Assembly: GCA_003599255.1 (NCBI GenBank)
Contig: QZJF01000017.1
Location: forward strand, 35,940-99,939
Direction of reading: 5' to 3'
Length of the DNA stretch: 64,000 nt
Source: a candidate division WWE3 bacterium
Lineage (GTDB): Bacteria; Patescibacteriota; WWE3; UBA101185; UBA10185
Shown here one piece after another: positions 1-64,000 of this stretch. The notes under the pieces are model-generated. The model had not been told where the DNA came from and made no database searches. It saw only the letters and a list, made by a program, of their open reading frames with translations. The translations under genes and the position numbers were made by a program. Positions within the stretch are counted from its first letter, which is position 1; each line of letters opens with the position of its first letter.

Positions 1-244
1 GGAGGCGGAAGCACAACTAGCTAAGGAAAGGAAAGAGAGAGAAGAAGCATTGTCACAGTTTCTTGATGGAGTAATGGACGGAAACGACACCACAACCGGG
101 CGTCGGGTACATGAAGCTGCCCTGAAGTTAGTTGAGGGCATGAAAGTTAATAAAAAAACACAGGAACATCTGGATGAGTTGGAAAAAAATGCTGATGTGG
201 CAGGAGATAAAGCTTATTGGACAGAATTCTTAACGCGGATATAA
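1..244 (+). CDS. hypothetical protein, 3' end (open from window edge in same frame; charged coiled-coil-like sequence)
   Basis: Frame 2 is open from nt 2 through the stop at 244. The listed ORF starts at a TTG at 50, so the gene probably begins upstream of the window. Confidence 0.3.
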   Translation, partial: EAEAQLAKERKEREEALSQFLDGVMDGNDTTTGRRVHEAALKLVEGMKVNKKTQEHLDELEKNADVAGDKAYWTEFLTRI

Positions 245-266
245 TATGACGGCTACCCTTTAATGT

Positions 267-1211
267 ATGAAACAAAAAATCCTTATTTTCGGGAACGGTC
301 AAATAGGCGCATTCTACAAAAGTCATTTCGACAAGATTGGGGTAAAGGCGGAAATCGCAAATGCCGATATCACTGATCTGGAATCAGTAGAAAGAGAAAT
401 ATCATCAATAAACCCGGACGTAGTAATAAATACAGCCGCTAAAACCAATTTGGAGTGGTGCGCTAACAACAAGCTTGAGACTTTCAACACAAATGTCTTG
501 GGAGCGGATAATATTGCGCAGACCTGCGATAAACACGGAGTCTATTTTATTCATTTCTCCAGCGGGTGTATTTTTGAAAGCAAGGATTTCAACGATGCTA
601 AGAAGGAAACTAGTATCCCCGCCCCTGCCGCATATTATTCCTGGACTAAGGTATGGTCCGAACAACTTGTGCAATTCAACAAGTCGAGAGATTTCAAGTA
701 TATTATCCTTCGGCCCAGACAACCGATATCTTCTCAATTCAATTACAAAAACACACTGGTTAAACTTCTTACATTTACAAAGTTTATTGACACTCCAAAT
801 ACGGTTACTGTCCTGGAAGACCTGATGGAATGGACAACAAAGATAATTGAGACAAAACCCGTGGGTGTTCTGAACGTGGCAAACGAAGGATGGACTACAC
901 CCTATAAAGAGGCGTTGCTACTAAAAAAATATATTTTGCCCGGGTTACCTATAGAAAAAATCACAAAATCCGAATTAAACAAACTTACCCCGAATAAACG
1001 TGTTGACACTATTCTCGATGTCACTAAATTGAAGAGACTTGTAGGAAAAGTTGATTCAATTGACCAAAAACTTGAAAAAATAATCATAGAGCTTGGAAAT
1101 AACCTTAAAGCAATGTCAAAGGAAGATATCAGTCTTCAGCTCGAAAAAACTATCCAACAGTCAAAAACCAGAACCGTAGTAAACGATCAGTGGCCTTCTC
1201 TGTATAATTAA
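267..1211 (+). CDS. RmlD-like sugar-nucleotide reductase (dTDP-4-dehydrorhamnose reductase family, NAD(P)-binding Rossmann)
   Basis: N-terminal KILIFGNGQIG Rossmann motif, followed by substrate-binding-domain-like sequence typical of RmlD/NAD-dependent epimerase family. It lies immediately upstream of a manC-like gene. Confidence 0.55.
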   Translation: MKQKILIFGNGQIGAFYKSHFDKIGVKAEIANADITDLESVEREISSINPDVVINTAAKTNLEWCANNKLETFNTNVLGADNIAQTCDKHGVYFIHFSSGCIFESKDFNDAKKETSIPAPAAYYSWTKVWSEQLVQFNKSRDFKYIILRPRQPISSQFNYKNTLVKLLTFTKFIDTPNTVTVLEDLMEWTTKIIETKPVGVLNVANEGWTTPYKEALLLKKYILPGLPIEKITKSELNKLTPNKRVDTILDVTKLKRLVGKVDSIDQKLEKIIIELGNNLKAMSKEDISLQLEKTIQQSKTRTVVNDQWPSLYN

Positions 1212-1214
1212 CAT

Positions 1215-2300
1215 ATGAAATTTGTAATCATGTGCGGCGGCCAAGGCACCAAATTGTGGCCGGTTAGCCGTGATAATTATCCGAAACAATTTATAAACAT
1301 TAAAGGGGACAAGTCGCTGTTCCAGGAAAACGTGGAGCAGCTTCTTGAAAAATATAAACCCGAAGATATCTACGTATCAACATCTGATAAATATATTAAA
1401 TATGTAACGCGTCAGGCACCAATGATCCCAAAAGAAAATCTCCTTGTTGAGCCTCACATTAAAAAAGCAACCGGTCCTGCCGCAACTTTTTCAATGATAC
1501 ATATGATGAATAAACATCCGGACGAGGTTGTAATGTTTTATGTACAGCCGGTGATTATCAGAGAACCTACTGAAAAATATCTGGAAATGATAGAAGGCAT
1601 AGAAAAGATTGTGAAAAAACATAATAAACTCGTAACAGGTGGTAAATTCCCGAAATACCCGGAAATAGGAAGCGACTACCTGGAATTAGGAGAGAAAGTA
1701 GATACTGAAACAAACCTCGAAGTTTATCAGTCCATCAGGTTCGTCGAGAGACCGAAGACGATAAAAGAATGTGAAGAGCTTCTGAAGGAACACAAACTTT
1801 CTTTACATTGCAACCACTTAACTTGGACTCCGAAAAAATACTTTGAAGCATTAAAACTGTACCGTCCGGACTGGTACGAAGTTAGTCAGGAACTAAGTGA
1901 GGCGATAAAAACCAACGCCGATGCAAAAAAAATACTTGAGATTTATAGTAAATTCGAACCGGGAAATGTGGAGCTCTTTACAAACAATTTATACAACAAG
2001 GGGGAGGTGCAGGTTGTAATCCTCCCGTTCGAATGGACGCATATCACCACCTGGAACGATATTTACGAATATTATAATAGAGCCGGTATCGAATCTAAAC
2101 AGGGACTCGTAAGAACTCTGGGTACAAAAAACAATTTAGTATTGAACAAAACAAATTCGTTGATCGGGCTTATTGACGTTGAAGATTTGATAGTTATACA
2201 AACAGAGGAGTCGCTTCTAATATGCCCGAAAAACAGCTCCGGAAAGTTACGGGAACTGCTTAAACAAATTGAGGATGATGGGTTGATTCAGTATTTATAA
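1215..2300 (+). CDS. mannose-1-phosphate guanylyltransferase-like nucleotidyltransferase
   Basis: N-terminal MCGGQGTKLWPVSR...YPKQF matches the GDP-mannose pyrophosphorylase signature (GGxGxRLWPLSR...PKQ). It starts 4 nt after the RmlD-like gene, suggesting an operon. Confidence 0.65.
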   Translation: MKFVIMCGGQGTKLWPVSRDNYPKQFINIKGDKSLFQENVEQLLEKYKPEDIYVSTSDKYIKYVTRQAPMIPKENLLVEPHIKKATGPAATFSMIHMMNKHPDEVVMFYVQPVIIREPTEKYLEMIEGIEKIVKKHNKLVTGGKFPKYPEIGSDYLELGEKVDTETNLEVYQSIRFVERPKTIKECEELLKEHKLSLHCNHLTWTPKKYFEALKLYRPDWYEVSQELSEAIKTNADAKKILEIYSKFEPGNVELFTNNLYNKGEVQVVILPFEWTHITTWNDIYEYYNRAGIESKQGLVRTLGTKNNLVLNKTNSLIGLIDVEDLIVIQTEESLLICPKNSSGKLRELLKQIEDDGLIQYL

Positions 2301-2379
2301 ATTTCCAAAATAATAAGACTTTGCTAACAATTTAAATTGTATTATTTTTCTGCGTCCGTATGTTTTTACCATATAACTC

Positions 2380-2676
2380 ATGTGCAATAATGTAAACATG
2401 AATAATAACTTGCAAATCGGGAAATTATCGGACAAGTTACACGAGATGATACTACAGGACATGGATTTCGAAGATTCCGAGGTAAATAGATATTTGGATA
2501 ACCAGGCCCTAAACTTAATACTAACCACGCTCTCTCTACAACGCCGACTAGAGTTTTACCAACTGTTGGGAAACAACGATTTTAATTCTGCTAAAGTTCT
2601 TGTTTTGAACGATATTCCGGATTTTCATAAGAAATTACTGGTAAAAGTAGAAGACAAGTTTCAAAAAATCCTATGA
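2380..2676 (+). CDS. hypothetical small protein
   Basis: 98-aa ORF whose stop overlaps the start of the downstream 518-aa gene (ATGA overlap), suggesting translational coupling. Confidence 0.35.
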   Translation: MCNNVNMNNNLQIGKLSDKLHEMILQDMDFEDSEVNRYLDNQALNLILTTLSLQRRLEFYQLLGNNDFNSAKVLVLNDIPDFHKKLLVKVEDKFQKIL

Positions 2677-4229
2677 TAGAAGGTAATCCTATAGAAGAAA
2701 TGGCAGACCCCCAAGCAACATTAATGTTGGAACATATCAATGCAAAGCTTCCTGACGAAGAAGATGAGAAAGGCATTATTAGCGAAAGAGGAAGATTAAA
2801 CAAGGAAGGACGTACATTAGTAGATGACGTTTATAGCGAATTCTTTAAACGCACAAACGGAAATTATCGGGAGGTATTAAACATATGTAAAGAGGCGGAA
2901 TCTTTGCTTCATGTAGAGGACACAGACTCCAGGGATACTGAAATGCTAAAGGTCTTGCGAAGTGTAAGAGGAAAAATTGTTTACCACGCCCATAAAACGT
3001 GGGCTGAAAAAGAAATGTTTCTTGATAAGTTTGGGGATGAATCGGCGTCTAATATTATGAGTTACGCAAAGATACTCAAAAAAGATAAAAGTATTGATAT
3101 AGATATATACGAAGAAGCAACAAGAATTGAAAAAGAAAAACATCAGTTAGACGAGGCACTCAGTATAGAAAATCTAGGGCTAGAACAGCAAAACTTGAAG
3201 TTGATTGAAGAGGATATAAAAACAATTGCAACCGAAACTCCCGAAAACGAAAGGCAATCAATTCTGGAAGGGTTAAAGAGTAAATTAAAGGCATTTTCTG
3301 AAAGAATCATGGAACCGCACACAAGGAGAAAAATTGTGGCTGGAGCACTAGCAGCGGCTTCAATAACAAGTTTTGTCTTGGGATACATCTCTCACAACAA
3401 GAATGACATCAAGACAGGTACACAAACTCTTGCTAAAGCAGAAAATCAACCAAAGAACACACACGTTTATTATGACTCTTCTGAGCTACCGGATGATTTA
3501 TATGCAGAAGAATATTTGACAGGACCTGAAGAGATCCCCGAAGTAGATTTAAATTTTCAAGTCATCGAACAACAGACAAAATCCCCTCCTTTGGAGATTT
3601 ACCAAGAGAAAAATGAAAGTATCCAAATAAACGAAGTATCACAAGAGAACTATCCTCCCGTTTACGTAGCACAAACTTTCGATGGTCAGTGCGGACCCGC
3701 ATCTATTGCAATGTTATACAGTACTTTCGGACGAGAAAAATTTAATGTAAAAACAAAAATGCAGGACATTACAAGTGAATTTATTGAGAAAAAATATATT
3801 AATCCCGATAAAGCGGATATTATATCAACCGATAGTCAGATAATTGAATTTTTATCCAACGAAGGATTTCAGGCCACGACTTCCTACGAATTTTTATCCT
3901 TTGAAAATATCAGTAAATATTTTGAAGATCCCAAAAACAAGCCGGTAATAATAAACGTTAATTCTAATTATTTAAATGAAAATACTGACCATTGGGCATT
4001 ACTTATGGGTGTGACTGAAATAGACGGAAGAAAATATATCCGACTAATGGACCCGCTAAGATCCGAAAAAGGATTGGGGGCAGAAGAAGACATAGATGTT
4101 AGGATGATTGGGATGCCTGATGGGTCGTTTCTTTTTGACGCACGGGGATGGCCTGGTGTTACAAACGGTTTGGGAATATTTATCGAAAATCAAAGCGTTG
4201 CTTCAAAAGATTCCAAACTTATGCATTAA
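2673..4229 (+). CDS. membrane-anchored protein with C-terminal C39-like (papain-like) peptidase domain
   Basis: N-terminal coiled-coil/charged region and one TM helix (IVAGALAAASITSFVLGYI). C-terminal QTFDGQCGPASIAMLYS (Q..CG.A..AM motif of peptidase C39/C39_2) with a downstream DHWALLMGV His motif. Confidence 0.5.
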   Translation: MIEGNPIEEMADPQATLMLEHINAKLPDEEDEKGIISERGRLNKEGRTLVDDVYSEFFKRTNGNYREVLNICKEAESLLHVEDTDSRDTEMLKVLRSVRGKIVYHAHKTWAEKEMFLDKFGDESASNIMSYAKILKKDKSIDIDIYEEATRIEKEKHQLDEALSIENLGLEQQNLKLIEEDIKTIATETPENERQSILEGLKSKLKAFSERIMEPHTRRKIVAGALAAASITSFVLGYISHNKNDIKTGTQTLAKAENQPKNTHVYYDSSELPDDLYAEEYLTGPEEIPEVDLNFQVIEQQTKSPPLEIYQEKNESIQINEVSQENYPPVYVAQTFDGQCGPASIAMLYSTFGREKFNVKTKMQDITSEFIEKKYINPDKADIISTDSQIIEFLSNEGFQATTSYEFLSFENISKYFEDPKNKPVIINVNSNYLNENTDHWALLMGVTEIDGRKYIRLMDPLRSEKGLGAEEDIDVRMIGMPDGSFLFDARGWPGVTNGLGIFIENQSVASKDSKLMH

Positions 4230-4241
4230 CACTTTTATACA

Positions 4242-4332
4242 TGGCGGAGGGAGGGGGATTCGAACCCCCGGGTGAGTTGCCCCACGCTTGGTTTTCGAGA
4301 CCAGCCCGTTATGACCGCTTCGGTATCCCTCC
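4242..4332 (-). tRNA. tRNA-Ser (anticodon CGA)
   Basis: Reverse complement folds as a tRNA: acceptor GGAGGGA/TCCCTCC, anticodon loop CTCGAAA, long variable arm, GGTTCGAATCC T-loop and an encoded CCA. Confidence 0.8.
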
Positions 4333-4370
4333 AGGCAACGCTTATTTATTATACAAAGTAAAGGAAACAA

Positions 4371-5033
4371 TTACTTCTGCGATAAATCGAGAGGAGCATT
4401 ATTTAAAAATATCTCAGCCTTTCTGACTGCATTGAACTGTTTTACGGTGTACTGAATTTGCTGTTCAAACCGGGGTGAGTCGCAGGTACCTCCCAGCTTT
4501 AACTCTCCAACGAGGTGGAGTTTCGCTATTCCTTGCACTATTTCAACTTTCTCCAATTTCAAATCCGACTGGTACAGAGAATTGTATAGCCCGGACTTCC
4601 CTATAAATTGGTCCTTTTGGTTGAACAAAATTTCGAGTGCAGTTTTAATCTTTTCCGAATCTTCTTTGTTTTGTACGTAAGCAGATACAGTAATCGGCAC
4701 GACGCTATCCCCACAACCGATAACTTCTTTGGATTTTCTCTTATTTCCCGTATCTACGTAATAAATCAGAATATCGTTTCCGTCGGGCTGCGGGTTTTCC
4801 GGATCCGTAAAAGCATCATTAACGGGACCGCGTTCATTTTCTCCAAGAGTTACTTCCAGCTTTGGTTCCGTTAACGGAGCATATTCCTTGTTGTACCAAT
4901 AATAAAAAGCGGCTGTTATTAACGCCACAAGCATCAAAACAATAAAAAATGTCACTTTTGCCCTTTTTGTCCCGTTTTCCTGTGTGGCCATAACTGCTTG
5001 ATTATACACCTTTGAACTTATAGTATAAAGCAT
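4371..5033 (-). CDS. GerMN-domain (sporulation/germination-like) membrane-anchored protein
   Basis: N-terminal TM helix followed by a domain with GCGDSVVPI...LYNSLYQ motifs reminiscent of GerMN/LpqB-like domains. Confidence 0.45.
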   Translation of the reverse strand: MLYTISSKVYNQAVMATQENGTKRAKVTFFIVLMLVALITAAFYYWYNKEYAPLTEPKLEVTLGENERGPVNDAFTDPENPQPDGNDILIYYVDTGNKRKSKEVIGCGDSVVPITVSAYVQNKEDSEKIKTALEILFNQKDQFIGKSGLYNSLYQSDLKLEKVEIVQGIAKLHLVGELKLGGTCDSPRFEQQIQYTVKQFNAVRKAEIFLNNAPLDLSQK

Positions 5034-5412
5034 GTCTAAATTTAGAGAAAAAGTAATAGCTGCCGTAAGAGCAGTTCCGAGGGGACAGGTTGTTAGTTAC
5101 GGACAAGTCGCATTGATGATTGGCTCCCCGCGCGCCGCGCTGCAAGTGGGATATATCCTGCACGATTATGGCGACGACGGTGTTACACCGTGGTGGAGGG
5201 TAATAAACAGGGACGGGTACATAAGTACAAATTGTGAAGAACATACTGCTCTGATGCAAAAAGAGCTACTTGAAACTGAAGACATTGCTGTTTCAGACAA
5301 AATGCAGGTGGATATGAGTAAATTCAGGTACTTGCCTGGACCGGACGTACTAAAAAAACTGGAACTGGAGGATAAATATATTGAACTTCTATATAATAAG
5401 TTTTTGAAGTGA
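5032..5412 (+). CDS. alkyltransferase-like protein (MGMT DNA-binding domain lacking active-site Cys)
   Basis: VPRGQVVSYGQVA...GSPRAA helix-turn-helix of the O6-alkylguanine-DNA alkyltransferase family. PWWRVIN replaces the PCHRV motif, as in the ATL/YbaZ-type proteins. Confidence 0.6.
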   Translation: MSKFREKVIAAVRAVPRGQVVSYGQVALMIGSPRAALQVGYILHDYGDDGVTPWWRVINRDGYISTNCEEHTALMQKELLETEDIAVSDKMQVDMSKFRYLPGPDVLKKLELEDKYIELLYNKFLK

Positions 5413-5418
5413 CACCGC

Positions 5419-6083
5419 CTAATCCTTGGTGTTTTCTCCGGAGCGAACTTCTTTAATGAAATAACTGAAAACCGTAAACGCAAAAAACAGAACTGTAAGG
5501 ATTTTTGCGACAAAGTTCACGGATAAATTTCCTCTGATTAGCGAATTTACGATACTAATACCGCTGATCACAAAAGTTACAAAGGCAACTGTCAGGGTTG
5601 CGTAAACAAGAGTAGCCCGCGTTTTTACTGTTTTTATCCAGGTGTTTTCCTTGGCCAGTTTTTCAACCTTGTTGAACAAGAACAGAAAAAGAGGCATGGT
5701 AACAATTAGAGCAGAGAGTGGCCCTTCTATTCCATAGATGCCGCCGGTCGAATTAAAAGATCCAGAATATCGACTTCTAATAGGCAGATAATAGTTGATC
5801 ACTTTAAAGATTATGTCCACCATAGAGTAAATGGAAATGTACATAGAAATAAACATTAGTACATTTAGAAACATGTCCCATTTGCTTTCGTGTGTTTCTT
5901 TATCAAAGATATTTATGTTGTCGTATGGAGGTAATGGCGTATCCTGCGCTAAATCCGATTTGAGAGCAAATTCAATGTCCTGCGATTTCCATCCGGCTTT
6001 TTGAAGCTCTTGTCTGATTTCATCATCTGAAATCTTCTTTACTCTGCGCGTACTAATAAAACTTAAGAGCTCGCGTGTGATCA
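5419..6083 (-). CDS. hypothetical membrane protein (N-terminal soluble region, ~4 TM helices)
   Basis: The long ORF 5419..6261 runs 5' into the tRNA-Ala and its repeats, so the true start must be downstream. A GTG at 6083 (VITRELL...) or a later Met is plausible. The C-terminal half is strongly hydrophobic. Confidence 0.4.
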
Positions 6084-6120
6084 CGTTTAAATTATATACC
6101 ACAAACGTCTGGTTTGTCGC

Positions 6121-6212
6121 TTGGTCCGGTCCTGGTGGACCGTAGACGTGCTGCTTGGTCCGGTCCTGGTGGACCGTAGACGTGCTGCTTGGTCCGGTCC
6201 TGGTGGACCGTA
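6121..6212. repeat. tandem 34-bp direct repeat (2 full copies plus the native copy) duplicating the 3' end and trailer of tRNA-Ala
   Basis: Unit ttggtccggtcctggtggaccgtagacgtgctgc occurs at 6121-6154 and 6155-6188, and 24 nt of it again at 6189-6212. Each copy contains the rc of the tRNA 3' end TACGGTCCACCA and a GGTCC/GGACC palindrome. Confidence 0.85.
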
Positions 6213-6276
6213 CCGGAGTCGAACCGGTGACCTCTGCAATGCGAATGCAGCGCTCTACCAACTGAGCTAACGGCCC
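6201..6276 (-). tRNA. tRNA-Ala (anticodon CGC)
   Basis: rc GGGCCGTTAGCTCAGTTGGTAGAGCGCTGCATTCGCATTGCAGAGGTCACCGGTTCGACTCCGGTACGGTCCACCA. It has the G3:U70 pair, anticodon loop TTCGCAT and an encoded CCA. Confidence 0.8.
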
Positions 6277-6381
6277 ATAACGTATTTAATTCTATCAACT
6301 ATCCCCGGCAATACAATTAAACAAAATGGCTTGTAAGGCGAATAAAACCTGTACAAGCCATCTTTTTGATACCAGACGGTT

Positions 6382-6786
6382 CTAACCACTTAAAGCGGCC
6401 ATGGCGGCATCAATTTGCCTCTGCCTATCAGCTGCTTTTGTGTAGTCTGCTTCAGAAACCAACTCGAGAGCTGCTTTCAACTCCTCCGGTGTGAATTGCC
6501 CTTTGAAGGAAATGGCTGCGCGGGTTTCGTCAATTTTCTGAAAATCAACCTCCATGACGTGATTGCCATTCCCGGTGTCAATCATTATGGTCACTTTCTC
6601 ATAAGTCGCCTCTACCGCCGGAGACACTATAAACCTCAAATAGTACCTACATGTGTTGGAGTCCCCGACAAGATCGGTAAGCAGCGCACTGGTGTGTCCG
6701 GCATCTGCCAATAAAGTCGGTATTCTTTCCTCCAACAGAGAAAGGGCCTTGTCAAACCCAATCTTATGATCGAGTGGAATACTCAT
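6382..6786 (-). CDS. hypothetical protein (higher-GC islet between two tRNA genes)
   Basis: 134-aa ORF with a protein-like composition and no recognisable motif. It lies between tRNA-Ala and tRNA-Arg. Confidence 0.4.
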   Translation of the reverse strand: MSIPLDHKIGFDKALSLLEERIPTLLADAGHTSALLTDLVGDSNTCRYYLRFIVSPAVEATYEKVTIMIDTGNGNHVMEVDFQKIDETRAAISFKGQFTPEELKAALELVSEADYTKAADRQRQIDAAMAALSG

Positions 6787-6875
6787 GATCTCTATCCTTT
6801 CGTATTTAGGGATTTGATTGTCTCAATATGGGAATTTTATAGGAACGCTAGCTTTATTGCAAGCTATAGGTCCTA

Positions 6876-6951
6876 TGGTGCACCCGGAGGGACTCGAACC
6901 CCCGACTTCAGCGTCCGCAACGCTGCGTTCTATCCTCTGAACTACGGGTGC
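6876..6951 (-). tRNA. tRNA-Arg (anticodon GCG as read from sequence)
   Basis: rc GCACCCGTAGTTCAGAGGATAGAACGCAGCGTTGCGGACGCTGAAGTCGGGGGTTCGAGTCCCTCCGGGTGCACCA. It forms a canonical cloverleaf with anticodon loop TTGCGGA. Confidence 0.7.
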
Positions 6952-6998
6952 ATAAACAAAGAGTATGTCGTCATCAGCAAAAAAGCAAATACTACCTT

Positions 6999-8618
6999 CT
7001 ACAGCTTTCGGACTTCATATTCTACTACTACTTCGTCGCTGGTATATTTTATGTAGGGTTCATTAAGTCTTTTTAATTCGTATCCGTTCTCATTTACATA
7101 TTCTTCAAACAGTGCAAAAGACCAACCCAACCCGCAAAAAACAAGTTTTCCGGATTCACCGATAATATCAGATAGCATTGAAAGCTGCCCTAGATACTCA
7201 ATCTTATAAGGTTTTTTCCATGCATTAAATGTGTATGCATCTCCATAAACGCTTGTGTAATGATCCGAATAATAATAATTTGAGTAACTGTTACCCAAGT
7301 ATAGACCGGCATCAGGGACGCTGCACATATATCCAAACAGTTTGAGACCTTGTGAAGAACTTAAAATTTTGTGTTGCTCTCTACGATTGACTGAGTATTT
7401 CTTAAAGACATCAAAATAGTTATACAGATTTAGAGAAATATAAAAAATCAGAAACACACCCAAGACTAATTTTACCCTGGCTGATGCTAATATAGCCCTG
7501 CTCAACTTACCGTTAAACATATAACTACTTATCAAACTAAAAAAGGCTAGTCCAAACGGTATAGTCAAAAAAACTGTGGGCAAAAAATACCGCAGTGTGT
7601 GGTTTTTAAAAAAAATAATTAACTGCAACGAAATTATCACTAAGCAGATGAGAATTAATCTATAACGAGAGTTTCTTGAAAAATTCTTTGGAACTCTCCC
7701 CGACAGTCTAAAATAAATTAGGAATATTGGAAACATTAAAACAAGGAAAAACATTACCGGTTCCGCGATCAAAAGTGTCGTGACCCCATTCAAAGCGATA
7801 TGGGGTTCCCATAAACCAAAACTGCCACTTCCGTAAGCTTGGGTACTTAAAATATTAACTGCGACAAATTCCAGGCTTCTATGAAATTGGGGCAGGATCG
7901 GAACAATAAAAATTGTAAAAACCAGGAAAGTTACAATTAAATACTTAATCTTTTCTTTCCTGCCATTTAGTACAACAAGAGGCAGTAGTATCAATGGAAG
8001 AAATGTGTATTTTAGCGCTAGACCCAAACCCGACAGTATCGAGAATTTTAAATAAAGCATAGGATCTTTCTTGTCGTGAGATCCTCCGAAAATGCTGATG
8101 ACTACAAACGTTATCAACAGCTGAGTTACAAACACTAGTGGGGTTTCCGGACGAAACCTCGCCAGGCTTTCGTATACAGTCAAACTTGAAAAGAACGGGC
8201 CGGCCTGGACCAAAAGTGCCAACCAAAGTGATTCGGTACTTCTATAGACCATTAATCCCGAGACAAAAAACACCAAAAACGTCAACGCTATGAGCGCCCA
8301 CACTATAGCGGTAATGTAAAATTCCGGGTTTTCAAATATCTTGTTTATAAGAACTGAATCTGAATCAAATGGGTGCAAGAACCTGATAACAATTCCTCCA
8401 AACAACTGGAGAGGCGTTCCGGGGTGGTCGGTATGACCGATAAGGTCAAATCTCAAAATCGCCACGTTTAAACTGCTGACCAAATATACATAGGCGGGAT
8501 CCGCACTAAAAGAATAGAAAAACGGACCCCGTTCCCTTACAAGGAGCAAGGAAACCACGACCAGCAAACAAGGAACAATTGCTAATATTAGTAAATTTCG
8601 TTTGATCGGGAATCTCAC
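6999..8618 (-). CDS. polytopic membrane protein, GT-C-type glycosyltransferase-like
   Basis: 539 aa with more than 10 predicted TM helices and a C-terminal soluble domain. The architecture resembles ArnT/PMT-like GT-C enzymes, but no specific motif was verified. Confidence 0.4.
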   Translation of the reverse strand: MRFPIKRNLLILAIVPCLLVVVSLLLVRERGPFFYSFSADPAYVYLVSSLNVAILRFDLIGHTDHPGTPLQLFGGIVIRFLHPFDSDSVLINKIFENPEFYITAIVWALIALTFLVFFVSGLMVYRSTESLWLALLVQAGPFFSSLTVYESLARFRPETPLVFVTQLLITFVVISIFGGSHDKKDPMLYLKFSILSGLGLALKYTFLPLILLPLVVLNGRKEKIKYLIVTFLVFTIFIVPILPQFHRSLEFVAVNILSTQAYGSGSFGLWEPHIALNGVTTLLIAEPVMFFLVLMFPIFLIYFRLSGRVPKNFSRNSRYRLILICLVIISLQLIIFFKNHTLRYFLPTVFLTIPFGLAFFSLISSYMFNGKLSRAILASARVKLVLGVFLIFYISLNLYNYFDVFKKYSVNRREQHKILSSSQGLKLFGYMCSVPDAGLYLGNSYSNYYYSDHYTSVYGDAYTFNAWKKPYKIEYLGQLSMLSDIIGESGKLVFCGLGWSFALFEEYVNENGYELKRLNEPYIKYTSDEVVVEYEVRKL

Positions 8619-8619
8619 A

Positions 8620-9213
8620 CTAAATGTTGAATTTGTCTAAGACGGACTTATAAGTCTTATCCAGAAACGATTCCGGAGGGACCTGCAGGAAATGGATCTT
8701 ACTGAGGAGAATGCTCTTTAACTTTTCAACATCGACCCCCGAAGTAGTGATATATAATCTGGACGTCACTGCAGAGGCCATTTCAATTACAAAAGCATCG
8801 TGACCTTCTTCCTGTGAAAAGAAAAACCTGCGCATTTCCTGCCAATAAAACTGTTGATTATCAATCATCAGTCCATGAGAACTTACTTCGTAAGACACGT
8901 TATCCGGAGGTGTCTCGGACAAAACATGTGTTACGAAGATCAAACTGGCGATCACGAGAATCAGGAAAAATTCCTGCAGTATTACAAGTATAAGAGCGAT
9001 AACAATTCCGATAATCATAAACGTACGGTTCAGACTGCTATTGAAACCGGTTTTTACGGGTCTTGAAGGGGCACTCCATGTCAAGAAAACTTCTTTGGGG
9101 GCAAGCTCCTCGACCTTGACCACATCCGGGAGATTTCTTTCCGCTTCGTCTGTCCCGGGCTCCCTTGTTTTCGTAATACCCAGCAAATCGGTAACTTGAT
9201 TGAGTTTTAACAT
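8620..9213 (-). CDS. hypothetical membrane protein
   Basis: The ORF 8620..9318 extends into tRNA-Ser, so it is trimmed to the ATG at 9213 (MLKLNQV...). It has one strongly hydrophobic segment. Confidence 0.4.
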   Translation of the reverse strand: MLKLNQVTDLLGITKTREPGTDEAERNLPDVVKVEELAPKEVFLTWSAPSRPVKTGFNSSLNRTFMIIGIVIALILVILQEFFLILVIASLIFVTHVLSETPPDNVSYEVSSHGLMIDNQQFYWQEMRRFFFSQEEGHDAFVIEMASAVTSRLYITTSGVDVEKLKSILLSKIHFLQVPPESFLDKTYKSVLDKFNI

Positions 9214-9270
9214 ACTGTAATTATTATCAATTATATTTGTGAAAATGGCAATCGGAGATGCCCTGAATCC

Positions 9271-9358
9271 TGGCGGAGGGTACAGGATTCGAACCTGTGG
9301 ACGGCAATTAACCGTCACGGCTTAGCAAGCCGCTGCATTACCGCTCTGCCAACCCTCC
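9271..9358 (-). tRNA. tRNA-Ser (anticodon GCT)
   Basis: rc GGAGGGTTGGCAGAGCGGTAATGCAGCGGCTTGCTAAGCCG...GGTTCGAATCC...ACCCTCCGCCA with a long variable arm. Confidence 0.8.
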
Positions 9359-9395
9359 GTACAGTTTTACATTATAGAACAAATAATATACTAGT

Positions 9396-10085
9396 TCATA
9401 CTTTTCTGCTGAGTGCAAAACATTTTACATCTGATGCACCATTCTCATATAGTGTTTTTGAGGCCTCCAAAAGAGTGGCGCCGGAAGTACATATATCATC
9501 CGCCAAAAGGAATTTCCCGTGAGTGACCAGATTTTCGTGACCCTTTCTGATGGAAAATGCACCTTTTACGTTGTCGTAGCGGTCTAGTCTGTTGTTTGTG
9601 TACTGAGGTCTTGAGTCAACATTTCTGAGCAATATTCGAGTATTTACAACCATAGAAGTTTTTTTGCTAAGTGCCTTTGTTATGGTAGTTACCTGATTGA
9701 ACCCACGTGTTCTTAGCCTTTCATCTGAGATGGGGACAGGTATCAGTACATATTTGGTCATCTGTGAGAACTCTTCTTTTACAATTTCTGCTGCCGCCTC
9801 TGAAATAATACGTAGTCCAAGAAACTCCCTACGTGCATATTTTGCTCTTCGTATAACAGATCTGACCAGTGAACAGTATTTGAACACAGATACAAAACTC
9901 GAAGGCACTACATCATTTCTGCATGAAAGGTGTGTTGTGCCATCTTCCGAAAACTTGCCACATACTAAACACTCGCTGTACTCCATTGTCACCATTTTTG
10001 ATACGCATAATTCACAGATAAATCTGCCGTCACGTAAGCAGAATAAACATTTCGGAATAAAAATTAAATCTAAAAAGCTATCCAT
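9396..10085 (-). CDS. comFC: ComF-family protein (double zinc ribbon + phosphoribosyltransferase domain)
   Basis: N-terminal CxxC...CxxC zinc ribbon. C-terminal PRTase motif FLLADDICTSGATL (hhhhDDhhTTGaT). Confidence 0.7.
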   Translation of the reverse strand: MDSFLDLIFIPKCLFCLRDGRFICELCVSKMVTMEYSECLVCGKFSEDGTTHLSCRNDVVPSSFVSVFKYCSLVRSVIRRAKYARREFLGLRIISEAAAEIVKEEFSQMTKYVLIPVPISDERLRTRGFNQVTTITKALSKKTSMVVNTRILLRNVDSRPQYTNNRLDRYDNVKGAFSIRKGHENLVTHGKFLLADDICTSGATLLEASKTLYENGASDVKCFALSRKV

Positions 10086-10310
10086 ATATTATCCACAATC
10101 ACGTATTTGCTGACTTAACAAGATAATCCGCCAACCACACCTATAGTATGATTGATGTCCAGTCCTATAGTTATATATGCGGGGGAGTAATCATTCAATA
10201 CAGTAGATTCCAATGAAATTGGACAAAAAATGGCAGGAAAAGGTGATTTTTAAATCAACCGATTCCTGCCTTTCGGCTCTCCCAACTTCGCTACATTTGC
10301 CTAAGTTGTC

Positions 10311-10529
10311 CTATACAGGACAGGGCTTGCCGGATACTAGTGCGGCTTTGCAGGATCCACAAATTCGTCTACCGCACGACGGGCATCTGTTTGAGAATTT
10401 TGAACCGTTCTCTCCTTTCTCAGTTTCACAATGCCCACAAATTTTGCCGTCGGAAGACGGTATCCACCCTGCCATCTGGACAATCATTGCCGTAAGTACG
10501 GCGGCCACAAAAAACGTAAGATGTTTCAT
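10311..10529 (-). CDS. small secreted Cys-rich (zinc-ribbon-like) protein
   Basis: 72 aa with a signal-peptide-like N-terminus (MKHLTFFVAAVLTAMIVQMAGW) followed by CGHC...CPSCGRRICGSC. A GGAGG sits 5 nt upstream of the ATG. It is preferred over the overlapping + strand ORF 10213..10635. Confidence 0.4.
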   Translation of the reverse strand: MKHLTFFVAAVLTAMIVQMAGWIPSSDGKICGHCETEKGENGSKFSNRCPSCGRRICGSCKAALVSGKPCPV

Positions 10530-10649
10530 TCAAACCTCCGGGTTGTCTGGTCTAGCCTTGTTTTCGGCTGTCGGGAAAGTGAAAACAGTATACTACCTTA
10601 TGGATTTTTTCCAAATTTATGCAACAATCTGGTAAATTCGGATACTAAG

Positions 10650-12047
10650 ATGGACGAAAAAACGAAAAAAGAGATGGATAGTCTGGCAAAGATCAGAGAC
10701 TTCTATATCAACAAAAACAATTACTATTACACACAGCTGGTAAAACATATAAACTTGTTGCTTAACAAAAAGGGTTCTGTACTTGAACTTGGATGCGGAA
10801 CCGGGTACGTGCTAAATAAGCTCCACGGCATAGCAAAAACAGGTATAGATATTTCTCAGGAAATGATAGAAATATCAAAAGAAAAGTACTCAGGTATTGA
10901 ATTTGTATGCACGGAAAAACCCGAAACTCTCGGAAAGAAGTTTGAATACATAATAGTATCGGATACGCTTGGATATCTTTCTGATATACAGGAATTTTTA
11001 GGAACCATAAAACCTCTTTTCGAAAGAGAGTCCCGTCTTATCATTACCATTCACAATCACATTTGGAATCCGATTTTAAGATTGGCGGAATCTTTCAAGT
11101 TAAAAATGCCCTATGTTCATGAAAATTGGCTTCAGCAGTCCGAAGTTATCAACCTACTTAACCTCGAGGAATATCAGGTAATTTCTCATTCCAGAAAAGT
11201 CCTGTTACCTATTTACATACCGTTCGTCTCAAACTTTATTAACAGATATATTGCCCCGCTCCCAATCATAAATTGGTTTTGCCTGATAGAAATTATTGTT
11301 GCAAGGCTGGTTCCGCTACAAAAAGATTATTCCGTTAGCGTAATTGTGCCTGCGCGCAACGAAGAGGGTAACATATCAAAAATAATTAATGGGGTACCTA
11401 ATATGGGAAACGGAACCGAACTAATATTTATTGAGGGAAATTCGTCCGATAAAACATATGAGGCAATTCAAAGTGAATCGGAAAAGTATTTAGGGGAGAT
11501 CGACATAAAGTACTTTAAGCAAAACGGAACCGGTAAAAAAGACGCTGTATACAAGGGTTTCGAAAAGGCGACGGGAGAAATACTAATGATTCTGGACGCG
11601 GATGCCACTGTAAAACCGGCGGAATTGAAAAAGTTCTATGCTGCCATTTCGAAAGGTAAGGGCGAATTCATTTATGGATCAAGGCTAGTTTATCCAATGG
11701 AAAAGGAGGCTATGCAAACCCTAAACCAAATTGCAAATGAAGCATTCGCCTCAATTTTCAGTTGGATTTTTAATCAACGCATCACGGACACACTATGCGG
11801 AACCAAGGTACTATTTAAATCCGACTGGGAATCTCTAAAATCGGATATCATGAGTTTCGGAAAAAACGATCCGTTTGGTGATTTTGACCTTTTATTTGGT
11901 GCGTATAAAGGTAACCTTAAATTTCTGGAGATTCCGATAAAATATCGGGCCAGGGACTATGGAAACACAAATATCAGCAGATTTAAAAACGGGGGGGATC
12001 TACTCAAGATGACTTTTAAAGCTGCCGGAAGAATAAAATTCGTATGA
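10650..12047 (+). CDS. bifunctional class-I SAM methyltransferase / family-2 glycosyltransferase
   Basis: N-terminal VLELGCGTGY methyltransferase motif I. C-terminal SVIVPARNEE...ILDADATV (GT2 DxD region). Start set at the internal ATG at 10650; the upstream part of ORF 10431.. is not protein-like. Confidence 0.6.
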   Translation: MDEKTKKEMDSLAKIRDFYINKNNYYYTQLVKHINLLLNKKGSVLELGCGTGYVLNKLHGIAKTGIDISQEMIEISKEKYSGIEFVCTEKPETLGKKFEYIIVSDTLGYLSDIQEFLGTIKPLFERESRLIITIHNHIWNPILRLAESFKLKMPYVHENWLQQSEVINLLNLEEYQVISHSRKVLLPIYIPFVSNFINRYIAPLPIINWFCLIEIIVARLVPLQKDYSVSVIVPARNEEGNISKIINGVPNMGNGTELIFIEGNSSDKTYEAIQSESEKYLGEIDIKYFKQNGTGKKDAVYKGFEKATGEILMILDADATVKPAELKKFYAAISKGKGEFIYGSRLVYPMEKEAMQTLNQIANEAFASIFSWIFNQRITDTLCGTKVLFKSDWESLKSDIMSFGKNDPFGDFDLLFGAYKGNLKFLEIPIKYRARDYGNTNISRFKNGGDLLKMTFKAAGRIKFV

Positions 12048-12775
12048 GTATTCTGGAAAAACACAAAAAAGCATGGGATTCAAACGAAGTGCTCAGATAC
12101 GTATATTGCAAATGGTATAAACAAATAGTAGCTGATCTAAGCCAAAAAGGCACCGAACAGGAAAAAACTGTTGAGATCGGTTCAGGAATTGGCAGTTTTA
12201 AAGAATTTTATCCCAAATGCATATCTACCGATATTGGAGACAACCCCAATGCGGAAATGCGCTTTGATGCACACGAGATGCCTTTTGAAAACGAAAGCGT
12301 AGATAATTTAGTTCTCATTGACGTATTGCACCATTTGCAGAATCCTTTGAAATTTCTCGGAGAGGGCGCACGTGTTCTCAAAAAGGGTGGAAGGCTCATC
12401 ATGCTCGAACCGTACCCTTCCATTATGTCACGGTTGATTTTTGGAATGTTTCACCGGGAACCGTTTGACTTCAGGATCAACATCTACAATGTGAATCAAA
12501 ATTCCGATAAGGATCCATGGGAGGGCAACCAAGCTATACCGTATTTAATTTTTTGTAAGAATGGTTCAAAGTTTGAGGATGATTTTGGGGGCGCTTACAT
12601 TATCAGGAAAAAAGATTTTGTCACTACACTTGTTTATCCTGTGTCGGGTGGATTTAGCTTCGGCCCCCTATTGAGTGGGAATCTTGTTAGTACTGTTGAG
12701 AAATTTAACCGAATCACCGCCAAATTCCCCGGACTATTCGCCTTTAGAATCTATATTGTGTTAGAGAAAAAATAA
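12044..12775 (+). CDS. class-I SAM-dependent methyltransferase
   Basis: VEIGSGIGSF motif I and LKKGGRLIMLEP motif (Methyltransf_11-like). There is a 4-nt start/stop overlap with the upstream gene. Confidence 0.6.
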   Translation: MSILEKHKKAWDSNEVLRYVYCKWYKQIVADLSQKGTEQEKTVEIGSGIGSFKEFYPKCISTDIGDNPNAEMRFDAHEMPFENESVDNLVLIDVLHHLQNPLKFLGEGARVLKKGGRLIMLEPYPSIMSRLIFGMFHREPFDFRINIYNVNQNSDKDPWEGNQAIPYLIFCKNGSKFEDDFGGAYIIRKKDFVTTLVYPVSGGFSFGPLLSGNLVSTVEKFNRITAKFPGLFAFRIYIVLEKK

Positions 12776-12779
12776 CTTT

Positions 12780-13187
12780 TGGCGGAGATGGCGGGAATCG
12801 AACCCACGTGCTGAAAAAACTGCATATAAGTCCTACAAGCTTAGTCAAGTTTATCTTAGGCAGGAATGGTACATGACAAACCTATACCTGCAGCAAGTCC
12901 GACGGGTTACCCTTTTGAGATTACCTCTCCCGGCACTAATACTAGGACTACCTTTACAAGCGGCCTCATCTCGGTTTTATAAAGATCTTAATTCCCTTCC
13001 GAGCAAGCGATGTAAGACCTGCAGTCTAAATAAATTAGGCTGCTACACCGGCGTATGCGGGAACCGCAACATCGGCGTATGCGAAGTCATTATCTTCGGC
13101 ATTTATATTTTTGCTGTATTTTACGCAGTACAGCACTTCGGCCTGCACTTATATTTGGTTATTTCCAGTCAAATCCTGGTCATCTCC
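12780..13187 (-). ncRNA. ssrA: tmRNA (ssrA)
   Basis: The 5' end GGAGAUGACCAGGAUUUGACUGG resembles the canonical tmRNA start. The 3' end is a tRNA-like T-arm GGUUCGAUUCCCGCC plus acceptor and CCA. An internal ORF ends ...AYAGVAA-stop (ALAA-like tag). It lies next to smpB. Confidence 0.65.
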
Positions 13188-13240
13188 ATTTTTAAAAGTA
13201 GAATTTTGTGCCGGAATTATAGCAAATAAAACCCGAAGCT

Positions 13241-13711
13241 TCAAGCCTCTATAATGCGTTTTATCTCTTTGGTATCACGCTCGAGATCCTTCTGAATTTG
13301 CCTGTCTTTTGCGGTCTGTTTCTTTTCGTATTCCTTCTTTCCTTTCACAACAGCAAATTCCAGCTTTATATAATTATTGTTCATCACCAATGCTAAAGGA
13401 ACGGCAGTCCTGCCTTTTTGTGTGAGTTCCTTTCGGATTTCTTCAATTTCGTTGGCGTTAAGCAGCAGGTCTCTGTTCCGCTTTTCATCTCCTAGACCTG
13501 AAGGCCTGCCCTTTTTGGAATAGGTTCCTATATGCATGTTTACAACACAGGGGCGCCCCTCGAAAAGCTGAACATAAGTACCTTCAAAACTGACTTTCTT
13601 TTCTCTGACTGCCTTAACCTCATCCCCCCGCAAAGCTATACCGGCAACGTATTTTTCTATTATAGTATGGTCGTGCAGAGCACCCCTGTTTTTCGCTAGT
13701 AATAAAGACAT
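13241..13711 (-). CDS. smpB: SsrA-binding protein SmpB
   Basis: 156 aa with the typical SmpB length and sequence (IAKNRGALHDHTIIEKYVAGIALRGDEVKAVR...) and a basic C-terminal tail. Confidence 0.85.
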   Translation of the reverse strand: MSLLLAKNRGALHDHTIIEKYVAGIALRGDEVKAVREKKVSFEGTYVQLFEGRPCVVNMHIGTYSKKGRPSGLGDEKRNRDLLLNANEIEEIRKELTQKGRTAVPLALVMNNNYIKLEFAVVKGKKEYEKKQTAKDRQIQKDLERDTKEIKRIIEA

Positions 13712-13764
13712 ATAATAACTTTCAATCTTTAACTCTCAATATACACAAATCTTCAAAAAAAGTA

Positions 13765-16700
13765 ATGTTCGATGTTATAATTGCAATTGAAATGGTACGC
13801 AGTATCCTTCGAAAAAAAACTTTTAAATCTTTTCTGTTTTTATCCTTGATAAGTCTTATAAGCGCGGGTACATTTCATGTTTTTGCTCAGGGTGTAGGAG
13901 ACAATTATGTTATGGGAGGTCCCCCTCCATGGTGTCCTCCCCCTGAACATCCGGGACTTTCCTCTGTGTGCGGAACGGTGAGAGGTTCTCAACTCGAAGT
14001 GGACGGACGTGGTAATTACATGCCTAATCTCCCGAAGGAAGGTATTACAGTAGCTATTTATGAGGAAAACCCTCTTACACCTACAGGAAAAGTTAGTGAC
14101 GAAACAATAAATGCTGAGGGTGCCCTTTCTAATATTTTTGCCTCTACATCTACAAACAGCGAGGGCCGCTATCATATCGTGATGAGAAAAGTCGGACCTC
14201 CGATGGTCAGAACACACCTCGTTTTTCTGTGTGGAAGTACTGTTGTAGGTCATAAAGAGCTTGATTCCTGGCATGATTACTGGGAAGTGAACGAACAGGT
14301 AAACTGTCCTGGAACTCCTGCGTATACACTTCCCGGGTTTCCCCAAAACTATGTCGATCGATCGGGGTTTTTAGGATGTTTTAATGACCCTGTTGTGGAT
14401 ATTCCCACCGGACTGTCCAAAAACGAACAACCGACGGTAAACAACATTGGGAGGGAGGACAATTATGATCACAGGTATAATAGAAATACTTTCAGTTTTA
14501 CACATCCATTTCCTGATCCACCGGTACCGCCTTTGAGTTTTGAAAGTCCAGGAGGTTTGTGGGAACCGGACTGCTTATTAAGGAAAAACAAATACCTGTG
14601 TAATGCCGGCCCTGCGAATGCCGCGCCACCGGCCCCGACATCTTGTGATTGGAATACACTGAGCACTCAACCCCAGATAGACAATCGGGACACCCCCCTC
14701 TGGTATGCCGGATATACGGTAGATGGTGAGCTTTGCGAGGACCCCTACACCCCTATGCAAGAAGATGATAGGAGAGACTATATTACAAGACCGTTCTTTA
14801 TGTTTATTCCTAAAATCGCAACCACAACAGAGGGATATCGACGATTTGATATACGCGTAAATCTTGAAAACTACATCGCGGACCCTCTGATACCGCTTCA
14901 GTGGATGTGCAAATTTTGGGGATGCTCTGCAGGGGCGCCCAGTGAGCCTCCGCATGTGTTCCTTAGAAAATTCATGCAGGATAATACAACGTTAGATCTT
15001 CTTCCGGACTGTGAAGAACTGAATAAGAGGAATAATGCCTATAAGATTTTCAGAAATCCCGAAAGAAATAAACAATTAAACGGGGGTCCGTTTGGAGGCA
15101 TGGCTTCTCCTTCTGATGATTTGGAAAACGCATACTACGCATCACTTAGAGACCTTAGTGAGCCTATCTGCGTTACACCCACGAGAGATCAAACCAATCC
15201 CGTGCGACTATGCGAAATTCAACCGACATGGTCACCTGCAGGGGTTTGTACCGTAGGAACTCCGGGATGCAATGACCCCGAATTTTCAACAAGATTGAAT
15301 CAGACGCTTAGTACGGCAACTGACCCCAACGTCATAACAGGTATTACTAATGCCCTGTCCTTATGCACCGGTGATTTTGTTCTTGGCAGTGAATACTTCC
15401 CAACTGACGCAATTTTCAGAAATCAAGCTTCATACACCGGAATGACTTCCAGGACAGCCAATGACTCACAAGGTAACACTGCAACCAAAAAACCGGTTGT
15501 ACACGAAGCTTTTGACTCCGAAGATGTAAGTACTCATGAGTCAGGATCCAGGGCAGTACAAGATCCCGGCGGTAGATTCAAAGGCAATTCCGCATTGAGC
15601 CCGGAATCCGTAATAAACCTTCAAATGCAGGTACCGGGAGCGGAATCGATGACTGATCCGTTTACAATACCTTATGCTGATGTCAAAGTTGATTATCTGG
15701 ACGAAGTTAGCTGGGGTATGGCGGATTTCGGAACGAATCAAATACCTAAATGTACCATTGGAAATCCCTTTAGCTATTTGTTGAATACGTTAGCCCAGGA
15801 ATCAGATACAAATTTTCATCCGGATAACATCTATAGGGGTAATTTGGATCATGTAGAACATAGGGCGGTAGGAACCGGAACCTTCTATCCCTCACTAGAT
15901 TCTAAGGATAGAGATATTGCTATGGGAACCAGAACATTTATCGGATATTACTGGGGAGTCGGCTTCAGGGAGTTAGGTGTCCAAAGCGATCTGGTAAATA
16001 TAGCGTTAAATACTTTATGGGGAAGAGACGTTTGGGACAGTATATTGTCTATAGCGGGCGGTGACACCAATATCCATAACTTCACATTTGACATAGGCGC
16101 CGTATTGGCAACCGGGTGGGATGCGCTTGCAACACCGGAGCATATTTTTAAAACATTCGGGGACAGAGACCCCTCACAACAAACCCCATTTGAGAAGCCT
16201 TACTATGAAATAGAGTATCCCGTTAATGAAGCCAATTTCACCACATTCTTTGAATTACCAAGTATAGCTGCCGGAGATCAACTGCTTCCTACTGATTGGG
16301 GTCCTGCACACGTTTGTTATGCCTTTGATCCTCCAAATCCAAATGTACCTGAGGGAGAAGTGTGTGGCACGTACAGAGAAGATCCTGATGGAATATCAAG
16401 AACGTGTCGTGTAGATGAATGTATTGCTTTCTGGCAGGTCGAGAGCCAAAGATGTGAGTGTACAACCAGCGATGGAGTTAACTTTAATTGTGACTGGGAA
16501 GATCCTACATGGGACATTGATTTCGGCGATTGCGATGTGACTGAACGTCTTGAATGCGCATTTGAACAGGAAACAACTCCAAGGAGCGCGGACGGCAGAC
16601 TTGGAGGAGGAGATCCTGAAGCACCTAATGAAATCATCCACGATGAGGACCCGGATGTGGATCCGGGCAACGGTGGAACTCACGACGATTATGTCGGTTG

Positions 16701-18075
16701 CTATAACAGTAGTGGCGGCAGATGTCCTTACGATCCCCCCAGTGTCGAAGCGACTCATAACTGTACTGATAGCAATATTAACTGGAGCAATTGCTTTGAT
16801 TCATTAGGTGTATGGATCTGCGGAACCATAACAAGGGGGTACACCCGTACTACCACAGGGGATACAAAACCACGCTGCGATATGTCCGTTGCAGGACCTT
16901 TAAAGGGCGGTATTGGATGCAATGCCACACTAACAATAGGCGATGTTGCCTTGAGATACAGTCAACAAAATCCATATGACCCGGGCGACACAATCAACCC
17001 TTATTACAAGCCCCAAGTAAACCTGGATGATATGTACATATCCGGGGTAAAGCTTTCCCTTTCTTTCAGAGCGCCTTATCATCCCGCAGTGAAAGGTTCT
17101 AAAAAGGCGACTTTGGATGCAAGAACCACAAACAGTCCTATGGCCACCGAATATGCTTATACTTACGGTGCGGAATTAGATACCGGAGGATGGTCGGACT
17201 ACGCCAATATTGCTCTTATAGCTACTCCTCCGGTTTTCGACGGCGACCCGACGGATGACCTCGCAGAATTGTTCTATCACTGCGATACCATAGGCTCCTT
17301 TACACCTATTGGAGCAAACGATCCTCCTGCCGTGCAAGTTGCAAGTATGAATGTACTTACAACATATGATCCTGAATTAGGATTAGCGGTGACAGACACA
17401 GATGGGGACGGGGTAGCCGATGCAGCATTAATGGGCTGGCAATGTCCAATAGACAACGAACCGGTACCTCCTGTAGCCGAGTTGTCTGATGTCAGCAACA
17501 ATTGTACGGTAGACGCAGGCACTCTTGCTTCTTGCGGGGCAGCGTTTCCCGAAGTACCGGATTTACTCTCAGAAACATTTAGAATTGTAATAAATAACGC
17601 CGCCACCAGATTCGATATACCAGCGGGCGCCCTAATTGCAATTCTTGCCAACGAGGGTGGTTTTGCCTCTGTTTATCATTCTCTGTGGGCAGATGATCTC
17701 ACGGTGCAAAGATGGAGCCTTCCTTACTACGGACGTATGGATGTTGGGGGGCCTGTAACATGTATCGATATGGTATGGTCGGCACAAGGTCCTTATCAAT
17801 TCCTCAAAACTTCATTTGACTCCTTCCTGGCACAATCGGGCGCTCCAAATGAAAGCCTTTGTGCGGCATTAAATGAAATTTCACCGGGCAGATGTCTGTC
17901 TGCCAGCAGATGCAATTTCCTCGATGCATCGTACGCCGCAGCAAGACATATGCAAGCGGGAGGAACTTGCGGCAGCTTTAACTTCGCCACTGCGATGGAC
18001 AGTTATAGCGGGGGATCAATTGCGATTGAGGGAGATATCGGATATCTTCAGAGCATATACAACGCATGTAATTAA
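13765..18075 (+). CDS. giant secreted/surface protein (1436 aa), Cys-rich, with possible C-terminal lysozyme-like domain
   Basis: Signal-peptide-like start (FLFLSLISLISAGTFHVFAQG) and many Cys and Pro/Gly-rich segments. The C-terminus has ILANEGGF...GPYQFLKTSF, resembling the SLT E-S...GLMQ motif arrangement. Its GC is higher than the flanking DNA. Confidence 0.5.
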   Translation: MFDVIIAIEMVRSILRKKTFKSFLFLSLISLISAGTFHVFAQGVGDNYVMGGPPPWCPPPEHPGLSSVCGTVRGSQLEVDGRGNYMPNLPKEGITVAIYEENPLTPTGKVSDETINAEGALSNIFASTSTNSEGRYHIVMRKVGPPMVRTHLVFLCGSTVVGHKELDSWHDYWEVNEQVNCPGTPAYTLPGFPQNYVDRSGFLGCFNDPVVDIPTGLSKNEQPTVNNIGREDNYDHRYNRNTFSFTHPFPDPPVPPLSFESPGGLWEPDCLLRKNKYLCNAGPANAAPPAPTSCDWNTLSTQPQIDNRDTPLWYAGYTVDGELCEDPYTPMQEDDRRDYITRPFFMFIPKIATTTEGYRRFDIRVNLENYIADPLIPLQWMCKFWGCSAGAPSEPPHVFLRKFMQDNTTLDLLPDCEELNKRNNAYKIFRNPERNKQLNGGPFGGMASPSDDLENAYYASLRDLSEPICVTPTRDQTNPVRLCEIQPTWSPAGVCTVGTPGCNDPEFSTRLNQTLSTATDPNVITGITNALSLCTGDFVLGSEYFPTDAIFRNQASYTGMTSRTANDSQGNTATKKPVVHEAFDSEDVSTHESGSRAVQDPGGRFKGNSALSPESVINLQMQVPGAESMTDPFTIPYADVKVDYLDEVSWGMADFGTNQIPKCTIGNPFSYLLNTLAQESDTNFHPDNIYRGNLDHVEHRAVGTGTFYPSLDSKDRDIAMGTRTFIGYYWGVGFRELGVQSDLVNIALNTLWGRDVWDSILSIAGGDTNIHNFTFDIGAVLATGWDALATPEHIFKTFGDRDPSQQTPFEKPYYEIEYPVNEANFTTFFELPSIAAGDQLLPTDWGPAHVCYAFDPPNPNVPEGEVCGTYREDPDGISRTCRVDECIAFWQVESQRCECTTSDGVNFNCDWEDPTWDIDFGDCDVTERLECAFEQETTPRSADGRLGGGDPEAPNEIIHDEDPDVDPGNGGTHDDYVGCYNSSGGRCPYDPPSVEATHNCTDSNINWSNCFDSLGVWICGTITRGYTRTTTGDTKPRCDMSVAGPLKGGIGCNATLTIGDVALRYSQQNPYDPGDTINPYYKPQVNLDDMYISGVKLSLSFRAPYHPAVKGSKKATLDARTTNSPMATEYAYTYGAELDTGGWSDYANIALIATPPVFDGDPTDDLAELFYHCDTIGSFTPIGANDPPAVQVASMNVLTTYDPELGLAVTDTDGDGVADAALMGWQCPIDNEPVPPVAELSDVSNNCTVDAGTLASCGAAFPEVPDLLSETFRIVINNAATRFDIPAGALIAILANEGGFASVYHSLWADDLTVQRWSLPYYGRMDVGGPVTCIDMVWSAQGPYQFLKTSFDSFLAQSGAPNESLCAALNEISPGRCLSASRCNFLDASYAAARHMQAGGTCGSFNFATAMDSYSGGSIAIEGDIGYLQSIYNACN

Positions 18076-18244
18076 TCGCAATGCACGTACCACCCCCGAC
18101 GCTATCAACCGACAAACTCAACAAACACACACGCAGACATCGATAAACAAGGGGTTCATTAAATTAACTGTTTACCTGTTTGAAAACATGAAAATGAAAC
18201 TAAGTAATTGGTAATTGATGAGTTGATGCTCGTCGACAGAAAGC

Positions 18245-19597
18245 TTATCTGCCTTTCTTCTCGTTCATTATGGAGCTGTATATAAGGTCTGGTACCTTGA
18301 AAGCGTAGCCGTACCCGAATATGAATATGAAAAGAATTCCGAAGACAGCGTAGAGATAACCGGAAAAGCCTTGGAAATACCCATCCGGAGTCAATCCGTT
18401 CCTAATAATGATTATACCGAACATGTGAATAAGTTGTATTGTGGCGCTTATCGCTACTATCCCAAGACCCCAAGCTATCATCTGCTTAAACCAGTTGATC
18501 ATTTGACTGTCGTTCCCGGGTATCGCCGAGAGAGCAAACTTAAGCGGAGCGGTAACAATCGAGGTTATCATTTTCATATAAATCATTAATGCTTTAAATA
18601 GCGCAAAAAGGTACATGCCAAAAAGTATAACCATTGCTATAGCAACTATTATACCTACGGCCAGCCCACTACCTCCGGAGGCGATTATAAAACCTATTAT
18701 GACCATAGCAATAGCCCCGATACCGCCTTGAAGTGACGCTGTGTAATCCGTTCCTCCGCCCGTCGAGGCAGCAAGTGAGGCAATAATGCTTTGGGCGCTG
18801 TAGTAGAGAGACCATGCCAGACTGGTCATAAACGCACCAATGGGATAGCTAAAAGCTATAAGAACAAGCGCAACCACTATTTTGGGAAGAGCATATTGAA
18901 CGTTAACAACAACCTGTTGATTGATTCTCCTTCTGGTTATGATTGTAATGCCCACATACAGCATAATTAACGCCATTAAAGCGTAAGCGATATTTCGTGT
19001 AATTTTCCAGATATCAAGAATTGCGTTTATAAAAGTGTGCTGATAATCCACCGAATCGGCTGCAAAAGCCTGTTCACCCACAATCGGGATTTTTTTACCG
19101 TAATCCAGGAAAAAAAATGCGGTACTTACAGGAAGAGGCTCATACTTCAGATTATTGTCCAGGTAATAGGCTAAACCAAGTATGCTCCCGGAGACTTTGC
19201 TGCTTGCAAAACGTTGACGATCAAACTGTCCGTTATAAACAAACTGGTTGACTATGTTCCTACAAGTGTCTTCATCAGTAGCACTGCATCCCCAGGCCTG
19301 CATTTCTGATTGAACTTCAGGGAAATATTGGGAAACATAATCCGTGCAATTCATAAACTCGGCCATTTCAGTACCGGTTGTTGTTGTCCAAGTAAAATCG
19401 ACGACAGAGCTTGTCAAATGGTTGACCGCAGTTTCTCTGATATTTCTGTCATAAGAACTCTGAATTTTTCCAAACCATCCCTCAGGGGGATCGCACACAT
19501 TTTGGGCACTAGCACCAGGCGACAATAACATAGCAACAAATAAGAAAGGTAATATATAAAGAGTCTTTAAGGTTAAAGTGTTTTTATCTCCCAGCAT
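18245..19597 (-). CDS. VirB6/TrbL-like polytopic membrane protein
   Basis: Signal peptide, then an ~150-aa Cys-containing extracytoplasmic domain, then 6-7 Gly/Ala-rich TM helices (IGFIIASGGSGLAVGIIVAIAMVILFG), which is the TrbL/VirB6 architecture. Confidence 0.5.
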   Translation of the reverse strand: MLGDKNTLTLKTLYILPFLFVAMLLSPGASAQNVCDPPEGWFGKIQSSYDRNIRETAVNHLTSSVVDFTWTTTTGTEMAEFMNCTDYVSQYFPEVQSEMQAWGCSATDEDTCRNIVNQFVYNGQFDRQRFASSKVSGSILGLAYYLDNNLKYEPLPVSTAFFFLDYGKKIPIVGEQAFAADSVDYQHTFINAILDIWKITRNIAYALMALIMLYVGITIITRRRINQQVVVNVQYALPKIVVALVLIAFSYPIGAFMTSLAWSLYYSAQSIIASLAASTGGGTDYTASLQGGIGAIAMVIIGFIIASGGSGLAVGIIVAIAMVILFGMYLFALFKALMIYMKMITSIVTAPLKFALSAIPGNDSQMINWFKQMIAWGLGIVAISATIQLIHMFGIIIIRNGLTPDGYFQGFSGYLYAVFGILFIFIFGYGYAFKVPDLIYSSIMNEKKGR

Positions 19598-19695
19598 TTT
19601 TAATATTAAAGAAGTACAAGTAAAGTATAGCTAGTACAGAATCATTTAGCAATGATTCTTCCGAACAAGCTGAATCTATTATAGAATAGAAGCAT

Positions 19696-22600
19696 ATGGC
19701 AGACAATCCTTTTTATCCCGGATATAAACCGGAGCCCTGGGAACAAAAACCCTCGGAATTCTATCCCGGTTATTTCCCGGGAGCACCTCAACCCAGAAAG
19801 GGATACATTCCCCCTAATATAGGTCCGCTTCCTTATAACTTTGATAGTGTTCTAAAAGAGATCGATATGATTCAGGGGAATGTCGATCTTATGACCTCTG
19901 ATCTTCCTAAATGGGTGTATGAACGCGCCGTCGACGACTTCAAAAGATCCCTGCAGGTTACTATGAAAACCGCAGATATTAAGCCCGAAGAGCTGGATGA
20001 CTTCGATGCTGAATCAATACCGGGTGCATTTAATATAGGGGTGAGTTTGAATCCCATGGATTGGTGGAAAGATCCGGCGGGACAGGCTCAAAAAACGGTT
20101 AAAAACTGGGCAAAGGAAGCCTTTTCATGGAAAGACATAGACACTCGATTCAGAAGGGACCTATGGAGCCAAATATTGGACGAAAAACCAAACTATACCT
20201 TTATAGGTTCAAAAGAAGCGGCAGATGCACTGATGGAAAGGGTTGGTAGACGTCCCGCGGGCGCAGGTACGCCGTCAATCTCCGCACCGGGGGAAAATCC
20301 ACTGGCACTCAGAGGACTTGGTGTCATGGCTTACGATCCGGATACAAGTGGAAGGTCACAGAGGCAATATTTTGACTTCGCTATTGAAAGAGATACCGCA
20401 GGTCACGTTAAAAGGGAAAATAGAATTTTTGTAGACCCCTCCGGTGCTGCTGTGGTGAGAAGAGTACCGAAAAAGTCGGCGACAGATGTTGACGTTTACC
20501 GTCAAAGCGGGAGATATGACGCTTACGGCAAGCTGGCAAGTTCGGTAATCGAGTTTGAAACAAAATCAGGGTATGCAGCAAGTCGTCAAAATGCATACAC
20601 CGATGTACTTAGAGACACAGTACATGCTATTGACGCGGATCTTGGGCAAGCAAAGTACCGTAATGTTATTAATGCCGACGTTGACAGAAAGAGAGCATAC
20701 GATATCTTCAGATCCCAGGCCGACACTCTAGCAGACATGGAAGTATTACAAAAAAGGTTTGGAAAAGCGGTCTCCGATATAAAGGAGGGAACACTTCTTA
20801 ATTCAGACCGCACAGACTGGGACCGCTGGGATTCTATAAATGAGCAGCTTGATAAATCTCTTGCAAATATTGAAACAAGCTACGGAGTGGGGGGAAAGAT
20901 TGACCTTGTGGACAGAAAAGAAGCGGAGAAGATGCGCCATTTTATAGATCCTTATAAGCAGCATCTTGAACAAATGCGTGATCAGGAGCTGTTGCAAATT
21001 GCAAGGGAGAGAAAACGCCTTTTAACGGAAAAGGAACGCTCCCTTCCGGCACAGCTGCGTGCCGGTACCATAACGCAGGATCAGTTTGACACCCAGATCA
21101 AATCAGTCAATGACAGACTTAACGATATTCACCGCACCGCCTCACAAGGAAAAAGGACTCACGCCAGAAACCTTACCAGCTTGGGAAGAGGCCCTTTTAA
21201 CGGCAGAGGGTATCTTTATAACAACTCTTATATAGAGGTTTACGAGCGCAGACTCCTAGAAGAAGTCGTAACAGTTGACTTCTTACGCCCCAGAGCAAGA
21301 GGTAAAAACAAAAGGATTGGAGATGTAATAGCGGAAGTACCCGGAACGCACGCCTCAAGAGCTATTGGGGTTTTGAACAGAATTGAATATGAAAATCAGG
21401 TAATGGCCATAGATGAGGTGTTTGATGCGTTGACCGAAGGAAAATTCCTAGAGAGATATGTCTGGAACAAGGTTAAAACCTATATTGAGCCCCTCACCCC
21501 GGCATATTGGACAAACAAGGCTTTGGATGGTGTGCATTACTTTGGGTTGAAATTAGGTAAGGACGTTGACTTTGAAAAAACATGGCTTGGCAATATTGCC
21601 GGCACCGGTCGTGCGGCAGGGTCTTATGCCGCTCTGTCTAAAAACCAGTTACAACTTTCCAGAGACATAATCGCAACCCAAAGTGAGTTGAAAAAAGCAG
21701 GGCTTTCGGCCGCAAATAGAGCCAAGTTGAATAGCGATTTAGCGACATTACAGACAAACCTGACATCCGTTCGGGGAAGAATAGACGCACTAAGCGAAAA
21801 AGGTCCCGGTAAATTCTGGGGTAACTGGTTCAACATGGAATTTGACGGAGGTCACCCAAATAGACGGGGACAAGTGGATGCATTTGTATCAAACGTACGA
21901 ATCAGTGGGAGATTTTACGGAGGCGCTCATTTCGCAAGTATAGGGGGTCTGGCTCAGTTAAGAGGCATGGTTCACTCAGGGGAATGGACTCCTGAAGCTC
22001 TAGCTTATTTTATAAAAAATGTAGATCACACAGGTTTGGCGAATCCGGCGTTTTTACAGCGTTTAATGGCTCTCAATGGAAATCGGGCTATCGTTCTTCC
22101 GCCCGGAATCAATGCTGAGGAATTTGCGAATCAAGTTATCAACCTCAGGCAATGGGTTCTAAAAAACAGAAAGAATTTCAGTTCCAACGTAAACATGGAT
22201 TCGGATGCCTTCTGGCTCGGTTTTGTGGATATGGTAGCCCACAAGATGAAGGACCCGGATTTCAAATTAATTGGAATCACCAAGAGATATGCAGGATTGT
22301 TTGAAAAACTGTGGAATAAACTGAACGAATTCCAAACAATGCTTTTCACCAAGTTCGGTAAAGTGTTGGCACCTCTTTCTTATATTAAGACGTTTATTGC
22401 CGAAAAAATAGCCGATATGATACCCAAACTGCTATCACTAATAGCTGGCGGTGCCTCCGGAGGAACTCTCGCTATTGTTACAGAAACCTTGGGGCGTGTG
22501 CTTAGACCCATCATACGTTTTGTCGTAAGAAAAACTCTGGATTTCGCACAAAACTTCGTTGGCGGGCTGATACGAGGAGATTTCTTTAAGGCTTTTGCTG

Positions 22601-23382
22601 AACTGGAAAAACAAGTTCAAGCGTTTATGAGAGCCATGTTGATGGTTTCCGCGGTACCTATGCTCATCATTCTTGTACTTACAACAGCTTTTTTTGGATC
22701 ATCGTCTACAACCATTTCCCCGGTAGATCCTACTAGAAGTCCTGGAACAATAGACGCTTTTGAGACATGGACAGCGGGCGGAGGTGGGAGCATGATAGAA
22801 ATCTTGAATCCAACATCAAGGCCATCTACCACCAGCTGTTTCGAATTTGTAGATGCTCCGGGATCCACAATTGGTCAACACCCTATCGGTACTTGGCCTA
22901 CCTACGAAGTCGATGCCCTCAATGCTGCAATTGTCGAGCTTCAAGCAGTTTCAGGTGGTTATCTGGACAGATTGTGTGCAGCCGGGACCATTGAACTTTA
23001 TTGGGCTCCGTGGGATCCCGGTTGGTGCGGACACGTGTTTGGGAGCATAATAGTATTTACGGACACTTGTTCTTATAGCAGAGCGTATTACAATGCGTAT
23101 CTGTTCGCACACGAAACAGGACACGTTTACAATAACAGAGTCGGATGGGATTCTGTTCCGGGATTAATTCAGTTTGCGGAAGTTGACGACCGCGACGGCG
23201 GAACACTGCCTACCTACCCTGGCGACTGTAGTACCAGTAACACTTCCGGAGAAGATTTTGCAGAAACAATAGGAAATTGGGTCAGAATTAATACTTTTGA
23301 TTGCGCGGGAATAGACGCCACACTTTGGGGACAATTCCCGGCACACTTTGAATTTGCAGACGAAGTATTAACCAGACCTTAG
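19696..23382 (+). CDS. large bitopic protein (1228 aa) with Pro-rich cytoplasmic N-terminus, single TM, and extracellular HExxH zinc-metallopeptidase-like domain
   Basis: No signal peptide and an N-terminal PGY/PxP-rich region. A TM helix near residue 960 (AMLMVSAVPMLIILVLTTAFF). The C-terminal domain has AHETGH and a later Glu-rich EDFAE. No Walker A was found. Confidence 0.45.
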   Translation: MADNPFYPGYKPEPWEQKPSEFYPGYFPGAPQPRKGYIPPNIGPLPYNFDSVLKEIDMIQGNVDLMTSDLPKWVYERAVDDFKRSLQVTMKTADIKPEELDDFDAESIPGAFNIGVSLNPMDWWKDPAGQAQKTVKNWAKEAFSWKDIDTRFRRDLWSQILDEKPNYTFIGSKEAADALMERVGRRPAGAGTPSISAPGENPLALRGLGVMAYDPDTSGRSQRQYFDFAIERDTAGHVKRENRIFVDPSGAAVVRRVPKKSATDVDVYRQSGRYDAYGKLASSVIEFETKSGYAASRQNAYTDVLRDTVHAIDADLGQAKYRNVINADVDRKRAYDIFRSQADTLADMEVLQKRFGKAVSDIKEGTLLNSDRTDWDRWDSINEQLDKSLANIETSYGVGGKIDLVDRKEAEKMRHFIDPYKQHLEQMRDQELLQIARERKRLLTEKERSLPAQLRAGTITQDQFDTQIKSVNDRLNDIHRTASQGKRTHARNLTSLGRGPFNGRGYLYNNSYIEVYERRLLEEVVTVDFLRPRARGKNKRIGDVIAEVPGTHASRAIGVLNRIEYENQVMAIDEVFDALTEGKFLERYVWNKVKTYIEPLTPAYWTNKALDGVHYFGLKLGKDVDFEKTWLGNIAGTGRAAGSYAALSKNQLQLSRDIIATQSELKKAGLSAANRAKLNSDLATLQTNLTSVRGRIDALSEKGPGKFWGNWFNMEFDGGHPNRRGQVDAFVSNVRISGRFYGGAHFASIGGLAQLRGMVHSGEWTPEALAYFIKNVDHTGLANPAFLQRLMALNGNRAIVLPPGINAEEFANQVINLRQWVLKNRKNFSSNVNMDSDAFWLGFVDMVAHKMKDPDFKLIGITKRYAGLFEKLWNKLNEFQTMLFTKFGKVLAPLSYIKTFIAEKIADMIPKLLSLIAGGASGGTLAIVTETLGRVLRPIIRFVVRKTLDFAQNFVGGLIRGDFFKAFAELEKQVQAFMRAMLMVSAVPMLIILVLTTAFFGSSSTTISPVDPTRSPGTIDAFETWTAGGGGSMIEILNPTSRPSTTSCFEFVDAPGSTIGQHPIGTWPTYEVDALNAAIVELQAVSGGYLDRLCAAGTIELYWAPWDPGWCGHVFGSIIVFTDTCSYSRAYYNAYLFAHETGHVYNNRVGWDSVPGLIQFAEVDDRDGGTLPTYPGDCSTSNTSGEDFAETIGNWVRINTFDCAGIDATLWGQFPAHFEFADEVLTRP

Positions 23383-23396
23383 TATATAATTAAAAT

Positions 23397-24038
23397 ATGA
23401 ACATAAGCAGGTTTATAAGTTTCAACGACGCCAAGACAAGAAAAAGAGCCGTGGGTGTGATATTTATGGCAATAGTACTGTTATTGATAATTTTGGTCTC
23501 AGATCCCCAACCTCAACAACCTACAACCGATACAGACGTTCCCGGCGAAAGTCCTGCTGTTGTTCAGGACTACGAGAGCCCAAATGCGTGGAACGGTATA
23601 AAACCTGGTACTCATAAAATCACCGATGTGGCGAATTTCTTTGGAACTGAAATACGCGACGATTATCAAGGGGATGGCAAGACAAAATATTTATATGATT
23701 ACTACGGTAAGGGAGGCCATCCGATGGAAGTCATAACCGATTATGTGGGAACTATTGAATACATGCGTGTTCCGTTAAATGAAACTAAAGTAGGTAGTCT
23801 GGACACGTACAGAGAAAGTCTCAAGCTCGGCGTAGCGGACATGGAATTGTATAAAATTGGTGAGCCTGAAGGCATCAAAGTATATGTTTTTCTTGAGGAG
23901 GGCGTAGCATTCGAAGCAAATCAGTATGTAAGGGAAACATACGCCATCAGATTTTTTGTCCCTACTGATAAAGATACATTTTTAAGATTATACGGCAGAG
24001 ATTTATCCGAAAATATTGAGGACGCTTCAAAATTTTAG
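23397..24038 (+). CDS. N-terminally membrane-anchored hypothetical protein
   Basis: 213 aa, TM helix AVGVIFMAIVLLLIILV, then a Pro/Gln-rich linker and a soluble domain. It starts 15 nt after the 1228-aa gene. Confidence 0.4.
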   Translation: MNISRFISFNDAKTRKRAVGVIFMAIVLLLIILVSDPQPQQPTTDTDVPGESPAVVQDYESPNAWNGIKPGTHKITDVANFFGTEIRDDYQGDGKTKYLYDYYGKGGHPMEVITDYVGTIEYMRVPLNETKVGSLDTYRESLKLGVADMELYKIGEPEGIKVYVFLEEGVAFEANQYVRETYAIRFFVPTDKDTFLRLYGRDLSENIEDASKF

Positions 24039-24502
24039 TTTTGATAGTTGGTAATTTCCGCAGCATCGAGGAAATTAATGAGACCAAGTTCTATTCTGTC
24101 CAAAAGGAAATTAGGTGAAAGTATTGAACCAAAACCCACAAGATTGGCGATTATCATAAAAAGGGCAAAAAATCCTGCAACAACTAAAGCTCCTATCAAT
24201 GCATATGTCCATGTCTTTTGAGCACCCTGAAAACCCTTGGGATCCCCAAGAGCCATCGATAACTTTATAGCACTGTACGCGACTACAAAGATAAATACTA
24301 AACCTACCAAAAGAACCGCAACGTTTAGAAGTCGGGCAATCATGCAGACTATTGCTAAAGGACTTGGAGCTTCTCCGGCCGCTACCTGTGAGTCAAAATT
24401 GGCACAATTGTATGTGAGTGCATACGCCGGAGCTGATCCAAAAGTCAGGACCAGAACAAAAAATAATATTGAAAATAGCCTATTAAAATCCCGGATCTTC
24501 AT
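24035..24502 (-). CDS. VirB2/TrbC-like pilin-family protein (paralog 1)
   Basis: Signal peptide, then a two-helix hairpin with the connecting loop motif LGDPKGFQGAQK that it shares with the neighbouring paralogs. Confidence 0.45.
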   Translation of the reverse strand: MKIRDFNRLFSILFFVLVLTFGSAPAYALTYNCANFDSQVAAGEAPSPLAIVCMIARLLNVAVLLVGLVFIFVVAYSAIKLSMALGDPKGFQGAQKTWTYALIGALVVAGFFALFMIIANLVGFGSILSPNFLLDRIELGLINFLDAAEITNYQN

Positions 24503-24836
24503 TTATTAATCCATTGGCGTTGGCGCCAAAACTTCTAAACACAATAGTCTTAATGGCAACTGCCATTAAAGAAAGCATAATACCAAGAATACTCCAGAAG
24601 GCTGCGTCGCGAGCCTTTTCTATAGCCTTGGGATCGCCCTTGGTCATAAGAAACTGAATAAATGCCCATGCCAAGCCTATTGTTGAAACACTAAAGCCCA
24701 ATCCAATAAAAATATTCACAATGAGAGAAGCTATAGAATAGATGTCCGTAAATTGCGTTGCCCTTTCTCCCGGAGGAGCAGCACTTGTGAGGGCATTTTC
24801 TAGTTCATTAAACATACTTTCCTTTATGTATTCCAA
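24483..24836 (-). CDS. VirB2/TrbC-like pilin-family protein (paralog 2)
   Basis: 117 aa with two hydrophobic helices separated by a TKGDPKAIEKA loop. Confidence 0.5.
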   Translation of the reverse strand: MEYIKESMFNELENALTSAAPPGERATQFTDIYSIASLIVNIFIGLGFSVSTIGLAWAFIQFLMTKGDPKAIEKARDAAFWSILGIMLSLMAVAIKTIVFRSFGANANGLINEDPGF

Positions 24837-24901
24837 AGGGCCTGAGCATGCCCAGGCCCCGTGTTAAATAGTCTAAAACTATTATGCACACAATGGTGAC
24901 G

Positions 24902-25234
24902 TTAGATGGTAACGTTAGTACCAACGTTAACGTTGTTACCACCGGTGAACTGAGTTATAACAGCTCTCAGTACGAATACCAAGAACAGACCAACTCCTCC
25001 GACGACTGCGTAAGTAACCCATTTCTGGGCCTTTTCAACACCCGCCTTATCACCCTGCGACATAATATACTGAATGAAACCGAGGGCAAGCATTATAAGT
25101 ACTAAGGCGAAACCCACACCAAGGACTAAGTTTAATATGAAGGCCAACAACTCCGCCAGCGAGCCTATTCTTCCTCCTAAAGGATCGCTTACAGAAGTAT
25201 CAACCTGTGCGTATACTCTTTGTAATAATTGCAT
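24902..25234 (-). CDS. VirB2/TrbC-like pilin-family protein (paralog 3)
   Basis: 110 aa with two hydrophobic helices separated by an SQGDKAGVEKAQ loop, followed by a Gly/Asn/Val-rich C-terminal tail. Confidence 0.5.
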   Translation of the reverse strand: MQLLQRVYAQVDTSVSDPLGGRIGSLAELLAFILNLVLGVGFALVLIMLALGFIQYIMSQGDKAGVEKAQKWVTYAVVGGVGLFLVFVLRAVITQFTGGNNVNVGTNVTI

Positions 25235-25268
25235 ATGTTTAAGTTTTTATCTATTCACCTCCCTTACA

Positions 25269-27080
25269 TTAAAACCCAACTGATACACCTAGTATCGACC
25301 TAATTATAACCCGTAAAATCGCTACAGACAACAGAATGAAGAATGTACCGATGATTGCGGCTGTCAGCTCTTCCTGACCGTCTTTGACTTTTTGCGGGTT
25401 TCCTTCGCTGGTCATTAGGGTATAGCCTGCTTTCACTATAAAGGCTATGCCTATGAACAACGCGATCGGAAATAGAAGGGTATATAGCCGCGAGATTAAA
25501 TCATGGAATTCGATAATAGGACCTGTGTAGGCAGCGACGATTACTGTAGGATTGCAAGCACCTGTAGGATCTGGAACACAATAGCCGGATTGGCAGACAT
25601 ATCCTGATGTACCCGAGCAACACCCGGTTCCAGTGCACTGCGTTCCTGTTGTGTTGATAATACACTCTCTAGGAAGAGTAGTTGAGCAGGTCCAGTTCGG
25701 GTGCGTGGTGGGACAACAGTCTGCGGGACCTGAACAGGGGTCGCCCAGACTGGCAGTACAAGTGGCAGTCTCACAAATATACTCCGGTCCATAGTATACG
25801 CAGCTATAATCCGCACCAGTGTCACAACACGGGTCCCCTGTAGGCGTACAAAGGTTACCCGGTGCTTCACACGCACCTGTGGGCTGACAAGTAGGTGGCG
25901 CAAGAGTTGAGTCGCACGTATAAACAACCCCGCTCACATCACAACACTCCGCATCGGGATCCGGATTGGAAGAATCACAAACAGGATCGCTGGGCAGACT
26001 GCATAATGAATTGGGATCAAGGCAATTAAAGGTACCGTCATTTTCAGGATCCAAGCACTGGTCGGTTGTAATTTCGCATACACAGGAGCCGTCTACCCCG
26101 GAGCACGCGCCACCAGTAGGCACTCCTAGGCAACGCTTAATGCCGGAAGCATCAAAGTCACACACCCCACTACCACATTGACTATTCAGCCAGCATAACT
26201 CACCGTTGGAAGCTAACCCGCCACACTGATTGATCGGGGGGGCATCCATACATCCAGCTGTAGTGGTGCCTGTCAGCAAATTCTGGGCTGTCTCGTACAT
26301 ACCATCAATACACTGAATGGCACTCGTAGTATCGTTACAGCAGAGAACGCCCAGCGAGTCACTGCAAAGCGTTGGAGGGTCGCTGACGGGACTTGGCGTA
26401 CTGCCTCCGGCACACTGCCCACACTCCCCGGTCGTGGCACTGTTAGTATAAATACACTCTTGTGACGGACTAGCTCCTGTAACCTGTTCGCAACAGGCCA
26501 TGGTACCGGGAGGATCGCTAGCAGGTGGCGGAGTGTTGTCACAGGCCCCGCCAGGTCCGGTACAGCAGGCACCATCCGGATTATAGGCACACCAAAGCTC
26601 GTAACAAGTTGGGGCAAAGCCATTATTTCTGCCCATCATTCTGAATCCTGCCGGACATAAATTATAATTCGGGCCCGCAGGGGGAACATCGCTTGCGTCT
26701 CCGTTCGAACAACTCGGTGCCAAAACTGTATCATCTACATCCCAATAGTTTGCTTCATGTAACCATCCCCACCCCGTCCAAGTAGCATCGGTGTGACACT
26801 CGTTACCAAACAAATTGGCAGGATCCGCACAAAAAGCCTTGTCTATCGCGTTATATCTTAAAAGTGCATCCGCATCAAAAGTGTAAGGACAGCAAGAAAA
26901 ATTTGAGGAAGCAGGACAACCAGCTGCCGCCCCTGTCTGTGAGGAACACTTTATCGCTTCGGGCTGACCTAAAAGTACCGAACACGAAACCGTTCCCGAC
27001 TGTGCATAAGACACATTAGAAAACAAAAGAATGGCAAAAGAAAATAAAAATATTAGCTTGAATGTTCGTACAAATTTCAT
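25269..27080 (-). CDS. extremely Cys-rich secreted protein with C-terminal pilin-like two-helix hairpin (pilin fusion; candidate tip/adhesin subunit)
   Basis: Signal peptide, then ~500 aa with very frequent Cys (many CxxC/CC/CxC), Gly, Thr and Pro. The C-terminal ~80 aa (IGIAFIVKAGYTLMTSEGNPQKVKDGQEELTAAIIGTFFILL) repeats the helix-GxP(K/Q)-helix motif of the adjacent pilin paralogs. Confidence 0.5.
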   Translation of the reverse strand: MKFVRTFKLIFLFSFAILLFSNVSYAQSGTVSCSVLLGQPEAIKCSSQTGAAAGCPASSNFSCCPYTFDADALLRYNAIDKAFCADPANLFGNECHTDATWTGWGWLHEANYWDVDDTVLAPSCSNGDASDVPPAGPNYNLCPAGFRMMGRNNGFAPTCYELWCAYNPDGACCTGPGGACDNTPPPASDPPGTMACCEQVTGASPSQECIYTNSATTGECGQCAGGSTPSPVSDPPTLCSDSLGVLCCNDTTSAIQCIDGMYETAQNLLTGTTTAGCMDAPPINQCGGLASNGELCWLNSQCGSGVCDFDASGIKRCLGVPTGGACSGVDGSCVCEITTDQCLDPENDGTFNCLDPNSLCSLPSDPVCDSSNPDPDAECCDVSGVVYTCDSTLAPPTCQPTGACEAPGNLCTPTGDPCCDTGADYSCVYYGPEYICETATCTASLGDPCSGPADCCPTTHPNWTCSTTLPRECIINTTGTQCTGTGCCSGTSGYVCQSGYCVPDPTGACNPTVIVAAYTGPIIEFHDLISRLYTLLFPIALFIGIAFIVKAGYTLMTSEGNPQKVKDGQEELTAAIIGTFFILLSVAILRVIIRSILGVSVGF

Positions 27081-27168
27081 CTACTATCAAATTATCGGGG
27101 TTAGACACACAACAGTCAAGTAAATCGGGTCTTCAGTCGGGACAATGTTTTGATATAATCAGTATTGC

Positions 27169-28977
27169 ATGAAAGGTAATATTGTCATACACAACCTGCT
27201 CAAGTCTTTTCTACTGCTGTCGCTTTTTTTTACAGCTTCATCCTTTCTCATTTCTAAAGCGGACGACCCCTGCAAAAACATTCAGGATCTTGATGACCGC
27301 GCTGCTTGTTACGAAAAAGAAATTGAAGAAAGAGAGGAAGAGTATCAATCCACGTCAAAAAAACTGTCTGAGGTCAGATCAAAGAAAAACGACATCTCCA
27401 GCAAAATAAATGAACTTGCGGGGCAATTGAACGTAACCCAGGCAGAGTTGAATGAAGTCGATAGTGATATTAAAAGCTTGCAGGCGGTTCTTGAGGAAAT
27501 TAACAAAAATCTTACCGACAGAAAGGACAAACTGTCAGAAAAGATTGCCCTTAGAAATCACGTTATAAGGAATTATTCAAAAAGAACCTTAATGAACGAC
27601 CTCGAACTTTTCTTTGGGGCAGGTATGGGAGATACAAAACTATCAGGATTTCAGCTATCGTATATGACCTACATGTTTAATAAGTCGGTGAGTGATGAAG
27701 CAATAAAATTGATTAAGGCACTAAATGCGGAAATTGGGAATTTTGAAAAAGATAAGGCGGAAGCTGAAAAATTAAAGGGGGAATTGGAGACAGAAAAGAA
27801 TAATCTTGTGGCACTAAAGAACGATCTTGATAACAGAAAAGCTAATGCACAGGGAGAATACAGTGAACTTGACGAAAAAGAAACCGGGTATGAAAGAGAC
27901 CTGGAGAACATTGAGGAAGAAATTGAAGATCTTTCCGAAAAACAACAGGCAATATTGAAAGCAAAGTATGGGGACGAAAACGGAACCGTAGGTGATTATG
28001 CGTCTCCCACGGCAAAAACACCAGACCCTCCCTTTAAACCAGCTTTTGCAGCATTCAGTTATGGGGCGTACACGCACTACAACGGAATGAGCCAATACGG
28101 TGCAAAAGGACGCGCCGAAGACGGTGACGATTACAAGGAGATTTTGGAATTTTATTACAAAACCGGAGTCGAAGAAAAAGACGGCTTTCCCGATTCAATA
28201 GAGGTACAAGGTCACGGAAAGATGGATTTCCAGAAATATCTATACGGTATAGCTGAAATGCCCGGCGACTGGCCCATGGATGCTCTAAAGGCGCAAGCAA
28301 TAGCTGCAAGAACTTATGCGTATAGATCAAACAAACCTATATGCACGACTCAATCCTGTCAGGTTTTCCTAAAGAGCAAATCGGATAACCCGCCCTCAAG
28401 ATGGAAACAGGCAGTTGATGATACTGAAGATAAAATACTTAAAGATCCCAAAACGTCCCAATACTCATCCACGACCGGAGGTTATATAAACAACGTAGGA
28501 TGGGATGCGGACGGAAAATGGCCGGGAGACGCATACGAAAAGAAAGCCGGATCTCCCTGGTTCTACAAAGCCTGGTACACAAAAAGCTACAACACCTCTG
28601 AAAGCTGCGGACATCCTCATCCATGGCTCACTGAAAAAGAGATGGCGGACATACTTAATGCCTGGGTCGTATGGAGAAAAGGATCTAACAGTGACAAGGA
28701 CAGAATTTCTCCTGTTACCACAAGCTGCTGGGGCGGCGATCCCTATTCTGTAGACAAAATGGCGGATAAGGCAGCAGAATTCGGTGAGAAATACACATCG
28801 GTCAGCAGCGTAGATGTGGACATAAGCAACGGCGGTTATACTTCCAAAGTCTACTTCCAGACAAATAGGGGAAGCGTCGCCATTGACGGAGATACTTTTA
28901 AAACAGTCTACAATCTAAGAGCCCCTGCATATATTTCAATTAAAAGCAGACTCTTTGATCTGGAAAGAAGAAACTAA
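27169..28977 (+). CDS. SpoIID/LytB-domain protein with N-terminal coiled coil
   Basis: Signal/anchor sequence, a ~250-aa heptad-rich charged region, then YLYGIAEMPGDWPMDALKAQAIAARTYA matching the SpoIID amidase-enhancer domain signature. Confidence 0.6.
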   Translation: MKGNIVIHNLLKSFLLLSLFFTASSFLISKADDPCKNIQDLDDRAACYEKEIEEREEEYQSTSKKLSEVRSKKNDISSKINELAGQLNVTQAELNEVDSDIKSLQAVLEEINKNLTDRKDKLSEKIALRNHVIRNYSKRTLMNDLELFFGAGMGDTKLSGFQLSYMTYMFNKSVSDEAIKLIKALNAEIGNFEKDKAEAEKLKGELETEKNNLVALKNDLDNRKANAQGEYSELDEKETGYERDLENIEEEIEDLSEKQQAILKAKYGDENGTVGDYASPTAKTPDPPFKPAFAAFSYGAYTHYNGMSQYGAKGRAEDGDDYKEILEFYYKTGVEEKDGFPDSIEVQGHGKMDFQKYLYGIAEMPGDWPMDALKAQAIAARTYAYRSNKPICTTQSCQVFLKSKSDNPPSRWKQAVDDTEDKILKDPKTSQYSSTTGGYINNVGWDADGKWPGDAYEKKAGSPWFYKAWYTKSYNTSESCGHPHPWLTEKEMADILNAWVVWRKGSNSDKDRISPVTTSCWGGDPYSVDKMADKAAEFGEKYTSVSSVDVDISNGGYTSKVYFQTNRGSVAIDGDTFKTVYNLRAPAYISIKSRLFDLERRN

Positions 28978-29014
28978 CTTTCAATAACTCTTATCTGCCT
29001 GTAAAATTCCAAGT

Positions 29015-30463
29015 ATGGCAAAAAGTACAAAGTGGATTAACGTATTGCTCGTAATCATGGGCACATTGATGATGTTCAGCACTCCGTCTGATCCTGACTT
29101 CGGGTGGCACTATAAATATGGGGAACATTTTTTTTCTACAGGACAGCTGCTTAAGGAAAATATTTTTTCGTACACATATACCGATTATATGTGGGTCAAT
29201 TCTTACTGGCTTTTTGAATTGATTTTATTTTTTACGCACAGTTATTTTGGACACATAGTTCCTACGCTAATATTGGGTTTTGCGGCCAGTGTTTTTTGTC
29301 TAGCGATTATCAGAAAACTCGCCAAAAACGAGATTGCAGTATATCTAAGTTTTGTGTTGTTGGCGGGAATACTCAGCTCCTACAACATAACGGTCAGACC
29401 CCACTATTATAGTTCCCTGTTCATGTTATTTTTGCTTTATTCCCTTATCTTTGTCCCAAAACTTAAAATGTATCTTCCATTAATATTTTTATTTTGGGTT
29501 AACCTGCACGCGGAATTTGTGATAGGGCTTTTTGTCCTGGGAACGTACACATTTTTCGAAGCGATCCGGATGTATAGACAAAAGAGTCCGGTAAAGGACC
29601 TGGCAAGTCTGTTCGGGATACCTGCTCTTTGTGTGGCTGTAACACTTATAAACCCGAATGGGATTAATCTGCATATTACATTATTTAAAGAACTTACACT
29701 TCCGGTAAAAAGTTATGTTCAGGAGTGGTCGCATTACGATATTGAAAAATTCGAACGGTACATTACATATATTTTCATTTTGACTGTAGCCTTGGTAGGG
29801 GGATTCTACATGCGAAAAAAAGCCGGTCTATGGTACTTTCTGCTGGCAATATTTTTTGCACTGTTCTCCATAAAAGCAGTGTATATGATCAGAGTTATGT
29901 TTGTTGTGACTTTTTACGGATTTCTTCTTGGAACCGACAAATTTTTTACGGACCTTATGAACTTCCTAAATGACACCAACAAAGCAATCATAAGAAGATT
30001 CATTACTTATACTTATTACGGAGCGTTTCTTGTAGTCCTAGTGAACAGTCTTTGGAAAATAATGCTGGCTACTGACACAAGGTACTGGTCAATTAATCAC
30101 AAATATCCGTACGACGCCATTTCTTTTGTTAAGCAGAATCCAATTAAAGGCCGAATGCTAAACGCATACAACTGGGGGGGCTATCTGATTTGGCAACTAC
30201 CTGAATATCAGACCTTTATTGACGGAAGAATGACTTCATGGAGAGAAACGGATAATTATTTTATGAGCGACTATTACAGAATCCACGAGCCGAAAATTTT
30301 AAATAAATATGTTACTCAATATGGAATAACGTGGGTGATAGATTACCCCACCTCAAAGCTGGCAAAATATTTGAAACAACAGCCTGGGGAATGGGAAGAA
30401 TATTACAAGGACGAAAACAGTGTTATCTATGTAAAAAAAGACAGCAACTCAGAAACTATTTGA
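29015..30463 (+). CDS. polytopic membrane protein, GT-C glycosyltransferase-like
   Basis: 482 aa with ~11 TM helices and a C-terminal soluble domain (YNWGGYLIWQLPEYQTFIDGRMTSW). Confidence 0.45.
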   Translation: MAKSTKWINVLLVIMGTLMMFSTPSDPDFGWHYKYGEHFFSTGQLLKENIFSYTYTDYMWVNSYWLFELILFFTHSYFGHIVPTLILGFAASVFCLAIIRKLAKNEIAVYLSFVLLAGILSSYNITVRPHYYSSLFMLFLLYSLIFVPKLKMYLPLIFLFWVNLHAEFVIGLFVLGTYTFFEAIRMYRQKSPVKDLASLFGIPALCVAVTLINPNGINLHITLFKELTLPVKSYVQEWSHYDIEKFERYITYIFILTVALVGGFYMRKKAGLWYFLLAIFFALFSIKAVYMIRVMFVVTFYGFLLGTDKFFTDLMNFLNDTNKAIIRRFITYTYYGAFLVVLVNSLWKIMLATDTRYWSINHKYPYDAISFVKQNPIKGRMLNAYNWGGYLIWQLPEYQTFIDGRMTSWRETDNYFMSDYYRIHEPKILNKYVTQYGITWVIDYPTSKLAKYLKQQPGEWEEYYKDENSVIYVKKDSNSETI

Positions 30464-32135
30464 ATACATAAACTTCATACCGGGCATCTTTAAATATTTG
30501 TGTCGTTTGTTCCGCGTAATGCCTGTAAAAAAATTCCACAAAATATTTGCAACTACTGAACTCCTCTAGATTTTCTACGGACACACGTTCGATGACCACG
30601 GTCTTTATACCTAAGCTTCTTATTTTTTCCATAGTTTCAACATACAGTTGTTCGGGATTTTCCAGATCTCTATAATCAACCCCACATGTGATAGATCGCA
30701 GATTTTCCGCCAAATAGGAATTGGCTTTGGGTCCTGCGGCGGATTGATTTATCGCTCCGTCCAAAAGTTTTTTCCCTGAATATGAAATAAACATGTTCCT
30801 CTCAAAATGCCTGATTGAGACAGGCAATACTAAAATCGCCTCGCCCGGACTCTGTCTTATGACGGAAAGCATCTCTACGGGAATTTCTGTTTTATAAGGA
30901 ATTTTAACGTAGAAAAAAGTTGAAATAACTGTTAAAACCACAAACAAATAAACGTTATTTTTATTCAGAAAAGAGGGTAGCAACAAAACAAGCAATGAAA
31001 TTAATAATTGGAGAACTATGGTAAATCTGACACCTTCATAATATCCGGGCAACTGCAACAGGGCCGCGCTCAGCAGGATGTAAGCCGTCGTGAAACCCAA
31101 CAACGTAAATTGTACGGGTTTTTTACCGGAAAAAAAGAGAAAATATAGCCAAAACAAAAGGGCTGGAACCCCCAAAAATATTACTTTTTCGATGTGCGGG
31201 GGAGAATTATTAAATGAGGTCAGCCATCCGGACAGAAATGAATTCGGTACGAGAAAATCGATCAAGCGGACATCAAAAGTGAAGTTTTTGAAAATGATTA
31301 AATCACCGGTGAAGAGTCCGAACACAAATCCTCCGAACATAAACAGAAATAGAACCATAAATCCTGAAAAAATAATAAAGAATACCCCAAAAGTACCGGT
31401 TAGTTGTCCAATTATTTTATTGAATGTTTTTATAAAGGTATTTTTTGTGGTCAGCAAAAAAAATGCTGCGATAGCGACGGCTATGTAAGCAAGTATTATT
31501 AGATACTGAAGTGACCCAAATGCTATTGCTAAGATCCCTGTAAAAAGTCGGGCGTAGTCCTTGTAATCAAAAGGGATGTCATTCCTTAATTTTCTTTCGA
31601 AAACCGCAATACTGTAAATAAGAACAGGAAATCCACCTATAAAAGCCAGGTTTAAATGTCCGAGAATTCTGGCAAGAAAATAAGGAGATAAGGCAAACAA
31701 AAAAGCGCTAAGAACCGGTCTTCCACCTGCAAGATCGTCGATGTTGTAGAGTTTGCCGATCTTGTTAAAAAAAACCAGAGAAAGAAAAATGTTTGTCATG
31801 AATATTAGAAATATGACCAAATTAAATGCAACCGTGTGCTCAAGAAATATACTTAACAGGGCGCCTGTTAATATTGCAAACAAGCCATCGGTGTTTAATC
31901 TGAAATTTATCCCGAGGGGATATCGCATAAAGTCTGTACCTGCAAAGGGATCTGAGAATGTCAAAATGTTTCTTTTTACAATATCGAAAAAAGAAATAAA
32001 TATGAAAGAATCCGGCTCACCGGATATTATTTCCCGTTGAATATTGATTGTGAAAATTCCTGAGAGTGAAATTGCTAAAACTAAGGCGATCAAAAAATAC
32101 AAAAGATTTATTTTTCCGAAAGTTAACTTTTCCAT
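30456..32135 (-). CDS. polytopic membrane protein (paralog of 33305..34972), GT-C-like
   Basis: Shares FAGTDFMRYPLGINFRLNTDGLFAIL and ARILGHLNLAFIGGFPVLIY blocks with the 33305 gene. Confidence 0.45.
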   Translation of the reverse strand: MEKLTFGKINLLYFLIALVLAISLSGIFTINIQREIISGEPDSFIFISFFDIVKRNILTFSDPFAGTDFMRYPLGINFRLNTDGLFAILTGALLSIFLEHTVAFNLVIFLIFMTNIFLSLVFFNKIGKLYNIDDLAGGRPVLSAFLFALSPYFLARILGHLNLAFIGGFPVLIYSIAVFERKLRNDIPFDYKDYARLFTGILAIAFGSLQYLIILAYIAVAIAAFFLLTTKNTFIKTFNKIIGQLTGTFGVFFIIFSGFMVLFLFMFGGFVFGLFTGDLIIFKNFTFDVRLIDFLVPNSFLSGWLTSFNNSPPHIEKVIFLGVPALLFWLYFLFFSGKKPVQFTLLGFTTAYILLSAALLQLPGYYEGVRFTIVLQLLISLLVLLLPSFLNKNNVYLFVVLTVISTFFYVKIPYKTEIPVEMLSVIRQSPGEAILVLPVSIRHFERNMFISYSGKKLLDGAINQSAAGPKANSYLAENLRSITCGVDYRDLENPEQLYVETMEKIRSLGIKTVVIERVSVENLEEFSSCKYFVEFFYRHYAEQTTQIFKDARYEVYVFK

Positions 32136-33308
32136 TTAGATAAAACCTTCCCGTGCGGATTTATTGATTTTGGAACTCAATAGCAAAAAGTACGAGGCGG
32201 CTGCCAATAATAATAGCGGATTCAGCCCCACCGTTTTCCCCCAAAAAATTCCTGTTGTTACATAAATCAATACCAACGCAAAAAGATTTGCTGATTCCTT
32301 TCTTCTTTTGAAGAGATACAACATCGGGAGAAGGGTGATGCTAAGATCCTGAATTTGTATATGGGGTGACAAAAATAGAAACATATATATTGATGCCATC
32401 CAAAGATTCAGGGTGTCTGCTTTATTCCTTAGTAGATAAAGCACACCAAGGAAAGCCAAATACAATGGTATCTTTATATAAAAACCGACACCTTCCCCGA
32501 AAAATTTCCCAGTTAAACTCTCCGAAGAAAAAATGTGTCCACTGAATGTTCCGTAAGCTTCCGATTCCGTCGTCATTAAAAATTCCGGGTAACCCAGCAG
32601 TGCCCTCCCTGAAATCATGAAGTTCATCAACATCAATAGAAGCAAAGAAGGAACGAGTCCCTTTAAAAATTTACGTATTGCGGAAATATCCAAAGTCGTC
32701 ATAAATAAAGGGAGCAGTAATAGATAATTGAATTTTAGCAACAACAGAGAAGAGAACATTCCGGCATAGAAATATCTCTTACTATGTACGCAATATAAAA
32801 TACCGGAAATTATGAGCAGAAGAACAATACTAAACTGGCCCAACGAAAGTGTGAGAAATACCGGGGCATATCCCAGAGACATTATAAGGAATGCCCAATA
32901 ATCTCGGGAAAACACTCGAAGAAAAATACCTGCAAGGATCCCCAACACCACGACGCTTATGAGAACAAATAATAAAAACCCGGTTTTTACGTCCAACAGA
33001 AGAAACGGAAAATATACTAATGCACCGAATGGTAAATTCCTGAAAGGAAGAAGGAACTTCAAAGCAGAGTTTTCAAACACCTCCTTTTGATAATATTCCT
33101 GAACAGATAAGTCATATAATTCATTGCCACGACCATCCGCGATAATTTTGGCCCCCATGAGCTGCGGAATGAAATCCTGTATTAGGTACTGTTTTGACGA
33201 AAAACTCCATATCAAAATTGTTCCTCTCTGGAGTACAGCTAACACAACGAATATAATTAAAAACGTAAGCAATATAGCATTAACATTAAAGATTTTGCGG
33301 TCCATCAT
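32136..33308 (-). CDS. polytopic membrane protein (glycosyltransferase-like, DUF2029-type architecture)
   Basis: 390 aa that is almost entirely TM helices. It is contiguous with the flanking membrane-protein genes. Confidence 0.4.
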   Translation of the reverse strand: MMDRKIFNVNAILLTFLIIFVVLAVLQRGTILIWSFSSKQYLIQDFIPQLMGAKIIADGRGNELYDLSVQEYYQKEVFENSALKFLLPFRNLPFGALVYFPFLLLDVKTGFLLFVLISVVVLGILAGIFLRVFSRDYWAFLIMSLGYAPVFLTLSLGQFSIVLLLIISGILYCVHSKRYFYAGMFSSLLLLKFNYLLLLPLFMTTLDISAIRKFLKGLVPSLLLLMLMNFMISGRALLGYPEFLMTTESEAYGTFSGHIFSSESLTGKFFGEGVGFYIKIPLYLAFLGVLYLLRNKADTLNLWMASIYMFLFLSPHIQIQDLSITLLPMLYLFKRRKESANLFALVLIYVTTGIFWGKTVGLNPLLLLAAASYFLLLSSKINKSAREGFI

Positions 33309-34972
33309 CTTTTCTTGATTAAATATATATCGTATATCTGTGTGCTTTCCACAAGTTCCAATTCACTGATGATTGCCTCCAGGTTCTGCCTGGCATACAC
33401 ACACTCAGACATGTTTATGTTGGGGTATCTGTCTTTAATAACAACCACAACACGGGTGTCGTTGAGTTCCATATATTCCCAAAAGACCTCCGGATCCGAT
33501 GCAGGATCCTTGTAAATATCCCTTATATATATTTCTTCGAAAACACAGGTAAATCTGGCTATGGGAGAGACGGCAAGTTTTTTGTAAAAATCCGTTGTAT
33601 TTGCCATATGATGCATATGTCCGTCATACAGACTTTTGGAAGTATACAAAAGAATATAATTCCTGAACGCATCTCTGGTAGTAACCGGTATTACCAATAC
33701 GGTACTGCCCGGAAGTTCTTGCATCGTCTCCCCAAGTCGGTAAGGTGTTTCCGTTGAATAAACCGTAAAAGTTAACCTTTCCAGGAGGATTAATGACAAA
33801 ATTAAAAATCCCAAAGTCTTTTTCTTGAACAAGTCTGACAATAGCAGCATAACCGCAAATAGTAAGGTGGCCAATACAACAGAGCGGGGAGGCTCCGTGT
33901 ACAAAGGGATTTTGAGAACATTTGTACCTGCCGCAGAAAATAAAACACAAAAGATAGTTATTAATATTCTCAAGTTCCGATTTTTAATCCGAACAAACAA
34001 AATAAAGAAAATAACCAGCTCGATTACTCCTATGGAAGCTATGTGCTCTATACCGATTGTAGATGGGTTTAGATTGCGCCAAAATTTCCCGAGGTATCCG
34101 TTTGGGAGAAATAAATCGTACACAGAACCCGTATAAGGAAAGGTAGGCAACGAAACATTTTCCTCAAAAAAAGTGACAACGTATCCCTTAAAAAATGCCG
34201 TAAAAACAACAGTAAACATCAGAAATGACAACAATAGTCCAACCACATTAGAGAAAAGGAAATATTTTACTGCAGAAAAAATTCTTTCAACCGATATCCG
34301 GTAGATAACAACGTAAATCGTAGAAAAGATGACCGAAACCCAAAGCAATAGAATCAAGTACTGTATGCTCCCTAACGAGACCAGCATAAGACCTGTAAAG
34401 AACTTGGCGTAATCCCACGCATTAGTTTTTTCTTCGGATGTAATCTTTGAAATCAAAGCATAAGACCAATAAACCAAAGCAGGAAAACCTCCTACAAAGG
34501 CCAAGCTGGGGTGGCCGTTTAATCTTGCTACGACAAATGGAGATAGGGCAAATGCTATTCCCGCGGAGATAACTGCCAAAAAAGTTTCCGGGGTTTCTGA
34601 ATCATCTTTGATGGCAGTGCGAATTTTTTCGAAGAAAATAAACGACAGAAGTAAGTTCAGAAAGACGATAGCCAAAATTACCAGGTTGTAGCTCACAATG
34701 ATGGGGAAAAACATGCTCAAAACTGCCCCCAAAAGAATGGCAAAGGCGCCGTCATTTGTACGTGTAAAATCGAATCCATAAGGAAAGTGCAGCCTTGTAT
34801 TGCCCGTAAAAAAATATTTTCCTTCCTGAATGTTGTCTCCTGCCATATCCATATGAAGCGCAAATTGGGCTGAATCTCCTCCGTCTCCCAAGAGTTCAGT
34901 ATTTATATCAACAAAGGGCAATTTTGTAATAAGCATGGCGAGTATTAAACTGATTAATATCTTCTTAATCAT
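33305..34972 (-). CDS. polytopic membrane protein (paralog of 30456..32135), GT-C-like
   Basis: Start placed at the internal ATG (MIKKILISL...) because the upstream extension overlaps the next gene. It has paralog blocks FTGNTRLHFPYGFDFTRTNDGAFAIL and ARLNGHPSLAFVGGFPALVY. Confidence 0.45.
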   Translation of the reverse strand: MIKKILISLILAMLITKLPFVDINTELLGDGGDSAQFALHMDMAGDNIQEGKYFFTGNTRLHFPYGFDFTRTNDGAFAILLGAVLSMFFPIIVSYNLVILAIVFLNLLLSFIFFEKIRTAIKDDSETPETFLAVISAGIAFALSPFVVARLNGHPSLAFVGGFPALVYWSYALISKITSEEKTNAWDYAKFFTGLMLVSLGSIQYLILLLWVSVIFSTIYVVIYRISVERIFSAVKYFLFSNVVGLLLSFLMFTVVFTAFFKGYVVTFFEENVSLPTFPYTGSVYDLFLPNGYLGKFWRNLNPSTIGIEHIASIGVIELVIFFILFVRIKNRNLRILITIFCVLFSAAGTNVLKIPLYTEPPRSVVLATLLFAVMLLLSDLFKKKTLGFLILSLILLERLTFTVYSTETPYRLGETMQELPGSTVLVIPVTTRDAFRNYILLYTSKSLYDGHMHHMANTTDFYKKLAVSPIARFTCVFEEIYIRDIYKDPASDPEVFWEYMELNDTRVVVVIKDRYPNINMSECVYARQNLEAIISELELVESTQIYDIYLIKKR

Positions 34973-36561
34973 CAATATATGTCTTTTAAGAAAATTTCTC
35001 TGTTCTCCGATGTTAGTATACAAACCGGGGCAATATTTACACCTTGCAACATTTCGTTTATTTCATGTCTTTCAAGATTTTCACCTAATTTGTACTTGGA
35101 TATACCTGTATAACCGTTTAATGTAGGTGTATTTAGGTCCATGCCGGCCCACATGGCATGAATATGTTCAGCGATATATAGTTCCTGTTCGGGGCTTGTT
35201 TCCAGATAAAAAACGCCACATTCATAGGTTTCCACAATATTCCCGACCTTATCCACATAGGTTAACGCCGTATCCTTGCTTACACTGGATTTAAAAAAAA
35301 CAAGTTGTTCTGCAATGAAAAAAACGATTAGAGAAAAATAAAATATTTTGAATAAAATGCTTCCTTGGTATTTTCTTACAAAATGGCTAAGCATAATCGC
35401 GAAGGCAGTGTATAGATAAAAATAAGCAATAACCCAAATCCTGGATACGTATCTGATTCCGTCGGCACCCGGAACAGTGTGATAAAAAAAGTACCAAAGC
35501 GAGTAGCCGTTTATCCGAAGTGAAATAAGCAATAACAGTAAGCCAACAATTGTAAAAGATTTTATCAGTCCGGAAAACTCCCGATTGTCCTTAATCCTGA
35601 ACAAATAAACAATACCGCCAACAACTGAACTAAACAGAAACAAACCGTTGAATAGGTACTGTTCCAAAGTGGGTTTTATTAATATTGGCAGGTGTTTTAG
35701 TAACGGATACCAAATATTCGTGATTGGAACGAGAAAGTATGAGTAAGGAGAGGCAAGATTATCTCTGATATTTGACCAGTCCCACAGATCTCTGTAACGA
35801 AAACTAGTAAATATATAGGGAGCCCAGAAAACACCAAATATTAGAACCCATATAAAGAGATGGACCGCTACTTTCTTCTTCCTCTCGGCTACAAATTTTA
35901 GAACCTTCCTGAAATCATCCTGCATGAAAACGGGAAGAGCCAAAATTAGAAATCCCAGACTCAATATTAAAAACCATCCAAGATAATAACCCGCAGCCGC
36001 TTGCATAAAGACAAGAAAAATGAAAGCGTTCATATCTTTAATGGCGGGTCGTCGCAGAAATCTATACAAAAAAATAAATGCAAGAGGCGTGAAGAATTGT
36101 GGCAGAAGCTGAGGGTGAGATAGCTGGATAACTCGGGATATTCCGAAAACATATACAAAAGATGTAACAGCTGCAACAGAAGGGTGCACTTTGATATGAC
36201 GCAACCAAATTATCATGGCAACATAGGTGAGAACACTAACTGATATTTCCCAAAGCTCAAAAGACGTTACCCAATCAAACATGGTTCTAAATATCCAATA
36301 GAGCGGCGCGGCCCCGAGCAGATTGTCCGAATAAGTTGTTACGAGTTTTGTCGGATAAAAAAAGGCGGGAGAATAAAATGAAGCATCATATGAAGTATCA
36401 AAGAAAGACTTATAGCCATGCTCAAGTACAAATGCGTTAAAGTAGGCATCACCTAGATTAGGTTGTAAATTGTTAAATCCCGAACTTATTGATGGATAGA
36501 AAAGATTAAATACACCGATAACACCAACTAAAACATATAAAACTACATTTCCAGCTCGCAT
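34972..36561 (-). CDS. polytopic membrane protein, GT-C-like
   Basis: 529 aa with more than 10 TM helices and a C-terminal soluble domain. Confidence 0.45.
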   Translation of the reverse strand: MRAGNVVLYVLVGVIGVFNLFYPSISSGFNNLQPNLGDAYFNAFVLEHGYKSFFDTSYDASFYSPAFFYPTKLVTTYSDNLLGAAPLYWIFRTMFDWVTSFELWEISVSVLTYVAMIIWLRHIKVHPSVAAVTSFVYVFGISRVIQLSHPQLLPQFFTPLAFIFLYRFLRRPAIKDMNAFIFLVFMQAAAGYYLGWFLILSLGFLILALPVFMQDDFRKVLKFVAERKKKVAVHLFIWVLIFGVFWAPYIFTSFRYRDLWDWSNIRDNLASPYSYFLVPITNIWYPLLKHLPILIKPTLEQYLFNGLFLFSSVVGGIVYLFRIKDNREFSGLIKSFTIVGLLLLLISLRINGYSLWYFFYHTVPGADGIRYVSRIWVIAYFYLYTAFAIMLSHFVRKYQGSILFKIFYFSLIVFFIAEQLVFFKSSVSKDTALTYVDKVGNIVETYECGVFYLETSPEQELYIAEHIHAMWAGMDLNTPTLNGYTGISKYKLGENLERHEINEMLQGVNIAPVCILTSENREIFLKDIY

Positions 36562-36617
36562 ATTATCCTATTGTACTTAGATTTTAATAAATAACCTAAA
36601 TGTTATAATAATGGCGT

Positions 36618-37184
36618 ATGTCAGCACTATCTTCATTTATTGAAAACCCAAGAAATACCATGTACGACGGTGAAGATAATGACGAGAAAATCCTGTATGT
36701 GATACGCAGAAGTAGAATAACAAATCTCTCCTGGATCCTACTGGCAGTAATAATGTTTTTTGTGCCCTTTTTGGCTAACCCGTTCCTGAGAAGCTTTAAA
36801 GTCGCAGGGGTCAGTCTTGTTTCAATAAAATTTGTGATCATATTTACCTTGTCTTGGTATCTGGCCACAATAGGTCTGGCATTCTTTAACTTCCTAAACT
36901 GGTACTTTAACGTCTATGTAATTACCAACAAGAAAATTATTGATTTCGACTTTTTCGGAATCACTTACAAAAACATTACCGAAACTACTCTGTATAACGT
37001 AGAAGATGTGACCTCCACCATAAGCGGCCCCTTCCATACCATTTTTAATATTGGCGATGTATTTATTCAAACAGCAGGTGAAAAGAGAGAGTTTGATTTT
37101 GTCCTGGTAGATAACCCCGGGAAAGTAAGGGATATTATTTCGGATTTAGTTGCGGAAAAAAGGGATCACCATGGAAATAACTAA
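36618..37184 (+). CDS. membrane protein with PH-like (YdbT/bPH_2-type) domain
   Basis: Two TM helices followed by a ~100-aa domain ending FIQTAGEKREFDFVLVDNPGKV, typical of bacterial PH domain proteins. Confidence 0.4.
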   Translation: MSALSSFIENPRNTMYDGEDNDEKILYVIRRSRITNLSWILLAVIMFFVPFLANPFLRSFKVAGVSLVSIKFVIIFTLSWYLATIGLAFFNFLNWYFNVYVITNKKIIDFDFFGITYKNITETTLYNVEDVTSTISGPFHTIFNIGDVFIQTAGEKREFDFVLVDNPGKVRDIISDLVAEKRDHHGNN

Positions 37185-37410
37185 TTCAATGTTAAACTTA
37201 TTCTCGCCTCAGGGATTTAGCAGCATCATGCAAATGTTGGCTATGTTCATACAGGTTGTCTATGTTCTGTTTAGTTTTATGTTGACCAGACAAGTTAAGA
37301 TTATGAACCGAAGTTTCTCGACCAGCATGGCTACTCCGTTTTCATTCTTTGCTAATCTCCACTTTTTGGTTGCCGTTGCTTTAGTTATAATGTCGCTGAT
37401 TATCTTATAA
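37150..37410 (+). CDS. small hypothetical membrane protein
   Basis: 86 aa with two hydrophobic helices. It overlaps its neighbours by a few nt, suggesting an operon. Confidence 0.3.
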   Translation: MRKKGITMEITNSMLNLFSPQGFSSIMQMLAMFIQVVYVLFSFMLTRQVKIMNRSFSTSMATPFSFFANLHFLVAVALVIMSLIIL

Positions 37411-39137
37411 TGAATAAAAAATTAACTGCTAAAACTCAATACCTGAACCCCATTCTAGGTGAGAATATCATGAGCTTCTCTAGAGCAATGACCGTTACTC
37501 CGGACAGCGACGAGTTAATGCTAAAAAAAGGTACGTTATATGCGATCGTCAGCGTTGCCGGAAATTCAGCTTATGATCCTGAATTGGTTTCAAAAGTAGT
37601 TTCCGATGTGCTCCATGAATCTTATTATCAATCCGATAACATTTCTCCCACGCAATCATTAGAGAAAGCAATAGTAGATGTACGCGACAAAGTTCTTCAG
37701 CTTTCAAATGAAACTATCAGTCCGGAGGAACAGTCCAGTGTTTTTAGCATAATTACAGCTGTTTTGTGGGGAAATGTTCTTTACGTCGTACAATACGGAG
37801 ATGCCAAGGGATACGTAACACGGGCAGGCGAAATTAAACCCATAAATACTACACCGGAAGGTGCCTTTGCCGCATCTACCGGAGTGGTTAAAGACGAAGA
37901 TGTGATAATTCTCTGTTCCTCGGAATTCGGGAATAACTATCCGCCTGAAAGACTCTTGACGATGTCCATAGGGGAACAGGAGCTAAAACCCGGGGAAGCC
38001 TGTTTATTAATGAAATTCTTGGTGGACACAACCTTTACGCAGGATGAGATCGTAGATTTCGGAATTGATACAATCGTAAGCAAAAATAAGCCGGGCAGGG
38101 TTTTTTCTTCATTACTGGAAAGGCTTTCGGCACTGAAGAAACCGCGAAAAATTCAGGAAGAGAAACCCGAAACATTTTCAATCCGACTTAAAAGTCCTGA
38201 CAAAATCAAGATGCGATTTAAATTTAAAACCTGGATGCTCGTCCCGATCATACTAACAGCCTTAGCGGTATCTGTTTTTTACACTGTTAAAAATAGAGAT
38301 GAATCCGGGAACCTGGAGAGCCCTGAACAAAACACCGTTCTTTCCGAAACATCAACTGAAGTGGGGATGCCCCCCAACGAAGAGGTGGATGAAGAAGTAT
38401 TTTATGACATAAAGATCACTGATGCAGGAGCTTCCCCTAATAGTATCGCGGTGTTTTCAGACTATATCGTGGTATCGGATAAAAGTACCGGAAAAATTTA
38501 CAAATCTGGCGTGGAAACACCAAAATTTGAGGCCGTGGATGTTTCGTTTCCGGGGATAACAAACATGATCAATATCGGGGGAATGCTTGGATTTACAGAT
38601 AACGAAGGGTACAAAGTATTTGACCTGGAGGAAACTAAGACAACCGAAAGCTATGCTCAAGGCGATTTGGGGGCCACTTCGGCATATACTGACTTTGTAT
38701 ACACAATACAAGAAGACAAGATTACCAGATATTCCAAAGAGGAATCTGGACTAAGCGGAGTCCTCTGGGGCCAAAGTGCTGATTTTAAAGGAGCGCGTTC
38801 TCTTTCCGTAGCGTACAGTATATATGTACTTACTGAATCCGGAGGCCTGGTTAAGTTTACATCTGGTACGAAAGAGGACTTTCAGGTTTCCGGTGACAAT
38901 AGTGCCCTCTCCGATCCTATTCAGATATTGGCCGACATCGATTTCGATTATATTTATGTAGCAGATAAAGGAAATATGCGTGTGGCTGTGTTTGACGAGG
39001 AAGGGGAGTTTATAAGAGAATACCGGGCAAAAAAAGAGACCCGTTGGAATGATATGAGAGGGATAGGGGTTTCCCCTGACGAGAAAACTCTGTTTGTCCT
39101 AAGCGGTACCAGAGTATACAAAACGGCGCTTGAATAA
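37410..39137 (+). CDS. bitopic hypothetical protein with extracellular beta-propeller/NHL-like C-terminal region
   Basis: A TM helix near residue 270 (MLVPIILTALAVSVFYTV). The C-terminal region has repeated motifs (YIYVADKGNMRVAVFDEEGEFIREY). The alternative start at 37470 is noted. Confidence 0.4.
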   Translation: MNKKLTAKTQYLNPILGENIMSFSRAMTVTPDSDELMLKKGTLYAIVSVAGNSAYDPELVSKVVSDVLHESYYQSDNISPTQSLEKAIVDVRDKVLQLSNETISPEEQSSVFSIITAVLWGNVLYVVQYGDAKGYVTRAGEIKPINTTPEGAFAASTGVVKDEDVIILCSSEFGNNYPPERLLTMSIGEQELKPGEACLLMKFLVDTTFTQDEIVDFGIDTIVSKNKPGRVFSSLLERLSALKKPRKIQEEKPETFSIRLKSPDKIKMRFKFKTWMLVPIILTALAVSVFYTVKNRDESGNLESPEQNTVLSETSTEVGMPPNEEVDEEVFYDIKITDAGASPNSIAVFSDYIVVSDKSTGKIYKSGVETPKFEAVDVSFPGITNMINIGGMLGFTDNEGYKVFDLEETKTTESYAQGDLGATSAYTDFVYTIQEDKITRYSKEESGLSGVLWGQSADFKGARSLSVAYSIYVLTESGGLVKFTSGTKEDFQVSGDNSALSDPIQILADIDFDYIYVADKGNMRVAVFDEEGEFIREYRAKKETRWNDMRGIGVSPDEKTLFVLSGTRVYKTALE

Positions 39138-39235
39138 TCATCTAGTTGACCTTATTGCTTTAAGAAAGTAAAATACCAGTTATCCTGCTTGAAAGGCAGA
39201 GGGTAGACGCAAGTTTTACCCTTTAGTAAAGGCAC

Positions 39236-39589
39236 ATGCTTGAGAAAAGATTCATAATAGAAAATCTACAGAAAACATACTGCTATAGGTGCGGGACCAG
39301 TCTCGAAGGAGCTAAATTGATCACCATATCAGAAGCGCCGATAGCTTTGGTTGCGCATGCAGTATGCGCTATATGTAAAGCTGAAAGCATGGTCACAATT
39401 ACGCCTACCGGCAGTGGGAGCGTGCCCGTACAATCTGACTTGAATGGAGAAGAATTTAAAAAATTTATAGGGGCAAAAGCAGTTAGTTACGATGAGCTTC
39501 TTGATTTGCACGTTGCCCTAAAAAAGAAAAACATATGGAGCTTACTGGCCAAAAAAGAGAAAAAACCGGCAAACAAACGAAAAGCCTGA
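39236..39589 (+). CDS. hypothetical zinc-ribbon protein
   Basis: CYRC...CAIC pairs and a basic C-terminal tail. It overlaps the start of rplY in another frame. Confidence 0.3.
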   Translation: MLEKRFIIENLQKTYCYRCGTSLEGAKLITISEAPIALVAHAVCAICKAESMVTITPTGSGSVPVQSDLNGEEFKKFIGAKAVSYDELLDLHVALKKKNIWSLLAKKEKKPANKRKA

Positions 39590-40206
39590 GAAAAACAGGA
39601 ATTATACCCGCAGTTGTATACGGAAACGATATCACTCCTTCGTCCATTCAGTTGAATTTGAATGAATTTATCAAGGTTTATGGCGAAATAGGCGAAACCG
39701 GTCTTATTGACCTTAAGCTTGAAAAGGAAACACACAAAATACTTATTAATGATGTGCAGTATGATCCTATTTCCGGAAGAATAATACATACAGGACTTTA
39801 CAAACCCAACCTTAAGGAAAAAACTGAGGTTGAAGTTCCTGTTGAAATCATAGGAGAGGCTAAAAATCCGTTACTAAAAAGCGGGGGGGCAATATTATTG
39901 ACCTTACTTAACGAAGTCCGTGTAAGCGCACTGCCGACTGATTTACCGGACGCATTTGTGGTTGACGTATCGGGACTACTAGAACCGGGAGCCGGCATTA
40001 CAGTTGCAGAATTAAAGTATGACAAGGGTAAAGTGGAAATTGTTGATAGTGACCCCGAAGAACTTGTTGTTAAACTTGATGTACCTACCATGGAAGAACC
40101 TGAAGAGGAAGTTCCCGTAACTGAGGAAGAGGCAATTGCACAGATGGAGGCAACAGAAGAGAAAGAAGAAGACGAAGAAGAGGCATCTGAGAAGGCGCAA
40201 GAGTAA
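39535..40206 (+). CDS. rplY: 50S ribosomal protein L25 / general stress protein Ctc
   Basis: N-terminal KSLRKTGIIPAVVYG signature and the acidic C-terminal extension typical of Ctc-form L25. Confidence 0.8.
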   Translation: MELTGQKREKTGKQTKSLRKTGIIPAVVYGNDITPSSIQLNLNEFIKVYGEIGETGLIDLKLEKETHKILINDVQYDPISGRIIHTGLYKPNLKEKTEVEVPVEIIGEAKNPLLKSGGAILLTLLNEVRVSALPTDLPDAFVVDVSGLLEPGAGITVAELKYDKGKVEIVDSDPEELVVKLDVPTMEEPEEEVPVTEEEAIAQMEATEEKEEDEEEASEKAQE

Positions 40207-40340
40207 TTCCCCGATTTTACAATATATTCCAAAAGTTATATCATAGGTATCACCAAAAATCGTAGGTCGTAAACCCATGAATCGTGCGGAATTCCTGAGG
40301 TATGACAACAAAACCATATTCAGAGTAAAGAGGAGACAGT

Positions 40341-40472
40341 ATGCTAACCTACATTAAGTGTGTCGTCAGTCGTGTGCGTCATTTCGTGAACGCAGGATGG
40401 TGTCCGAGGTGCAAACAGAATTCAGTTGTGGACGGTATCTGTGAAATTTGCGGGTGGCCGCACTGCAAGTAG
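40341..40472 (+). CDS. 43-aa zinc-ribbon mini-protein (not in ORF track)
   Basis: Sequence is MLTYIKCVVSRVRHFVNAGWCPRCKQNSVVDGICEICGWPHCK, preceded by AGGAGA 5 nt upstream. It carries CPRC...CEIC motifs. Confidence 0.3.
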   Translation: MLTYIKCVVSRVRHFVNAGWCPRCKQNSVVDGICEICGWPHCK

Positions 40473-40623
40473 CCTCGTAGGTGAGCAACCATTGATTTAC
40501 CGGTAATATCTTTAGGGGAATTTGATACTCCGCACTATCATTTTCCCCTTTTTTATTTCAAAAAACAAAACAGGGAAGTGGAAAACCAATTGAATGGTTT
40601 TGAACTTCCCTGGAATTTTCAGA

Positions 40624-41934
40624 TCATTCTGCGGGCACAGGATGGGTTGCAGACCAGACGAGAAGGGCCTTTAACGCATCTTCCGCACGGGCGGGACGTT
40701 TTCTGCTCCTGCGGCGCTGGCGTTTGCCGGCATCTTCCTCGGATTGCGTTACATCTTCCTCGGAACCACCGGAATCCTCCTCCTCTTCTTCCTCACTTTC
40801 AGCAGTGTTGCGCCACATCAAACGGTTAACTTGCTGCATCTCCTGAAGAAATGCAGGGGAAGCAAAATCTTCAATCTGGCGCGTCCGCGTGTTAGCCACG
40901 TTAAGCTTGGGCCATCCAGACTTTTGGATTTTGATAAGTTCCCACCAAGCGGTCATCACAGAGGGACCTACTTCCTCAGCAAGGGCAGCCTCGTGGGAGG
41001 GTTTCCCGCTTTCAGCACCGAGCATAGTACTTATAATCGTCAACGTACCACACTCAAAATGCCCGGCAGTAGCAAGCAATCTCTTGGTTGCAGAAACACT
41101 CGCCGTGGAAATACCACCTGAAATCATACCTGCGTTTGCAGGCTTTATGATTTCATCTGAACGACTGTGGCTCATGAGAATACGGGAAGCCGAATCCATT
41201 AGTACCACAACATCAAACCCGCTGCGCGTCAACTGCTTTGCACGTTCCAAAACAAAACGGGCAACCCAGTAGTGTGCGGCCTCGCGGTCTCCATCAGGAG
41301 TTGTATACAGTTCGACCTGCTCCCGATCGTGCTCCACCTCGCGAAGGATGCTGTAAAATCCCGTTCCATCCTCCGCACGCTCACCTACGTGAAGAATCAA
41401 AATCTTCATCTTAGGATTGCTGCGGGAAACATTAAGCAGTCCCCTAAGCACATCCCGGATGAGCCATGTCTTACCAGTGTCCGGGGGTGAAACAATTCCA
41501 AGCCTTTGCCCATATCCGATAGGACTCAGCAAAGTAGCGGCCCGGATAGAGTGAATGCCGAATTTGTCAATTCGAAGTGCCCTTTTGGCGTAGTCAGCAC
41601 GAAGTGCGCCTACTCCTTCGATTTTCGGGCGATCCAGCACTTTTCTCGGATCTGTCAAACCATTTACGGAAATTATTTTGCCGTTTCCGTTAATGGCTAA
41701 CAAATCACCAGTACCAAGTCCCCACTCTACGACAACATCCTTGGGCAGCTCAATACGGTTCTCCCTCATTACTGTGGGATCCGTAAGGTGGTCCCAGGCA
41801 AAAATCCTGAGCCAATCCGCCGAAGGTATGAACGCAGTATTGGGAATAGGCAACTGGCCACTCTTAACCTGCTGCACAGTGGGTTGCAACTCTTGCTGCA
41901 ACACATATGCGTACTTCAAATCTGCCATACCCAT
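40624..41934 (-). CDS. rho: transcription termination factor Rho-family ATPase with unusual acidic/basic C-terminal tail
   Basis: LLSPIGYGQRLGIVSPPDTGKT (Rho Walker A context), VVVLMDSASRIL (Walker B/ITRLARA region) and GTLTIISTML. The C-terminus has E/D/S-rich then R/K-rich ~70 aa not typical of Rho. The gene is GC-rich. Confidence 0.65.
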   Translation of the reverse strand: MGMADLKYAYVLQQELQPTVQQVKSGQLPIPNTAFIPSADWLRIFAWDHLTDPTVMRENRIELPKDVVVEWGLGTGDLLAINGNGKIISVNGLTDPRKVLDRPKIEGVGALRADYAKRALRIDKFGIHSIRAATLLSPIGYGQRLGIVSPPDTGKTWLIRDVLRGLLNVSRSNPKMKILILHVGERAEDGTGFYSILREVEHDREQVELYTTPDGDREAAHYWVARFVLERAKQLTRSGFDVVVLMDSASRILMSHSRSDEIIKPANAGMISGGISTASVSATKRLLATAGHFECGTLTIISTMLGAESGKPSHEAALAEEVGPSVMTAWWELIKIQKSGWPKLNVANTRTRQIEDFASPAFLQEMQQVNRLMWRNTAESEEEEEEDSGGSEEDVTQSEEDAGKRQRRRSRKRPARAEDALKALLVWSATHPVPAE

Positions 41935-42097
41935 CTCCTTCTTTTTTATTTCCTACCCGAATTCGGGGTTAGGATCATATAATCTTTTTGGTACGAAATT
42001 ATTAGCAAAAAAACTATCTGATCACAACCCCTGTATTTTTAAAAGAACCTCGGAAGGCAACAGTCACTTTTCAGTTTACTATTGCCTTCCGTAGAAA

Positions 42098-43132
42098 TTA
42101 GTGAGGACGTTCGCTCGACAAAATGTCAAACTCGCTTACCTCTAAACGCTCCGGCTCAGGCACGGGTAACCCGGTCTTGCGGTCCCAAAGCCAGGGATCC
42201 TCCACAAGATACAGATCGAAAGGTTCGCCTTCAGGAAACACCGTGTCTCTGCGCGAGGCAATCGAATGTACTTTGTCAGCGCTTGTCCTGGGGTTATGCG
42301 GTTGCGCAAAGTCACCTACGGCAGCCTGTGCTATTGCGCCAGGGAAAATTCCCAAGGTTCTTTGCAAATCTCCACAGCGTTTGCCAATTGTTCTTGCACA
42401 ATCCACCGTACCAGGTGCCTGATCAAACCATGGTGAAAGGTCGGCGCCTCCTACAACACGGGTCGGCCAGTATATAGACGCGATTTTGAACATTGCCGTC
42501 AATATCCTGGAGAACGTATCCCGCAAAACGCCTGTCTTCGGTCCGCCGATTTTTTCAACATCGGTATCAATCTTCACTTCTTCCAAAAGCGCTGTTGGGC
42601 CGGATGATTCGTTGATATCGTTGCCGGGTATCAGCCCAAAAAACAGCAGTGTCAACCAGACAGGGCGTGCCGTGGCAAAATATGTGGTGTCGGTACAGAC
42701 CACAAATCGTTGCCCTCTTATCCGTTTCCACTCATATACCCAGTAGACAAAAGGTATAGTGGCAATACTTACAAAGATAATTACCAAAATGGTAATGGGG
42801 GACATTTCCTCCGACACAAAAGTCGTCGAACCGAAGTTCGAGAGATTGATTATGGAAACGCGTACCCGTTCGATCAGCAGTCCGAGCAGCGGGGCGAGAA
42901 TTACAAGAGCAATAGTATACATTCCTACGCTCCACACTGTGGTTGCTACCTTTGAAGGCACAACAACCATTTCAAGCCGTGCTCCCGGTCCGGGCCGAAC
43001 AGTCCGTTCCATAAGCCATATCTTGTCGAAATACTTCAGAACCGGTTTTTCAAGCAGCACTCCAAGCGCCACCATCAAACAAGTCCAAAGTATCAAAAAC
43101 AGCCCTATTAGCATGTAAGGTGCTGCGTCCAT
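42098..43132 (-). CDS. hypothetical polytopic membrane protein (T4SS-cluster associated)
   Basis: 344 aa with 4-5 N-terminal TM helices and a C-terminal soluble domain. It lies in the GC-rich block next to the hydrolase and ATPase genes. Confidence 0.4.
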   Translation of the reverse strand: MDAAPYMLIGLFLILWTCLMVALGVLLEKPVLKYFDKIWLMERTVRPGPGARLEMVVVPSKVATTVWSVGMYTIALVILAPLLGLLIERVRVSIINLSNFGSTTFVSEEMSPITILVIIFVSIATIPFVYWVYEWKRIRGQRFVVCTDTTYFATARPVWLTLLFFGLIPGNDINESSGPTALLEEVKIDTDVEKIGGPKTGVLRDTFSRILTAMFKIASIYWPTRVVGGADLSPWFDQAPGTVDCARTIGKRCGDLQRTLGIFPGAIAQAAVGDFAQPHNPRTSADKVHSIASRRDTVFPEGEPFDLYLVEDPWLWDRKTGLPVPEPERLEVSEFDILSSERPH

Positions 43133-43278
43133 TAGAATCTTTCTGTACGCTCCTCTCTTTCTAGTATTTGACCCTTTTTTTAATTGGGTAGAATTTGATC
43201 ACAAAAATATTATGTTCAAAACCCACCGAACTAAATTCCAAAGAGCGGTCAAAAAGGATATACCTTTAGTAACCGCTC

Positions 43279-44715
43279 CTATCTTGCATACTCTCTCGGA
43301 TCAACCCATTTTCCTAAGAAATTGTGCGGGTTGAGCCATCCCGGATCCATTTGATACCACTTAACAAAATCGTCCGGATGAAGGTCTGTGACACCAAAGT
43401 GAATATGGGAACCATGGGCGAACCCAGTAGCACCGCACTCTCCAATGACATCGCCCTTCTTAACAGAATCGCCGTAATTAACGCGTAAGGCACTAAGATG
43501 GCCATAGAAGCTGAATATGCCTCCGTGATCAACCCAAAGCGCCAGACCCCAACCAAAAGGATCGTTTTTGTACACGTAACGACTTGGGTTAACCACAACT
43601 CCGTCCGCTACAGCCAGGATAGGCTTGCCGACAGCACACCCATAGTCAACACCTAAGTGAAATGGTGCAGGAGGCGAGACTAATAGGGTAGAACCCCAAT
43701 CCTGACTTAAACCATTATTATCTTGAGGCTTCAACGGAAGCGATAGCCATTGCTGGGCTTCCCCTGAAGCTGCTACGGAAATGTTTTCCGGCAGAAGATC
43801 AAACATTTGCAGGAAGGCCACAAGCATAGACGCCAACCATCCCTCAGCGGAATCATTGTAAACAGTATGCTGAGAAACGTTCAGATCGCCTACTATCGGA
43901 CCGAGCTCCTCATTGATTTTATGAGACCTTCTGACAAGTAGCTCACGGTAGGCTTGGTTACGATTCCAACCGTAAAGTCTGTTGATCTTTTGGGCATCGT
44001 CCAAATCTGCTGAATATCTGATTGCGTCCAACCACCATGCACTTGCATGCGGGGCGGTTTTAGGCAACCAGTAATCGCAGGAGGCGATATCCTGATCTTC
44101 TGACTTGCTCAAACCATCGCGGCAGATTTTGAGTCCGGTTGAGGGAAGTATCCCCTGAGAACCCATCTCTGCTGCAGCACAGTGTCCAATGTAACCGCTG
44201 TAATCATCATAAACGTATTGTGCGGCTATCGGATTGTGTGCTCTGATATCGAATTCCTGCCAGTGCTTTAGATGCCAATCAATGGCAGCCAACTCGACGG
44301 CGGGATTTATATTGGTCAGACCTGCTGCAACGGTTTTAGCGTCACAACTGCCCATGTTTCGGCCACCTCCGGATTCATACTGGAAAATGGCTAACATGAT
44401 ACCAATATCGATATCGGCGTCAAAATCTTCCTTCACCCAGTTGATAGCTGCTATTGTGTTGGCGACAACCTCAGGATCGTATCCCAGGGCTGCAACCTTT
44501 TCCGCATCCGACTGGGATAAACTATACGTTGAGCTTGCGGTTGCCTGAATGCCCAGGATACCGGACAAGGTGCTTTCGAACCAATCCGGCATGGAATCCT
44601 TGAGAACCCCCAACGCTACAACTGTTCCAAATGTAAGCAAACAGAGCAGCGTTGGGAGTATCAGGGCAACAAGCAGAACCGCGCGCATTAAGCACGATCC
44701 TGGATTTATGCGCAT
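43279..44715 (-). CDS. bifunctional peptidoglycan hydrolase: lysozyme-like/SLT domain + M23 (LytM) peptidase (VirB1/PrgK-like)
   Basis: N-terminal TM, then IGIMLAIFQYESGGG (SLT E-S motif). C-terminal HLGVDYG...ALWVDHGGIFSFYGHL...GATGFAHGSHIHF (M23 HxxxD...HxH motifs). Confidence 0.7.
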   Translation of the reverse strand: MRINPGSCLMRAVLLVALILPTLLCLLTFGTVVALGVLKDSMPDWFESTLSGILGIQATASSTYSLSQSDAEKVAALGYDPEVVANTIAAINWVKEDFDADIDIGIMLAIFQYESGGGRNMGSCDAKTVAAGLTNINPAVELAAIDWHLKHWQEFDIRAHNPIAAQYVYDDYSGYIGHCAAAEMGSQGILPSTGLKICRDGLSKSEDQDIASCDYWLPKTAPHASAWWLDAIRYSADLDDAQKINRLYGWNRNQAYRELLVRRSHKINEELGPIVGDLNVSQHTVYNDSAEGWLASMLVAFLQMFDLLPENISVAASGEAQQWLSLPLKPQDNNGLSQDWGSTLLVSPPAPFHLGVDYGCAVGKPILAVADGVVVNPSRYVYKNDPFGWGLALWVDHGGIFSFYGHLSALRVNYGDSVKKGDVIGECGATGFAHGSHIHFGVTDLHPDDFVKWYQMDPGWLNPHNFLGKWVDPREYAR

Positions 44716-44735
44716 CGGGGTGTCCTTTCGAGGGG

Positions 44736-46679
44736 TTACCCCTTTGCAACGGTATCCCGACGACGAAGGTAGGCCTCGAGACCGTGCGGAAGTTTGATAT
44801 AAAGGTCCTTGACCAGTATATGACCTCCCTGCCTCGCTTCACGTACAGTAGCCCACTGGTAATCATCGAGGCTAAGCTCCACCACGATCGAGAACGAATG
44901 GGCAAAACCCATAGGGAATTCCCTAAGTTCTTCTTCAGTGTGAGCCGCCATGATTGTTCTGATACCCGCCTTACGGCAGTTGTCCAGAAACCAGCGGAGA
45001 AACTTGCGAAGATTTCCACCAACCTCAGAAGGTACCGTACCAAGGTACACATCGGAATCTGAAGAGGGGATGCCTACCAGATCATCGACCATAACAACAC
45101 ATCGACGCCCGGTTTCCCTGTGGATCTGCTTCCATGCCTCGGTCCATTTGATTAAAAAGGTGTGCACCCACTGAAAGTACAGGGTACTGCCTTCAATTTC
45201 AGGACGGATAACGAGAGGAAGTACCTTCCCGCTGCGTCTGTAATCTTGGATTGCTTCTGCAACAAAGGCAGTTGCGTCCTCGATTATGACTTTCAGTCTC
45301 TCGCGGATCTCTTCTTCAGTGCCGGGATCCTGGATGAGCGAAGCTTCCAAGACCTTGACCTGCCCTCCAAAATCGGGTGCCCAAAAGTTGGCGCCTGCTT
45401 CCGGATCGGCAGAACACTGAATTGTCACGCTCTCTGTTCCTTGCTGAAGCATCCAGGCCGTTGCCAGCGTGGTTTTTCCAGCATTGGAGGGTCCCAGCAA
45501 AAGAATCGACGGAACCTCTTCAATCGGTATGAAGTATTGAGTCTCCTTACCGATCCATCCAAGACACAGATTACCTCCCAGCATAGCATGGCTCACACCT
45601 GACGTGAGTTGCTCCAGAACAAAAGACGGCTTTGCCAACGTGTGTTCAAACCAGCGCGGGGGCGGTGCGGCACCGGGCACATACGCCTTGAATGCAACAC
45701 GCACTTTCTTTCCCCGCAACAGTTCGAACTTACCTAAACGGGCAAGCTGGTTTTCGATAACACGAAAGTCCGGCTCACCGTTGGCCAAGAACGAAGACGT
45801 CTCCGCACGAATGATAATCGTGGCATAGACCTTGAATCTGGTTTTACCGTTCACGTTAGGTAAGAACTTCCGACGCAACCGGGCGAGAACATCAACATCA
45901 AGTGCCATCAGACCTTCGACATTGTGATCTCCCAGAATTCCTGTGTAGAAGCGGTATGCCTTCTTTTGACCCGGGGTGACTTCTATTGTGTAATAGCTGT
46001 CTTCCCAAGTTACTTCCGTGGCCGCATACACCATCGGATCTTCCAGAACCGGGGTATACGAGAGCGGCATCCGCAACAACACGCTTCGCAACATGGGTCC
46101 CGCGTTATTAAAGTCTCCGTCATACTGAGGAATTACTCCCCCAAGTGCGCCGGTGGCTTCTTCTCCGCTGGGGATCATGCTTGAAGCGGGCCCCCACATG
46201 ACCATATCACGCCCACGCTTGGGTTCCAGATTTGAGGGAATGCTCCATTCTTTCTGGACTCCGAGGTATTGTTGATACGACCTCAAGGGGCGATGTTTTG
46301 CCGCAGCATTGAGTAAATCAACATGGGGCTGAACATCTTTTTTTACCGCCCGGATCAACACCATTACGGGGTTGTTCCCATAGAAACGAAATGCTTCTAA
46401 AAGGTTAACGGGACGATGATGAGTTGCCAGTGCCGTCAAGTGCCTAAACTTTTCAGCACCGTTCCCTGTTCCTGTTCTCAGAAACGAAGGATAAAAAACC
46501 GTATGGTTGCGCCTGCCCAAAGACAGAGCACAAAGCTCCAAAAGATCCATCGCATTTTGATACTCTATGTTTCTTTCGGGGCTTAATTCCACTTCTTCCC
46601 CAGACCCTAAGAGTGCGGGGTGGTTTCCGTTTTTCTGAGGCGCCTGCCTCTTCAACAACGGGGCCAACAGATTCTTCAT
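44736..46679 (-). CDS. VirB4/TraC-like secretion ATPase (Walker A/B P-loop NTPase)
   Basis: 647 aa. Walker A LLLGPSNAGKTT sits ~400 aa in, followed by hydrophobic-DD (VVMVDDLVG). The N-terminal non-ATPase domain suggests a VirB4/HerA-FtsK superfamily architecture. Good RBS GGAGGT. Confidence 0.5.
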   Translation of the reverse strand: MKNLLAPLLKRQAPQKNGNHPALLGSGEEVELSPERNIEYQNAMDLLELCALSLGRRNHTVFYPSFLRTGTGNGAEKFRHLTALATHHRPVNLLEAFRFYGNNPVMVLIRAVKKDVQPHVDLLNAAAKHRPLRSYQQYLGVQKEWSIPSNLEPKRGRDMVMWGPASSMIPSGEEATGALGGVIPQYDGDFNNAGPMLRSVLLRMPLSYTPVLEDPMVYAATEVTWEDSYYTIEVTPGQKKAYRFYTGILGDHNVEGLMALDVDVLARLRRKFLPNVNGKTRFKVYATIIIRAETSSFLANGEPDFRVIENQLARLGKFELLRGKKVRVAFKAYVPGAAPPPRWFEHTLAKPSFVLEQLTSGVSHAMLGGNLCLGWIGKETQYFIPIEEVPSILLLGPSNAGKTTLATAWMLQQGTESVTIQCSADPEAGANFWAPDFGGQVKVLEASLIQDPGTEEEIRERLKVIIEDATAFVAEAIQDYRRSGKVLPLVIRPEIEGSTLYFQWVHTFLIKWTEAWKQIHRETGRRCVVMVDDLVGIPSSDSDVYLGTVPSEVGGNLRKFLRWFLDNCRKAGIRTIMAAHTEEELREFPMGFAHSFSIVVELSLDDYQWATVREARQGGHILVKDLYIKLPHGLEAYLRRRDTVAKG

Positions 46680-46960
46680 CAGTAGAAACCTCCTGTTCGT
46701 TTTTTTGCCTCTTAACCTGTATGGCTAGGGCTTAGATCCGCTTTCCTAAATAAAGAAAAACAGGTCAAAGCCCTAGTTCAACTTACGGTTAAAGGCACTT
46801 TCTAGATTGTAAAAGTACAACTTAAGCTGTTTCGATCTCAGTCATTTAATTGACGCGATCTCATCAGGCCCGGGAATTACCGGACTACAGGATAAGAAAT
46901 TAAAAGGAGCGGGTGCCCAAAACAGAACTATTGTTTTGTCTTGGGACACCCGTAGTGCTC

Positions 46961-47254
46961 TCATTTGAACCGATGCTCGGTAATTCTGGTGGCCATGGAA
47001 GGCTCCCGAATGTGCGAGGGCTCTATGTAAATTTTCCTATACCGTCGATCCTGGAACTTCAAAATGATCTTGAAGCACAAAAACACCAGGAAAACGGCCA
47101 GAATAACCGGGAGTGCATACTCCGGCATTCTGTATACAAGGAAAAAGGACATAAACGCCAACCCGTAACCGATCTTTGTAATCTTTCGAGGTTTATACGT
47201 CGGATCACAAAGTTCGAACCAAGCATCAACGAGACGTCTAAGCTGTTTTCTCAT
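46961..47254 (-). CDS. VirB3-like small membrane protein
   Basis: 97 aa with two hydrophobic helices. It lies upstream of the VirB4-like ATPase and overlaps the stop of the VirB6-like gene, i.e. the VirB3 position in T4SS operons. Confidence 0.35.
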   Translation of the reverse strand: MRKQLRRLVDAWFELCDPTYKPRKITKIGYGLAFMSFFLVYRMPEYALPVILAVFLVFLCFKIILKFQDRRYRKIYIEPSHIREPSMATRITEHRFK

Positions 47255-49209
47255 GTCACCTCCTCTTCTACAATATCGTCGTCGTACTTGCTCAGATCCG
47301 GCGGCTGTAGAGATTCAGAGGAAGACTGTGTTGGTGACTGAGGTCGTTCTTCCGGGACAAAGACGTCCACCAGAGTTCCGGCTATGCCCAGCACAACTTT
47401 CGCGCGGGGGTCACTTACCATCCCTGCACCGACATGCGCTAGATCTCCTACAGTCCGGGCAACGTTACGTCCGTTTACACGGGGGCGTTCGGTCACTTGG
47501 AGCTCGGAAACCTCAACGTAGGTAGCGTCGGGATGGGAATCAGCCACAATGGTGTCCAAATCAATTTCCCTAGTGGTCGTTTCCACTACGTTAGCGTCAA
47601 CGACTCCGTCTGCCTCTCCTGGGGATATAACACGATCTTGACGATCGTAACGAGCAGCAGCCTCAACTCCCTGAACATCCGGGAAATCAAAACTGTCGCG
47701 CACGTCATCCTGAAGAGAAACAGAAACTTCCTCCGCAACGTTGGTGTCTTGCAAGACCGCATCCTCGTCCGCACCTGTAATATCGGGCGTTCTTCCAACG
47801 CGGTCCAACGTCTCCGATGAAATGACATCAAGGTCACCGCCGGATATAATCGGGGAATCCCCACCAACAGCAACAGCTGAATCGCCGGCTGTGATATCGG
47901 AATTATCCCCGAGATTTTCAATGTCAGTTTCTTGAATTTGGGAACTGTCTCCCTCAACCGTCACGGCCGAAAGATCCAAGTCTCCTCCTTCAATGCCTTC
48001 CGATTCAACAACACTCGTATCATCATTGCTATCGATCAGCAATGAATCATCCCCGTCTACAACTGTGTCCCCGAGTGAACTTTCCTCGGAAACTACGGTA
48101 CGAGAGTCGATATCGGTTTCGGCAGAATCGCCCGGTTGATTTGCATCCTCGGGAGATCCTAGCACCACATTGGGATCGGCATCTTGCCCATCACCGTTGC
48201 CACCAACGCCGCCTGGACCACCGGGGGCACCGCTGCCTCCTCCGTTTGGACCCGAAGGACCATTGGATGTGGATGAAGAAACGGTATTGTCGCCATCTTC
48301 GCCATCACTTCCGTCAATAGGAAAGGGAAGAGCTACGATTGCGCCATCTATACCGTCTGCATCGCGGGCTGTCCCGTCAACCGCGTCCGAGTCATCGGCC
48401 GAGGTTTGTTGGTTTGTAGACACGGTCTGAGTGTTCGTGCTCCTGCGGGTTGACAACCCTAGTGCGGGAGCAAAAACAATCATGAGTGCCGGCGGAACCA
48501 CGGTCATTGTGATGAACAACAGGATTACAGCTATAAGATAGCTCCCGTTGTAGTTCGACAATGTGGCCTCTACTACGTTGGGCATTCCTTCGGCGAACTC
48601 CGTTACCAGAGTGTAATACGCCATAGGAAACATTGCCCAAGCGCCTGCTAAAACCCATGCCATAAGAATGGGTTTGAAACTTACATTGATGACTGCGATC
48701 GCTACTAGCGTAATGATCGTCAGCCCCAGGAGCATTTCCCAGATTTTGTAATAATTAGGGATTTCCCTGGTAAAGCCTGCAGCCAGGTTCACAGTGACCG
48801 GATTAGAGTCACCCTCCAGAATCTCCAGCCACCCCATCAGGTCTGCGACCCAGGGAAGACCTAGCTCCTCCGGAAAGAACATGCCTTGGCCTATCTGTGT
48901 TAACAGATTGAAGACCATTGGCGTAATGGCTGCAGCTATCATCAAACCCATGCCCTTACCATACTCAAGACCCCAGTCTCCGCCTGTAATAACGGGTACC
49001 AGAGTGAGAATCAAAAGGGGAGGGATAGTCAACAGGTAGAAGGCCGATGCCAACCTATTGAGCAGCTCTGGAGCAATCGTGACGTAAAAAGATTCGCGCC
49101 ACGGTGGCTCGTTAGCGATAGTATCGGCCAAATTGTCACCACATCCGCTTAGAATAAGCGACATGGCAACTAGGGATACTATCTTTAGGAGAAGTCGCCT
49201 TTTTGCCAT
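47251..49209 (-). CDS. VirB6/TrbL-like polytopic lipoprotein with long acidic low-complexity C-terminal region
   Basis: Lipobox LSGCG, 6-7 TM helices in the N-terminal ~280 aa, then ~370 aa extremely rich in D/S/G/E/T/V (DGSDGEDGDN...GGGSGAPGGPGGVGGNGDG...). Confidence 0.5.
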   Translation of the reverse strand: MAKRRLLLKIVSLVAMSLILSGCGDNLADTIANEPPWRESFYVTIAPELLNRLASAFYLLTIPPLLILTLVPVITGGDWGLEYGKGMGLMIAAAITPMVFNLLTQIGQGMFFPEELGLPWVADLMGWLEILEGDSNPVTVNLAAGFTREIPNYYKIWEMLLGLTIITLVAIAVINVSFKPILMAWVLAGAWAMFPMAYYTLVTEFAEGMPNVVEATLSNYNGSYLIAVILLFITMTVVPPALMIVFAPALGLSTRRSTNTQTVSTNQQTSADDSDAVDGTARDADGIDGAIVALPFPIDGSDGEDGDNTVSSSTSNGPSGPNGGGSGAPGGPGGVGGNGDGQDADPNVVLGSPEDANQPGDSAETDIDSRTVVSEESSLGDTVVDGDDSLLIDSNDDTSVVESEGIEGGDLDLSAVTVEGDSSQIQETDIENLGDNSDITAGDSAVAVGGDSPIISGGDLDVISSETLDRVGRTPDITGADEDAVLQDTNVAEEVSVSLQDDVRDSFDFPDVQGVEAAARYDRQDRVISPGEADGVVDANVVETTTREIDLDTIVADSHPDATYVEVSELQVTERPRVNGRNVARTVGDLAHVGAGMVSDPRAKVVLGIAGTLVDVFVPEERPQSPTQSSSESLQPPDLSKYDDDIVEEEVT

Positions 49210-49236
49210 GGCCTATTCCTTTTGGGCTCTTCGAGC

Positions 49237-49509
49237 TTAGGGAATAAGCCCGATAAAGAAACTGGAAATCTTGTCTACCAGCCCGCCGGGAGCAACACCG
49301 TTTTCGACGATGTTGAATGCAAAACCGACGGCCAAGGCGGCTGCCAGGAACAGCTGGAGAACCATCATAAGTCCGCCGCTATCCTTGCTGTCGCCAGCGC
49401 CCTTTACGAGACCCTTTGGACCCAAAAAGACGTTCCAAAGGAGCCCGATGATCCCCGCCAACATGATGAATTCAAGGATTTGGCGGGCCAAGGTGTTTAA
49501 AGCTTCCAT
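49237..49509 (-). CDS. VirB2/TrbC-like pilin-family protein (paralog 5)
   Basis: Start set at the internal ATG at 49509 with GGAGGT upstream. 90 aa with two hydrophobic helices separated by an LGPKGLVKGAGDSKD loop. Confidence 0.45.
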   Translation of the reverse strand: MEALNTLARQILEFIMLAGIIGLLWNVFLGPKGLVKGAGDSKDSGGLMMVLQLFLAAALAVGFAFNIVENGVAPGGLVDKISSFFIGLIP

Positions 49510-49842
49510 CGTATACCTCCGTATAGGTTGGGACGCGTCGCAACAAAGCGGCACATCCATTGGATTAGTGGCACCCTCTTTTTCAGGGATGAACACAAGC
49601 TACCCTCCAGTAGGGAACCTGAAAGGCAGTTCGTGTTCATCCACGAAGGGTGTGCGCCGATTATTGGTTCAAATGAATAAAATTTTAAAGAGCACAAACA
49701 CAACACTTCACACCATAGGTGCTACATGCTTTATTCTATTACTCTCTTTCCTCTCTTTTATTTGGGCAAAAAAAGCTGTAAAGCTTTTCCATTACAAACA
49801 ACTAAATCTTAATTGTCTGTATTTGAAAAGTTTTAAAACTTG

Positions 49843-49889
49843 AAGGGAAGGAAAAAATTCGGATAGAATCCGTAACGTTTTCCTTCCCC
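49843..49889 (-). terminator. hairpin terminator downstream of 49905..50585
   Basis: GGGAAGGAAAA...TTTTCCTTCCC perfect 11-bp stem, 4 nt after the stop codon. On the minus strand it is followed by a T-rich stretch. Confidence 0.35.
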
Positions 49890-49904
49890 TTTTCTCCGAA
49901 ACTG

Positions 49905-50585
49905 CTAAGCGGGTACTGCTTCTGCTTCTACAGGAACAGGTATTTCTTCCGCAGCAGGTTCGGGGGATGTATCGTGGCCGTTCTTGCCGTAGGGCTTGAA
50001 CATTTTGGCCTGTTCCTCTTCAGGAACATTATGCACCTTTGCCAGGGCCTCGAAGAATTCTTTCATACCCTTGGCGACCGGAACCAGCGTAGAGACACGT
50101 CCCTCGATACCGTTGATGCTGAATACGAAGTTGTGCGTTTCCGGGTTGTACATCACCGCAAATTCGCCGGACACAACTTGTGTTTTGGCCGGGGAGGGAG
50201 TGCGCACTATGTTCAGAAATTCCACCATTTCGACAGGGGTGCCAAAAAGGTTGAACTCGATGTTCCCACCGCCACGCCGAGGCTCGAGTTTCATGGTGGA
50301 CTTAGCCGCCAGATCCTTAATTGCCTCTTTCAATGCCTGGGGATCGTTCAGAAGGGCTAACAGCACGGCTAACTGGCGAAGTTCTTGCCATGCGGCTCCC
50401 CATTCAGTATCCAGGCGTACCCGTTCTTTCAAGTGGCTCTTGAGTGTATCCGGGTCAACATTGAACAGCGTCGATATCTGTTCCGGCAAAAGAAAAGCCT
50501 GCAGGTTGAGCCGAGTGTTTGCCACCCGCTGACGAGCTGGCTTTGCAGTGCCCTTATCATTGTGATTGTCTTTACTCATGATCAA
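49905..50585 (-). CDS. hypothetical cytoplasmic protein
   Basis: 226-aa ORF, GC-rich, with no recognised motif. Confidence 0.4.
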   Translation of the reverse strand: MIMSKDNHNDKGTAKPARQRVANTRLNLQAFLLPEQISTLFNVDPDTLKSHLKERVRLDTEWGAAWQELRQLAVLLALLNDPQALKEAIKDLAAKSTMKLEPRRGGGNIEFNLFGTPVEMVEFLNIVRTPSPAKTQVVSGEFAVMYNPETHNFVFSINGIEGRVSTLVPVAKGMKEFFEALAKVHNVPEEEQAKMFKPYGKNGHDTSPEPAAEEIPVPVEAEAVPA

Positions 50586-51021
50586 TCTCCTTTATACGTC
50601 TGATGGAATCGGTTAAAACTGAATTCAGCAATTCGGTTTTTCCTACGATATGTTGTTCAGGTGCACACCTCTCTTTCTTATTTTTTTTTCCTAGCTGGAT
50701 TAAGCTGGGATCATAGGTACTCGTATTCTCCAACAATTTGAAGAGAATAAGGGTATGTAAAATCCAAGCTTGAATCTGCTATAAGATAACCGAAACGGAA
50801 TGCTTGAAGTTTACACTAATGAAATAAAATGTCAACACATCGCATAGGGAATAAGTGGGCTATAGCTGGATAAAATACACATGAGATGTTGCGTTTTAAT
50901 TTACTCCAAGTATAATGACGACACATCTATATAGGCTAAGACCTAAAAGAAGGAGAGCTTATGAAAATTCGCACGTTGATCTCTAATTCCACATTCTCTA
51001 TTACGAAAGGATAAGGGAAAA

Positions 51022-52500
51022 ATGAAGAAATTTGTAACCACCTTGTTGCTGGCCGCGCTGGTGTTAGCGGGAGTTATGCCCTTGTTTAACAGCCGAAATG
51101 CAATGGCAGAAGCGCCGGTTTCCGGGCTTCCTGAAGCCCCTGCCGGTAGGAATGATTTAACCCCCATTTACGATGCAGAGGGAGTTCAGATCTATCCAGT
51201 GTTCCCTGACAAAACGGCTTTCGGTCAGGAACAGATAGTTTTTACGGTGGATATACCAACTGACCTGCAGGATGAAGTCTGTGAAGACCTGGATGATCCG
51301 TATATAGACCCGGCAACATGGGGCGACATGGACGACGCAGACAACCATGCCCGCCTGGACGTTGTTTACTGCAACGGAGCGTATCATTTCCGAGCATGGT
51401 CTGTCTGGGCAGGGCGTCCGCCAATGATCGGTGAATGGAACCTTCAGAGGCTTGTCCTCGACTGGCAACTTACCAACCTTACCGACAATGTGATTTATGA
51501 CAGTGGGCATTTGGAAACTGTCGAAGATCCTGTCGAGGAAGGCGGACCCGCGGTTGTTGAGGGACAAGTGGTGCTTCCCGTGTCGGGCAAGACCTACCGA
51601 ATGCATGTCATTGCGTACACCAGACAACTGGGGTGCGATAACGGCAGTGGTCAGATAGAGTTTATCTCAACACAGGTCGCGCCGGTCGGTCAGATCGACG
51701 TCCTGAAAACCGATCAGAACAACAATCCCGTTTCCGACGTTACAATGGAAATGTGGTTCCGAAACAAGGTCGGGGAGTGGGAACTTGGATCCGTTAAACA
51801 AACCGATACGGCAGGCAACGTTTCTTTCGCCGCGCCGCAAGGTAACTATAAAATCGCGGAACAGCTGGACACCCTGCCGACAATGTCTTATCCGGTGAGT
51901 CCTGCAACAGGAGAAACCGAAGAGTTCTTGGTAGATCCTGAGCATCAGGTTGTGCAGGTAGAATTCGTCAATTTTGTGCCGAAGGTTATCTATCTGCCGC
52001 TGATCATCAAATCAGGACCTCCGGAGGTCTGTACCCGCTCGGCCCAGATTTCTTACATTGACCGGGCCGGTCTGTACCAGTCGGTGATCCGTAAGTTCAC
52101 TTCAACCGGTGCCGAAGTATTCAGTGTAGGAGTTCTTCCATACGCAAGAGTGCTGACAATAAGCATGACCGACGGGAATCCCGTTGAACTCATGACTATT
52201 CAGTCAGTTACGGCGGACGGGGGCAGATATACATACACCGACGACCAAGGACCCGTATGGAAATACGCGGGAACCTGGGACCACGACAAGGACATCCTTC
52301 CTGCCGATGTAACGTGGCTGCGTGTTGTGGACATTCACAACGCCATTGCCGAGTACCATGAGGGGGATGAGTTGTGTGTGCTTAATGTGCAGGCCCAGTG
52401 GGATCCGCCCGAGCTTCAGCAGCTTCAAGAGCAACTAGTCGGGGGCGCCATTACTCCTGCAACTTTCTACGAAGCGGCAGCTATTCTTTCAGGAAAATAA
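51022..52500 (+). CDS. secreted hypothetical protein
   Basis: Clear signal peptide MKKFVTTLLLAALVLAGVMPLFNSRNAMA and a 492-aa mature protein with no recognised catalytic motif. Confidence 0.5.
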   Translation: MKKFVTTLLLAALVLAGVMPLFNSRNAMAEAPVSGLPEAPAGRNDLTPIYDAEGVQIYPVFPDKTAFGQEQIVFTVDIPTDLQDEVCEDLDDPYIDPATWGDMDDADNHARLDVVYCNGAYHFRAWSVWAGRPPMIGEWNLQRLVLDWQLTNLTDNVIYDSGHLETVEDPVEEGGPAVVEGQVVLPVSGKTYRMHVIAYTRQLGCDNGSGQIEFISTQVAPVGQIDVLKTDQNNNPVSDVTMEMWFRNKVGEWELGSVKQTDTAGNVSFAAPQGNYKIAEQLDTLPTMSYPVSPATGETEEFLVDPEHQVVQVEFVNFVPKVIYLPLIIKSGPPEVCTRSAQISYIDRAGLYQSVIRKFTSTGAEVFSVGVLPYARVLTISMTDGNPVELMTIQSVTADGGRYTYTDDQGPVWKYAGTWDHDKDILPADVTWLRVVDIHNAIAEYHEGDELCVLNVQAQWDPPELQQLQEQLVGGAITPATFYEAAAILSGK

Positions 52501-52587
52501 CGTCCTGAGTACCTGCCTGGCAACGTAGACCAAACCAAAGAGCTATGATCAGAAATCTGAACATAGCTCTTTTTTTATCTGTAAAAA

Positions 52588-54840
52588 TTAGGCTTGAGGC
52601 CAGGGACTTGCCGCGAGATCGACAGAATCCGCTCGGGGAATTTCCTGCCAGATCGCTTCGGTAACAAAAGGCATAAAAGGATGTAAAAGTTTCAAACATT
52701 CCGTCATTACATGATGCAAAACACCCAGGGAAACTTTCTTGTCCTCCAGGTTTTTAACATGTTCTATATAGTTATCTGCCACCTCGTGCCACATGAATTG
52801 ATAAATGTCCTCTCCGGCATCGGCAAATCTGTATTTGACCAGGTTTTTGTCCACCTTTTTTATTAGACCTTCCAGCCCTTTCAAAACCTCCTTGTCCTTC
52901 TTGGACATGGCTTTCTCCGCTTCTTTTGAAGGAAGAATCAAGTCAGCGTATTTAGTAATGTCTTCTTTTTCCATCATCATCAGCATAAATCTGGTCATAT
53001 TCCAGATCTTATTGGCAAAATTTCTATATCCGATGATTTTATCCCTGGGAAAATTGAAATCTTTCCCGTTAGCGGTTCCGCTGATCAACCCCATACGTAA
53101 AGCGTCAACCCCGTATTTTTCCATATACTCTTCAGGATTTATTACGTTGCCCAAGCTTTTACTCATTTTTTTACCGTCAATGGCACGAATATGCCCGTGT
53201 AGGTAAACCTCGTGGAACGGCACGTCTCCCGTCAGATAAATTCCAAACATAACCATTCGGGACACCCAGCGTGTAACAATTTCCCAACCGGTCTCAAGAA
53301 CACTGGTGGGATAATAGTACTTGTAGTCTTCAGAATTGGGATATCTAAGGGTAACCAGTGGCCATTGCCCGCTGCTGAACCACGTATCAAACGTGTCTGT
53401 CTCCTGCAAATATCCTGTGCCTGGGCTAGTCTTGGAAACTACATATTTACTGGATTTCGGCGCATACAATGTCTGTAGTCCTTTTTCTATTGTTTCCAAT
53501 GAATAATCTTTCAGAAGTTCCCCGGCCTTGCCCGTGATAAAATTGCCGGTATCGTCAAGAAAAGCAAGAGTGATTTCGGGATTTTCATCCAATTTGTACC
53601 ATGCGGGAACCCTGATTCCCCACACAACCTGTCTGGAAATGGCCCAATCGTGCATATTTTCAACCCATCTTGTATAAGTTATCTCCCGCCATTTGGGAAA
53701 TATTTTAAGTTTCTTTTGTTTAACTACATCAAGCGCAGGTTTTTTTAACGATTTCTTGGGGTGATCCACTTTTATAAACCAATTTGGCAAAACCAGCTGT
53801 TCTATGTAATCTTCACTCCTATAGTCAACCGGAACTAGATGTTCATAGGACTCATCGATCTTTTCAATTGAACCTAGAGCCTGCAGATCCTCGGTTATCT
53901 GCTTTCTGGCTTCCAGAACCTTTAAATCTGCGTATTTTCCGGCGTTAGCACTCATTCTACCATCAGTGCTAATAACGTTTTTTACCTCCAACCCGTGCCT
54001 AATTCCTATCTCGAAGTCATTTTTATCGTGCGCAGGGGTAACTTTCAACACACCCGTGCCGAACTTGGGATCGACATAGCTATCGGCTATAACTTTTAGA
54101 CTATTAGGGCCTGTAACATCTTCAAACTCTATGACTTTGCCAACGAAGTTTTTGTATCTTTTGTCTTTAGGATTTACCGCCAAAGCAGTGTCTCCCAGTT
54201 TCGTTTCCGGACGAACAGTAGCCACGGTTAGGGGGCCGTACTTTATGTAGTACAGAGGGTCTTTCCTTTCTTTGAAAGTAATTTCCGCGTCGCTGAAGGT
54301 GGTACCCCATTTGAAAGAGTAGTTAACAACATAATCATCCCTATAAACCAGGCCTTCCTTTTCCATTTTTTCAAAGGTGGAGAGCACTATATCCACGGCA
54401 TCATTATCAAGTGTAAAAGTGTACCTGCTCCAGTCAACACTGGCGCCCATCTGACGGATCTGCGTTTCTATCAACCCTTTGTTTTCCTGCACAAAATTCC
54501 AAATCATGGAATAAAGAGTATTACGGTCGTAGTCAAAACGCGATTTACCCTTTTTCCTTAATTCACGTTCAAAGGTAGTCTGGGTTTCAAACCCTGCGTG
54601 ATCCGTACCGGGGAGCCACAAAGCAGAATATCCCTGCATTCTTTTCCAACGGATTAACAAATCCTCAATTGCAATCATCAGAACATTGCCTGTGTGCATC
54701 TTGCCGGAGGCATTTGGGGGCGGAAGCACTATAGTAAAGGGCTTTTTCTTGGGGTCTCTTTCCGCGTGAAAATAATTACCTTCTTCCCATCTTTTAAGTA
54801 TCTTTTCTTCTATTTTTTTATGCTCAAATTTTGAATCCAT
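52588..54840 (-). CDS. valS: class-I aminoacyl-tRNA synthetase, most likely valyl-tRNA synthetase (short form)
   Basis: TIVLPPPNASGKMHTGN (ValRS-type PPPN..G..H.G HIGH region) and KMSKSLGNVI. The 750-aa length lacks the long C-terminal coiled coil. Confidence 0.6.
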   Translation of the reverse strand: MDSKFEHKKIEEKILKRWEEGNYFHAERDPKKKPFTIVLPPPNASGKMHTGNVLMIAIEDLLIRWKRMQGYSALWLPGTDHAGFETQTTFERELRKKGKSRFDYDRNTLYSMIWNFVQENKGLIETQIRQMGASVDWSRYTFTLDNDAVDIVLSTFEKMEKEGLVYRDDYVVNYSFKWGTTFSDAEITFKERKDPLYYIKYGPLTVATVRPETKLGDTALAVNPKDKRYKNFVGKVIEFEDVTGPNSLKVIADSYVDPKFGTGVLKVTPAHDKNDFEIGIRHGLEVKNVISTDGRMSANAGKYADLKVLEARKQITEDLQALGSIEKIDESYEHLVPVDYRSEDYIEQLVLPNWFIKVDHPKKSLKKPALDVVKQKKLKIFPKWREITYTRWVENMHDWAISRQVVWGIRVPAWYKLDENPEITLAFLDDTGNFITGKAGELLKDYSLETIEKGLQTLYAPKSSKYVVSKTSPGTGYLQETDTFDTWFSSGQWPLVTLRYPNSEDYKYYYPTSVLETGWEIVTRWVSRMVMFGIYLTGDVPFHEVYLHGHIRAIDGKKMSKSLGNVINPEEYMEKYGVDALRMGLISGTANGKDFNFPRDKIIGYRNFANKIWNMTRFMLMMMEKEDITKYADLILPSKEAEKAMSKKDKEVLKGLEGLIKKVDKNLVKYRFADAGEDIYQFMWHEVADNYIEHVKNLEDKKVSLGVLHHVMTECLKLLHPFMPFVTEAIWQEIPRADSVDLAASPWPQA

Positions 54841-55192
54841 CTTAAACTACCTCAAAAATAAGTATACCTCAGGCAGAAAACAAAAAAACCTCCGCAAAAT
54901 CGAGAGGTTCTACTAATAGTAGAAGGTACCAACCTTCTCCGTACTTATTGTAGCTGTTACGGGCTTTCCCGTCGGGGTCTAATTGCCAGCGCCTATGACC
55001 TGCATAGCTTTCTTCCCGAGGCTAGCCGAACGACATTAGTTCCGGCTTAAACGCCTTTTCGAATTTTACAGATTATAACATAAGAAAAATGTTAGTGATC
55101 CTAGATGCAGTATACGACTTATAGTAGTTGCGGGCGGGGAATTTACCCTGTATAATGGGCAAATCATATAGGACACCTACAACGGAGGAAAA

Positions 55193-55393
55193 ATGGACGA
55201 AAAATTGTTCAAGGTAATTTTTTTGGTTGCCGCCTTCTCACTCACCATGCTGACGGGCGCATACAACCAGAACCGGCTGATCAAATACGAGGCGCGAAAC
55301 TATGGCACCGTCAGCCGCCTCACCCTGAATCTGGGAAATGCCGGCGCTTTCACCACAGCCTTCTTTGCTGTCGTAGCGGCCCTCCTCATCTAA
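55193..55393 (+). CDS. small hypothetical membrane protein
   Basis: 66 aa with two hydrophobic helices and a GGAGGAAAAATG-type RBS. Confidence 0.3.
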   Translation: MDEKLFKVIFLVAAFSLTMLTGAYNQNRLIKYEARNYGTVSRLTLNLGNAGAFTTAFFAVVAALLI

Positions 55394-55494
55394 ACGTGCC
55401 CTGCAACACCGCAACCGCTCTTCCTGAGACATAAAATCATCAAATCTCCGGAAGGGCGGTATTTTTTTTAACAATACGCTATAATACAAAGTAA

Positions 55495-57222
55495 ATGCGA
55501 TACTCCAAAATATTCGGAAAAACAAATAAAAGCGCGAAAGAATACGATTCCGTCAATGCAACTCTTTTGATCAGGGGAGGATTCATTGACCAAACCATGG
55601 CCGGTGTATATACATATCTTCCGCTCGGCTTGCGGGTACTAAACAAGCTTTCCGGCATTGTTCGGGAAGAAATGAATAAAATTGCAGATGAAATGTTAAT
55701 GCCTGCATTGGCACCTAAATCGTTGTGGGAAGCAACGGATAGGTTAAACAATGTGGACATACTCTACAAAGTGGTTCCGGCCAATCCGGCTTCAAAACTA
55801 AAAAACGACGCGGATTACGTACTAAACTCGACTCATGAAGAGGTTATAACCCCGATCGCAAAAAACTTTAATTATAGTTACAAAGATCTACCTTTTGCCG
55901 TGTACCAGATTCAATTTAAATTCAGAAATGAGGCGCGTCCTAAATCAGGCCTTTTACGCGGAAGGGAGTTCTTAATGAAAGATCTCTATAGCTTCCACAG
56001 GAGTGAAGAGGATTTGAAATCTTACTATTCGGTTGTTAAAGAAGCATATTTTAAGGTGCTGGATAGAGTGGGACTAAAGAACGATTCCCATTATGTCGCG
56101 GCTTCCGGAGGAGATTTTACCGACGACTTCTCGCATGAATTTCAGGTAAAGTGTGATACCGGCGAAGACACAATATTTTACTCACCCGACGATGATGTTG
56201 CGTACAATAGGGAAGTTGCTCCATCTCTGGCACCGGAAAAAGCACAAAGGGAGAAACCCCAGGAAATGAAAGAGGTGCTAACACAAGGAGTAACCGGGGT
56301 TAAGGAATTATGTGAATTCCTGAACGTATCTCCTGAAAAAACCACCAAAACTATTATTTACGAGTCGGATCAGGGCCCCTTGATAGCATGTGTGAGAGGG
56401 GATTACGAAATCAACGAAGAAAAACTGAGGAAATCAGCGGGAGTCAAATGGATAAAACTGGCCGATAACGAAATCGTTAAAAATCTCACCGGCGCCGAAA
56501 CAGGATACGCAGGAATAATTAACCTACCGGACAATGTTAAGCTCTTTGTAGATGAATCAGTAAAATATCTTACCAATTTTGAAACCGGAGCAAACAAAAC
56601 CGATTATCATTACACAAACGTGAACTGGTACAGGGATGTCCCTATGCCGGAAGTACTATACGACATAAAACTCGCAAAGGAGGGGGATTTATATCCGGAT
56701 ACAGGCAAACCCTATGTGGTATTTAAAGGCAGTGAGGTTGGAAATATTTTTCCTTTGAATACCAAGTTTTCAAAAGCCTTTAACTACTTCTTTACTAATG
56801 AGAAGGGACAACAGGAGATAGTATATACAGCCAGCTATGGCCTGGGGATCAGCCGGTTAATGGGAGTGCTGGTGGAAAAATTTCACGACGAAAAAGGAAT
56901 CGCATGGCCTGAAAATGTTGCCCCTTATAAAGTGCATCTCATAGGATTAAATCTTGACGCAGCCGATGTTAAGACAAGAACAGAGGGCGTTTATACAATG
57001 CTCAAAGATCGGAACGTAGAAGTACTATATGACGACAGGGAAAACGTATCTCCAGGAGAAAAGTTTGCAGATGCGGATCTGATAGGTATTCCCGTAAGGT
57101 TAGTTGTTTCAAGCAAAACAGGAAACAAAATCGAATTCAAGAAACGCAACGAGAACAAAGCAAAAACAATAACAGAAGAAGAAGTATTTGCTGAATTAAA
57201 GGAGGGCCAGAAAAATGGATAA
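55495..57222 (+). CDS. proS: prolyl-tRNA synthetase
   Basis: N-terminal MRYSKIFGKT...LLIRGGFIDQTMAGVYTYLPLGLRVLNKL matches the bacterial ProRS signature. 575 aa. Confidence 0.8.
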   Translation: MRYSKIFGKTNKSAKEYDSVNATLLIRGGFIDQTMAGVYTYLPLGLRVLNKLSGIVREEMNKIADEMLMPALAPKSLWEATDRLNNVDILYKVVPANPASKLKNDADYVLNSTHEEVITPIAKNFNYSYKDLPFAVYQIQFKFRNEARPKSGLLRGREFLMKDLYSFHRSEEDLKSYYSVVKEAYFKVLDRVGLKNDSHYVAASGGDFTDDFSHEFQVKCDTGEDTIFYSPDDDVAYNREVAPSLAPEKAQREKPQEMKEVLTQGVTGVKELCEFLNVSPEKTTKTIIYESDQGPLIACVRGDYEINEEKLRKSAGVKWIKLADNEIVKNLTGAETGYAGIINLPDNVKLFVDESVKYLTNFETGANKTDYHYTNVNWYRDVPMPEVLYDIKLAKEGDLYPDTGKPYVVFKGSEVGNIFPLNTKFSKAFNYFFTNEKGQQEIVYTASYGLGISRLMGVLVEKFHDEKGIAWPENVAPYKVHLIGLNLDAADVKTRTEGVYTMLKDRNVEVLYDDRENVSPGEKFADADLIGIPVRLVVSSKTGNKIEFKKRNENKAKTITEEEVFAELKEGQKNG

Positions 57223-57448
57223 AAACTTTAAAAAAGCTGTACTTATTTTTTTTATTTCCGTGCTGTCCTTTATCGCGGGTGTTTGGACGCTTGACACATT
57301 CAACAGGAAAATGGGCGCGGATATTGATGGGATAAAAGAATGGGTGGAGAACATCGAAAGAATAAGAAATTCACCTACAGAGATCATCGAAACTACTTCC
57401 TCAACAGAATCACTTCCATCTTTGGATACAGCTCCCGCCGTAAATTAA
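57215..57448 (+). CDS. small hypothetical membrane-anchored protein
   Basis: 77 aa with an N-terminal TM helix. It overlaps the proS stop. Confidence 0.3.
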   Translation: MDKNFKKAVLIFFISVLSFIAGVWTLDTFNRKMGADIDGIKEWVENIERIRNSPTEIIETTSSTESLPSLDTAPAVN

Positions 57449-58488
57449 ACTTTACTCAAAATAGACAAGGAAGGATCTGCCTTGAGCTGACTCAAAGGTC
57501 TGGGTGTGTAATTGAAATATGCCGCTGATGCAATATATATCGCGTTGTCAGTACACAGATTCATTGGAGGTATTTTAACGGCAAGGCCTGCAGCCACGGC
57601 TTCCGTATTCATTCTGGAGCGCAGTTTGGTATTAGCTGCAACCCCTCCACCGAGCAGAAGGCTCTTTGCTTTGAATTCTTTTGCGGCCCGCATAGTCTTA
57701 CTCACCAGAACATCCACTACGGCCTCCTCAAACTCATAGGCTATTTTGTCTGCGGAGTAGCTTGAGTTTTCAACAACACGTTTCACAGAAGTTTTCAAAC
57801 CGGAAAAAGAAAAGTCGTAATTATTTTTATCCAAAAGAGGTCTTGGGAGAAAACTATCCGCATCCTGGGCGTTAAATGAAGAAGCTAATCGGGACAGCTC
57901 CGCACCTCCCAGATATTTTGAAAGTCCGAGAAGGCGTGCTGTTTTATCAAAAGCTTCCCCGGCAGCGTCATCCAGCGTGCTTCCTATAAATTCCAGGTTT
58001 CCGTGACCTTTCATAAGTACAAGATCCGTGTGTCCTCCGCTTACTATTAAAACCAAAGCCGGAAATTCAATAGGATTCTCACCATTTTCCGTATTCACAA
58101 AATTTGCATAAATGTGTCCAACCAAGTGGTTAACGGGTACAATAGGCTTTCCCCAGGCGAGGGAAAGGGTTTTTGCCGCCTCAACTCCTATTAACAACGA
58201 ACCAATAAGTCCCGGGCCAACCGTAACGGCCAATGAATCAATAGCTGCTATAGTTTCCACGCGATTTCCGGCATTTATTGCCTTTCCAAAATCCGCTAAC
58301 GTTTTCGATAAGACAGGAATAATAAACTCTATTTGTTTACGGGCTGCAATCTCCGGAACTATTCCCCCTGTGGTTTCGTGCAGTTCTTTGGAGGAAGCTA
58401 TAGTAGAGGCGACAAGATCGGTGCCATCCCCAACTACCGCTGCAGCCGTTTCATCGCAGGATGTTTCAATACCCAAAATATATTTCAT
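57445..58488 (-). CDS. tsaD: tRNA N6-adenosine threonylcarbamoyltransferase TsaD
   Basis: MKYILGIETSCDETAAAVV... is the hallmark Kae1/TsaD N-terminus. 347 aa. Confidence 0.85.
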   Translation of the reverse strand: MKYILGIETSCDETAAAVVGDGTDLVASTIASSKELHETTGGIVPEIAARKQIEFIIPVLSKTLADFGKAINAGNRVETIAAIDSLAVTVGPGLIGSLLIGVEAAKTLSLAWGKPIVPVNHLVGHIYANFVNTENGENPIEFPALVLIVSGGHTDLVLMKGHGNLEFIGSTLDDAAGEAFDKTARLLGLSKYLGGAELSRLASSFNAQDADSFLPRPLLDKNNYDFSFSGLKTSVKRVVENSSYSADKIAYEFEEAVVDVLVSKTMRAAKEFKAKSLLLGGGVAANTKLRSRMNTEAVAAGLAVKIPPMNLCTDNAIYIASAAYFNYTPRPLSQLKADPSLSILSKV

Positions 58489-58516
58489 AACTCAGCTATT
58501 ATATAGTAAAGGAAAC

Positions 58517-59836
58517 TTATTTGGAGTTAATAACCTTATCTTTAGCAGTTTTAAGAACAACTGCCGGGTCTGATTTGGTTACTGCAACTTCATTTACAGC
58601 GGTAAAGAGAGCATCCACCGCAGTTTTATTACCGGATCGGGCGGTTATACGTCCCGTATTAGCAAAAGAGGCGGTATCCAACAAAGGCTTCAAATAAGGA
58701 TTGGAGTCCAGCTGGGATCTTAATGTGACAGAGCTGTAGGCAGAACCGAATTTGCGGTAGACACTATTTTCGCTGTAATAAGAGAGTTGCTGATCGTCCT
58801 GAGAAAGGAAATTTATAAAATCCCAGGCAGCTGCGGAATTGGAGCTACCTGCGGGGACAGCCAACATCCAAAAAGACGCCCATGCCGCGGGAGTATCAGG
58901 CAAAGCCTGCGGAACCGGAGCAACCCCTATCTCCAAATCAGGGCGGGCTGCAACAATATCAAGAAGGTTCCAAGTGGGAACAAATATCATCGAAACTTTT
59001 TCCTGTGCAAAAGCAGCGGAAGCTTCAGGCATGCTTAAATCCCAGACTTTATCTTCAGTCATGAAATTTGTATAAAAAGATAGAGCGTCTTGAGCTGCTT
59101 TAGAATCGAGATCTGCAGGTATATTCACCTGAGCTTGAGAAAACATCAGACCGAGTATATCGGAAAAAAAGTGAATGTTGTCTGCGGCACCCATAGCTGC
59201 CCCTGCGCGGACGATTGTATTTTGCTGACCTCGTATAGTGAGTTCAAGGGCCAATCTTCTGAACTCTTCCCAAGCGGTCGGAGGCTCTGTCTGATCAATT
59301 TCTTCAAAATGGGCCTTGTTGTAAACCAGTACAAGCCCGTCATAGTAAAGGGGAATTGCGTACACGTTGTTATCCATAACTGCGGATCTCTGTGCAGCGG
59401 GATAAAATTTATTCACATAATCCTGAGAAGATATCACACCGGAAGGTGCAGGCAACAAAGCGTCTTTAAGTCCCGGTACCCACGTATTGTGCACAAAAAC
59501 TATATCAGGGGCGCCTTCCTGTCCGGCCCTTGTATACACTGTTTCCTTATAGTCCTCCAGTTTTAATACGGAACGATCGTCGTAATTAATAGTCACATTA
59601 GGGTGAGACTCCTTATATTTGTTTATGAGTTTTTCCATTGTGGCTGGATTTTCCCACAACCCCCAAATGTTTAGGGTCACGGGCTGACCTGTAGGAACAG
59701 AAGGAGTCTGTCCGCCTCCAAAAAATCTCCCTATAACCGGGAGGTCCTGAAGAGTACAGGCAGTAATAAAAAGAGGGAGAACTATTAATAGGGCAGTAAC
59801 AAGAATTTTATTTCTCATTATGTAAATTATATTCAT
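58517..59836 (-). CDS. ABC transporter substrate-binding lipoprotein (sugar/solute-binding family 1-like)
   Basis: Lipoprotein signal (LFITACTL) and a ~410-aa periplasmic-binding-protein-like domain. Confidence 0.55.
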   Translation of the reverse strand: MNIIYIMRNKILVTALLIVLPLFITACTLQDLPVIGRFFGGGQTPSVPTGQPVTLNIWGLWENPATMEKLINKYKESHPNVTINYDDRSVLKLEDYKETVYTRAGQEGAPDIVFVHNTWVPGLKDALLPAPSGVISSQDYVNKFYPAAQRSAVMDNNVYAIPLYYDGLVLVYNKAHFEEIDQTEPPTAWEEFRRLALELTIRGQQNTIVRAGAAMGAADNIHFFSDILGLMFSQAQVNIPADLDSKAAQDALSFYTNFMTEDKVWDLSMPEASAAFAQEKVSMIFVPTWNLLDIVAARPDLEIGVAPVPQALPDTPAAWASFWMLAVPAGSSNSAAAWDFINFLSQDDQQLSYYSENSVYRKFGSAYSSVTLRSQLDSNPYLKPLLDTASFANTGRITARSGNKTAVDALFTAVNEVAVTKSDPAVVLKTAKDKVINSK

Positions 59837-59852
59837 ATCATGCAGTCATTGT

Positions 59853-61100
59853 CTAGACGTGATCCTGTAAATCAGACACATTAAGTACGATCCCTAATGT
59901 CAGCCAGAGCAGCAACCAGGGTTGATGTATCGTTACAAAGTAATGATCAAAACACCCAAGAAATATAATTTGAAGAAGCGCCGCCTGCAAAAATAGAGTA
60001 TTAGATTTTAATTTGGAGAAGCCTGTATAGAATAATGATAAAAAGAGCAACAGACCTATAATTCCGATTTCAAGAACCAAAAGAGCATATATGTTGTGAA
60101 CAGGCTGCACAAAACGAATATCCCGCGTCCATGGAATATTTTTTTCCAGTAAAACGACTGAATTGTTAATCCCTACACCAAACAGATAATCGGATTTTAC
60201 AATTTTGTACGAAGCATCAAGTAAGTTGCTTCGACGGTAAATGGAGGGATTTTCGCTAGCACTGAGAAAACGAAAAACAGGAATAAAAAAACTGAATACG
60301 AAAGCGCTTAATACAAAAGCCCTTGCAAGAAAAGTCCCGGTTCTGCCCAGAAAATAAATCAGCAAGCCAATCCCAAACGATATCCAGGAGAAATAACTGA
60401 ATGTGAAAAGCAATGCAAAGCTTCCAAATAAAACTACCATTCGGAATATCTTGGGAGAAATTAAATAATGCAAAAAAACAATAATTACTAAATATATACT
60501 GAGTATTCCACCGAAAATATTCGGGTGTCTGAACAACCCGTAGGCAGGAACTTTTGTATGCCCAAGGACGTTTTCCTTGGAAATACTAGGAGTATTTGCG
60601 CTGTAAGGCTGCTCTCCAAGAATCAAATAGTTATCGAAAACGGAGCCTTGAAAACTGTATTGCAATATGCCTAAGATACCTAAAGCCAAAGTGGTTACGG
60701 CTATAATATTTGCATAAATTTTTAAATCCCGCGCGTAATCAAAACGTAACGAAGCATAAAGCATCACCCCTGTGTATAAAAACGTTCTTGTAAAAAAAGT
60801 GGCTGAGGGCAGAAATCTATTCGACATAAACAAAGAAAGAAACATTACAAACAAAAACCACACGGCAATAGCAAAATAACGTTTACTTAACAGGGATTTT
60901 AAATCATTCTTAAAATTCCTTTCCAGTGCCCAAGCTCCAATTAAAAACGTCGCAACGATATCAGGTAAAAAAATGGTAGGAATTAAATAATCTATCAGGA
61001 GTCCTCCTGCGTAAGCCTGCGTGATTATAAAGTGGTACCCCAAATTCACAGGCAGTGCTGCAAGTAATGAAAAAAATAAAAATTTTGACAATTTTCTCAT
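59853..61100 (-). CDS. O-antigen ligase/polymerase-family polytopic membrane protein
   Basis: 415 aa with ~10 TM helices and a larger loop region. The architecture resembles Wzy_C/WaaL. Confidence 0.5.
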   Translation of the reverse strand: MRKLSKFLFFSLLAALPVNLGYHFIITQAYAGGLLIDYLIPTIFLPDIVATFLIGAWALERNFKNDLKSLLSKRYFAIAVWFLFVMFLSLFMSNRFLPSATFFTRTFLYTGVMLYASLRFDYARDLKIYANIIAVTTLALGILGILQYSFQGSVFDNYLILGEQPYSANTPSISKENVLGHTKVPAYGLFRHPNIFGGILSIYLVIIVFLHYLISPKIFRMVVLFGSFALLFTFSYFSWISFGIGLLIYFLGRTGTFLARAFVLSAFVFSFFIPVFRFLSASENPSIYRRSNLLDASYKIVKSDYLFGVGINNSVVLLEKNIPWTRDIRFVQPVHNIYALLVLEIGIIGLLLFLSLFYTGFSKLKSNTLFLQAALLQIIFLGCFDHYFVTIHQPWLLLWLTLGIVLNVSDLQDHV

Positions 61101-61870
61101 TGTTTAAGTTTTTTTGAGGCAGTGTGAGCAGAATGAATCAGTGTATCGTCAAGAGCCTTGAGTTCCTCTCCGGAAATTTTCAAAGCCTTGGCAATAAGAT
61201 AGTCCGCGAAATGGGGATTTCTTGCCAGAAGGGGACCGTGAAAATAAGTTCCGTAAGAATTTTTGAAAACAGCACCCTCGGTGTTATCCTCTGCATTATT
61301 TCCATATCCCGTTAATACCTTCGCCAAAGGGCGTAACTCAGCACCAAGGTATGTTCTACCACCATGATTTTCAAAACCGACTAAGGTATCCCCAAGCTTA
61401 TTTACATTTTTAAATATTTGATCTCCTAAAATATCAGAAGAAAGTTCTGCTACAGTATTTCCGATACATCGGGGCTTTCTCTCCCCAAAATGTTCTGTAT
61501 ACAAATCAAATATCCCCGCCCCATTCAATATGGTCCCGTCTGCCGCTTTGTAGTAATGTCCCAACAATTGATAAGACCCGCAGATAAAAAGTCCCGTACC
61601 CTCACCCTCAATGTAATCTTTCAAATAAGGCCCCTTATTTTTTAAAAGGTCCTCGTACATACTTTTCTGACTTGAATCCGGACCACCTCCCATAAACACA
61701 AGGTTTACATGAGCCATTAACATGCTGTCTACTCTTGTATCAGGCGATATTCTCAGTAGCTCTACCTCAATATTCCGTAAAAAAGACCGCTGACTGAGTA
61801 TTTCAACATTTCCGTTATCTCCGTACAGATTCAATAGTTCAGGATAAAAATACGCAAGTACAATTTTCAT
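61097..61870 (-). CDS. gatD: lipid II isoglutaminyl synthase glutaminase subunit GatD (CobB/CobQ-like GATase)
   Basis: GLFICGSYQLLG catalytic Cys context and FHGPLLARNPH His region. It is 4-nt overlapped with the upstream murT-like gene. Confidence 0.6.
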   Translation of the reverse strand: MKIVLAYFYPELLNLYGDNGNVEILSQRSFLRNIEVELLRISPDTRVDSMLMAHVNLVFMGGGPDSSQKSMYEDLLKNKGPYLKDYIEGEGTGLFICGSYQLLGHYYKAADGTILNGAGIFDLYTEHFGERKPRCIGNTVAELSSDILGDQIFKNVNKLGDTLVGFENHGGRTYLGAELRPLAKVLTGYGNNAEDNTEGAVFKNSYGTYFHGPLLARNPHFADYLIAKALKISGEELKALDDTLIHSAHTASKKLKQ

Positions 61871-63015
61871 AATATTTGTCTGCCTAGCAGCACCTCTCTA
61901 AGTTCCAGCATAGCAGAATAGTTAGGCAGGGCTGCTACGGACTTTACATGAGGTGTTCCGGAAATTTTTTTAACTAACTTAGCCAAACTCAAAGAAATGT
62001 TATCCTTTTTAACGGGAATACCTGCATATTCAAGACGAACGGCCATATCCAAACATCGGGAACCTGAAACAAATATCTCTTTGTTTCGACAGGCCTCAAA
62101 AAGTTTTTCTCTGGAAATGTCATAAATCCAGGACACGTCTCTCCCGTCCCTGGGATCGTCGTTCAAAATAAATAGAATAGTATCAGGAAACGTTTCTCCT
62201 GAAGTAAGTAAATCCATATTGTTATTAAAACTTGTGGGATTTTTTGCCAAAAAAAGATGGTACATTTTTTCCGAGTATTCTATTATTTCACCACGGCCGT
62301 ACGCGGCATCAAAACCCTCAAGGCTTTCAGCTGCTTTTTCCGGTCCTATACCTAAAACACCTGCAGCGGTTACTGCAGCATTAACGTTTTTAGCATTAAA
62401 GTCTCCCAAAAGTTTTGTATGACGGACATTATCTAAATTGTCATTAAAATAAAAGATTTTTCCTTTAAACGCTTTTGACAAAACATCGAATTTTTTTTGC
62501 GTAGCATCAAGAATCAACACAGTTCTTGGATCAAGTTCTGCAAGGATACGTTCCCAGCGTTCAAGAATAACATCAATTTCCCCGTATCTATCCAGCTGAT
62601 CTCTGGAAAGATTTAGTAGTATGAGTACAGTAGGTGGTATTTTTTTTATCAAGTGGGGAAGTGTAAACTCATCCACTTCGAAAACAGCGAGATCTGCCAA
62701 GGCTTTGCCAAAAATATTTCTGTCCAACAAAATTGTCGAAGCAATCCCATTCAAAAGGTTTGCACCACTTTTATTGTGCAGAACTTTAACACTATTATTT
62801 TCACAAATATGAGTAATCAACTTCGTGGTTGTTGTTTTACCATTGGTACCTGAAACATAAATAATTCCTCTGGGAAAATGTATTCGCGTATTTTGAAATA
62901 GGGAAGGGTAGAGTTTTAAAGCTAAATGTCCCGGCCAAGTGAAACCAGCACCTTTTTTAAAAATACGTATAAGAAAGTTTGTTAATTTTGCAAGGTATAA
63001 AACTACATAGAACAT
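61867..63015 (-). CDS. murT: Mur ligase-family protein MurT (lipid II isoglutaminyl synthase)
   Basis: VSGTNGKTTTTKLI P-loop of the Mur ligase central domain, a C-terminal DUF1727-like region and pairing with gatD. Confidence 0.6.
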   Translation of the reverse strand: MFYVVLYLAKLTNFLIRIFKKGAGFTWPGHLALKLYPSLFQNTRIHFPRGIIYVSGTNGKTTTTKLITHICENNSVKVLHNKSGANLLNGIASTILLDRNIFGKALADLAVFEVDEFTLPHLIKKIPPTVLILLNLSRDQLDRYGEIDVILERWERILAELDPRTVLILDATQKKFDVLSKAFKGKIFYFNDNLDNVRHTKLLGDFNAKNVNAAVTAAGVLGIGPEKAAESLEGFDAAYGRGEIIEYSEKMYHLFLAKNPTSFNNNMDLLTSGETFPDTILFILNDDPRDGRDVSWIYDISREKLFEACRNKEIFVSGSRCLDMAVRLEYAGIPVKKDNISLSLAKLVKKISGTPHVKSVAALPNYSAMLELREVLLGRQIL

Positions 63016-63039
63016 AAGTTTAGTTATCCCGATTTAAAA

Positions 63040-63348
63040 TAATTCACAATTAGTAGCATTATATTTTATATATATAATTAGTAGTAGTATTAGTAGTCAC
63101 TGTTGATATGTGTACTTTGTACTTTTTTAGGGCAGTTGCGCGGGTTTATTAAATCCCCTATTGTTAATAACTATTTTACCTTTACCTGTAGCCTTTGAGC
63201 CTCTCTCACTTTGTGTTTTGGTTTTATCTTTGTGCTTCATTGTGTGTTTATACATTGTGGATAACTGTGTGTTTTTTGTGGATATCCTTTGGAAGTTTTC
63301 CACGTTTCTTTTTTGCTTTTTATTTGTTTTTCCCCATTTTCCCCAAAC
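63040..63348. promoter_or_regulatory. putative oriC region with DnaA boxes adjacent to dnaA
   Basis: A perfect TTATCCACA (rc tgtggataa, 63257-63265) and a near-perfect aTATCCACA (63287-63295). A very AT-rich stretch at 63040-63130 is a candidate DNA-unwinding element (DUE). Confidence 0.4.
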
Positions 63349-64000
63349 TTATTCACCGTAAATTAACATTTTTACATTTTGAATATCCTGCTTCAATTTT
63401 AACCGTTGTTGCTGCTCGGAACTTATTTTACCCACCCCATGCATTATTGTTGTATGATCTCTTCCCCCCAGAAAATCCCCAATAGTCATAAACGGCGTAT
63501 CAGTTAATTCTTTAATTAAAAACATTGCTACTTGTCTGGGTAGCACCAGTTCTTTCGTTCTCCGCTTTCCCTTAATGTCTATAGATTTTATGGAATAATA
63601 ATTACACACTGCGTTCAGTATCTGATTCATGTTAACCGGTTTAGATGCTTCTTTTTCTTTTAATGTTTTTCCTAGCGCGTTTGCAGCCATTTCAGGAGTA
63701 ATTTCCCCGCCTGCGGCTTTTGTATAAGTCAGTACCTGAAGATAGGCGCCTTCAAGTTCTCTTGTGTTAGTTGTCACCATTTCCGCTATAACGTCTATCA
63801 CAGCGTTTGATATAGGATCATTCATGGCATCTCTGCGGGTCCTCAATATTGCCATTCTCATTTCCAAATCCGGTGGCTGAATGTCGGTAATTATTCCACT
63901 GTTAAATCTCGATGTAATCCTCTCTTCGATATTTGTGAAATCCTTTGGTGGGCGGTCGGATGTAATTACAATTTGTTTTTGGGCCAAATACAGCGTATTG
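63349..64000 (-). CDS. dnaA: chromosomal replication initiator DnaA (C-terminal part; N-terminus beyond window)
   Basis: ITSDRPPKDF...LEGAYLQV (AAA+ sensor 2 region) and the domain IV DNA-binding helix RQVAMFLIKELTD...DHTTIMH. The frame stays open to the window edge. Confidence 0.85.
   Translation of the reverse strand, partial: NTLYLAQKQIVITSDRPPKDFTNIEERITSRFNSGIITDIQPPDLEMRMAILRTRRDAMNDPISNAVIDVIAEMVTTNTRELEGAYLQVLTYTKAAGGEITPEMAANALGKTLKEKEASKPVNMNQILNAVCNYYSIKSIDIKGKRRTKELVLPRQVAMFLIKELTDTPFMTIGDFLGGRDHTTIMHGVGKISSEQQQRLKLKQDIQNVKMLIYGE

Follow-up and report, generated by a model that had tools for sequence, protein, structure and literature searches.

How does the 3' end of a tRNA gene come to stand three times in a row, with the gene itself remaining intact? 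In the genome of a candidate division WWE3 bacterium, the gene for tRNA-Ala(CGC) is followed directly by further exact copies of its own last nucleotides, which form a small tandem array. The 3' ends of tRNA genes are classic integration sites, and insertion with duplication of the target is known from integrative elements at tRNA genes (PMC9897764). A preliminary description of the locus had named serial integration/excision scars and replication slippage as possible origins of the array. We analyzed it within a 64-kb stretch of DNA, hereafter called the window, that belongs to a 254,712-bp contig from JGI sample 3300007354; the JGI contig Ga0104761_1000010 (locus L008) has the same sequence and the same array as the NCBI record, with the array at positions 3575-3668 of L008, and is not independent of it.

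Anatomy and surroundings of the array

The features of the locus are listed below in the order in which they are read on the minus strand, which is the sense of the RNA.

6201..6276, minus strand: intact tRNA-Ala(CGC) with G3:U70 and encoded CCA (ARAGORN; Rfam tRNA model, 69.5 bits)
6119..6212, minus strand: whole periodic tract, 94 bp, period 34, 100% identical
6212-6201, minus strand: A1, the last 12 nt of tRNA-Ala, TACGGTCCACCA (sequence)
6179..6200, minus strand: spacer 1, consisting of B GGACCGGACCAAGC (6200-6187) and C AGCACGTC (6186-6179) (sequence)
6167..6178, minus strand: A2, exact repeat of the tRNA 3' end, first of the two displaced copies, TACGGTCCACCA (sequence)
6145..6166, minus strand: spacer 2, consisting of B (6166-6153) and C (6152-6145), same as spacer 1 (Tandem Repeats Finder, sequence)
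6133..6144, minus strand: A3, exact repeat of the tRNA 3' end, second of the two displaced copies (sequence)
6119..6132, minus strand: B3, third copy of the 14-nt segment that follows CCA; the periodicity stops here and there is no C (sequence)
6091..6120, minus strand: promoter-like GCGACA-N18-TATAAT for the DUF5671 gene (consensus match only, 10/12)
6101..6117, minus strand: small hairpin ACAAAC-CAGAC-GTTTGT just beyond the array, with no U tract (in all minimum free energy folds)
5419..6102, minus strand: DUF5671 membrane-protein gene immediately downstream (Pfam PF18920, E=1.6e-12; public start GTG 6102)

Tandem Repeats Finder reports for 6119-6212 a repeat of period 34 with 2.8 copies, 100% matches and 0 indels, and a separate repeat search was concordant. 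The periodic tract of 94 bp corresponds to 2x34+26 bp, i.e., to 2.76 units, abuts the tRNA-Ala(CGC) at 6201-6276 and has the order A-B-C-A-B-C-A-B, followed by the unique sequence GACAAACCAGACGTTTGTGG. Segment A represents the 12 nt of the tRNA end including CCA, segment B has 14 nt and segment C has 8 nt. The 34-bp unit that the preliminary description had seen in three head-to-tail copies is real and perfectly repeated, but it is present in 2.76 units, with a distal copy that is 8 nt short. A native 34-mer in plain triplicate would need at least 102 bp, which excludes this origin for a 94-bp tract whose distal copy ends 8 nt early. The array can be recast as three 26-bp direct repeats (A+B) with two identical 8-bp fillers (C) between them. 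A1, A2, and A3 are identical 12-mers, the A+B segments are identical 26-mers, and a 19-mer derived from the unit occurs three times in the window vs. 0.01 times expected by chance. The palindrome GGTCC-ACCA-GGACC with CCA in its loop, which had been described before, is found in every unit and is even one pair longer on each side (CGGTCC-ACCA-GGACCG; 6+4+6), the GGACCG of the spacer being complementary to the CGGTCC of the tRNA-Ala end.

Several other assignments of the tract were considered. The distal flank does not qualify as a fourth, decayed unit, the similarity being not significant (p=0.10). A restriction-site cluster was rejected as well: nine GGWCC sites lie in the tract, and in the window GGWCC is seen 76 times with 77 expected. 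For a CRISPR array, both spacers are identical and the tract has no match to a CRISPR repeat. A scan of 6100-6215 revealed no intrinsic terminator, the hairpins being followed by GGACC or AAGC and not by a U tract, and a search of 5800-6500 against Rfam 15 returned the tRNA model as the sole match, even at E values up to 10.

The gene upstream of tRNA-Ala encodes a 134-aa orphan protein, while downstream the DUF5671 membrane protein, an MGMT-like protein, a Germane-domain protein and tRNA-Ser(cga) are encoded, with further unknowns nearby. Among 5.8 billion proteins, the 134-aa protein and the DUF5671 protein each matched itself alone. The -35 hexamer of the promoter-like site spans the distal end of the array, and a GTG at 6084, 7 nt past the TATAAT, represents an alternative, possibly leaderless, start of the DUF5671 gene. 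The open reading frames 5419..6261 and 6092..6298 reach through the array into the tRNA; their extension had been regarded as artefactual, in agreement with the public call of the DUF5671 gene, which starts at GTG 6102. The other three tRNAs of the window and its tmRNA have neither the hairpin nor extra copies of their 3' ends.

Displaced tRNA 3' ends in related genomes

A scan of GTDB genomes yielded six distant CPR species with an identical 25-nt tRNA 3' half, all of which have a single tRNA end followed by unrelated trailers in the first 160 nt. Since the trailers are unrelated, a terminator or processing signal conserved across these species is rejected. The possibility that the array is a conserved terminator shared by all relatives, raised in the preliminary description, thus falls away: none of the relatives has the array, and there is no U-tract terminator. 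Relatives in which the locus itself can be followed were found via the MGMT-like neighbor protein. They conserve the gene order tRNA-Ser(gct), tRNA-Arg(gcg), tRNA-Ala(cgc), MGMT-like gene and tRNA-Ser(cga), and this conserved order allows the tRNA-Ala trailers of the syntenic loci (numbered L001 and so on) to be compared as orthologous positions.

The closest relative is represented by the loci L091 and L093, which come from different assemblies of the WWE3 RIFOXYD1_FULL_39_9 lineage and encode an MGMT-like protein 76% identical to that of the window. In their tRNA-Ala trailer, the tRNA end recurs exactly at +112 over 19 nt, from the T-loop onward, and at +185 over 12 nt. The insert between the tRNA-Ala and the 19-nt copy in L091 has 92 nt and is strongly structured (z=-4.3), and 61 nt separate the 19-nt copy from the 12-nt copy. 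This 61-nt spacer has its homologues immediately after tRNA-Ala in L098, L001, and L002; being a homologue of the native trailer, it identifies the 111-bp block of L091 as a true insertion that is flanked by 19-bp direct repeats. In L098 and L104, two assemblies with MGMT-like proteins 58-59% identical, TACGGCCCACCA is located at +81 and is preceded by ACGTT. Both the L091/L093 and the L098/L104 arrangements are reproduced identically in independent assemblies.

The sequence in front of the displaced copies is also similar to that of the window. The 12-nt copy of L091 is preceded by GCGCGTC, compared with GCACGTC before the copies of the window (junction GCACGTC|TACGGTCCACCA). The alignment of the 22-nt spacer of the window with the 27 nt immediately preceding the L091 copy, GGA-CCGGACCAAGC----AGCACGTC against GGATACGTACTAAGCGCGAAGCGCGTC, has p=0.003 vs. 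shuffled sequences; the comparison with the tRNA-Ala trailer of L098 gives p=0.02 and that with the end of the L098 tRNA-Ser insert p=0.003, all of these being alignments of short sequences in comparisons picked after inspection. With unrelated insert ends, the window spacer yields no alignment (p>0.4). The evidence from these alignments that the unit of the window probably descends from the same kind of module as the trailers of L091 and L098 is good but not conclusive. A clear tRNA-Ala copy is absent in L103 (MGMT-like protein 70% identical), L099, L101, L105, L001, L006, and L002-L005, and this patchy distribution requires either several losses or several gains.

Displaced 3' ends are not restricted to tRNA-Ala. 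ARAGORN was applied to all syntenic loci and the last 12 nt of each tRNA were sought within 500 nt downstream, allowing at most one mismatch. Duplicate assemblies were removed, as were two cases in which the copy was simply the following tRNA-Ser gene. This leaves about 45 tRNA genes, of which 10 have their own 3' end repeated downstream; nine of these displaced copies are exact and one has one mismatch. About 0.05 such genes are expected by chance, or about 0.001 per gene. The positives comprise Ser(gct), Arg, Ser(cga), and Ser(gga) in L006, Ser(gct) and Ser(cga) in L001, Ser(cga) and Ala in L098, Ala in L091, and Ala in the window. Partial cases of displaced copies were seen in L004 and L002. 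The copies have sharp boundaries and sit 34-356 nt downstream of the tRNA; those of the Ser and Arg genes begin at C56 of the T-loop, and the copies go through CCA and at most 8 nt past it. They are identical to their own tRNA even where the T-stems differ among genomes.

The inserts show no significant similarity to tRNA bodies (p=0.2-0.96), which argues against their being decayed duplicates of whole genes; the spacers were accordingly rejected as decayed whole-tRNA duplicates or mini-pseudogenes. Group I introns were excluded as well, the inserts being too small, their terminal nucleotide not being G, the upstream tRNA being already complete and Rfam giving no intron match; none of the inserts of the relatives matched any Rfam family. 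A larger insert behind tRNA-Ser(gct) of L001 carries a nuclease gene, which encodes an 85-aa GIY-YIG domain protein.

Four inserts of about 130 nt, three behind tRNA-Ser genes of L006 and one behind such a gene of L001, are mutually homologous and form a family that we call E1. Together with the displaced copy, E1 folds as a three-way junction with 27 pairs, in which 98% of the cells are paired. In just four sequences, six of these pairs show compensatory double changes; 0 of 500 shuffles match this number and slid controls give 0-1. In the closing helix, an internal 7-mer pairs with the 7 nt at the start of the displaced copy; this 7-mer varies with the local tRNA (AGAUUCG/CGAAUCU, GGAUUCG/CGAAUCC, and GGAUUUG/CAAAUCC). 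This pairing, supported by covariation, implies that at least some of the modules are more than debris. By BLAST, no copy of the E1 family was found in the window, and the E1 core had zero matches in the viral scan.

Origin of the array

A search for an integrase or an excised element carrying the att-like sequence had been suggested; the 64 kb and viral, plasmid, phage, and metagenome sets were searched, and none was found. Pfam recognizes no recombinase domain in 17 ORFs of the window, none was recognized by eye in its other ORFs, and neither near the array nor elsewhere in the 64-kb window is there an integrase, a transposase or cargo. The DNA that could represent an element between the 26-bp repeats amounts to just 8 bp, AGCACGTC. 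The 26-bp site has no BLAST match in phages or plasmids, and a 21-mer spanning A+B is absent from metagenome contigs, a collection of limited power that itself lacks the source contig. A scan of IMG/VR for the unit gave one chance match, inside a GC-rich gene. These searches for an attP relied on exact matches or BLAST, and CPR elements are poorly sampled. The gapped pattern ACGGTCCACCA-N10-40-ACGGTCCACCA has at least 80 metagenome and two viral matches; among the matches listed, not one is situated at a gene for tRNA-Ala or falls on a tRNA end, and most are GGTCCACCA repeats that would encode Gly-Pro-Pro. A GC-rich block at 40-52 kb was rejected as the missing integrative element, since it lacks an integrase, direct repeats at its flanks and any tRNA fragment.

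The reading we favor as the most economical, to which we give about an even chance, is that the array represents a footprint of the displaced tRNA 3'-end insertions typical of this lineage, which was shortened and then recently amplified in tandem. Judged by the relatives, an ancestral insertion at the tRNA-Ala 3' end would have duplicated its target, either as an att-type direct repeat or as a long target-site duplication, resulting in the order tRNA, insert and displaced 3' end. In this genome the insert would subsequently have shrunk to 8 bp between 26-bp direct repeats, as the comparison with the longer inserts of the relatives suggests. Finally, the anatomy of the tract points to unequal homologous recombination or slipped-strand mispairing between the 26-bp repeats, which would have added one more unit and may have been assisted by the 6+4+6 palindrome. 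This last step should be recent, since there is no substitution between the copies. The tRNA-Ala would stay functional throughout, with 68 bp added between it and the promoter-like site of DUF5671, and read-through RNA could form hairpins with CCA in the loop or 34-nt acceptor-like hairpins. No host function of the array is indicated. Of the two origins initially proposed, att scars or slippage, an insertion-type history (26-bp repeats, homologous junctions in relatives) and a subsequent amplification are retained, but not serial scars in the literal sense: independent decay on two occasions would not end with identical 8-nt remnants, so the last step must have been a local amplification through slippage or unequal crossover.

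Pure local slippage, in which a hairpin-forming trailer expanded de novo without any history of insertion and its likeness to the relatives is coincidental, is an account that we regard as unlikely. It is in keeping with the perfect head-to-tail copies, with the lack of mobile-element genes nearby and with the other tRNAs of the window, which are free of such repeats, and the palindrome in each unit could stall replication. However, duplication of a native 34-mer does not yield 2.76 units, for which a pre-existing A-B-C-A-B or a later deletion is needed. Moreover, the 8-bp filler and the spacer match the sequence before the displaced copies in L091 and L098, and displaced 3' ends are far too frequent in the relatives to be put down to chance.

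A functional RNA would be a different kind of explanation. The trailer would be co-transcribed with the tRNA and its 34-nt units would act as acceptor-like hairpins, at which an RNase P-type 5' cleavage matures the upstream CCA, or as decoys for enzymes or toxins that recognize tRNA 3' ends. The tRNA-Ala alone folds as a cloverleaf (-29.8 kcal/mol). In the minimum free energy fold of tRNA plus trailer, the 3' strand of the acceptor pairs with GGACCG of the trailer and CCA lies in a tetraloop, a fold predicted to be 6-7 kcal/mol better than the one in which the cloverleaf is enforced. The unit from CCA to CCA, GGACCGGACCAAGCAGCACGUCUACGGUCCACCA, is predicted to form a 6(+3)-bp hairpin with a free ACCA (-11.7 kcal/mol, z=-2.2), whose structure, (((((((((..........)))..)))))).... 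in dot-bracket notation, corresponds to an acceptor-type helix with a single-stranded 3' ACCA overhang. The helix begins exactly after each CCA, and in L091 and L098 a segment of the spacer likewise pairs with the displaced copy. As modeled, this hairpin permits a role as an acceptor mimic or in RNase P processing, and such a role would also be in line with the compensatory changes behind the insert-copy pairing in the unrelated E1 family and with the match of the displaced copies to their own tRNA despite the T-stem differences between genomes.

These predictions are opposed by several observations. The energy gap between the two folds is equal for 1, 2, 3, and 4 units; copy number thus adds nothing, and the precursor is predicted to misfold equally in all four cases. 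Alanyl-tRNA synthetase needs G3:U70. The unit helix, in which GGACCG is the pairing strand, has A3-U70 in place of G3:U70. Species with an identical tRNA 3' half have unrelated trailers and no hairpin, and this lack of conservation speaks against a general role. Nor is such a hairpin present at the other three tRNAs or the tmRNA of the window, and there is no Rfam match. Taken together, we consider the functional RNA quite improbable.

An assembly artefact would mean that the genome really has one or two copies and that a short cycle in the assembly graph was misresolved. The sequence is known from one assembly only, the JGI contig and the NCBI record being the same, and the longest internal exact repeat, with 60 nt, exceeds common maximal k-mers such as 55. 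Nevertheless, there is only a small likelihood of such an error: the 94-bp tract is shorter than a typical read, so that its copy number is normally settled by reads that span it, similar arrangements with several copies recur in independent assemblies of the relatives, and one extra copy fewer would still leave the A-B-C-A-B core. The least probable explanation, and a very doubtful one, is that the three A+B segments are live tandem attB sites, one scar being left per integration/excision cycle of a still-active element. In its favor, tRNA 3' ends are classic integration sites (PMC9897764) and the CGGTCC/GGACCG inverted repeat that encloses ACCA is similar to the core site of a recombinase. 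However, site-specific excision of the conservative type regenerates one site and leaves no scar, two independent scars would not have the same 8-bp filler, the 34-bp unit alone cannot be a recombination product, and no integrase was found in the 64 kb and no matching attP wherever it was searched for.

Significance and relation to known systems

The array by itself is a small curiosity that produces false ORF extensions and could mislead the annotation of tRNAs as well as assembly. The main value of the locus lies in the observation that about one in five of the roughly 45 tRNA genes examined in a poorly sampled CPR clade has a displaced copy of its 3' end that follows a tiny insert, and that no integrase was seen. 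If the inserts are mobile, they would represent an unusually small, tRNA-directed class of elements in genomes regarded as streamlined; as functional RNAs, they would bear on the maturation or protection of tRNA 3' ends in CPR bacteria. The target-matched pairing of E1 could reflect a guide-like insertion with a long target duplication, or a mimic of the tRNA end that co-evolves with the tRNA. It is a speculative and rather unlikely extension that small elements or trailer RNAs directly behind tRNA genes form an undescribed class in WWE3 and other CPR bacteria, with the array as its smallest visible member; they would always end in an exact copy of the 3' part of their own tRNA, from the T-loop or the acceptor strand to CCA and sometimes a few nucleotides beyond. 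The literature that was searched covers the general att-fragment phenomenon only; nothing was found in it on tandem or miniature versions in CPR.

Among known systems, four are similar to the array in some respects. CIMEs are cis-mobilisable, att-flanked derivatives of integrative elements that are kilobase-sized and lie beside related ICEs. As in CIMEs, short gene-less DNA is found here with att-type repeats at a tRNA gene. Unlike CIMEs, the inserts have 8-150 bp, and no autonomous partner is seen. The tRNA acceptor minihelix and microhelix-Ala are reportedly substrates, as is said of the work of Francklyn and Schimmel. The predicted hairpin of the unit resembles microhelix-Ala in that its 3' strand is the acceptor strand of tRNA-Ala, followed by A73-CCA. 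It differs in having 6 (+3) bp, A3-U70 and no T-arm stack, and in being encoded in a trailer, from which it would have to be released.

With minisatellites or VNTR loci, the array shares the head-to-tail arrangement of perfectly identical 34-bp units in an intergenic region, and slippage or unequal crossover, as in VNTR loci, is the likely mechanism of the last amplification step. In contrast to a minisatellite, the unit includes part of a functional gene, and the 2.76 units are built on 26-bp repeats plus a filler that has homologues in other species. Finally, attL/attR direct repeats of tRNA 3' ends reportedly flank prophages, ICEs, and genomic islands, as Reiter in 1989 and Williams in 2002 are said to have described; a review is PMC9897764. 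The array is like them in that an intact tRNA is accompanied by sharply bounded, exact copies of part of its 3' end and that the repeat continues for a few nucleotides past CCA, and the copies in the relatives start in the T-loop or in the acceptor strand, which are typical sublocations of integrase sites. It is unlike them in that 8 bp here, and 61-344 bp in the relatives, lie between the repeats instead of kilobases, and in having no integrase. As the same insert family occurs behind different tRNAs with repeats that match the local tRNA, a target-derived duplication fits better than an attP borne by the element. The array thus combines two known forms of repeat at one site, the att-type direct repeat of a tRNA gene and the tandem repeat.

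Insert families downstream of tRNA-Ser and tRNA-Arg genes

In loci from related CPR genomes, the tRNA-Ser(cga), tRNA-Ser(gct) and tRNA-Ser(gga) genes are each followed by a member of an insert family of approximately 130 nt, and each of these inserts is followed by a displaced copy, i.e., an exact 21-nt repeat of the local tRNA from C56 to CCA. The start of the displaced copy pairs with a 7-mer inside the insert which co-varies with the local tRNA, and the joint fold of insert and copy is a three-way junction in which, across 4 sequences, 6 pairs show compensatory changes. The family had no match in Rfam. Genes for tRNA-Arg(gcg) are followed by a second family, of approximately 143 nt, whose members end in GCGTGAC; next comes the 3' part of tRNA-Arg, repeated exactly over 21 nt. 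Two Saccharibacteria/Patescibacteria genomes (L006, L004) share this family at 92% identity. A different insert, of 344 bp, separates tRNA-Ser(gct) of the related locus L001 from its displaced copy of 12 nt, where identity extends over 17 nt. An ORF in this insert specifies a protein of 85 aa with a GIY-YIG domain (Pfam E=2.8e-15), a hint that some inserts carry a nuclease.

Inserts in relatives of the window

L006:2102-2252, L006:229-381, L006:4769-4918 and L001:4694-4845, tRNA-Ser inserts (~130 nt) with displaced copy
L006:1212-1375 and L004:2-109, tRNA-Arg(gcg) inserts (~143 nt)
L001:1247-1601, insert with GIY-YIG ORF between tRNA-Ser(gct) and its displaced copy

Displaced copies and trailers of tRNA-Ala genes

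The closest relative (L091) carries an insertion of 111 bp immediately 3' of its tRNA-Ala, which consists of a 92-nt insert and a 19-nt copy of the tRNA-Ala end and has an unusually stable predicted fold (-46.2 kcal/mol, z=-4.3) including a GTAA-capped hairpin. Within another lineage, two independent assemblies (L098, L104) contain the same displaced tRNA-Ala copy, TACGGCCCACCA, in which U70 is replaced by C; opposite G3 on the 5' strand of the tRNA, this C would give Watson-Crick pairing.

In the tRNA-Ala trailer of L105/L106, TCTACGGTTTTC is found 14 nt past CCA, a short way ahead of a TATAAT box; it may be a decayed displaced copy. The distal flank of the window array, CAGACGTTTGTGGTATATAAT (6091-6118), resembles TCTACGGTTTTC by eye, a likeness that is not significant. 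A motif of the approximate form A(A/G)ATNTT(A)GCGAA..AAGTGAGC(G) recurs immediately 3' of tRNA genes in several CPR genomes.

tRNA-Ala features and trailer motif

L091:7779-7889, minus strand, 111-bp insertion
L098:1931-1942 region, minus strand, variant displaced copy, also in L104
L105:1768-1811, minus strand, tRNA-Ala trailer set against window 6091-6118
Motif loci: tRNA-Ala trailers of L001, L002, L091 and L098; tRNA-Arg trailers of L001 and L006

Gene order, a GC-rich block and promoter-like sites

The gene order tRNA-Ser(gct), tRNA-Arg(gcg), tRNA-Ala(cgc), MGMT-like gene, tRNA-Ser(cga) is shared by CPR genomes that are quite distant from one another (window 4242-13711; loci L001, L006, L098, L099, L105), and tmRNA and smpB lie close to this cluster in the window and in L098.

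Elsewhere in the window, G+C is raised between 40000 and 52000 (0.48-0.51 vs. ~0.40). The genes of this block code for an ATP-synthase-like and an AAA-type ATPase, an M23 peptidase that has a lytic domain and several large unknown proteins; integrase, flanking direct repeat and tRNA fragment are all absent. The block may represent a horizontally acquired or a secretion/pilus-related island.

A separate TATAAT-like box seems to lie shortly upstream of each tRNA in the conserved cluster. Within window 6084-6120, a promoter-like GCGACA-N18-TATAAT ends 7 nt before the in-frame GTG 6084, and the mRNA of the adjacent DUF5671 membrane-protein gene may therefore be leaderless and begin 18 nt past GTG 6102, the publicly called start.

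Follow-up and report, generated by a model that had tools for sequence, protein, structure and literature searches.

A pilin-array locus and a type IV secretion-like operon with a Rho-family ATPase, probably two separate cell-envelope modules, on the chromosome of a WWE3 bacterium

The Prg/Pcf system of the Enterococcus plasmid pCF10, a type IV secretion system (T4SS) of the MPF-FATA class, presents the gene order PrgH-PrgI-PrgJ-PrgK-PrgL together with the relaxase PcfG, the VirD4 coupling protein PcfC and the adhesin PrgB; its hydrolase combines SLT and CHAP domains, and the plasmid has no Rho-like ATPase. The archaeal Ced DNA-import system moves nucleic acid and comprises the polytopic CedA, the small membrane proteins CedA1 and CedA2 and the VirB4/HerA-like ATPase CedB. 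Work published in 2023-2025 has described relaxase-less chromosomal T4SSs with pilin arrays as widespread in Patescibacteria, and a relaxase-less T4SS as essential in a cultured Saccharibacterium (PMC12102498; PMC12857230). In the survey of this group, which also mentions the Ced system, the search for VirB4 used a VirB4 HMM, and most of the copies recovered belong to one clade within MPF-FATA (PMC12102498).

We have analyzed a stretch of 64,000 nucleotides, hereafter called the window, from the chromosome of an ultrasmall bacterium of candidate division WWE3 (Patescibacteria). Our preferred reading, to which we give a probability of about 0.62, is that two evolutionarily separate cell-envelope modules are adjacent in this WWE3 clade only, module 2 being a T4SS-like operon with a Rho-type motor replacing VirD4. 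The original prediction had proposed a chromosomal T4SS/pilus-like set without mobilisation genes; such a set is present and its class is known (PMC12102498; PMC12857230), but its presentation as a single split apparatus is not supported. The ORFs of its parts list are all in place, and its claim that relaxase, coupling protein, integrase and replication genes are missing is borne out by searches of the 13.2-52.5 kb region with Pfam, NCBIfam and PHROGs, which found none of them.

Also confirmed is the presence of two GC-richer blocks. Block 1 (13765-29000), containing module 1, has a GC content of 0.448 and block 2 (40301-52500), containing module 2, one of 0.494, versus 0.400 in the left flank, 0.388 in the middle and 0.411 in the right flank, a profile that is not flat and has edges at about 13.9, 28.8-29.1, 40.4-40.7 and 52.6 kb (300-bp resolution). 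Block 2 is the richest in GC among all 12.2-kb windows, and block 1 is patchy, ranging from 0.375 to 0.52 per kb. The codon-usage check proposed with the original prediction detects a shift in block 2 but none in block 1. In block 1, GC1 is 0.505, GC2 0.439 and GC3 0.411 (flank GC3, 0.394-0.399); since the excess is confined to codon positions 1 and 2, it reflects amino acid composition, namely proteins rich in Gly, Ala, Arg and Pro with native codon usage, and not a foreign-DNA signature. The GC3 of block 2 is 0.525 overall, against about 0.40, and at least 0.48 in nine of nine genes, a real shift at synonymous sites that is found in block 2 only and recurs for module 2 in several lineages. 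In WWE3 RIFOXYC1_FULL_39_7, which shares 59-93% identity with the window in the flanking housekeeping proteins, both modules occupy matching sites, one on the side of SmpB and the other between L25 and ValRS; the blocks thus are long-resident loci rather than recent islands.

Block 1 holds a pilin-array locus that is inherited vertically, belongs to a known type and is conserved in WWE3 and Microgenomates. Its first ORF encodes a giant protein of 1436 aa (13765..18075, + strand), secreted or anchored, with 44 Cys and one N-terminal hydrophobic segment, which has no match in Pfam or NCBIfam and shows syntenic counterparts of 1284-1629 aa in locus L008 and the P0069 contig; judged from its residues, an 'ANEGG ... 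GPYQF' motif in the C-terminal region resembles those of lytic transglycosylases and may be of that type. The VirB6 candidate of the locus is a 450-aa polytopic membrane protein (18245..19597, - strand; 6-TM), in which a signal segment and an outer domain of about 170 aa are followed by five TM segments. Its 59 homologues come, where the organism is named, from WWE3 or Microgenomates, and a member of the family adjoins the pilin array in each of the four related loci examined (L008, P0069 contig, L012 and L013); Pfam and PDB give no sequence match even when a 46-sequence profile is used. (UniRef calls this protein 'Type IV secretion system protein', but such a name is annotation rather than the outcome of a test.) The second giant protein, of 1228 aa (19696..23382, + strand), has one TM segment (residues 982-1000), a C-terminal HETGH (HExxH) motif and syntenic orthologues of 1127-1275 aa, and matches no family in Pfam or NCBIfam; next to it, translation and topology indicate a bitopic membrane protein of 213 aa (23397..24038, + strand), with positional counterparts in L008 (210 aa, similar in size) and L013 (163 aa).

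The pilin array itself lies on the - strand. The paralogues of 117 aa (24483..24836) and 110 aa (24902..25234) match T4SS_pilin, PF18895, with 24.1 bits (E = 3.9e-5) and 23.6 bits (E = 5.5e-5), just under the gathering cut-off of 26.6 bits, which is exceeded by residues 527-591 (30.2 bits) of a 603-aa fusion protein (25269..27080) combining a signal segment, a Cys-rich extracellular region of about 500 aa (58 Cys) and a C-terminal T4SS_pilin domain. Orthologues of the fusion carrying PF18895 are found in L008 (620 aa), the P0069 contig (352 aa) and L012 (329 aa). The 155-aa paralogue (24035..24502) reaches only E = 0.19 with PF18895 and consists of a signal segment and a two-helix hairpin, sharing the loop motif ...GDP...A...Y/WA..G... 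with the neighbouring pilins; the 136-aa gene at its position in L008 has no Pfam match on record. Consequently, four of the five VirB2/TrbC-like pilins originally proposed are T4SS_pilin-like genes of block 1, whereas the fifth, in block 2 (49237-49596), has the hairpin topology only, its homology being undetectable. At the edge of block 1 is a coiled-coil protein with a SpoIID domain (27169..28977, + strand; PF08486, 4.3e-18), a domain of cell-wall remodelling, and the SpoIID gene keeps this place beside the array in L008, the P0069 contig, L012 and L013. This architecture is shared by the same four loci, of which L012 is from Microgenomates, and an ATPase is present in none of them.

Block 2 contains a rare but conserved operon of eight genes on the - strand. 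The order small hairpin protein, lipoprotein-anchored polytopic protein, small membrane protein, 647-aa ATPase, M23 hydrolase, membrane protein and Rho-like ATPase recurs unchanged in 10 distinct complete loci (the window, L001, L006, L009, L015, L016, L017, L026, L027 and L028). The 647-aa soluble ATPase (44736..46679) matches a WWE3 protein with 100% identity and belongs to a small family of 56 representatives that no VirB4 model of Pfam or NCBIfam matches. Its AlphaFold model (pLDDT 91), however, finds its best match in VirB4/TrwK across both domains, the closest structures being TrwK/VirB4 of R388 (PDB 7o42) and VirB4 of Thermoanaerobacter pseudethanolicus (PDB 4ag5), which share its two-domain build, the C-terminal domain being RecA-like. 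The identity with these proteins is only 10-15% and the Walker B motif reads DD. The VirB4-like ATPase of the original prediction therefore fails every HMM tried but is backed by predicted structure, which supports a VirB4-like fold. The fold also resembles that of Gp155 of Bacillus phage G.

Around the ATPase, the likeness to T4SS components comes from position and topology, and no sequence model matches the membrane proteins as VirB3, VirB6 or VirB8. The first gene encodes a 226-aa soluble protein (49905..50585), 32% identical to a 320-aa protein of L001, which has an acidic tail and, in its C-terminal part, the conserved motif ...VPEEEQAKMF; L009 and L015 have relatives of it upstream of the operon, and in other loci this position is taken by a small membrane protein of another kind. 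The 90-aa membrane protein that follows (49237..49509, with a possible earlier start at GTG 49596) has the topology of a two-helix hairpin and is a candidate pilin or membrane subunit. Its orthologues of 81-99 aa occur in L001, L006, L009, L015, L017, L027 and L028 (counted as six distinct loci), none being detected in L016 or L026, and L010/L011 have ORFs of 149-152 aa at this position; it has no PF18895 match and a hhalign probability below 1% against the pilins of block 1. The 652-aa polytopic protein (47251..49209) shows a lipoprotein signal (LSGC), four to five TM segments and an acidic low-complexity tail of about 390 aa. Each of the six listed orthologues has a Cys after its N-terminal hydrophobic segment, within (A/S/T)GC in five and PNC in L010. 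No Pfam or NCBIfam family matches this protein, and position and topology would make it a candidate equivalent of VirB6/PrgH. The two VirB6/TrbL-like proteins initially proposed are both polytopic, but neither a TrbL/VirB6 model nor a solved structure matches them.

Similarly, the 97-aa small membrane protein (46961..47254), whose gene overlaps the one before it and lies ahead of the ATPase gene, is a candidate VirB3/PrgI-like protein by position and topology only; the VirB3 assignment had been proposed from the start and is left with no HMM match. Orthologues of 99-123 aa occupy the same position in most loci, though none was detected in L026. The 478-aa membrane-anchored cell-wall hydrolase (43279..44715), encoded directly 3' of the ATPase gene in all loci, has a C-terminal M23 peptidase domain (PF01551, 7.3e-21), as predicted. 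Its supposed SLT part is recognizable at the motif level only: the central domain has MltB/SltB-type motifs (ES..G, then after about 70 aa G..G(I/F)(L/I)P(S/T)T), and the family profile aligns the catalytic ES and GxxG..P.T motifs with those of SltB3 at a non-significant E = 2.2. The 344-aa membrane protein (42098..43132; three TM segments and a soluble C-terminal domain) is kept in every locus and matches no family in Pfam, NCBIfam or PHROGs; it stands at the PrgL/VirB8-like position of pCF10-type operons, a VirB8 likeness suggested by gene order only. Divergently transcribed at the edge of the block is a secreted protein of 492 aa (51022..52500, + strand), possibly a cargo or accessory protein, with a GC3 of 0.56 that is shifted like the operon; it matched no family and is absent among the genes of L001.

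The most unusual component, which the earlier parts list had omitted despite its strict linkage, is the 436-aa Rho-family ring ATPase (40624..41934), whose gene closes the operon in every one of the 10 complete loci. It matches Rho in PDB with 5.8e-23, and its family profile aligns with residues 77-391 of E. coli Rho (PDB 1pv4) with E = 2.5e-40, including the Walker motifs, ER (E211/R212), Q-loop GG, R-loop K and Arg finger; the motor domain thus has intact catalytic and translocation loops. The primary-site residues Y80, E108 and Y110 of E. coli Rho are without counterpart. Pfam detects only ATP-synt_ab, the NCBIfam Rho model gives 108 bits vs a cut-off of 315, close homologues carry only PF00006, without PF07497 and PF07498, and scores drop from 296 bits for close relatives to 89 for true Rho proteins. 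The protein differs from Rho in having neither Rho_N nor a recognizable Rho_RNA_bind and in an occurrence that tracks the secretion-like operon. A divergent transcription factor that shares the operon's transcript is another possibility; the JGI name of the protein is Rho.

Could the two blocks be halves of one T4SS/pilus machine, block 1 providing pilins, a second VirB6 and adhesins, and block 2 the VirB3/VirB4 motor and the wall hydrolase? This earlier model is in line with the lack of an ATPase in block 1 of every genome examined while that of block 2 is only about 11 kb away, with the retention of the two-block arrangement on a 52-kb contig of a related WWE3, and with the frequent, though not constant, vicinity of pilin arrays to virB4 in Patescibacteria (PMC12102498). 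Yet the modules occur apart: no block-1 gene lies within 10 kb of the operon in at least eight other loci, and the operon is not near the block-1-type loci L012 and L013. Block 2 comes with a hairpin protein, a polytopic protein and a hydrolase of its own, the membrane components of the two blocks show no homology in hhalign comparisons (including the 652-aa protein vs the polytopic family of block 1), and the blocks differ in codon composition. Because the synteny survey suggested with the original prediction finds the blocks to be neighbours in this clade only, one apparatus divided between two islands is unsupported, and we consider it unlikely.

The GC3 shift of every gene in block 2, including the divergent one, might instead be taken as the mark of a decayed or cryptic mobile element (an ICE, conjugative transposon or prophage remnant) inserted between L25 and ValRS. 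Compatible with this are the much stronger divergence between two WWE3 genomes of the cassette proteins (32-64% identity) than of the flanking housekeeping proteins (59-93%), the different chromosomal contexts of the cassette in other genomes, the IS200-type Y1 transposase adjoining it in L010 and the resemblance of the ATPase fold to that of phage G Gp155. However, genes for an integrase, relaxase, T4CP, replication or capsid are all missing from block 2, direct repeats do not flank it, searches of plasmid, phage and IMG/VR collections returned no relatives, and its insertion point and orientation are unchanged in a relative with an ATPase only 52% identical; since the GC shift is also seen in this relative, the cassette is not a recent arrival, which leaves this origin very improbable. 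Least probable of all is a membrane-associated HerA/FtsK-type module for nucleic-acid processing or defence, or a type VII-like system, pairing a P-loop translocase with a helicase-like Rho paralogue.

Under the reading of two separate modules, module 1, without a motor of its own at the locus, would most likely contribute to host contact by building or decorating a filament or adhesin at the cell surface; a canonical Patescibacteria VirB4, if encoded elsewhere in these genomes, would be its natural partner. For module 2 we infer a channel, with VirB3, VirB6 and VirB8 roles for its membrane proteins, as well as a substrate, its direction and a part for the Rho-like protein. The hydrolase, lytic transglycosylase-like and M23, would open the wall, and the lipoprotein-anchored polytopic protein with the two small hairpin proteins would form a membrane channel or short filament, its assembly being powered by a VirB4-like hexamer docked via the small VirB3-like protein. 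The hexameric Rho-family ring might then act as substrate motor in place of the missing VirD4 coupling protein, threading single-stranded nucleic acid or, less likely, unfolded protein.

Compared by description, the Ced system resembles block 2 in combining a polytopic protein, two small two-helix proteins and a VirB4-like ATPase without relaxase or VirD4, but it is archaeal, has neither wall hydrolase nor Rho-like partner and encodes its ATPase apart from the membrane genes. By analogy, the core order of module 2 is that of PrgH-I-J-K-L in monoderm (MPF-FATA) systems: a VirB6-like polytopic protein, a small VirB3-like protein, VirB4, a multidomain wall hydrolase and a bitopic or oligotopic membrane protein; by description, too, both serve a monoderm envelope where an outer-membrane core is absent. 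Block 2 differs from pCF10 in its LT-like and M23 hydrolase, its Rho-like ATPase and its lack of relaxase and VirD4, and sequence similarity is undetectable. The T4SSs of Patescibacteria, as in Southlakia epibionticum ML1 (PMC12102498; PMC12857230), share with the window the phylum-level group, the monoderm envelope, a chromosomal location without relaxase, arrays of divergent VirB2-type (PF18895) pilins, VirB3-, VirB4- and VirB6-like parts, M23- or lysozyme-type hydrolases beside the ATPase and a presumed epibiotic role in host interaction. The window departs from them in that its ATPase is invisible to the VirB4 models of Pfam and NCBIfam, its pilin array is a separate locus, no TrsD was seen and the Rho-family ATPase is obligatory. 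The pairing of a Rho-type ATPase with a secretion-like operon is described in no paper or family library that we searched, and an HMM-invisible VirB4-like family with a constant Rho-type partner looks new.

The source of the DNA could be assigned by the 647-aa ATPase, which is identical to the NCBI hypothetical protein C4561_03755, the neighbouring genes being likewise identical to C4561_036xx-037xx; the host group, WWE3, corresponds to Katanobacteria within Patescibacteria/CPR, and the window DNA is chromosomal. The two GC-rich blocks of the original prediction are real, with measured edges lying within a few hundred bases of those predicted. The pilin-array locus, hereafter block 1 (13765-29000), has a GC content of 0.448, and the locus of the ATPase, hereafter block 2 (40301-52500), one of 0.494, which is the maximum among all 12.2-kb windows; the corresponding values are 0.400 for the left flank, 0.388 for the region between the blocks and 0.411 for the right flank. 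In block 1 the excess is confined to codon positions 1 and 2 (GC1 0.505, GC2 0.439), with a GC3 of 0.411 vs 0.394-0.399 in the flanks and native codon usage, and thus reflects Gly/Ala/Arg/Pro-rich secreted proteins. In block 2 the GC3 reaches 0.525 overall, and none of the nine genes falls below 0.48. The window corrects the assumption that a GC-rich block in such genomes must be a foreign island. Block-2-like composition (GC 0.479, GC3 0.52) is also seen in a 134-aa ORF of the AT-rich left flank (6382-6786, minus strand). Two long minus-strand ORFs of the mechanically generated list extend across tRNA genes, namely 5419-6261 over tRNA-Ala (6201-6276) and 8620-9318 over tRNA-Ser (9271-9358); the 5' part of each is probably non-coding.

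Block 1 contains an array of four adjacent genes (24035-27080) of the PF18895 (T4SS_pilin) type, all of which encode a two-helix hairpin. The PF18895 model matches the C-terminus of a 603-aa Cys-rich protein above its gathering cut-off (30.2 bits) and two small genes slightly under it (24.1 and 23.6 bits), the match of the fourth gene being weak; orthologous arrays in related loci of other genomes (L008, L012 and L013) also carry PF18895. The locus thus has the kind of pilin array, with 2-11 divergent VirB2-type genes (PF18895 or PF04956), that marks the chromosomal T4SS of Patescibacteria (PMC12102498). Its 450-aa protein shows by hydropathy a signal segment and, after an outer domain, five transmembrane (TM) segments. 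A profile of 46 sequences of this family finds no match in Pfam or among solved structures (PDB). UniRef names the protein 'Type IV secretion system protein', a database label that does not amount to a test. No family matches were obtained for the 1436-aa and 1228-aa proteins, the latter having an HExxH motif C-terminal to its sole TM segment. The recurring gene order is SpoIID, pilin-fusion gene, at least three pilins, giant protein, polytopic protein and second giant protein, often with SmpB adjacent, an arrangement present also in other WWE3 genomes and one Microgenomates genome (L008, the P0069 contig, L012 and L013). It agrees with the 'VirB2 arrays' reported to be abundant in Microgenomatia and Saccharimonadia (PMC12102498); block 1 thus adds one more example to an already known kind of Patescibacteria T4SS/pilin-array locus.

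In WWE3 genomes the pilin-array locus has SmpB as its conserved neighbour on the left, and in the window the tmRNA gene (12780-13187) lies beside smpB (13241-13711), both on the minus strand, with the tag peptide AEDNDFAYADVAVPAYAGVAA; a 118-aa ORF on the plus strand (12873-13229), which runs across the tmRNA, is probably spurious. Integration of block 1 at the tmRNA was considered and rejected, since the tmRNA 3' end faces away from the block, the codon usage of which is native.

The eight genes of the block 2 operon lie on the minus strand and encode, in transcription order, a 226-aa soluble protein, a 90-aa protein of two-helix hairpin topology, a 652-aa lipobox protein that has 4-5 TM segments and ends in a long acidic tail, a 97-aa membrane protein, the 647-aa ATPase (44736-46679), a 478-aa anchored hydrolase, a 344-aa membrane protein and a 436-aa Rho-like ATPase (40624-41934); a divergent gene beyond the operon, on the plus strand, encodes a 492-aa secreted protein. 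Pfam recognises only M23 (7e-21) and ATP-synt_ab (5e-12) in the block, and searches with PHROGs, NCBIfam and PADLOC added nothing specific, a PADLOC mad8 match (20.7 bits) being judged generic P-loop similarity. The 97-aa protein, a candidate for the small VirB3-type membrane protein that accompanies VirB4, keeps its position upstream of the ATPase across loci and has no HMM similarity. Hydropathy singles out two polytopic proteins as candidates of the VirB6/TrbL/PrgH type, of which at least five TM segments are expected, namely the 450-aa protein of block 1 and the 652-aa protein of block 2, neither of which matches Pfam or the PDB. VirB6 is noted to be difficult to detect in Microgenomatia (PMC12102498).

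The hydrolase, encoded directly 3' of the ATPase gene, qualifies as an analogue of VirB1/PrgK/CwlT by its M23 domain (7.3e-21). N-terminal to this domain, seven orthologues share an ES..G motif followed, after about 70 residues, by G..G(I/F)(L/I)P(S/T)T. In the family profile, exactly these motifs align to SltB3, a family-3 lytic transglycosylase, at its catalytic ES and its AGAMGQxQFxPxT motif, but at E = 2.2, a value which makes this assignment a lead rather than proof. The predicted SLT+M23 architecture thus holds for M23, its SLT part being recognisable at the level of motifs only.

No ORF between 13.2 and 52.5 kb matched a relaxase, T4SS-DNA_transf, TraG or FtsK family, which for this stretch bears out the predicted lack of a relaxase and of a VirD4-type coupling protein. 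A coupling protein (VirD4- or TcpA-type) and a relaxase are required for conjugative systems only. There is no integrase in block 2, no flanking or att-like repeats were found around the operon, and a scan for promoters and terminators gave results at chance level. A perfect-stem hairpin with a 17-nt stem (94% complementary, 2-nt loop) occupies 52537-52572, in the gap where the 492-aa gene and valS converge, and is probably a bidirectional terminator at the right edge of block 2.

Operon loci were gathered from ATPase homologues and, independently, from the Rho-like protein; when the ATPase alignment A1 was used as an anchor no related loci were found, and the Rho-like alignment served instead. 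The same gene order is present in every locus with sufficient sequence, that is, in ten complete distinct loci (the window, L001, L006, L009, L015, L016, L017, L026, L027 and L028), with which partial contigs agree. Named hosts are WWE3 genomes; two MAGs bear the unverified labels Saccharibacteria and Pseudomonadales. The chromosomal context varies among genomes, the neighbours being HisRS in L006 but YchF and S6/SSB/S18 in L009. In WWE3 RIFOXYC1_FULL_39_7 the operon lies between L25 and ValRS as in the window, with flanking proteins 59-93% identical and operon proteins 32-64% identical between the two. No relatives were found in plasmid, phage and IMG/VR collections. In one metagenomic contig, L010, the operon is preceded at a distance of about 1.5 kb by an IS200/IS605-type Y1 transposase gene (2156-2827).

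The GC of the operon exceeds that of its surroundings in most genomes, with a strong rise of GC3 in the window's clade. Relative to the host genome, the excess in GC, accompanied by GC3 in some lineages, covers 40301-52500 in the window, 6000-16200 in L001 and 4000-11767 in L010, and it persists even between relatives having operon proteins only 32-64% identical. A simple, recent transfer would not account for such an excess; recurrent locus replacement, gene conversion or codon-usage selection are possibilities.

The original prediction had combined the two blocks into one split apparatus, a view that the data do not sustain. In the ten other operon-bearing loci tested (eight complete) no homologue of a block 1 gene was found closer than 10 kb to the operon, nor was the operon found near the block 1-type loci L012 and L013, and an ATPase is never present within block 1-type loci (the window, L008, the P0069 contig, L012 and L013). 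Moreover, hhalign, in global mode only, gave no signal between the block 2 hairpin protein and the block 1 pilins or between the polytopic proteins of the two blocks; of the five pilins predicted, four are T4SS_pilin-like, all in block 1. We conclude that the blocks are independent modules which happen to lie close together in the window's clade. They might nevertheless cooperate in trans, block 1 being without a motor unless a canonical VirB4 is encoded elsewhere in the genome; a search of PMC12102498 and of supplements to it for such a protein in this class found no mention of WWE3.

Besides a DUF5657 protein and ribosomal protein L25, the genes between the blocks encode GT-C-type glycosyltransferases. 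At 29015-36561 lie genes for five large polytopic membrane proteins in a row, one of which has a GT87 domain; they look like glycosyltransferases of the GT-C type and make up a cluster for envelope glycosylation. A trio on the plus strand (36618-39137), consisting of a 188-aa membrane protein, the DUF5657 protein and a 575-aa protein, recurs in the Microgenomates locus L012 (1226-3822) directly beside the SpoIID/pilin-array locus, and may therefore be functionally part of block 1. Further along, a MurT/GatD-type pair (Mur_ligase_M + MurT_C; GATase_3) on the minus strand at 61097-63015 indicates that this WWE3 bacterium amidates its peptidoglycan.

The ATPase of block 2 belongs to a small family. 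Among 5.8 billion proteins, a word-indexed search retrieved only the protein itself and one relative (52% identical), and exhaustive HMMER against 1.84 billion cluster representatives yielded 56 relatives. Models of the VirB4 family (PF03135 CagE_TrbE_VirB and related; NCBIfam VirB4/TrbE/TraC) match neither the 647-aa protein (matches up to E = 5 considered) nor any of 52 aligned family members, and the family profile touches EssC and FtsK of the PDB in the P-loop region only. The AlphaFold2 model obtained from the 52 sequences of the exhaustive search (a two-sequence alignment had given a pLDDT of 34) nevertheless predicts the two-domain fold of VirB4, with an N-terminal domain and a RecA-like C-terminal ATPase domain. 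The VirB4-like nature originally proposed is therefore upheld by structure and not by HMMs. An assignment to FtsK/HerA proteins fails, since HerA and EccC chains align to the model over about 200-255 residues only, corresponding to the P-loop domain, and the Foldseek TM to HerA is about 0.27; the protein has a single P-loop domain and neither the HAS-barrel N-domain of HerA nor the tandem FtsK-like ATPase domains with FHA of EssC. The failure of Pfam and NCBIfam models and the small size of the family argue that this ATPase lies outside the Patescibacteria VirB4 clade or is extremely divergent. The criteria for chromosomal T4SS of that clade include a TrsD-like protein associated with VirB4 (PMC12102498), for which there is no evident candidate among the operon genes. 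In BFVD, the closest viral structural match of the ATPase model (med591110f250) is Gp155 of Bacillus phage G (549 aa; E = 1.7e-14, TM 0.47/0.54), which suggests VirB4-like ATPases in one giant phage.

The last gene of the operon encodes a ring ATPase with the motor domain of Rho. As a single sequence it matches Rho structures at 6e-23, and a seven-sequence profile aligns with residues 77-391 of E. coli Rho (1pv4) at E = 2.5e-40, including the ER pair (E211/R212), the Q-loop GG, the R-loop lysine and the Arg finger; Q-loop and R-loop are thus both present. It is not a Rho equivalog, given that its NCBIfam Rho score is 108 bits vs a cut-off of 315, that Rho_N and Rho_RNA_bind are undetected (only PF00006 is found), and that, of the primary RNA-binding residues in the alignment to E. 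coli Rho, the segment with E108, R109 and Y110 is missing and Y80 is not conserved. Its near relatives (39-51% identical) likewise have PF00006 only, and true Rho proteins enter the match list only below a drop from 296 to 89 bits. With the loops of the secondary site intact and the primary site missing, the protein would be suited to sequence-independent threading of single-stranded nucleic acid.

In the mechanism that we propose for block 2 as a T4SS-like translocon, the hydrolase would open the wall, the membrane proteins would build a channel or short filament, and the VirB4-like hexamer would drive assembly; the Rho-type ring ATPase, a constant member of the operon, is best explained as the substrate motor in place of VirD4, the direction and substrate being inferred. 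Alternatively, the Rho-like protein may be a specialised transcription factor of the operon. A more far-reaching reading, with a probability of about 0.15 and thus improbable on balance, is a Rho-driven conduit for nucleic acid. The operon would then represent a T4SS branch hitherto unrecognised within the superfamily, in which a hexameric Rho-family ring translocase devoid of the rut-recognition domain replaces the VirD4 coupling protein and pulls or pushes single-stranded RNA or DNA through a minimal VirB3/VirB4/VirB6-like channel. If this were true, nucleotide-auxotrophic episymbionts would gain a dedicated route to import nucleic acid from the host, or to inject it, and the GC3 excess of the operon might reflect frequent recombination or gene conversion there. 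Patescibacteria account for a large share of bacterial diversity and live attached to hosts, and the T4SS-like system is essential in the only species of theirs that is genetically tractable. The window shows that HMM-based surveys can overlook a whole VirB4-like family, and the operon, compact and strictly conserved with its 7-8 genes, offers through its Rho-type motor a testable substrate hypothesis, namely RNA or ssDNA.

With respect to known systems, it is established that Patescibacteria have chromosomal T4SSs which lack a relaxase and are accompanied by VirB2-like pilin arrays, and that these systems are essential in Southlakia epibionticum (PMC12102498; PMC12857230), so that the general idea of the original prediction was already known. 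In the literature searched, neither a VirB4-like family missed by VirB4 HMMs nor a strict linkage of such a family to a Rho-family ATPase is described. The core of the operon, which comprises the polytopic protein, the small membrane protein, the VirB4-like ATPase, the wall hydrolase and the membrane protein, follows the PrgH-I-J-K-L order that characterises the monoderm MPF-FATA systems. Considering this shared order together with the relation of Patescibacterial VirB4 proteins to MPF-FATA, inside which most of them form a nested monophyletic clade (PMC12102498), we interpret block 2 as a T4SS-like translocon of minimal, monoderm type.

Follow-up and report, generated by a model that had tools for sequence, protein, structure and literature searches.

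The largest gene in the 64-kb stretch of DNA analysed here (the window) encodes an exported protein of 1436 aa, a signature of the candidate division WWE3 lineage, whose C-terminal part is probably a highly divergent domain of the lysozyme type. We favour, with a probability of roughly 45%, the joint reading that this protein would be a surface stalk or adhesin tipped with a very divergent lysozyme-superfamily head, which would bind and possibly cleave the cell wall within an envelope gene block. Its complete ORF, stop codon included, covers positions 13765..18075 (+) from an ATG start and is the longest in the window, as a previous sequence-only reading had stated (the runner-up has 1228 aa). 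The translated protein is 100% identical to the NCBI hypothetical protein C4561_03645 (candidate division WWE3 bacterium), and full-length relatives at 30–60% identity share approximately 40 invariant or near-invariant cysteines; because of this identity and these relatives we judge, on sequence grounds, that the ORF is a real conserved gene and neither a chance ORF nor a pseudogene. Approximately 45 more distant cluster representatives are also homologous over the full length, and the family is almost confined to the uncultured WWE3 lineage, including the closed genome CP006914.1. Since the N-termini of homologues align at about M10, this methionine (nt 13792) is probably the true start. The protein contains 44 cysteines (3.1%, an even number, all within the mature part), 8.1% proline and 8.5% glycine, in agreement with the richness in these three residues noted previously, and has a pI of 4.4.

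The predicted signal peptide (residues 1–41, 13765..13887, +) consists of an RKK n-region, a hydrophobic core at residues 22–40 and a plausible signal-peptidase site, V-F-A/Q (the slash marking the cleavage point), where A41 is nearly invariant among homologues. Residues 22–41 form the sole hydrophobic segment of the protein: no C-terminal membrane segment or sortase-type tail was found beyond residue 41, nor the LPXTG motif plus hydrophobic tail of sortase-anchored adhesins, the C-terminus reading ...IYNACN, and the earlier description of a signal peptide without a transmembrane anchor is thereby borne out. A conserved N-terminal region (residues 54–236, 13924..14472, +), recognised from alignment conservation and carrying CPP..PGL..CG and YEENP.SPTGK motifs, is homologous in distant full-length relatives and has no Pfam match. 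It is followed by a central, mixed alpha/beta Cys-rich region without similarity to known folds (residues 237–935, 14473..16569, +; model mde7d38928ed9, pLDDT mostly 70–95), for which Foldseek returned no PDB match and sequence searches no Pfam or PDB match. An acidic, low-confidence linker (residues 941–983, 16585..16713, +; pLDDT <50), poorly conserved and variable in length among homologues, then precedes a beta-rich domain (residues 1023–1141, 16831..17187, +; from predicted secondary structure) with the motif RC..S.AGP...CN, in which R1037, C1038, A1043–P1045, C1052 and N1053 are invariant. The ~1200 residues N-terminal of the helical domain described below are confidently predicted folds without a known counterpart. 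Searches of Pfam (segments at E≤1), NCBIfam and the PDB, by sequence or by profile, gave no match for the whole protein or for its segments.

The protein closes with an all-helical domain (residues 1262–1436, 17548..18072, +), a putative divergent lysozyme-like module according to structural models, profile alignment to SLT enzymes and weak fold matches. In the AlphaFold model these 175 residues are helical throughout (pLDDT 79–90). When a 44-sequence profile of the domain was compared by hhalign with E. coli Slt70, MltC, MltD, MltE and MltF, a helix-turn-helix ending in E1297 aligned onto the SLT catalytic Glu (P 0.0013) with a score of 27.4, compared to at most 15.1 for 30 shuffled profiles and 11.6 for a reversed one; the match spans 28 columns only at a probability of 18–20%, and a 125-sequence SLT profile gave the same result, while the global alignment fails (P 0.11). 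The Foldseek search that the sequence-only reading had suggested retrieved nothing significant for the C-terminal model (best E 1.5 in the PDB and 0.5 in BFVD, TM at most ~0.5, rmsd 7–8 Å) and no PDB match at all for a better, 1200-residue model. Among the weak matches of the C-terminal model, lysozyme-superfamily proteins accounted for approximately 25 of the top 50 in the PDB and at least 15 named ones in BFVD, with GH23 chitinase, g-type lysozyme, MltC/E/F, Slt35, SltB3 and phage transglycosylases dominating. The Pfam SLT models (including PF01464) did not match the large protein, and a single member of the 44 in the family gave SLT_4, at E 0.094. Taken together, the data demonstrate a helical fold and a similarity to SLT motif I, and the former claim that the last ~170 aa resemble SLT enzymes survives in part: the position of E1297, the helical content and the lysozyme-type character of the weak matches speak for it, whereas there was no match to a Pfam SLT model, no significant fold match and no recovered pairing with GLMQ.

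The codon of E1297, which closes helix 2 as a candidate general acid and which hhalign places on the catalytic Glu of Slt70, MltE, MltC and MltD, lies at 17653..17655 (+), and the residue after it is Gly, compared to Ser in the SLT 'ES' motif. The Glu is kept in 11 of the 12 members of the close clade, in 17 of 44 full-length proteins and in 33 of 39 proteins of other architectures. It is replaced by Ile or Val in 21 of the 44 full-length orthologues, a large sub-clade that shares the same gene block, and the conserved function of the block therefore cannot require the Glu. Both motifs pointed out from the letters are present (ANEGGF at residues 1295–1300, GPYQFLKTSF at residues 1342–1351); the proposed equivalence of GPYQ and GLMQ was recovered by no hhalign alignment, local, extended or global, and the same three alignments did not bring YSGGS onto AYNxG (motif III). 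The 'GLMQ-like' motif, A-Q-G-P-Y-Q (residues 1340–1345, 17782..17799, +), begins 45 residues after E1297 versus ~15–20 for GLMQ in SLT enzymes, and within it A1340 and G1342 (38/45 each) and P1343 (41/45) are conserved, while the Q1345 position is Asp in 26/45; Y1414 occurs in 14/45. Across the domain family, conservation peaks at R-C-N-F-L-D (residues 1382–1387, 17908..17925, +), with C1383 and N1384 in 45/45, D1387 in 44/45 and F1385 in 43/45, and it is invariant in the 44-sequence alignment as well. These family-invariant positions, R-C-N-F-L-D and A-Q-G-P, are not SLT motifs, and we know of no lysozyme family that the invariant C1383, N1384, D1387 and P1343 would match. The helical domain sits at the extreme C-terminus in 102 cluster representatives, and always so within the family; since it also occurs in other protein architectures outside the gene block, it can be regarded as a mobile functional module.

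The gene order smpB, large gene, seven-transmembrane protein, membrane protein of ~1100–1300 aa, two small genes, three VirB2-like pilin genes and SpoIID did not vary among the 14 loci examined; the order of this ten-gene block holds down to 23–26% identity, and in two genomes the block is inverted as one unit. On the left, smpB (13241..13711, −; Pfam SmpB E 2.7e-39) adjoins the large gene in 13 of the 14 loci, the contig ending within the large gene in the 14th, and we treat it as a position marker and not as a functional partner. The invariant partner gene to the right (18245..19597, −) encodes a 450-aa protein with a signal peptide, a ~170-aa outside domain with four invariant Cys and approximately seven membrane helices, which may be called VirB6-like by topology only and which gave no Pfam or PDB match. 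The next gene (19696..23382, +) encodes a 1228-aa protein whose N-terminal part is Pro-rich and coiled-coil; a membrane segment lies near residue 974, and the C-terminal head, on the outside, contains HETGH (nt 23110–23124). Its H-E-x-x-H is invariant with weak metalloprotease matches only, and in orthologues the head is replaced by a CHAP one (two of them gave E 1.9e-5 and 3.9e-4). Two small membrane-protein genes (23397..24502; 213 aa on the + strand, 155 aa on the − strand) are followed by the three VirB2-like pilin genes (24483..27080, −; 117, 110 and 603 aa; Pfam PF18895 E 4.9e-7, above cut-off, 3.9e-5 and 5.5e-5), in the longest of which the pilin domain is joined to an outside domain with 9.6% Cys. 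The conserved block ends on the right, at a conserved position, with a SpoIID-domain protein (27169..28977, +; Pfam SpoIID E 4.3e-18).

The large protein had previously been proposed as a component of a secretion system. The part of this proposal that holds is its link to the VirB2-like (PF18895, T4SS_pilin) array, which lies 6–9 kb downstream of the large gene in an arrangement conserved in 14/14 loci; VirB4, the signature ATPase of type IV secretion systems, which an accessory component of a Patescibacteria MPF-FATA-like T4SS would have encoded within ~20 genes, is not confirmed in the window. The sole candidate, an ORF at 44736–46679 (−) of 647 aa with a Walker A at 396, lies ~20 genes away and gave generic P-loop matches only (best AAA E 0.004) and no PDB match. 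A second 'ATPase' ORF (40624–41934) was rejected as VirB4, being Rho-like. In reviews, the role of the T4SS-like genes of Patescibacteria has been termed 'completely unknown', and a role of lytic transglycosylases in breaching host envelopes has been suggested (PMC11665869). T4SS clusters of Patescibacteria seldom contain a VirB1 homologue and yielded no PrgB-type adhesin, and the role of VirB1 may be filled by other glycosidases (PMC12102498).

In the reading that we prefer, the large gene product would be a Sec-exported, disulfide-stabilised, acidic extracellular protein of ~150 kDa, and CPR bacteria do encode extracellular disulfide-forming enzymes (bioRxiv 10.1101/335083). Its first ~1200 residues would be novel Cys-rich domains that form a rigid stalk or adhesin, as their size, export, disulfides and lack of an enzyme signature suggest, and its last 175 residues would be a divergent member of the lysozyme/lytic-transglycosylase superfamily, in which the window's clade appears to keep the general-acid residue, E1297, in its canonical position where helix 2 ends. 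For this head we infer a lysozyme fold, a substrate, catalysis and a cooperation with neighbouring proteins: it would bind the glycan strands of peptidoglycan, cleave them where the Glu is kept, and act alongside the peptidase head of the 1228-aa neighbour (HExxH here, CHAP in orthologues), in a ten-gene envelope block whose members include the polytopic membrane protein, the giant membrane protein with its outward peptidase head, the VirB2-like pilin array and SpoIID. Together, the two heads may breach a wall at one spot: that of the cell itself, to let a pilus or secretion structure through, or that of the host at the contact site. In the Ile/Val sub-clade, the head would be a binding module only.

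An alternative, which is possible although we lean against it, is that the large protein would be a non-enzymatic surface adhesin or stalk that cuts nothing, and that its C-terminal domain would bind or anchor it to the own wall, the polytopic membrane protein or the pilus. With neither a membrane anchor nor a sortase signal, something must retain the protein at the surface, no part of it matches an enzyme family, and an adhesin has not been identified for Patescibacteria T4SS clusters (PMC12102498). The fate of the Glu can be read both ways: its loss in about half of the full-length orthologues next to an invariant R-C-N-F-L-D and A-Q-G-P is the pattern of a binding site and not of a Glu-dependent enzyme, whereas its presence in nearly all of the window's clade (11/12) and most other architectures (33/39) suggests selection where it occurs, and the motif-I similarity is specifically to the catalytic helix.

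The domain could also be a new helical fold unrelated to lysozymes, with the ANEGGF/GPYQ likeness and the weak fold matches produced by chance and helical-bundle similarity, and with a function centred on Cys-Asn-x-x-Asp and Ala-Gln-Gly-Pro. We consider this unlikely, given that a single superfamily dominates the weak matches in two independent libraries, which is not expected of a random helical bundle, and that the hhalign score is nearly double that of the highest-scoring among 30 shuffled controls and the alignment falls exactly on the catalytic Glu; consistent with it are the non-significance of every fold match (with the high rmsd and a TM of at most ~0.5), the 18–20% probability over 28 columns, the failed global alignment (P 0.11) and a Glu to G-x-x-Q spacing of 45 residues against ~15–20 in SLT enzymes. 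Highly improbable is the view that the protein builds an S-layer or serves the envelope in a general structural role, has no link to the pilin genes and owes its neighbourhood solely to low genome rearrangement in WWE3. The protein is large, acidic, exported and abundant in the lineage, and the housekeeping gene smpB is equally conserved as a neighbour; S-layer proteins are, however, typically Cys-poor and this one has 44 Cys, the block stays one unit through its inversion in two genomes, and the same domain is found in other architectures outside the block. Going beyond the preferred reading, the ten-gene block might be an apparatus peculiar to WWE3, built around VirB2-like pili, that serves host contact and the breaching of envelopes, with the wall-opening activities that one VirB1-like protein unites in Gram-positive T4SSs split over two giant proteins: the large protein as a new-fold, disulfide-braced stalk tipped with the founding member of a new lysozyme-superfamily branch, which would also be the missing adhesin of Patescibacteria T4SSs, and a neighbour with interchangeable peptidase heads (HExxH, CHAP or M23-like). 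In this full form we regard the proposal as rather improbable.

Known systems offer partial parallels. The SLT/GH23 family-1 lytic transglycosylases (PF01464), which are among the top weak structural neighbours of the C-terminal domain, are likewise all-helical with a helix-turn-helix that ends in an alignable Glu, and by eye the large protein has, further along, a helix that starts with G-x-x-Q and a segment Y-x-G-G. It differs from these enzymes in ~25–30 residues inserted between the Glu and G-x-x-Q, in four conserved Cys and the R-C-N-F-L-D site, all missing in SLT enzymes, and in having no Pfam match, 28 aligned columns, unrecovered GLMQ and AYNxG motifs and a Glu that is not family-wide. 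The best global structural neighbour is the goose-type lysozyme-like GH23 chitinase of Ralstonia sp. A-471 (PDB 3w6b–3w6f; TM 0.42–0.51 over ~190 columns), a non-significant match under the usual same-fold threshold (E ~1.6–6, rmsd 7–8 Å, 12–14% identity). The PrgB-type surface adhesins of Gram-positive conjugation systems resemble the large protein in length (~1300–1400 aa), export, position beside mating-pair-formation or pilus genes and presumed contact function; the large protein lacks an LPXTG/sortase signal, no sequence or fold similarity was found, and PrgB is not Cys-rich. Among the VirB1-type wall hydrolases of Gram-positive conjugation systems, PrgK (pCF10) and TraG (pIP501) combine a membrane anchor, SLT and CHAP (PMC12102498). 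The likeness to them lies in a large envelope protein with a putative SLT-like head beside genes for secretion or pili, in a CHAP or metallopeptidase head encoded by the same block, and in the role proposed here, the opening of peptidoglycan for a trans-envelope structure. SLT plus CHAP or M23 on one membrane-anchored protein, as in PrgK, TraG, TrsG and CD419, is not what was found, there being no CHAP or M23 in the large protein; the two activities would here sit on two separate giant proteins, and the large protein has a cleavable-looking signal peptide, no membrane anchor, ~1200 extra residues of unmatched fold and no confirmed virB4 nearby.

The large protein bears on the way in which the ultrasmall Patescibacteria attach to host cells and feed on them; a survey of their T4SS-like systems reported no adhesin and, for the majority of genomes, no VirB1-type hydrolase (PMC12102498). 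Locked in a pilin block and beside a giant protein with swappable wall-peptidase heads, the large gene is therefore a candidate, open to testing, for what WWE3 has so far been missing: a protein that binds or cuts the wall and makes contact. A concrete target is thus defined, an uncharacterised, lineage-wide family of ~150-kDa exported proteins with approximately 100 cluster representatives for the C-terminal domain, and this domain family with its invariant R-C-N-F-L-D merits a Pfam entry whatever its activity proves to be.

The GC-rich island that had been described at the large gene is real (0.46 vs 0.39–0.41). Its source is amino-acid composition, since GC2 is raised (0.47 vs ~0.32 in neighbours) and GC3 (0.395) equals that of the neighbours, and the island is no sign of foreign DNA. 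A search for internal repeats, also suggested by the sequence-only reading, found none at the DNA or protein level; TRF reported a 12-nt tandem duplication at 16642–16666 (DEDPDVDP), which lies inside the acidic linker.

The open reading frame (ORF) at 13765-18075 (+) encodes 1436 aa and is, as the sequence-only reading had claimed, the largest in the window, the runner-up having 1228 aa. The protein contains 44 Cys (3.1%; an even count, every one beyond residue 56), 8.1% Pro and 8.5% Gly, and has a pI of 4.4. Its sole hydrophobic segment (residues 22-41) lies between R-K-K and V-F-A|Q, while a scan for a C-terminal membrane segment and a sortase signal found neither, in agreement with the proposed signal peptide without a membrane anchor; the observation of a large, Cys-rich, exported ORF was thus confirmed. 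The true start is likely M10 (nt 13792), since this is where the aligned homologues begin. At 13776-13781 there is a promoter-like -10 element, although such matches are no commoner than in shuffled sequence. The GC content of the gene is 0.46, compared with 0.39-0.41, and the rise is confined to codon positions 1 and 2 (GC2 0.47 vs ~0.32 in the neighbours, with a neighbour-like GC3 of 0.395). This first GC-rich island therefore reflects a protein rich in Gly, Pro, Ala, Cys and Thr and not foreign DNA, and horizontal transfer was ruled out as its source because GC3 is no different in the neighbours. A pseudogene or frameshifted ORF, which would have spoken against the earlier reading, was rejected because full-length orthologues are intact. 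Internal domain repeats, for which that reading had proposed a search, were detected neither by TRF nor by self-BLAST nor by hhalign of six segments against one another. The only TRF match in the gene is one 12-nt tandem duplication at 16642-16666 (+; GATGAGGACCCG x2.1), which encodes D-E-D-P-D-V-D-P in the poorly conserved acidic linker and is likely a site of length variation.

The large protein matches 'hypothetical protein C4561_03645 [candidate division WWE3 bacterium]' at 100% identity. Eleven relatives correspond to it over the full length (30-60% identity), none of them annotated or carrying a Pfam domain; their alignment is conserved end to end, with ~40 invariant or nearly invariant Cys. 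Neither Pfam (whole protein and segments, lenient thresholds) nor NCBIfam gave a match, and PDB sequence searches with four queries (the single protein, 12- and 44-sequence C-terminal profiles and a 45-sequence full-length profile) returned nothing meaningful, the top matches being a GST homologue (E 0.5) and UFM1 (E 2). An exhaustive HMMER search with a profile of the C-terminal 175 aa (residues 1262-1436) retrieved 102 cluster representatives, in which this domain sits at the extreme C-terminus (median 2 residues from the protein end), and a word-indexed search using the deep alignment of this domain gave only six matches, all short. About 45 of the 102 are 1200-1650 aa long and homologous to the large protein from N- to C-terminus; ~40 others (400-1060 aa) have the C-terminal domain alone in common, their N-terminal parts being unrelated and Pfam-dark, as were all N-terminal partners in 10 proteins of other architectures. 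One such short relative, P0062 (10001-11944 of the related locus L009), adjoins secE-nusG-rplK outside any pilin block; in it and ~40 other representatives the domain has a ...HEG.. motif whose Glu is mostly kept. Almost all species-representative genomes that carry the family belong to candidate division WWE3, the closed RAAC2_WWE3_1 (CP006914.1) among them; the exceptions are two MAGs labelled Saccharibacteria and two labelled 'Patescibacteria group'. The large gene is a member of an uncharacterised, WWE3-wide family, and our search of the WWE3 literature found no paper that describes it.

In window order, the tmRNA gene (12780-13187, -) and smpB (-) are followed by the large gene, a gene for a 450-aa protein (-) that combines ~7 membrane helices with a signal peptide and an outside domain containing Cys, the gene for a 1228-aa protein (19696-23382, +) that has a coiled-coil N-terminal part and, besides a membrane segment, an HETGH head on the outside, genes for two small membrane proteins, three PF18895 T4SS_pilin (VirB2-like) genes (-) and a gene for a SpoIID-domain protein (+). 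The order of the block from smpB to SpoIID is identical in 14/14 related loci examined, as far as each contig reaches, even at 23-26% identity of the large protein, and in two genomes the block is rearranged as a unit. The giant membrane neighbour of the large gene (1100-1300 aa) carries interchangeable C-terminal heads across genomes: most orthologues have an invariant H-E-x-x-H with only weak metalloprotease matches, a CHAP domain occurs in two (Pfam E 1.9e-5 and 3.9e-4, narrowly missing the cut-off), and one ends, by eye, in an M23-like H-x-H (orthologues include L007 15931-19089, L016 3765-7361 and L020 1129-4926). Judged from these sequences, such head swapping appears to be the behaviour of a polymorphic wall-hydrolase carrier.

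T4SS clusters of Patescibacteria are akin to monoderm MPF-FATA systems and contain VirB2 arrays, with VirB1 rare and an adhesin unrecognised (PMC12102498). The pilin array in a conserved block upholds part of the suggestion that the large protein is a secretion-system component, but a VirB4 ATPase sought in the window was not confirmed, so that it is the pilin array and the block, and not a complete T4SS, that tie the protein to secretion. Among individual candidates, the ORF at 44736-46679 combines a Walker A motif with matches that are no more than generic P-loop ones, and was not supported further as VirB4; the 'ATPase' at 40624-41934 is Rho-like and was ruled out as a secretion ATPase; and the 450-aa neighbour resembles VirB6 in topology only, with no PDB or Pfam support.

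Upstream of its C-terminal domain, the large protein was modelled by AlphaFold (mde7d38928ed9, residues 237-1436; mean pLDDT 74, pTM 0.55) as mixed alpha/beta Cys-rich domains, a long beta-hairpin region (residues ~880-935), an acidic disordered linker (941-983) and a beta-rich domain (1023-1141), after which a second linker leads to the helical head. Foldseek of this 1200-residue model against the PDB gave no match with E < 2.6, and its domains are therefore either structurally novel or insufficiently modelled; the ~1200 residues that precede the C-terminal domain would represent a fold without a known match, and no enzyme signature is present in them.

The motifs ANEGGF (1295-1300) and GPYQFLKTSF (1342-1351), which the sequence-only reading had taken as a lysozyme-like pair, are found as quoted. 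AlphaFold2 predicted the C-terminal domain from 12 sequences as all-helical (pLDDT 79, pTM 0.81), and the region reached a pLDDT of mostly 85-95 in the 1200-residue model (45 sequences). When the 44-sequence alignment of the domain (A3) was compared by hhalign with E. coli Slt70, MltC, MltD, MltE and MltF, 'IVINNAATRFDIPAGALIAILANEGGFA' was paired with 'DLFKRYTSGKEIPQSYAMAIARQESAWN', i.e., helix 1, turn and helix 2 up to the catalytic Glu (P 0.0013, score 27.4; the 30 column-shuffled controls scored ≤15.1 and the reversed profile 11.6), at a probability of just 18-20% over 28 columns. Adding 120 database homologues to the five E. coli proteins, which made a 125-sequence SLT profile, gave the same result and brought no gain because the added matches were mostly enterobacterial EmtA and Slt. 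Against a lysozyme-type relationship count, besides the low probability over so few columns, the distance from Glu to G-x-x-Q (45 residues vs ~15-20 in SLT enzymes) and the lack of a match to any Pfam SLT model; the pairings AQGPYQ-GLMQ and YSGGS-AYNxG were absent from extended and global hhalign alignments. Foldseek returned no significant structural match for the domain, but ~25 of the best 50 (non-significant) PDB matches were lysozyme-type proteins, including GH23 chitinase (TM 0.42-0.51), g-type lysozymes, MltC/E/F, Slt35, SltB3, a phage transglycosidase and a FlgJ-type hydrolase, and in BFVD at least 15 named weak matches were GEWL-like, SLT, GH19, glucosaminidase, muramidase or tail-lysin proteins. 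The sequence-only interpretation thus found partial support, though not for GPYQ as a counterpart of GLMQ. The domain does not qualify for the SLT family proper; probably, at slightly better than even odds, it is a strongly diverged branch within the lysozyme superfamily. That it is instead a new helical fold unrelated to lysozymes would agree with the lack of a significant fold match and sits poorly with the hhalign pairing, and we consider it unlikely.

The candidate catalytic Glu, E1297, is kept in 11/12 proteins of the window's clade and 33/39 of other architectures, but its frequency falls to 17/44 among full-length proteins. Ile (17) or Val (4) takes its place in a large sub-clade whose members lie in the same gene block, and the conserved function of the block therefore cannot depend on the Glu, which looks ancestral and retained in the window's clade. 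Family-invariant positions are C1383 and N1384 (45/45), D1387 (44/45), F1385, R1376/R1382, P1343, G1342, A1340 and G1417, as well as Cys at 1333, 1402 and 1435. Our preferred view of the domain is of a lysozyme-like module that binds the wall or a ligand and may have catalytic activity in Glu-bearing clades. All that we say of the function of the large protein we infer, and at roughly 45% we favour an exported stalk or adhesin, braced by disulfides, whose lysozyme-like head would bind peptidoglycan and, in the window's clade, possibly cleave it, acting jointly with the peptidase head of the giant neighbour in the service of a VirB2-like pilus structure, on the cell's own wall or the host's. 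Extracellular enzymes that form disulfides are encoded by CPR bacteria (bioRxiv 10.1101/335083). For lytic transglycosylases, a role in breaching host envelopes has been proposed, the function of T4SS-like systems in Patescibacteria being unknown (PMC11665869). A purely non-enzymatic adhesin or anchor, with which the Ile/Val sub-clade fits well and the retained Glu less so, is a less probable but serious contender; an S-layer-type structural protein is very improbable. The large protein is a well-defined experimental target for how these episymbionts engage cell walls.

Several further features of the window were observed. The tmRNA gene, which adjoins smpB, encodes the tag peptide AEDNDFAYADVAVPAYAGVAA, and a Cys-rich 118-aa ORF (12873-13229, +) is almost certainly spurious because it overlaps the tmRNA on the opposite strand. 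A protein of 603 aa encoded at 25269-27080 (-) has a signal peptide and 58 Cys (9.6%) and joins an extremely Cys-rich outside domain of ~500 aa to a VirB2-like T4SS_pilin domain at its C-terminus (residues 527-591, Pfam E 4.9e-7); its orthologues range from 246 to 620 aa, and the outside domain therefore varies in size. A second GC-rich island (40624-49209, -) differs from the first in its raised GC3 (0.48-0.535 vs ~0.40-0.43) and encodes a Rho-like protein (NCBIfam E 3e-31), an M23 peptidase, a 652-aa 4-TM protein and a 647-aa P-loop protein without family assignment, for which a VirB4 identity is possible but unproven. Immediately beyond the SpoIID gene, a GT87 glycosyltransferase is surrounded by five large polytopic membrane proteins (482-572 aa, 5-11 predicted helices). 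GT87 is the only member of this run with a Pfam match, and the region (29015-36561) may be a cluster for assembling a surface glycan or wall polymer.
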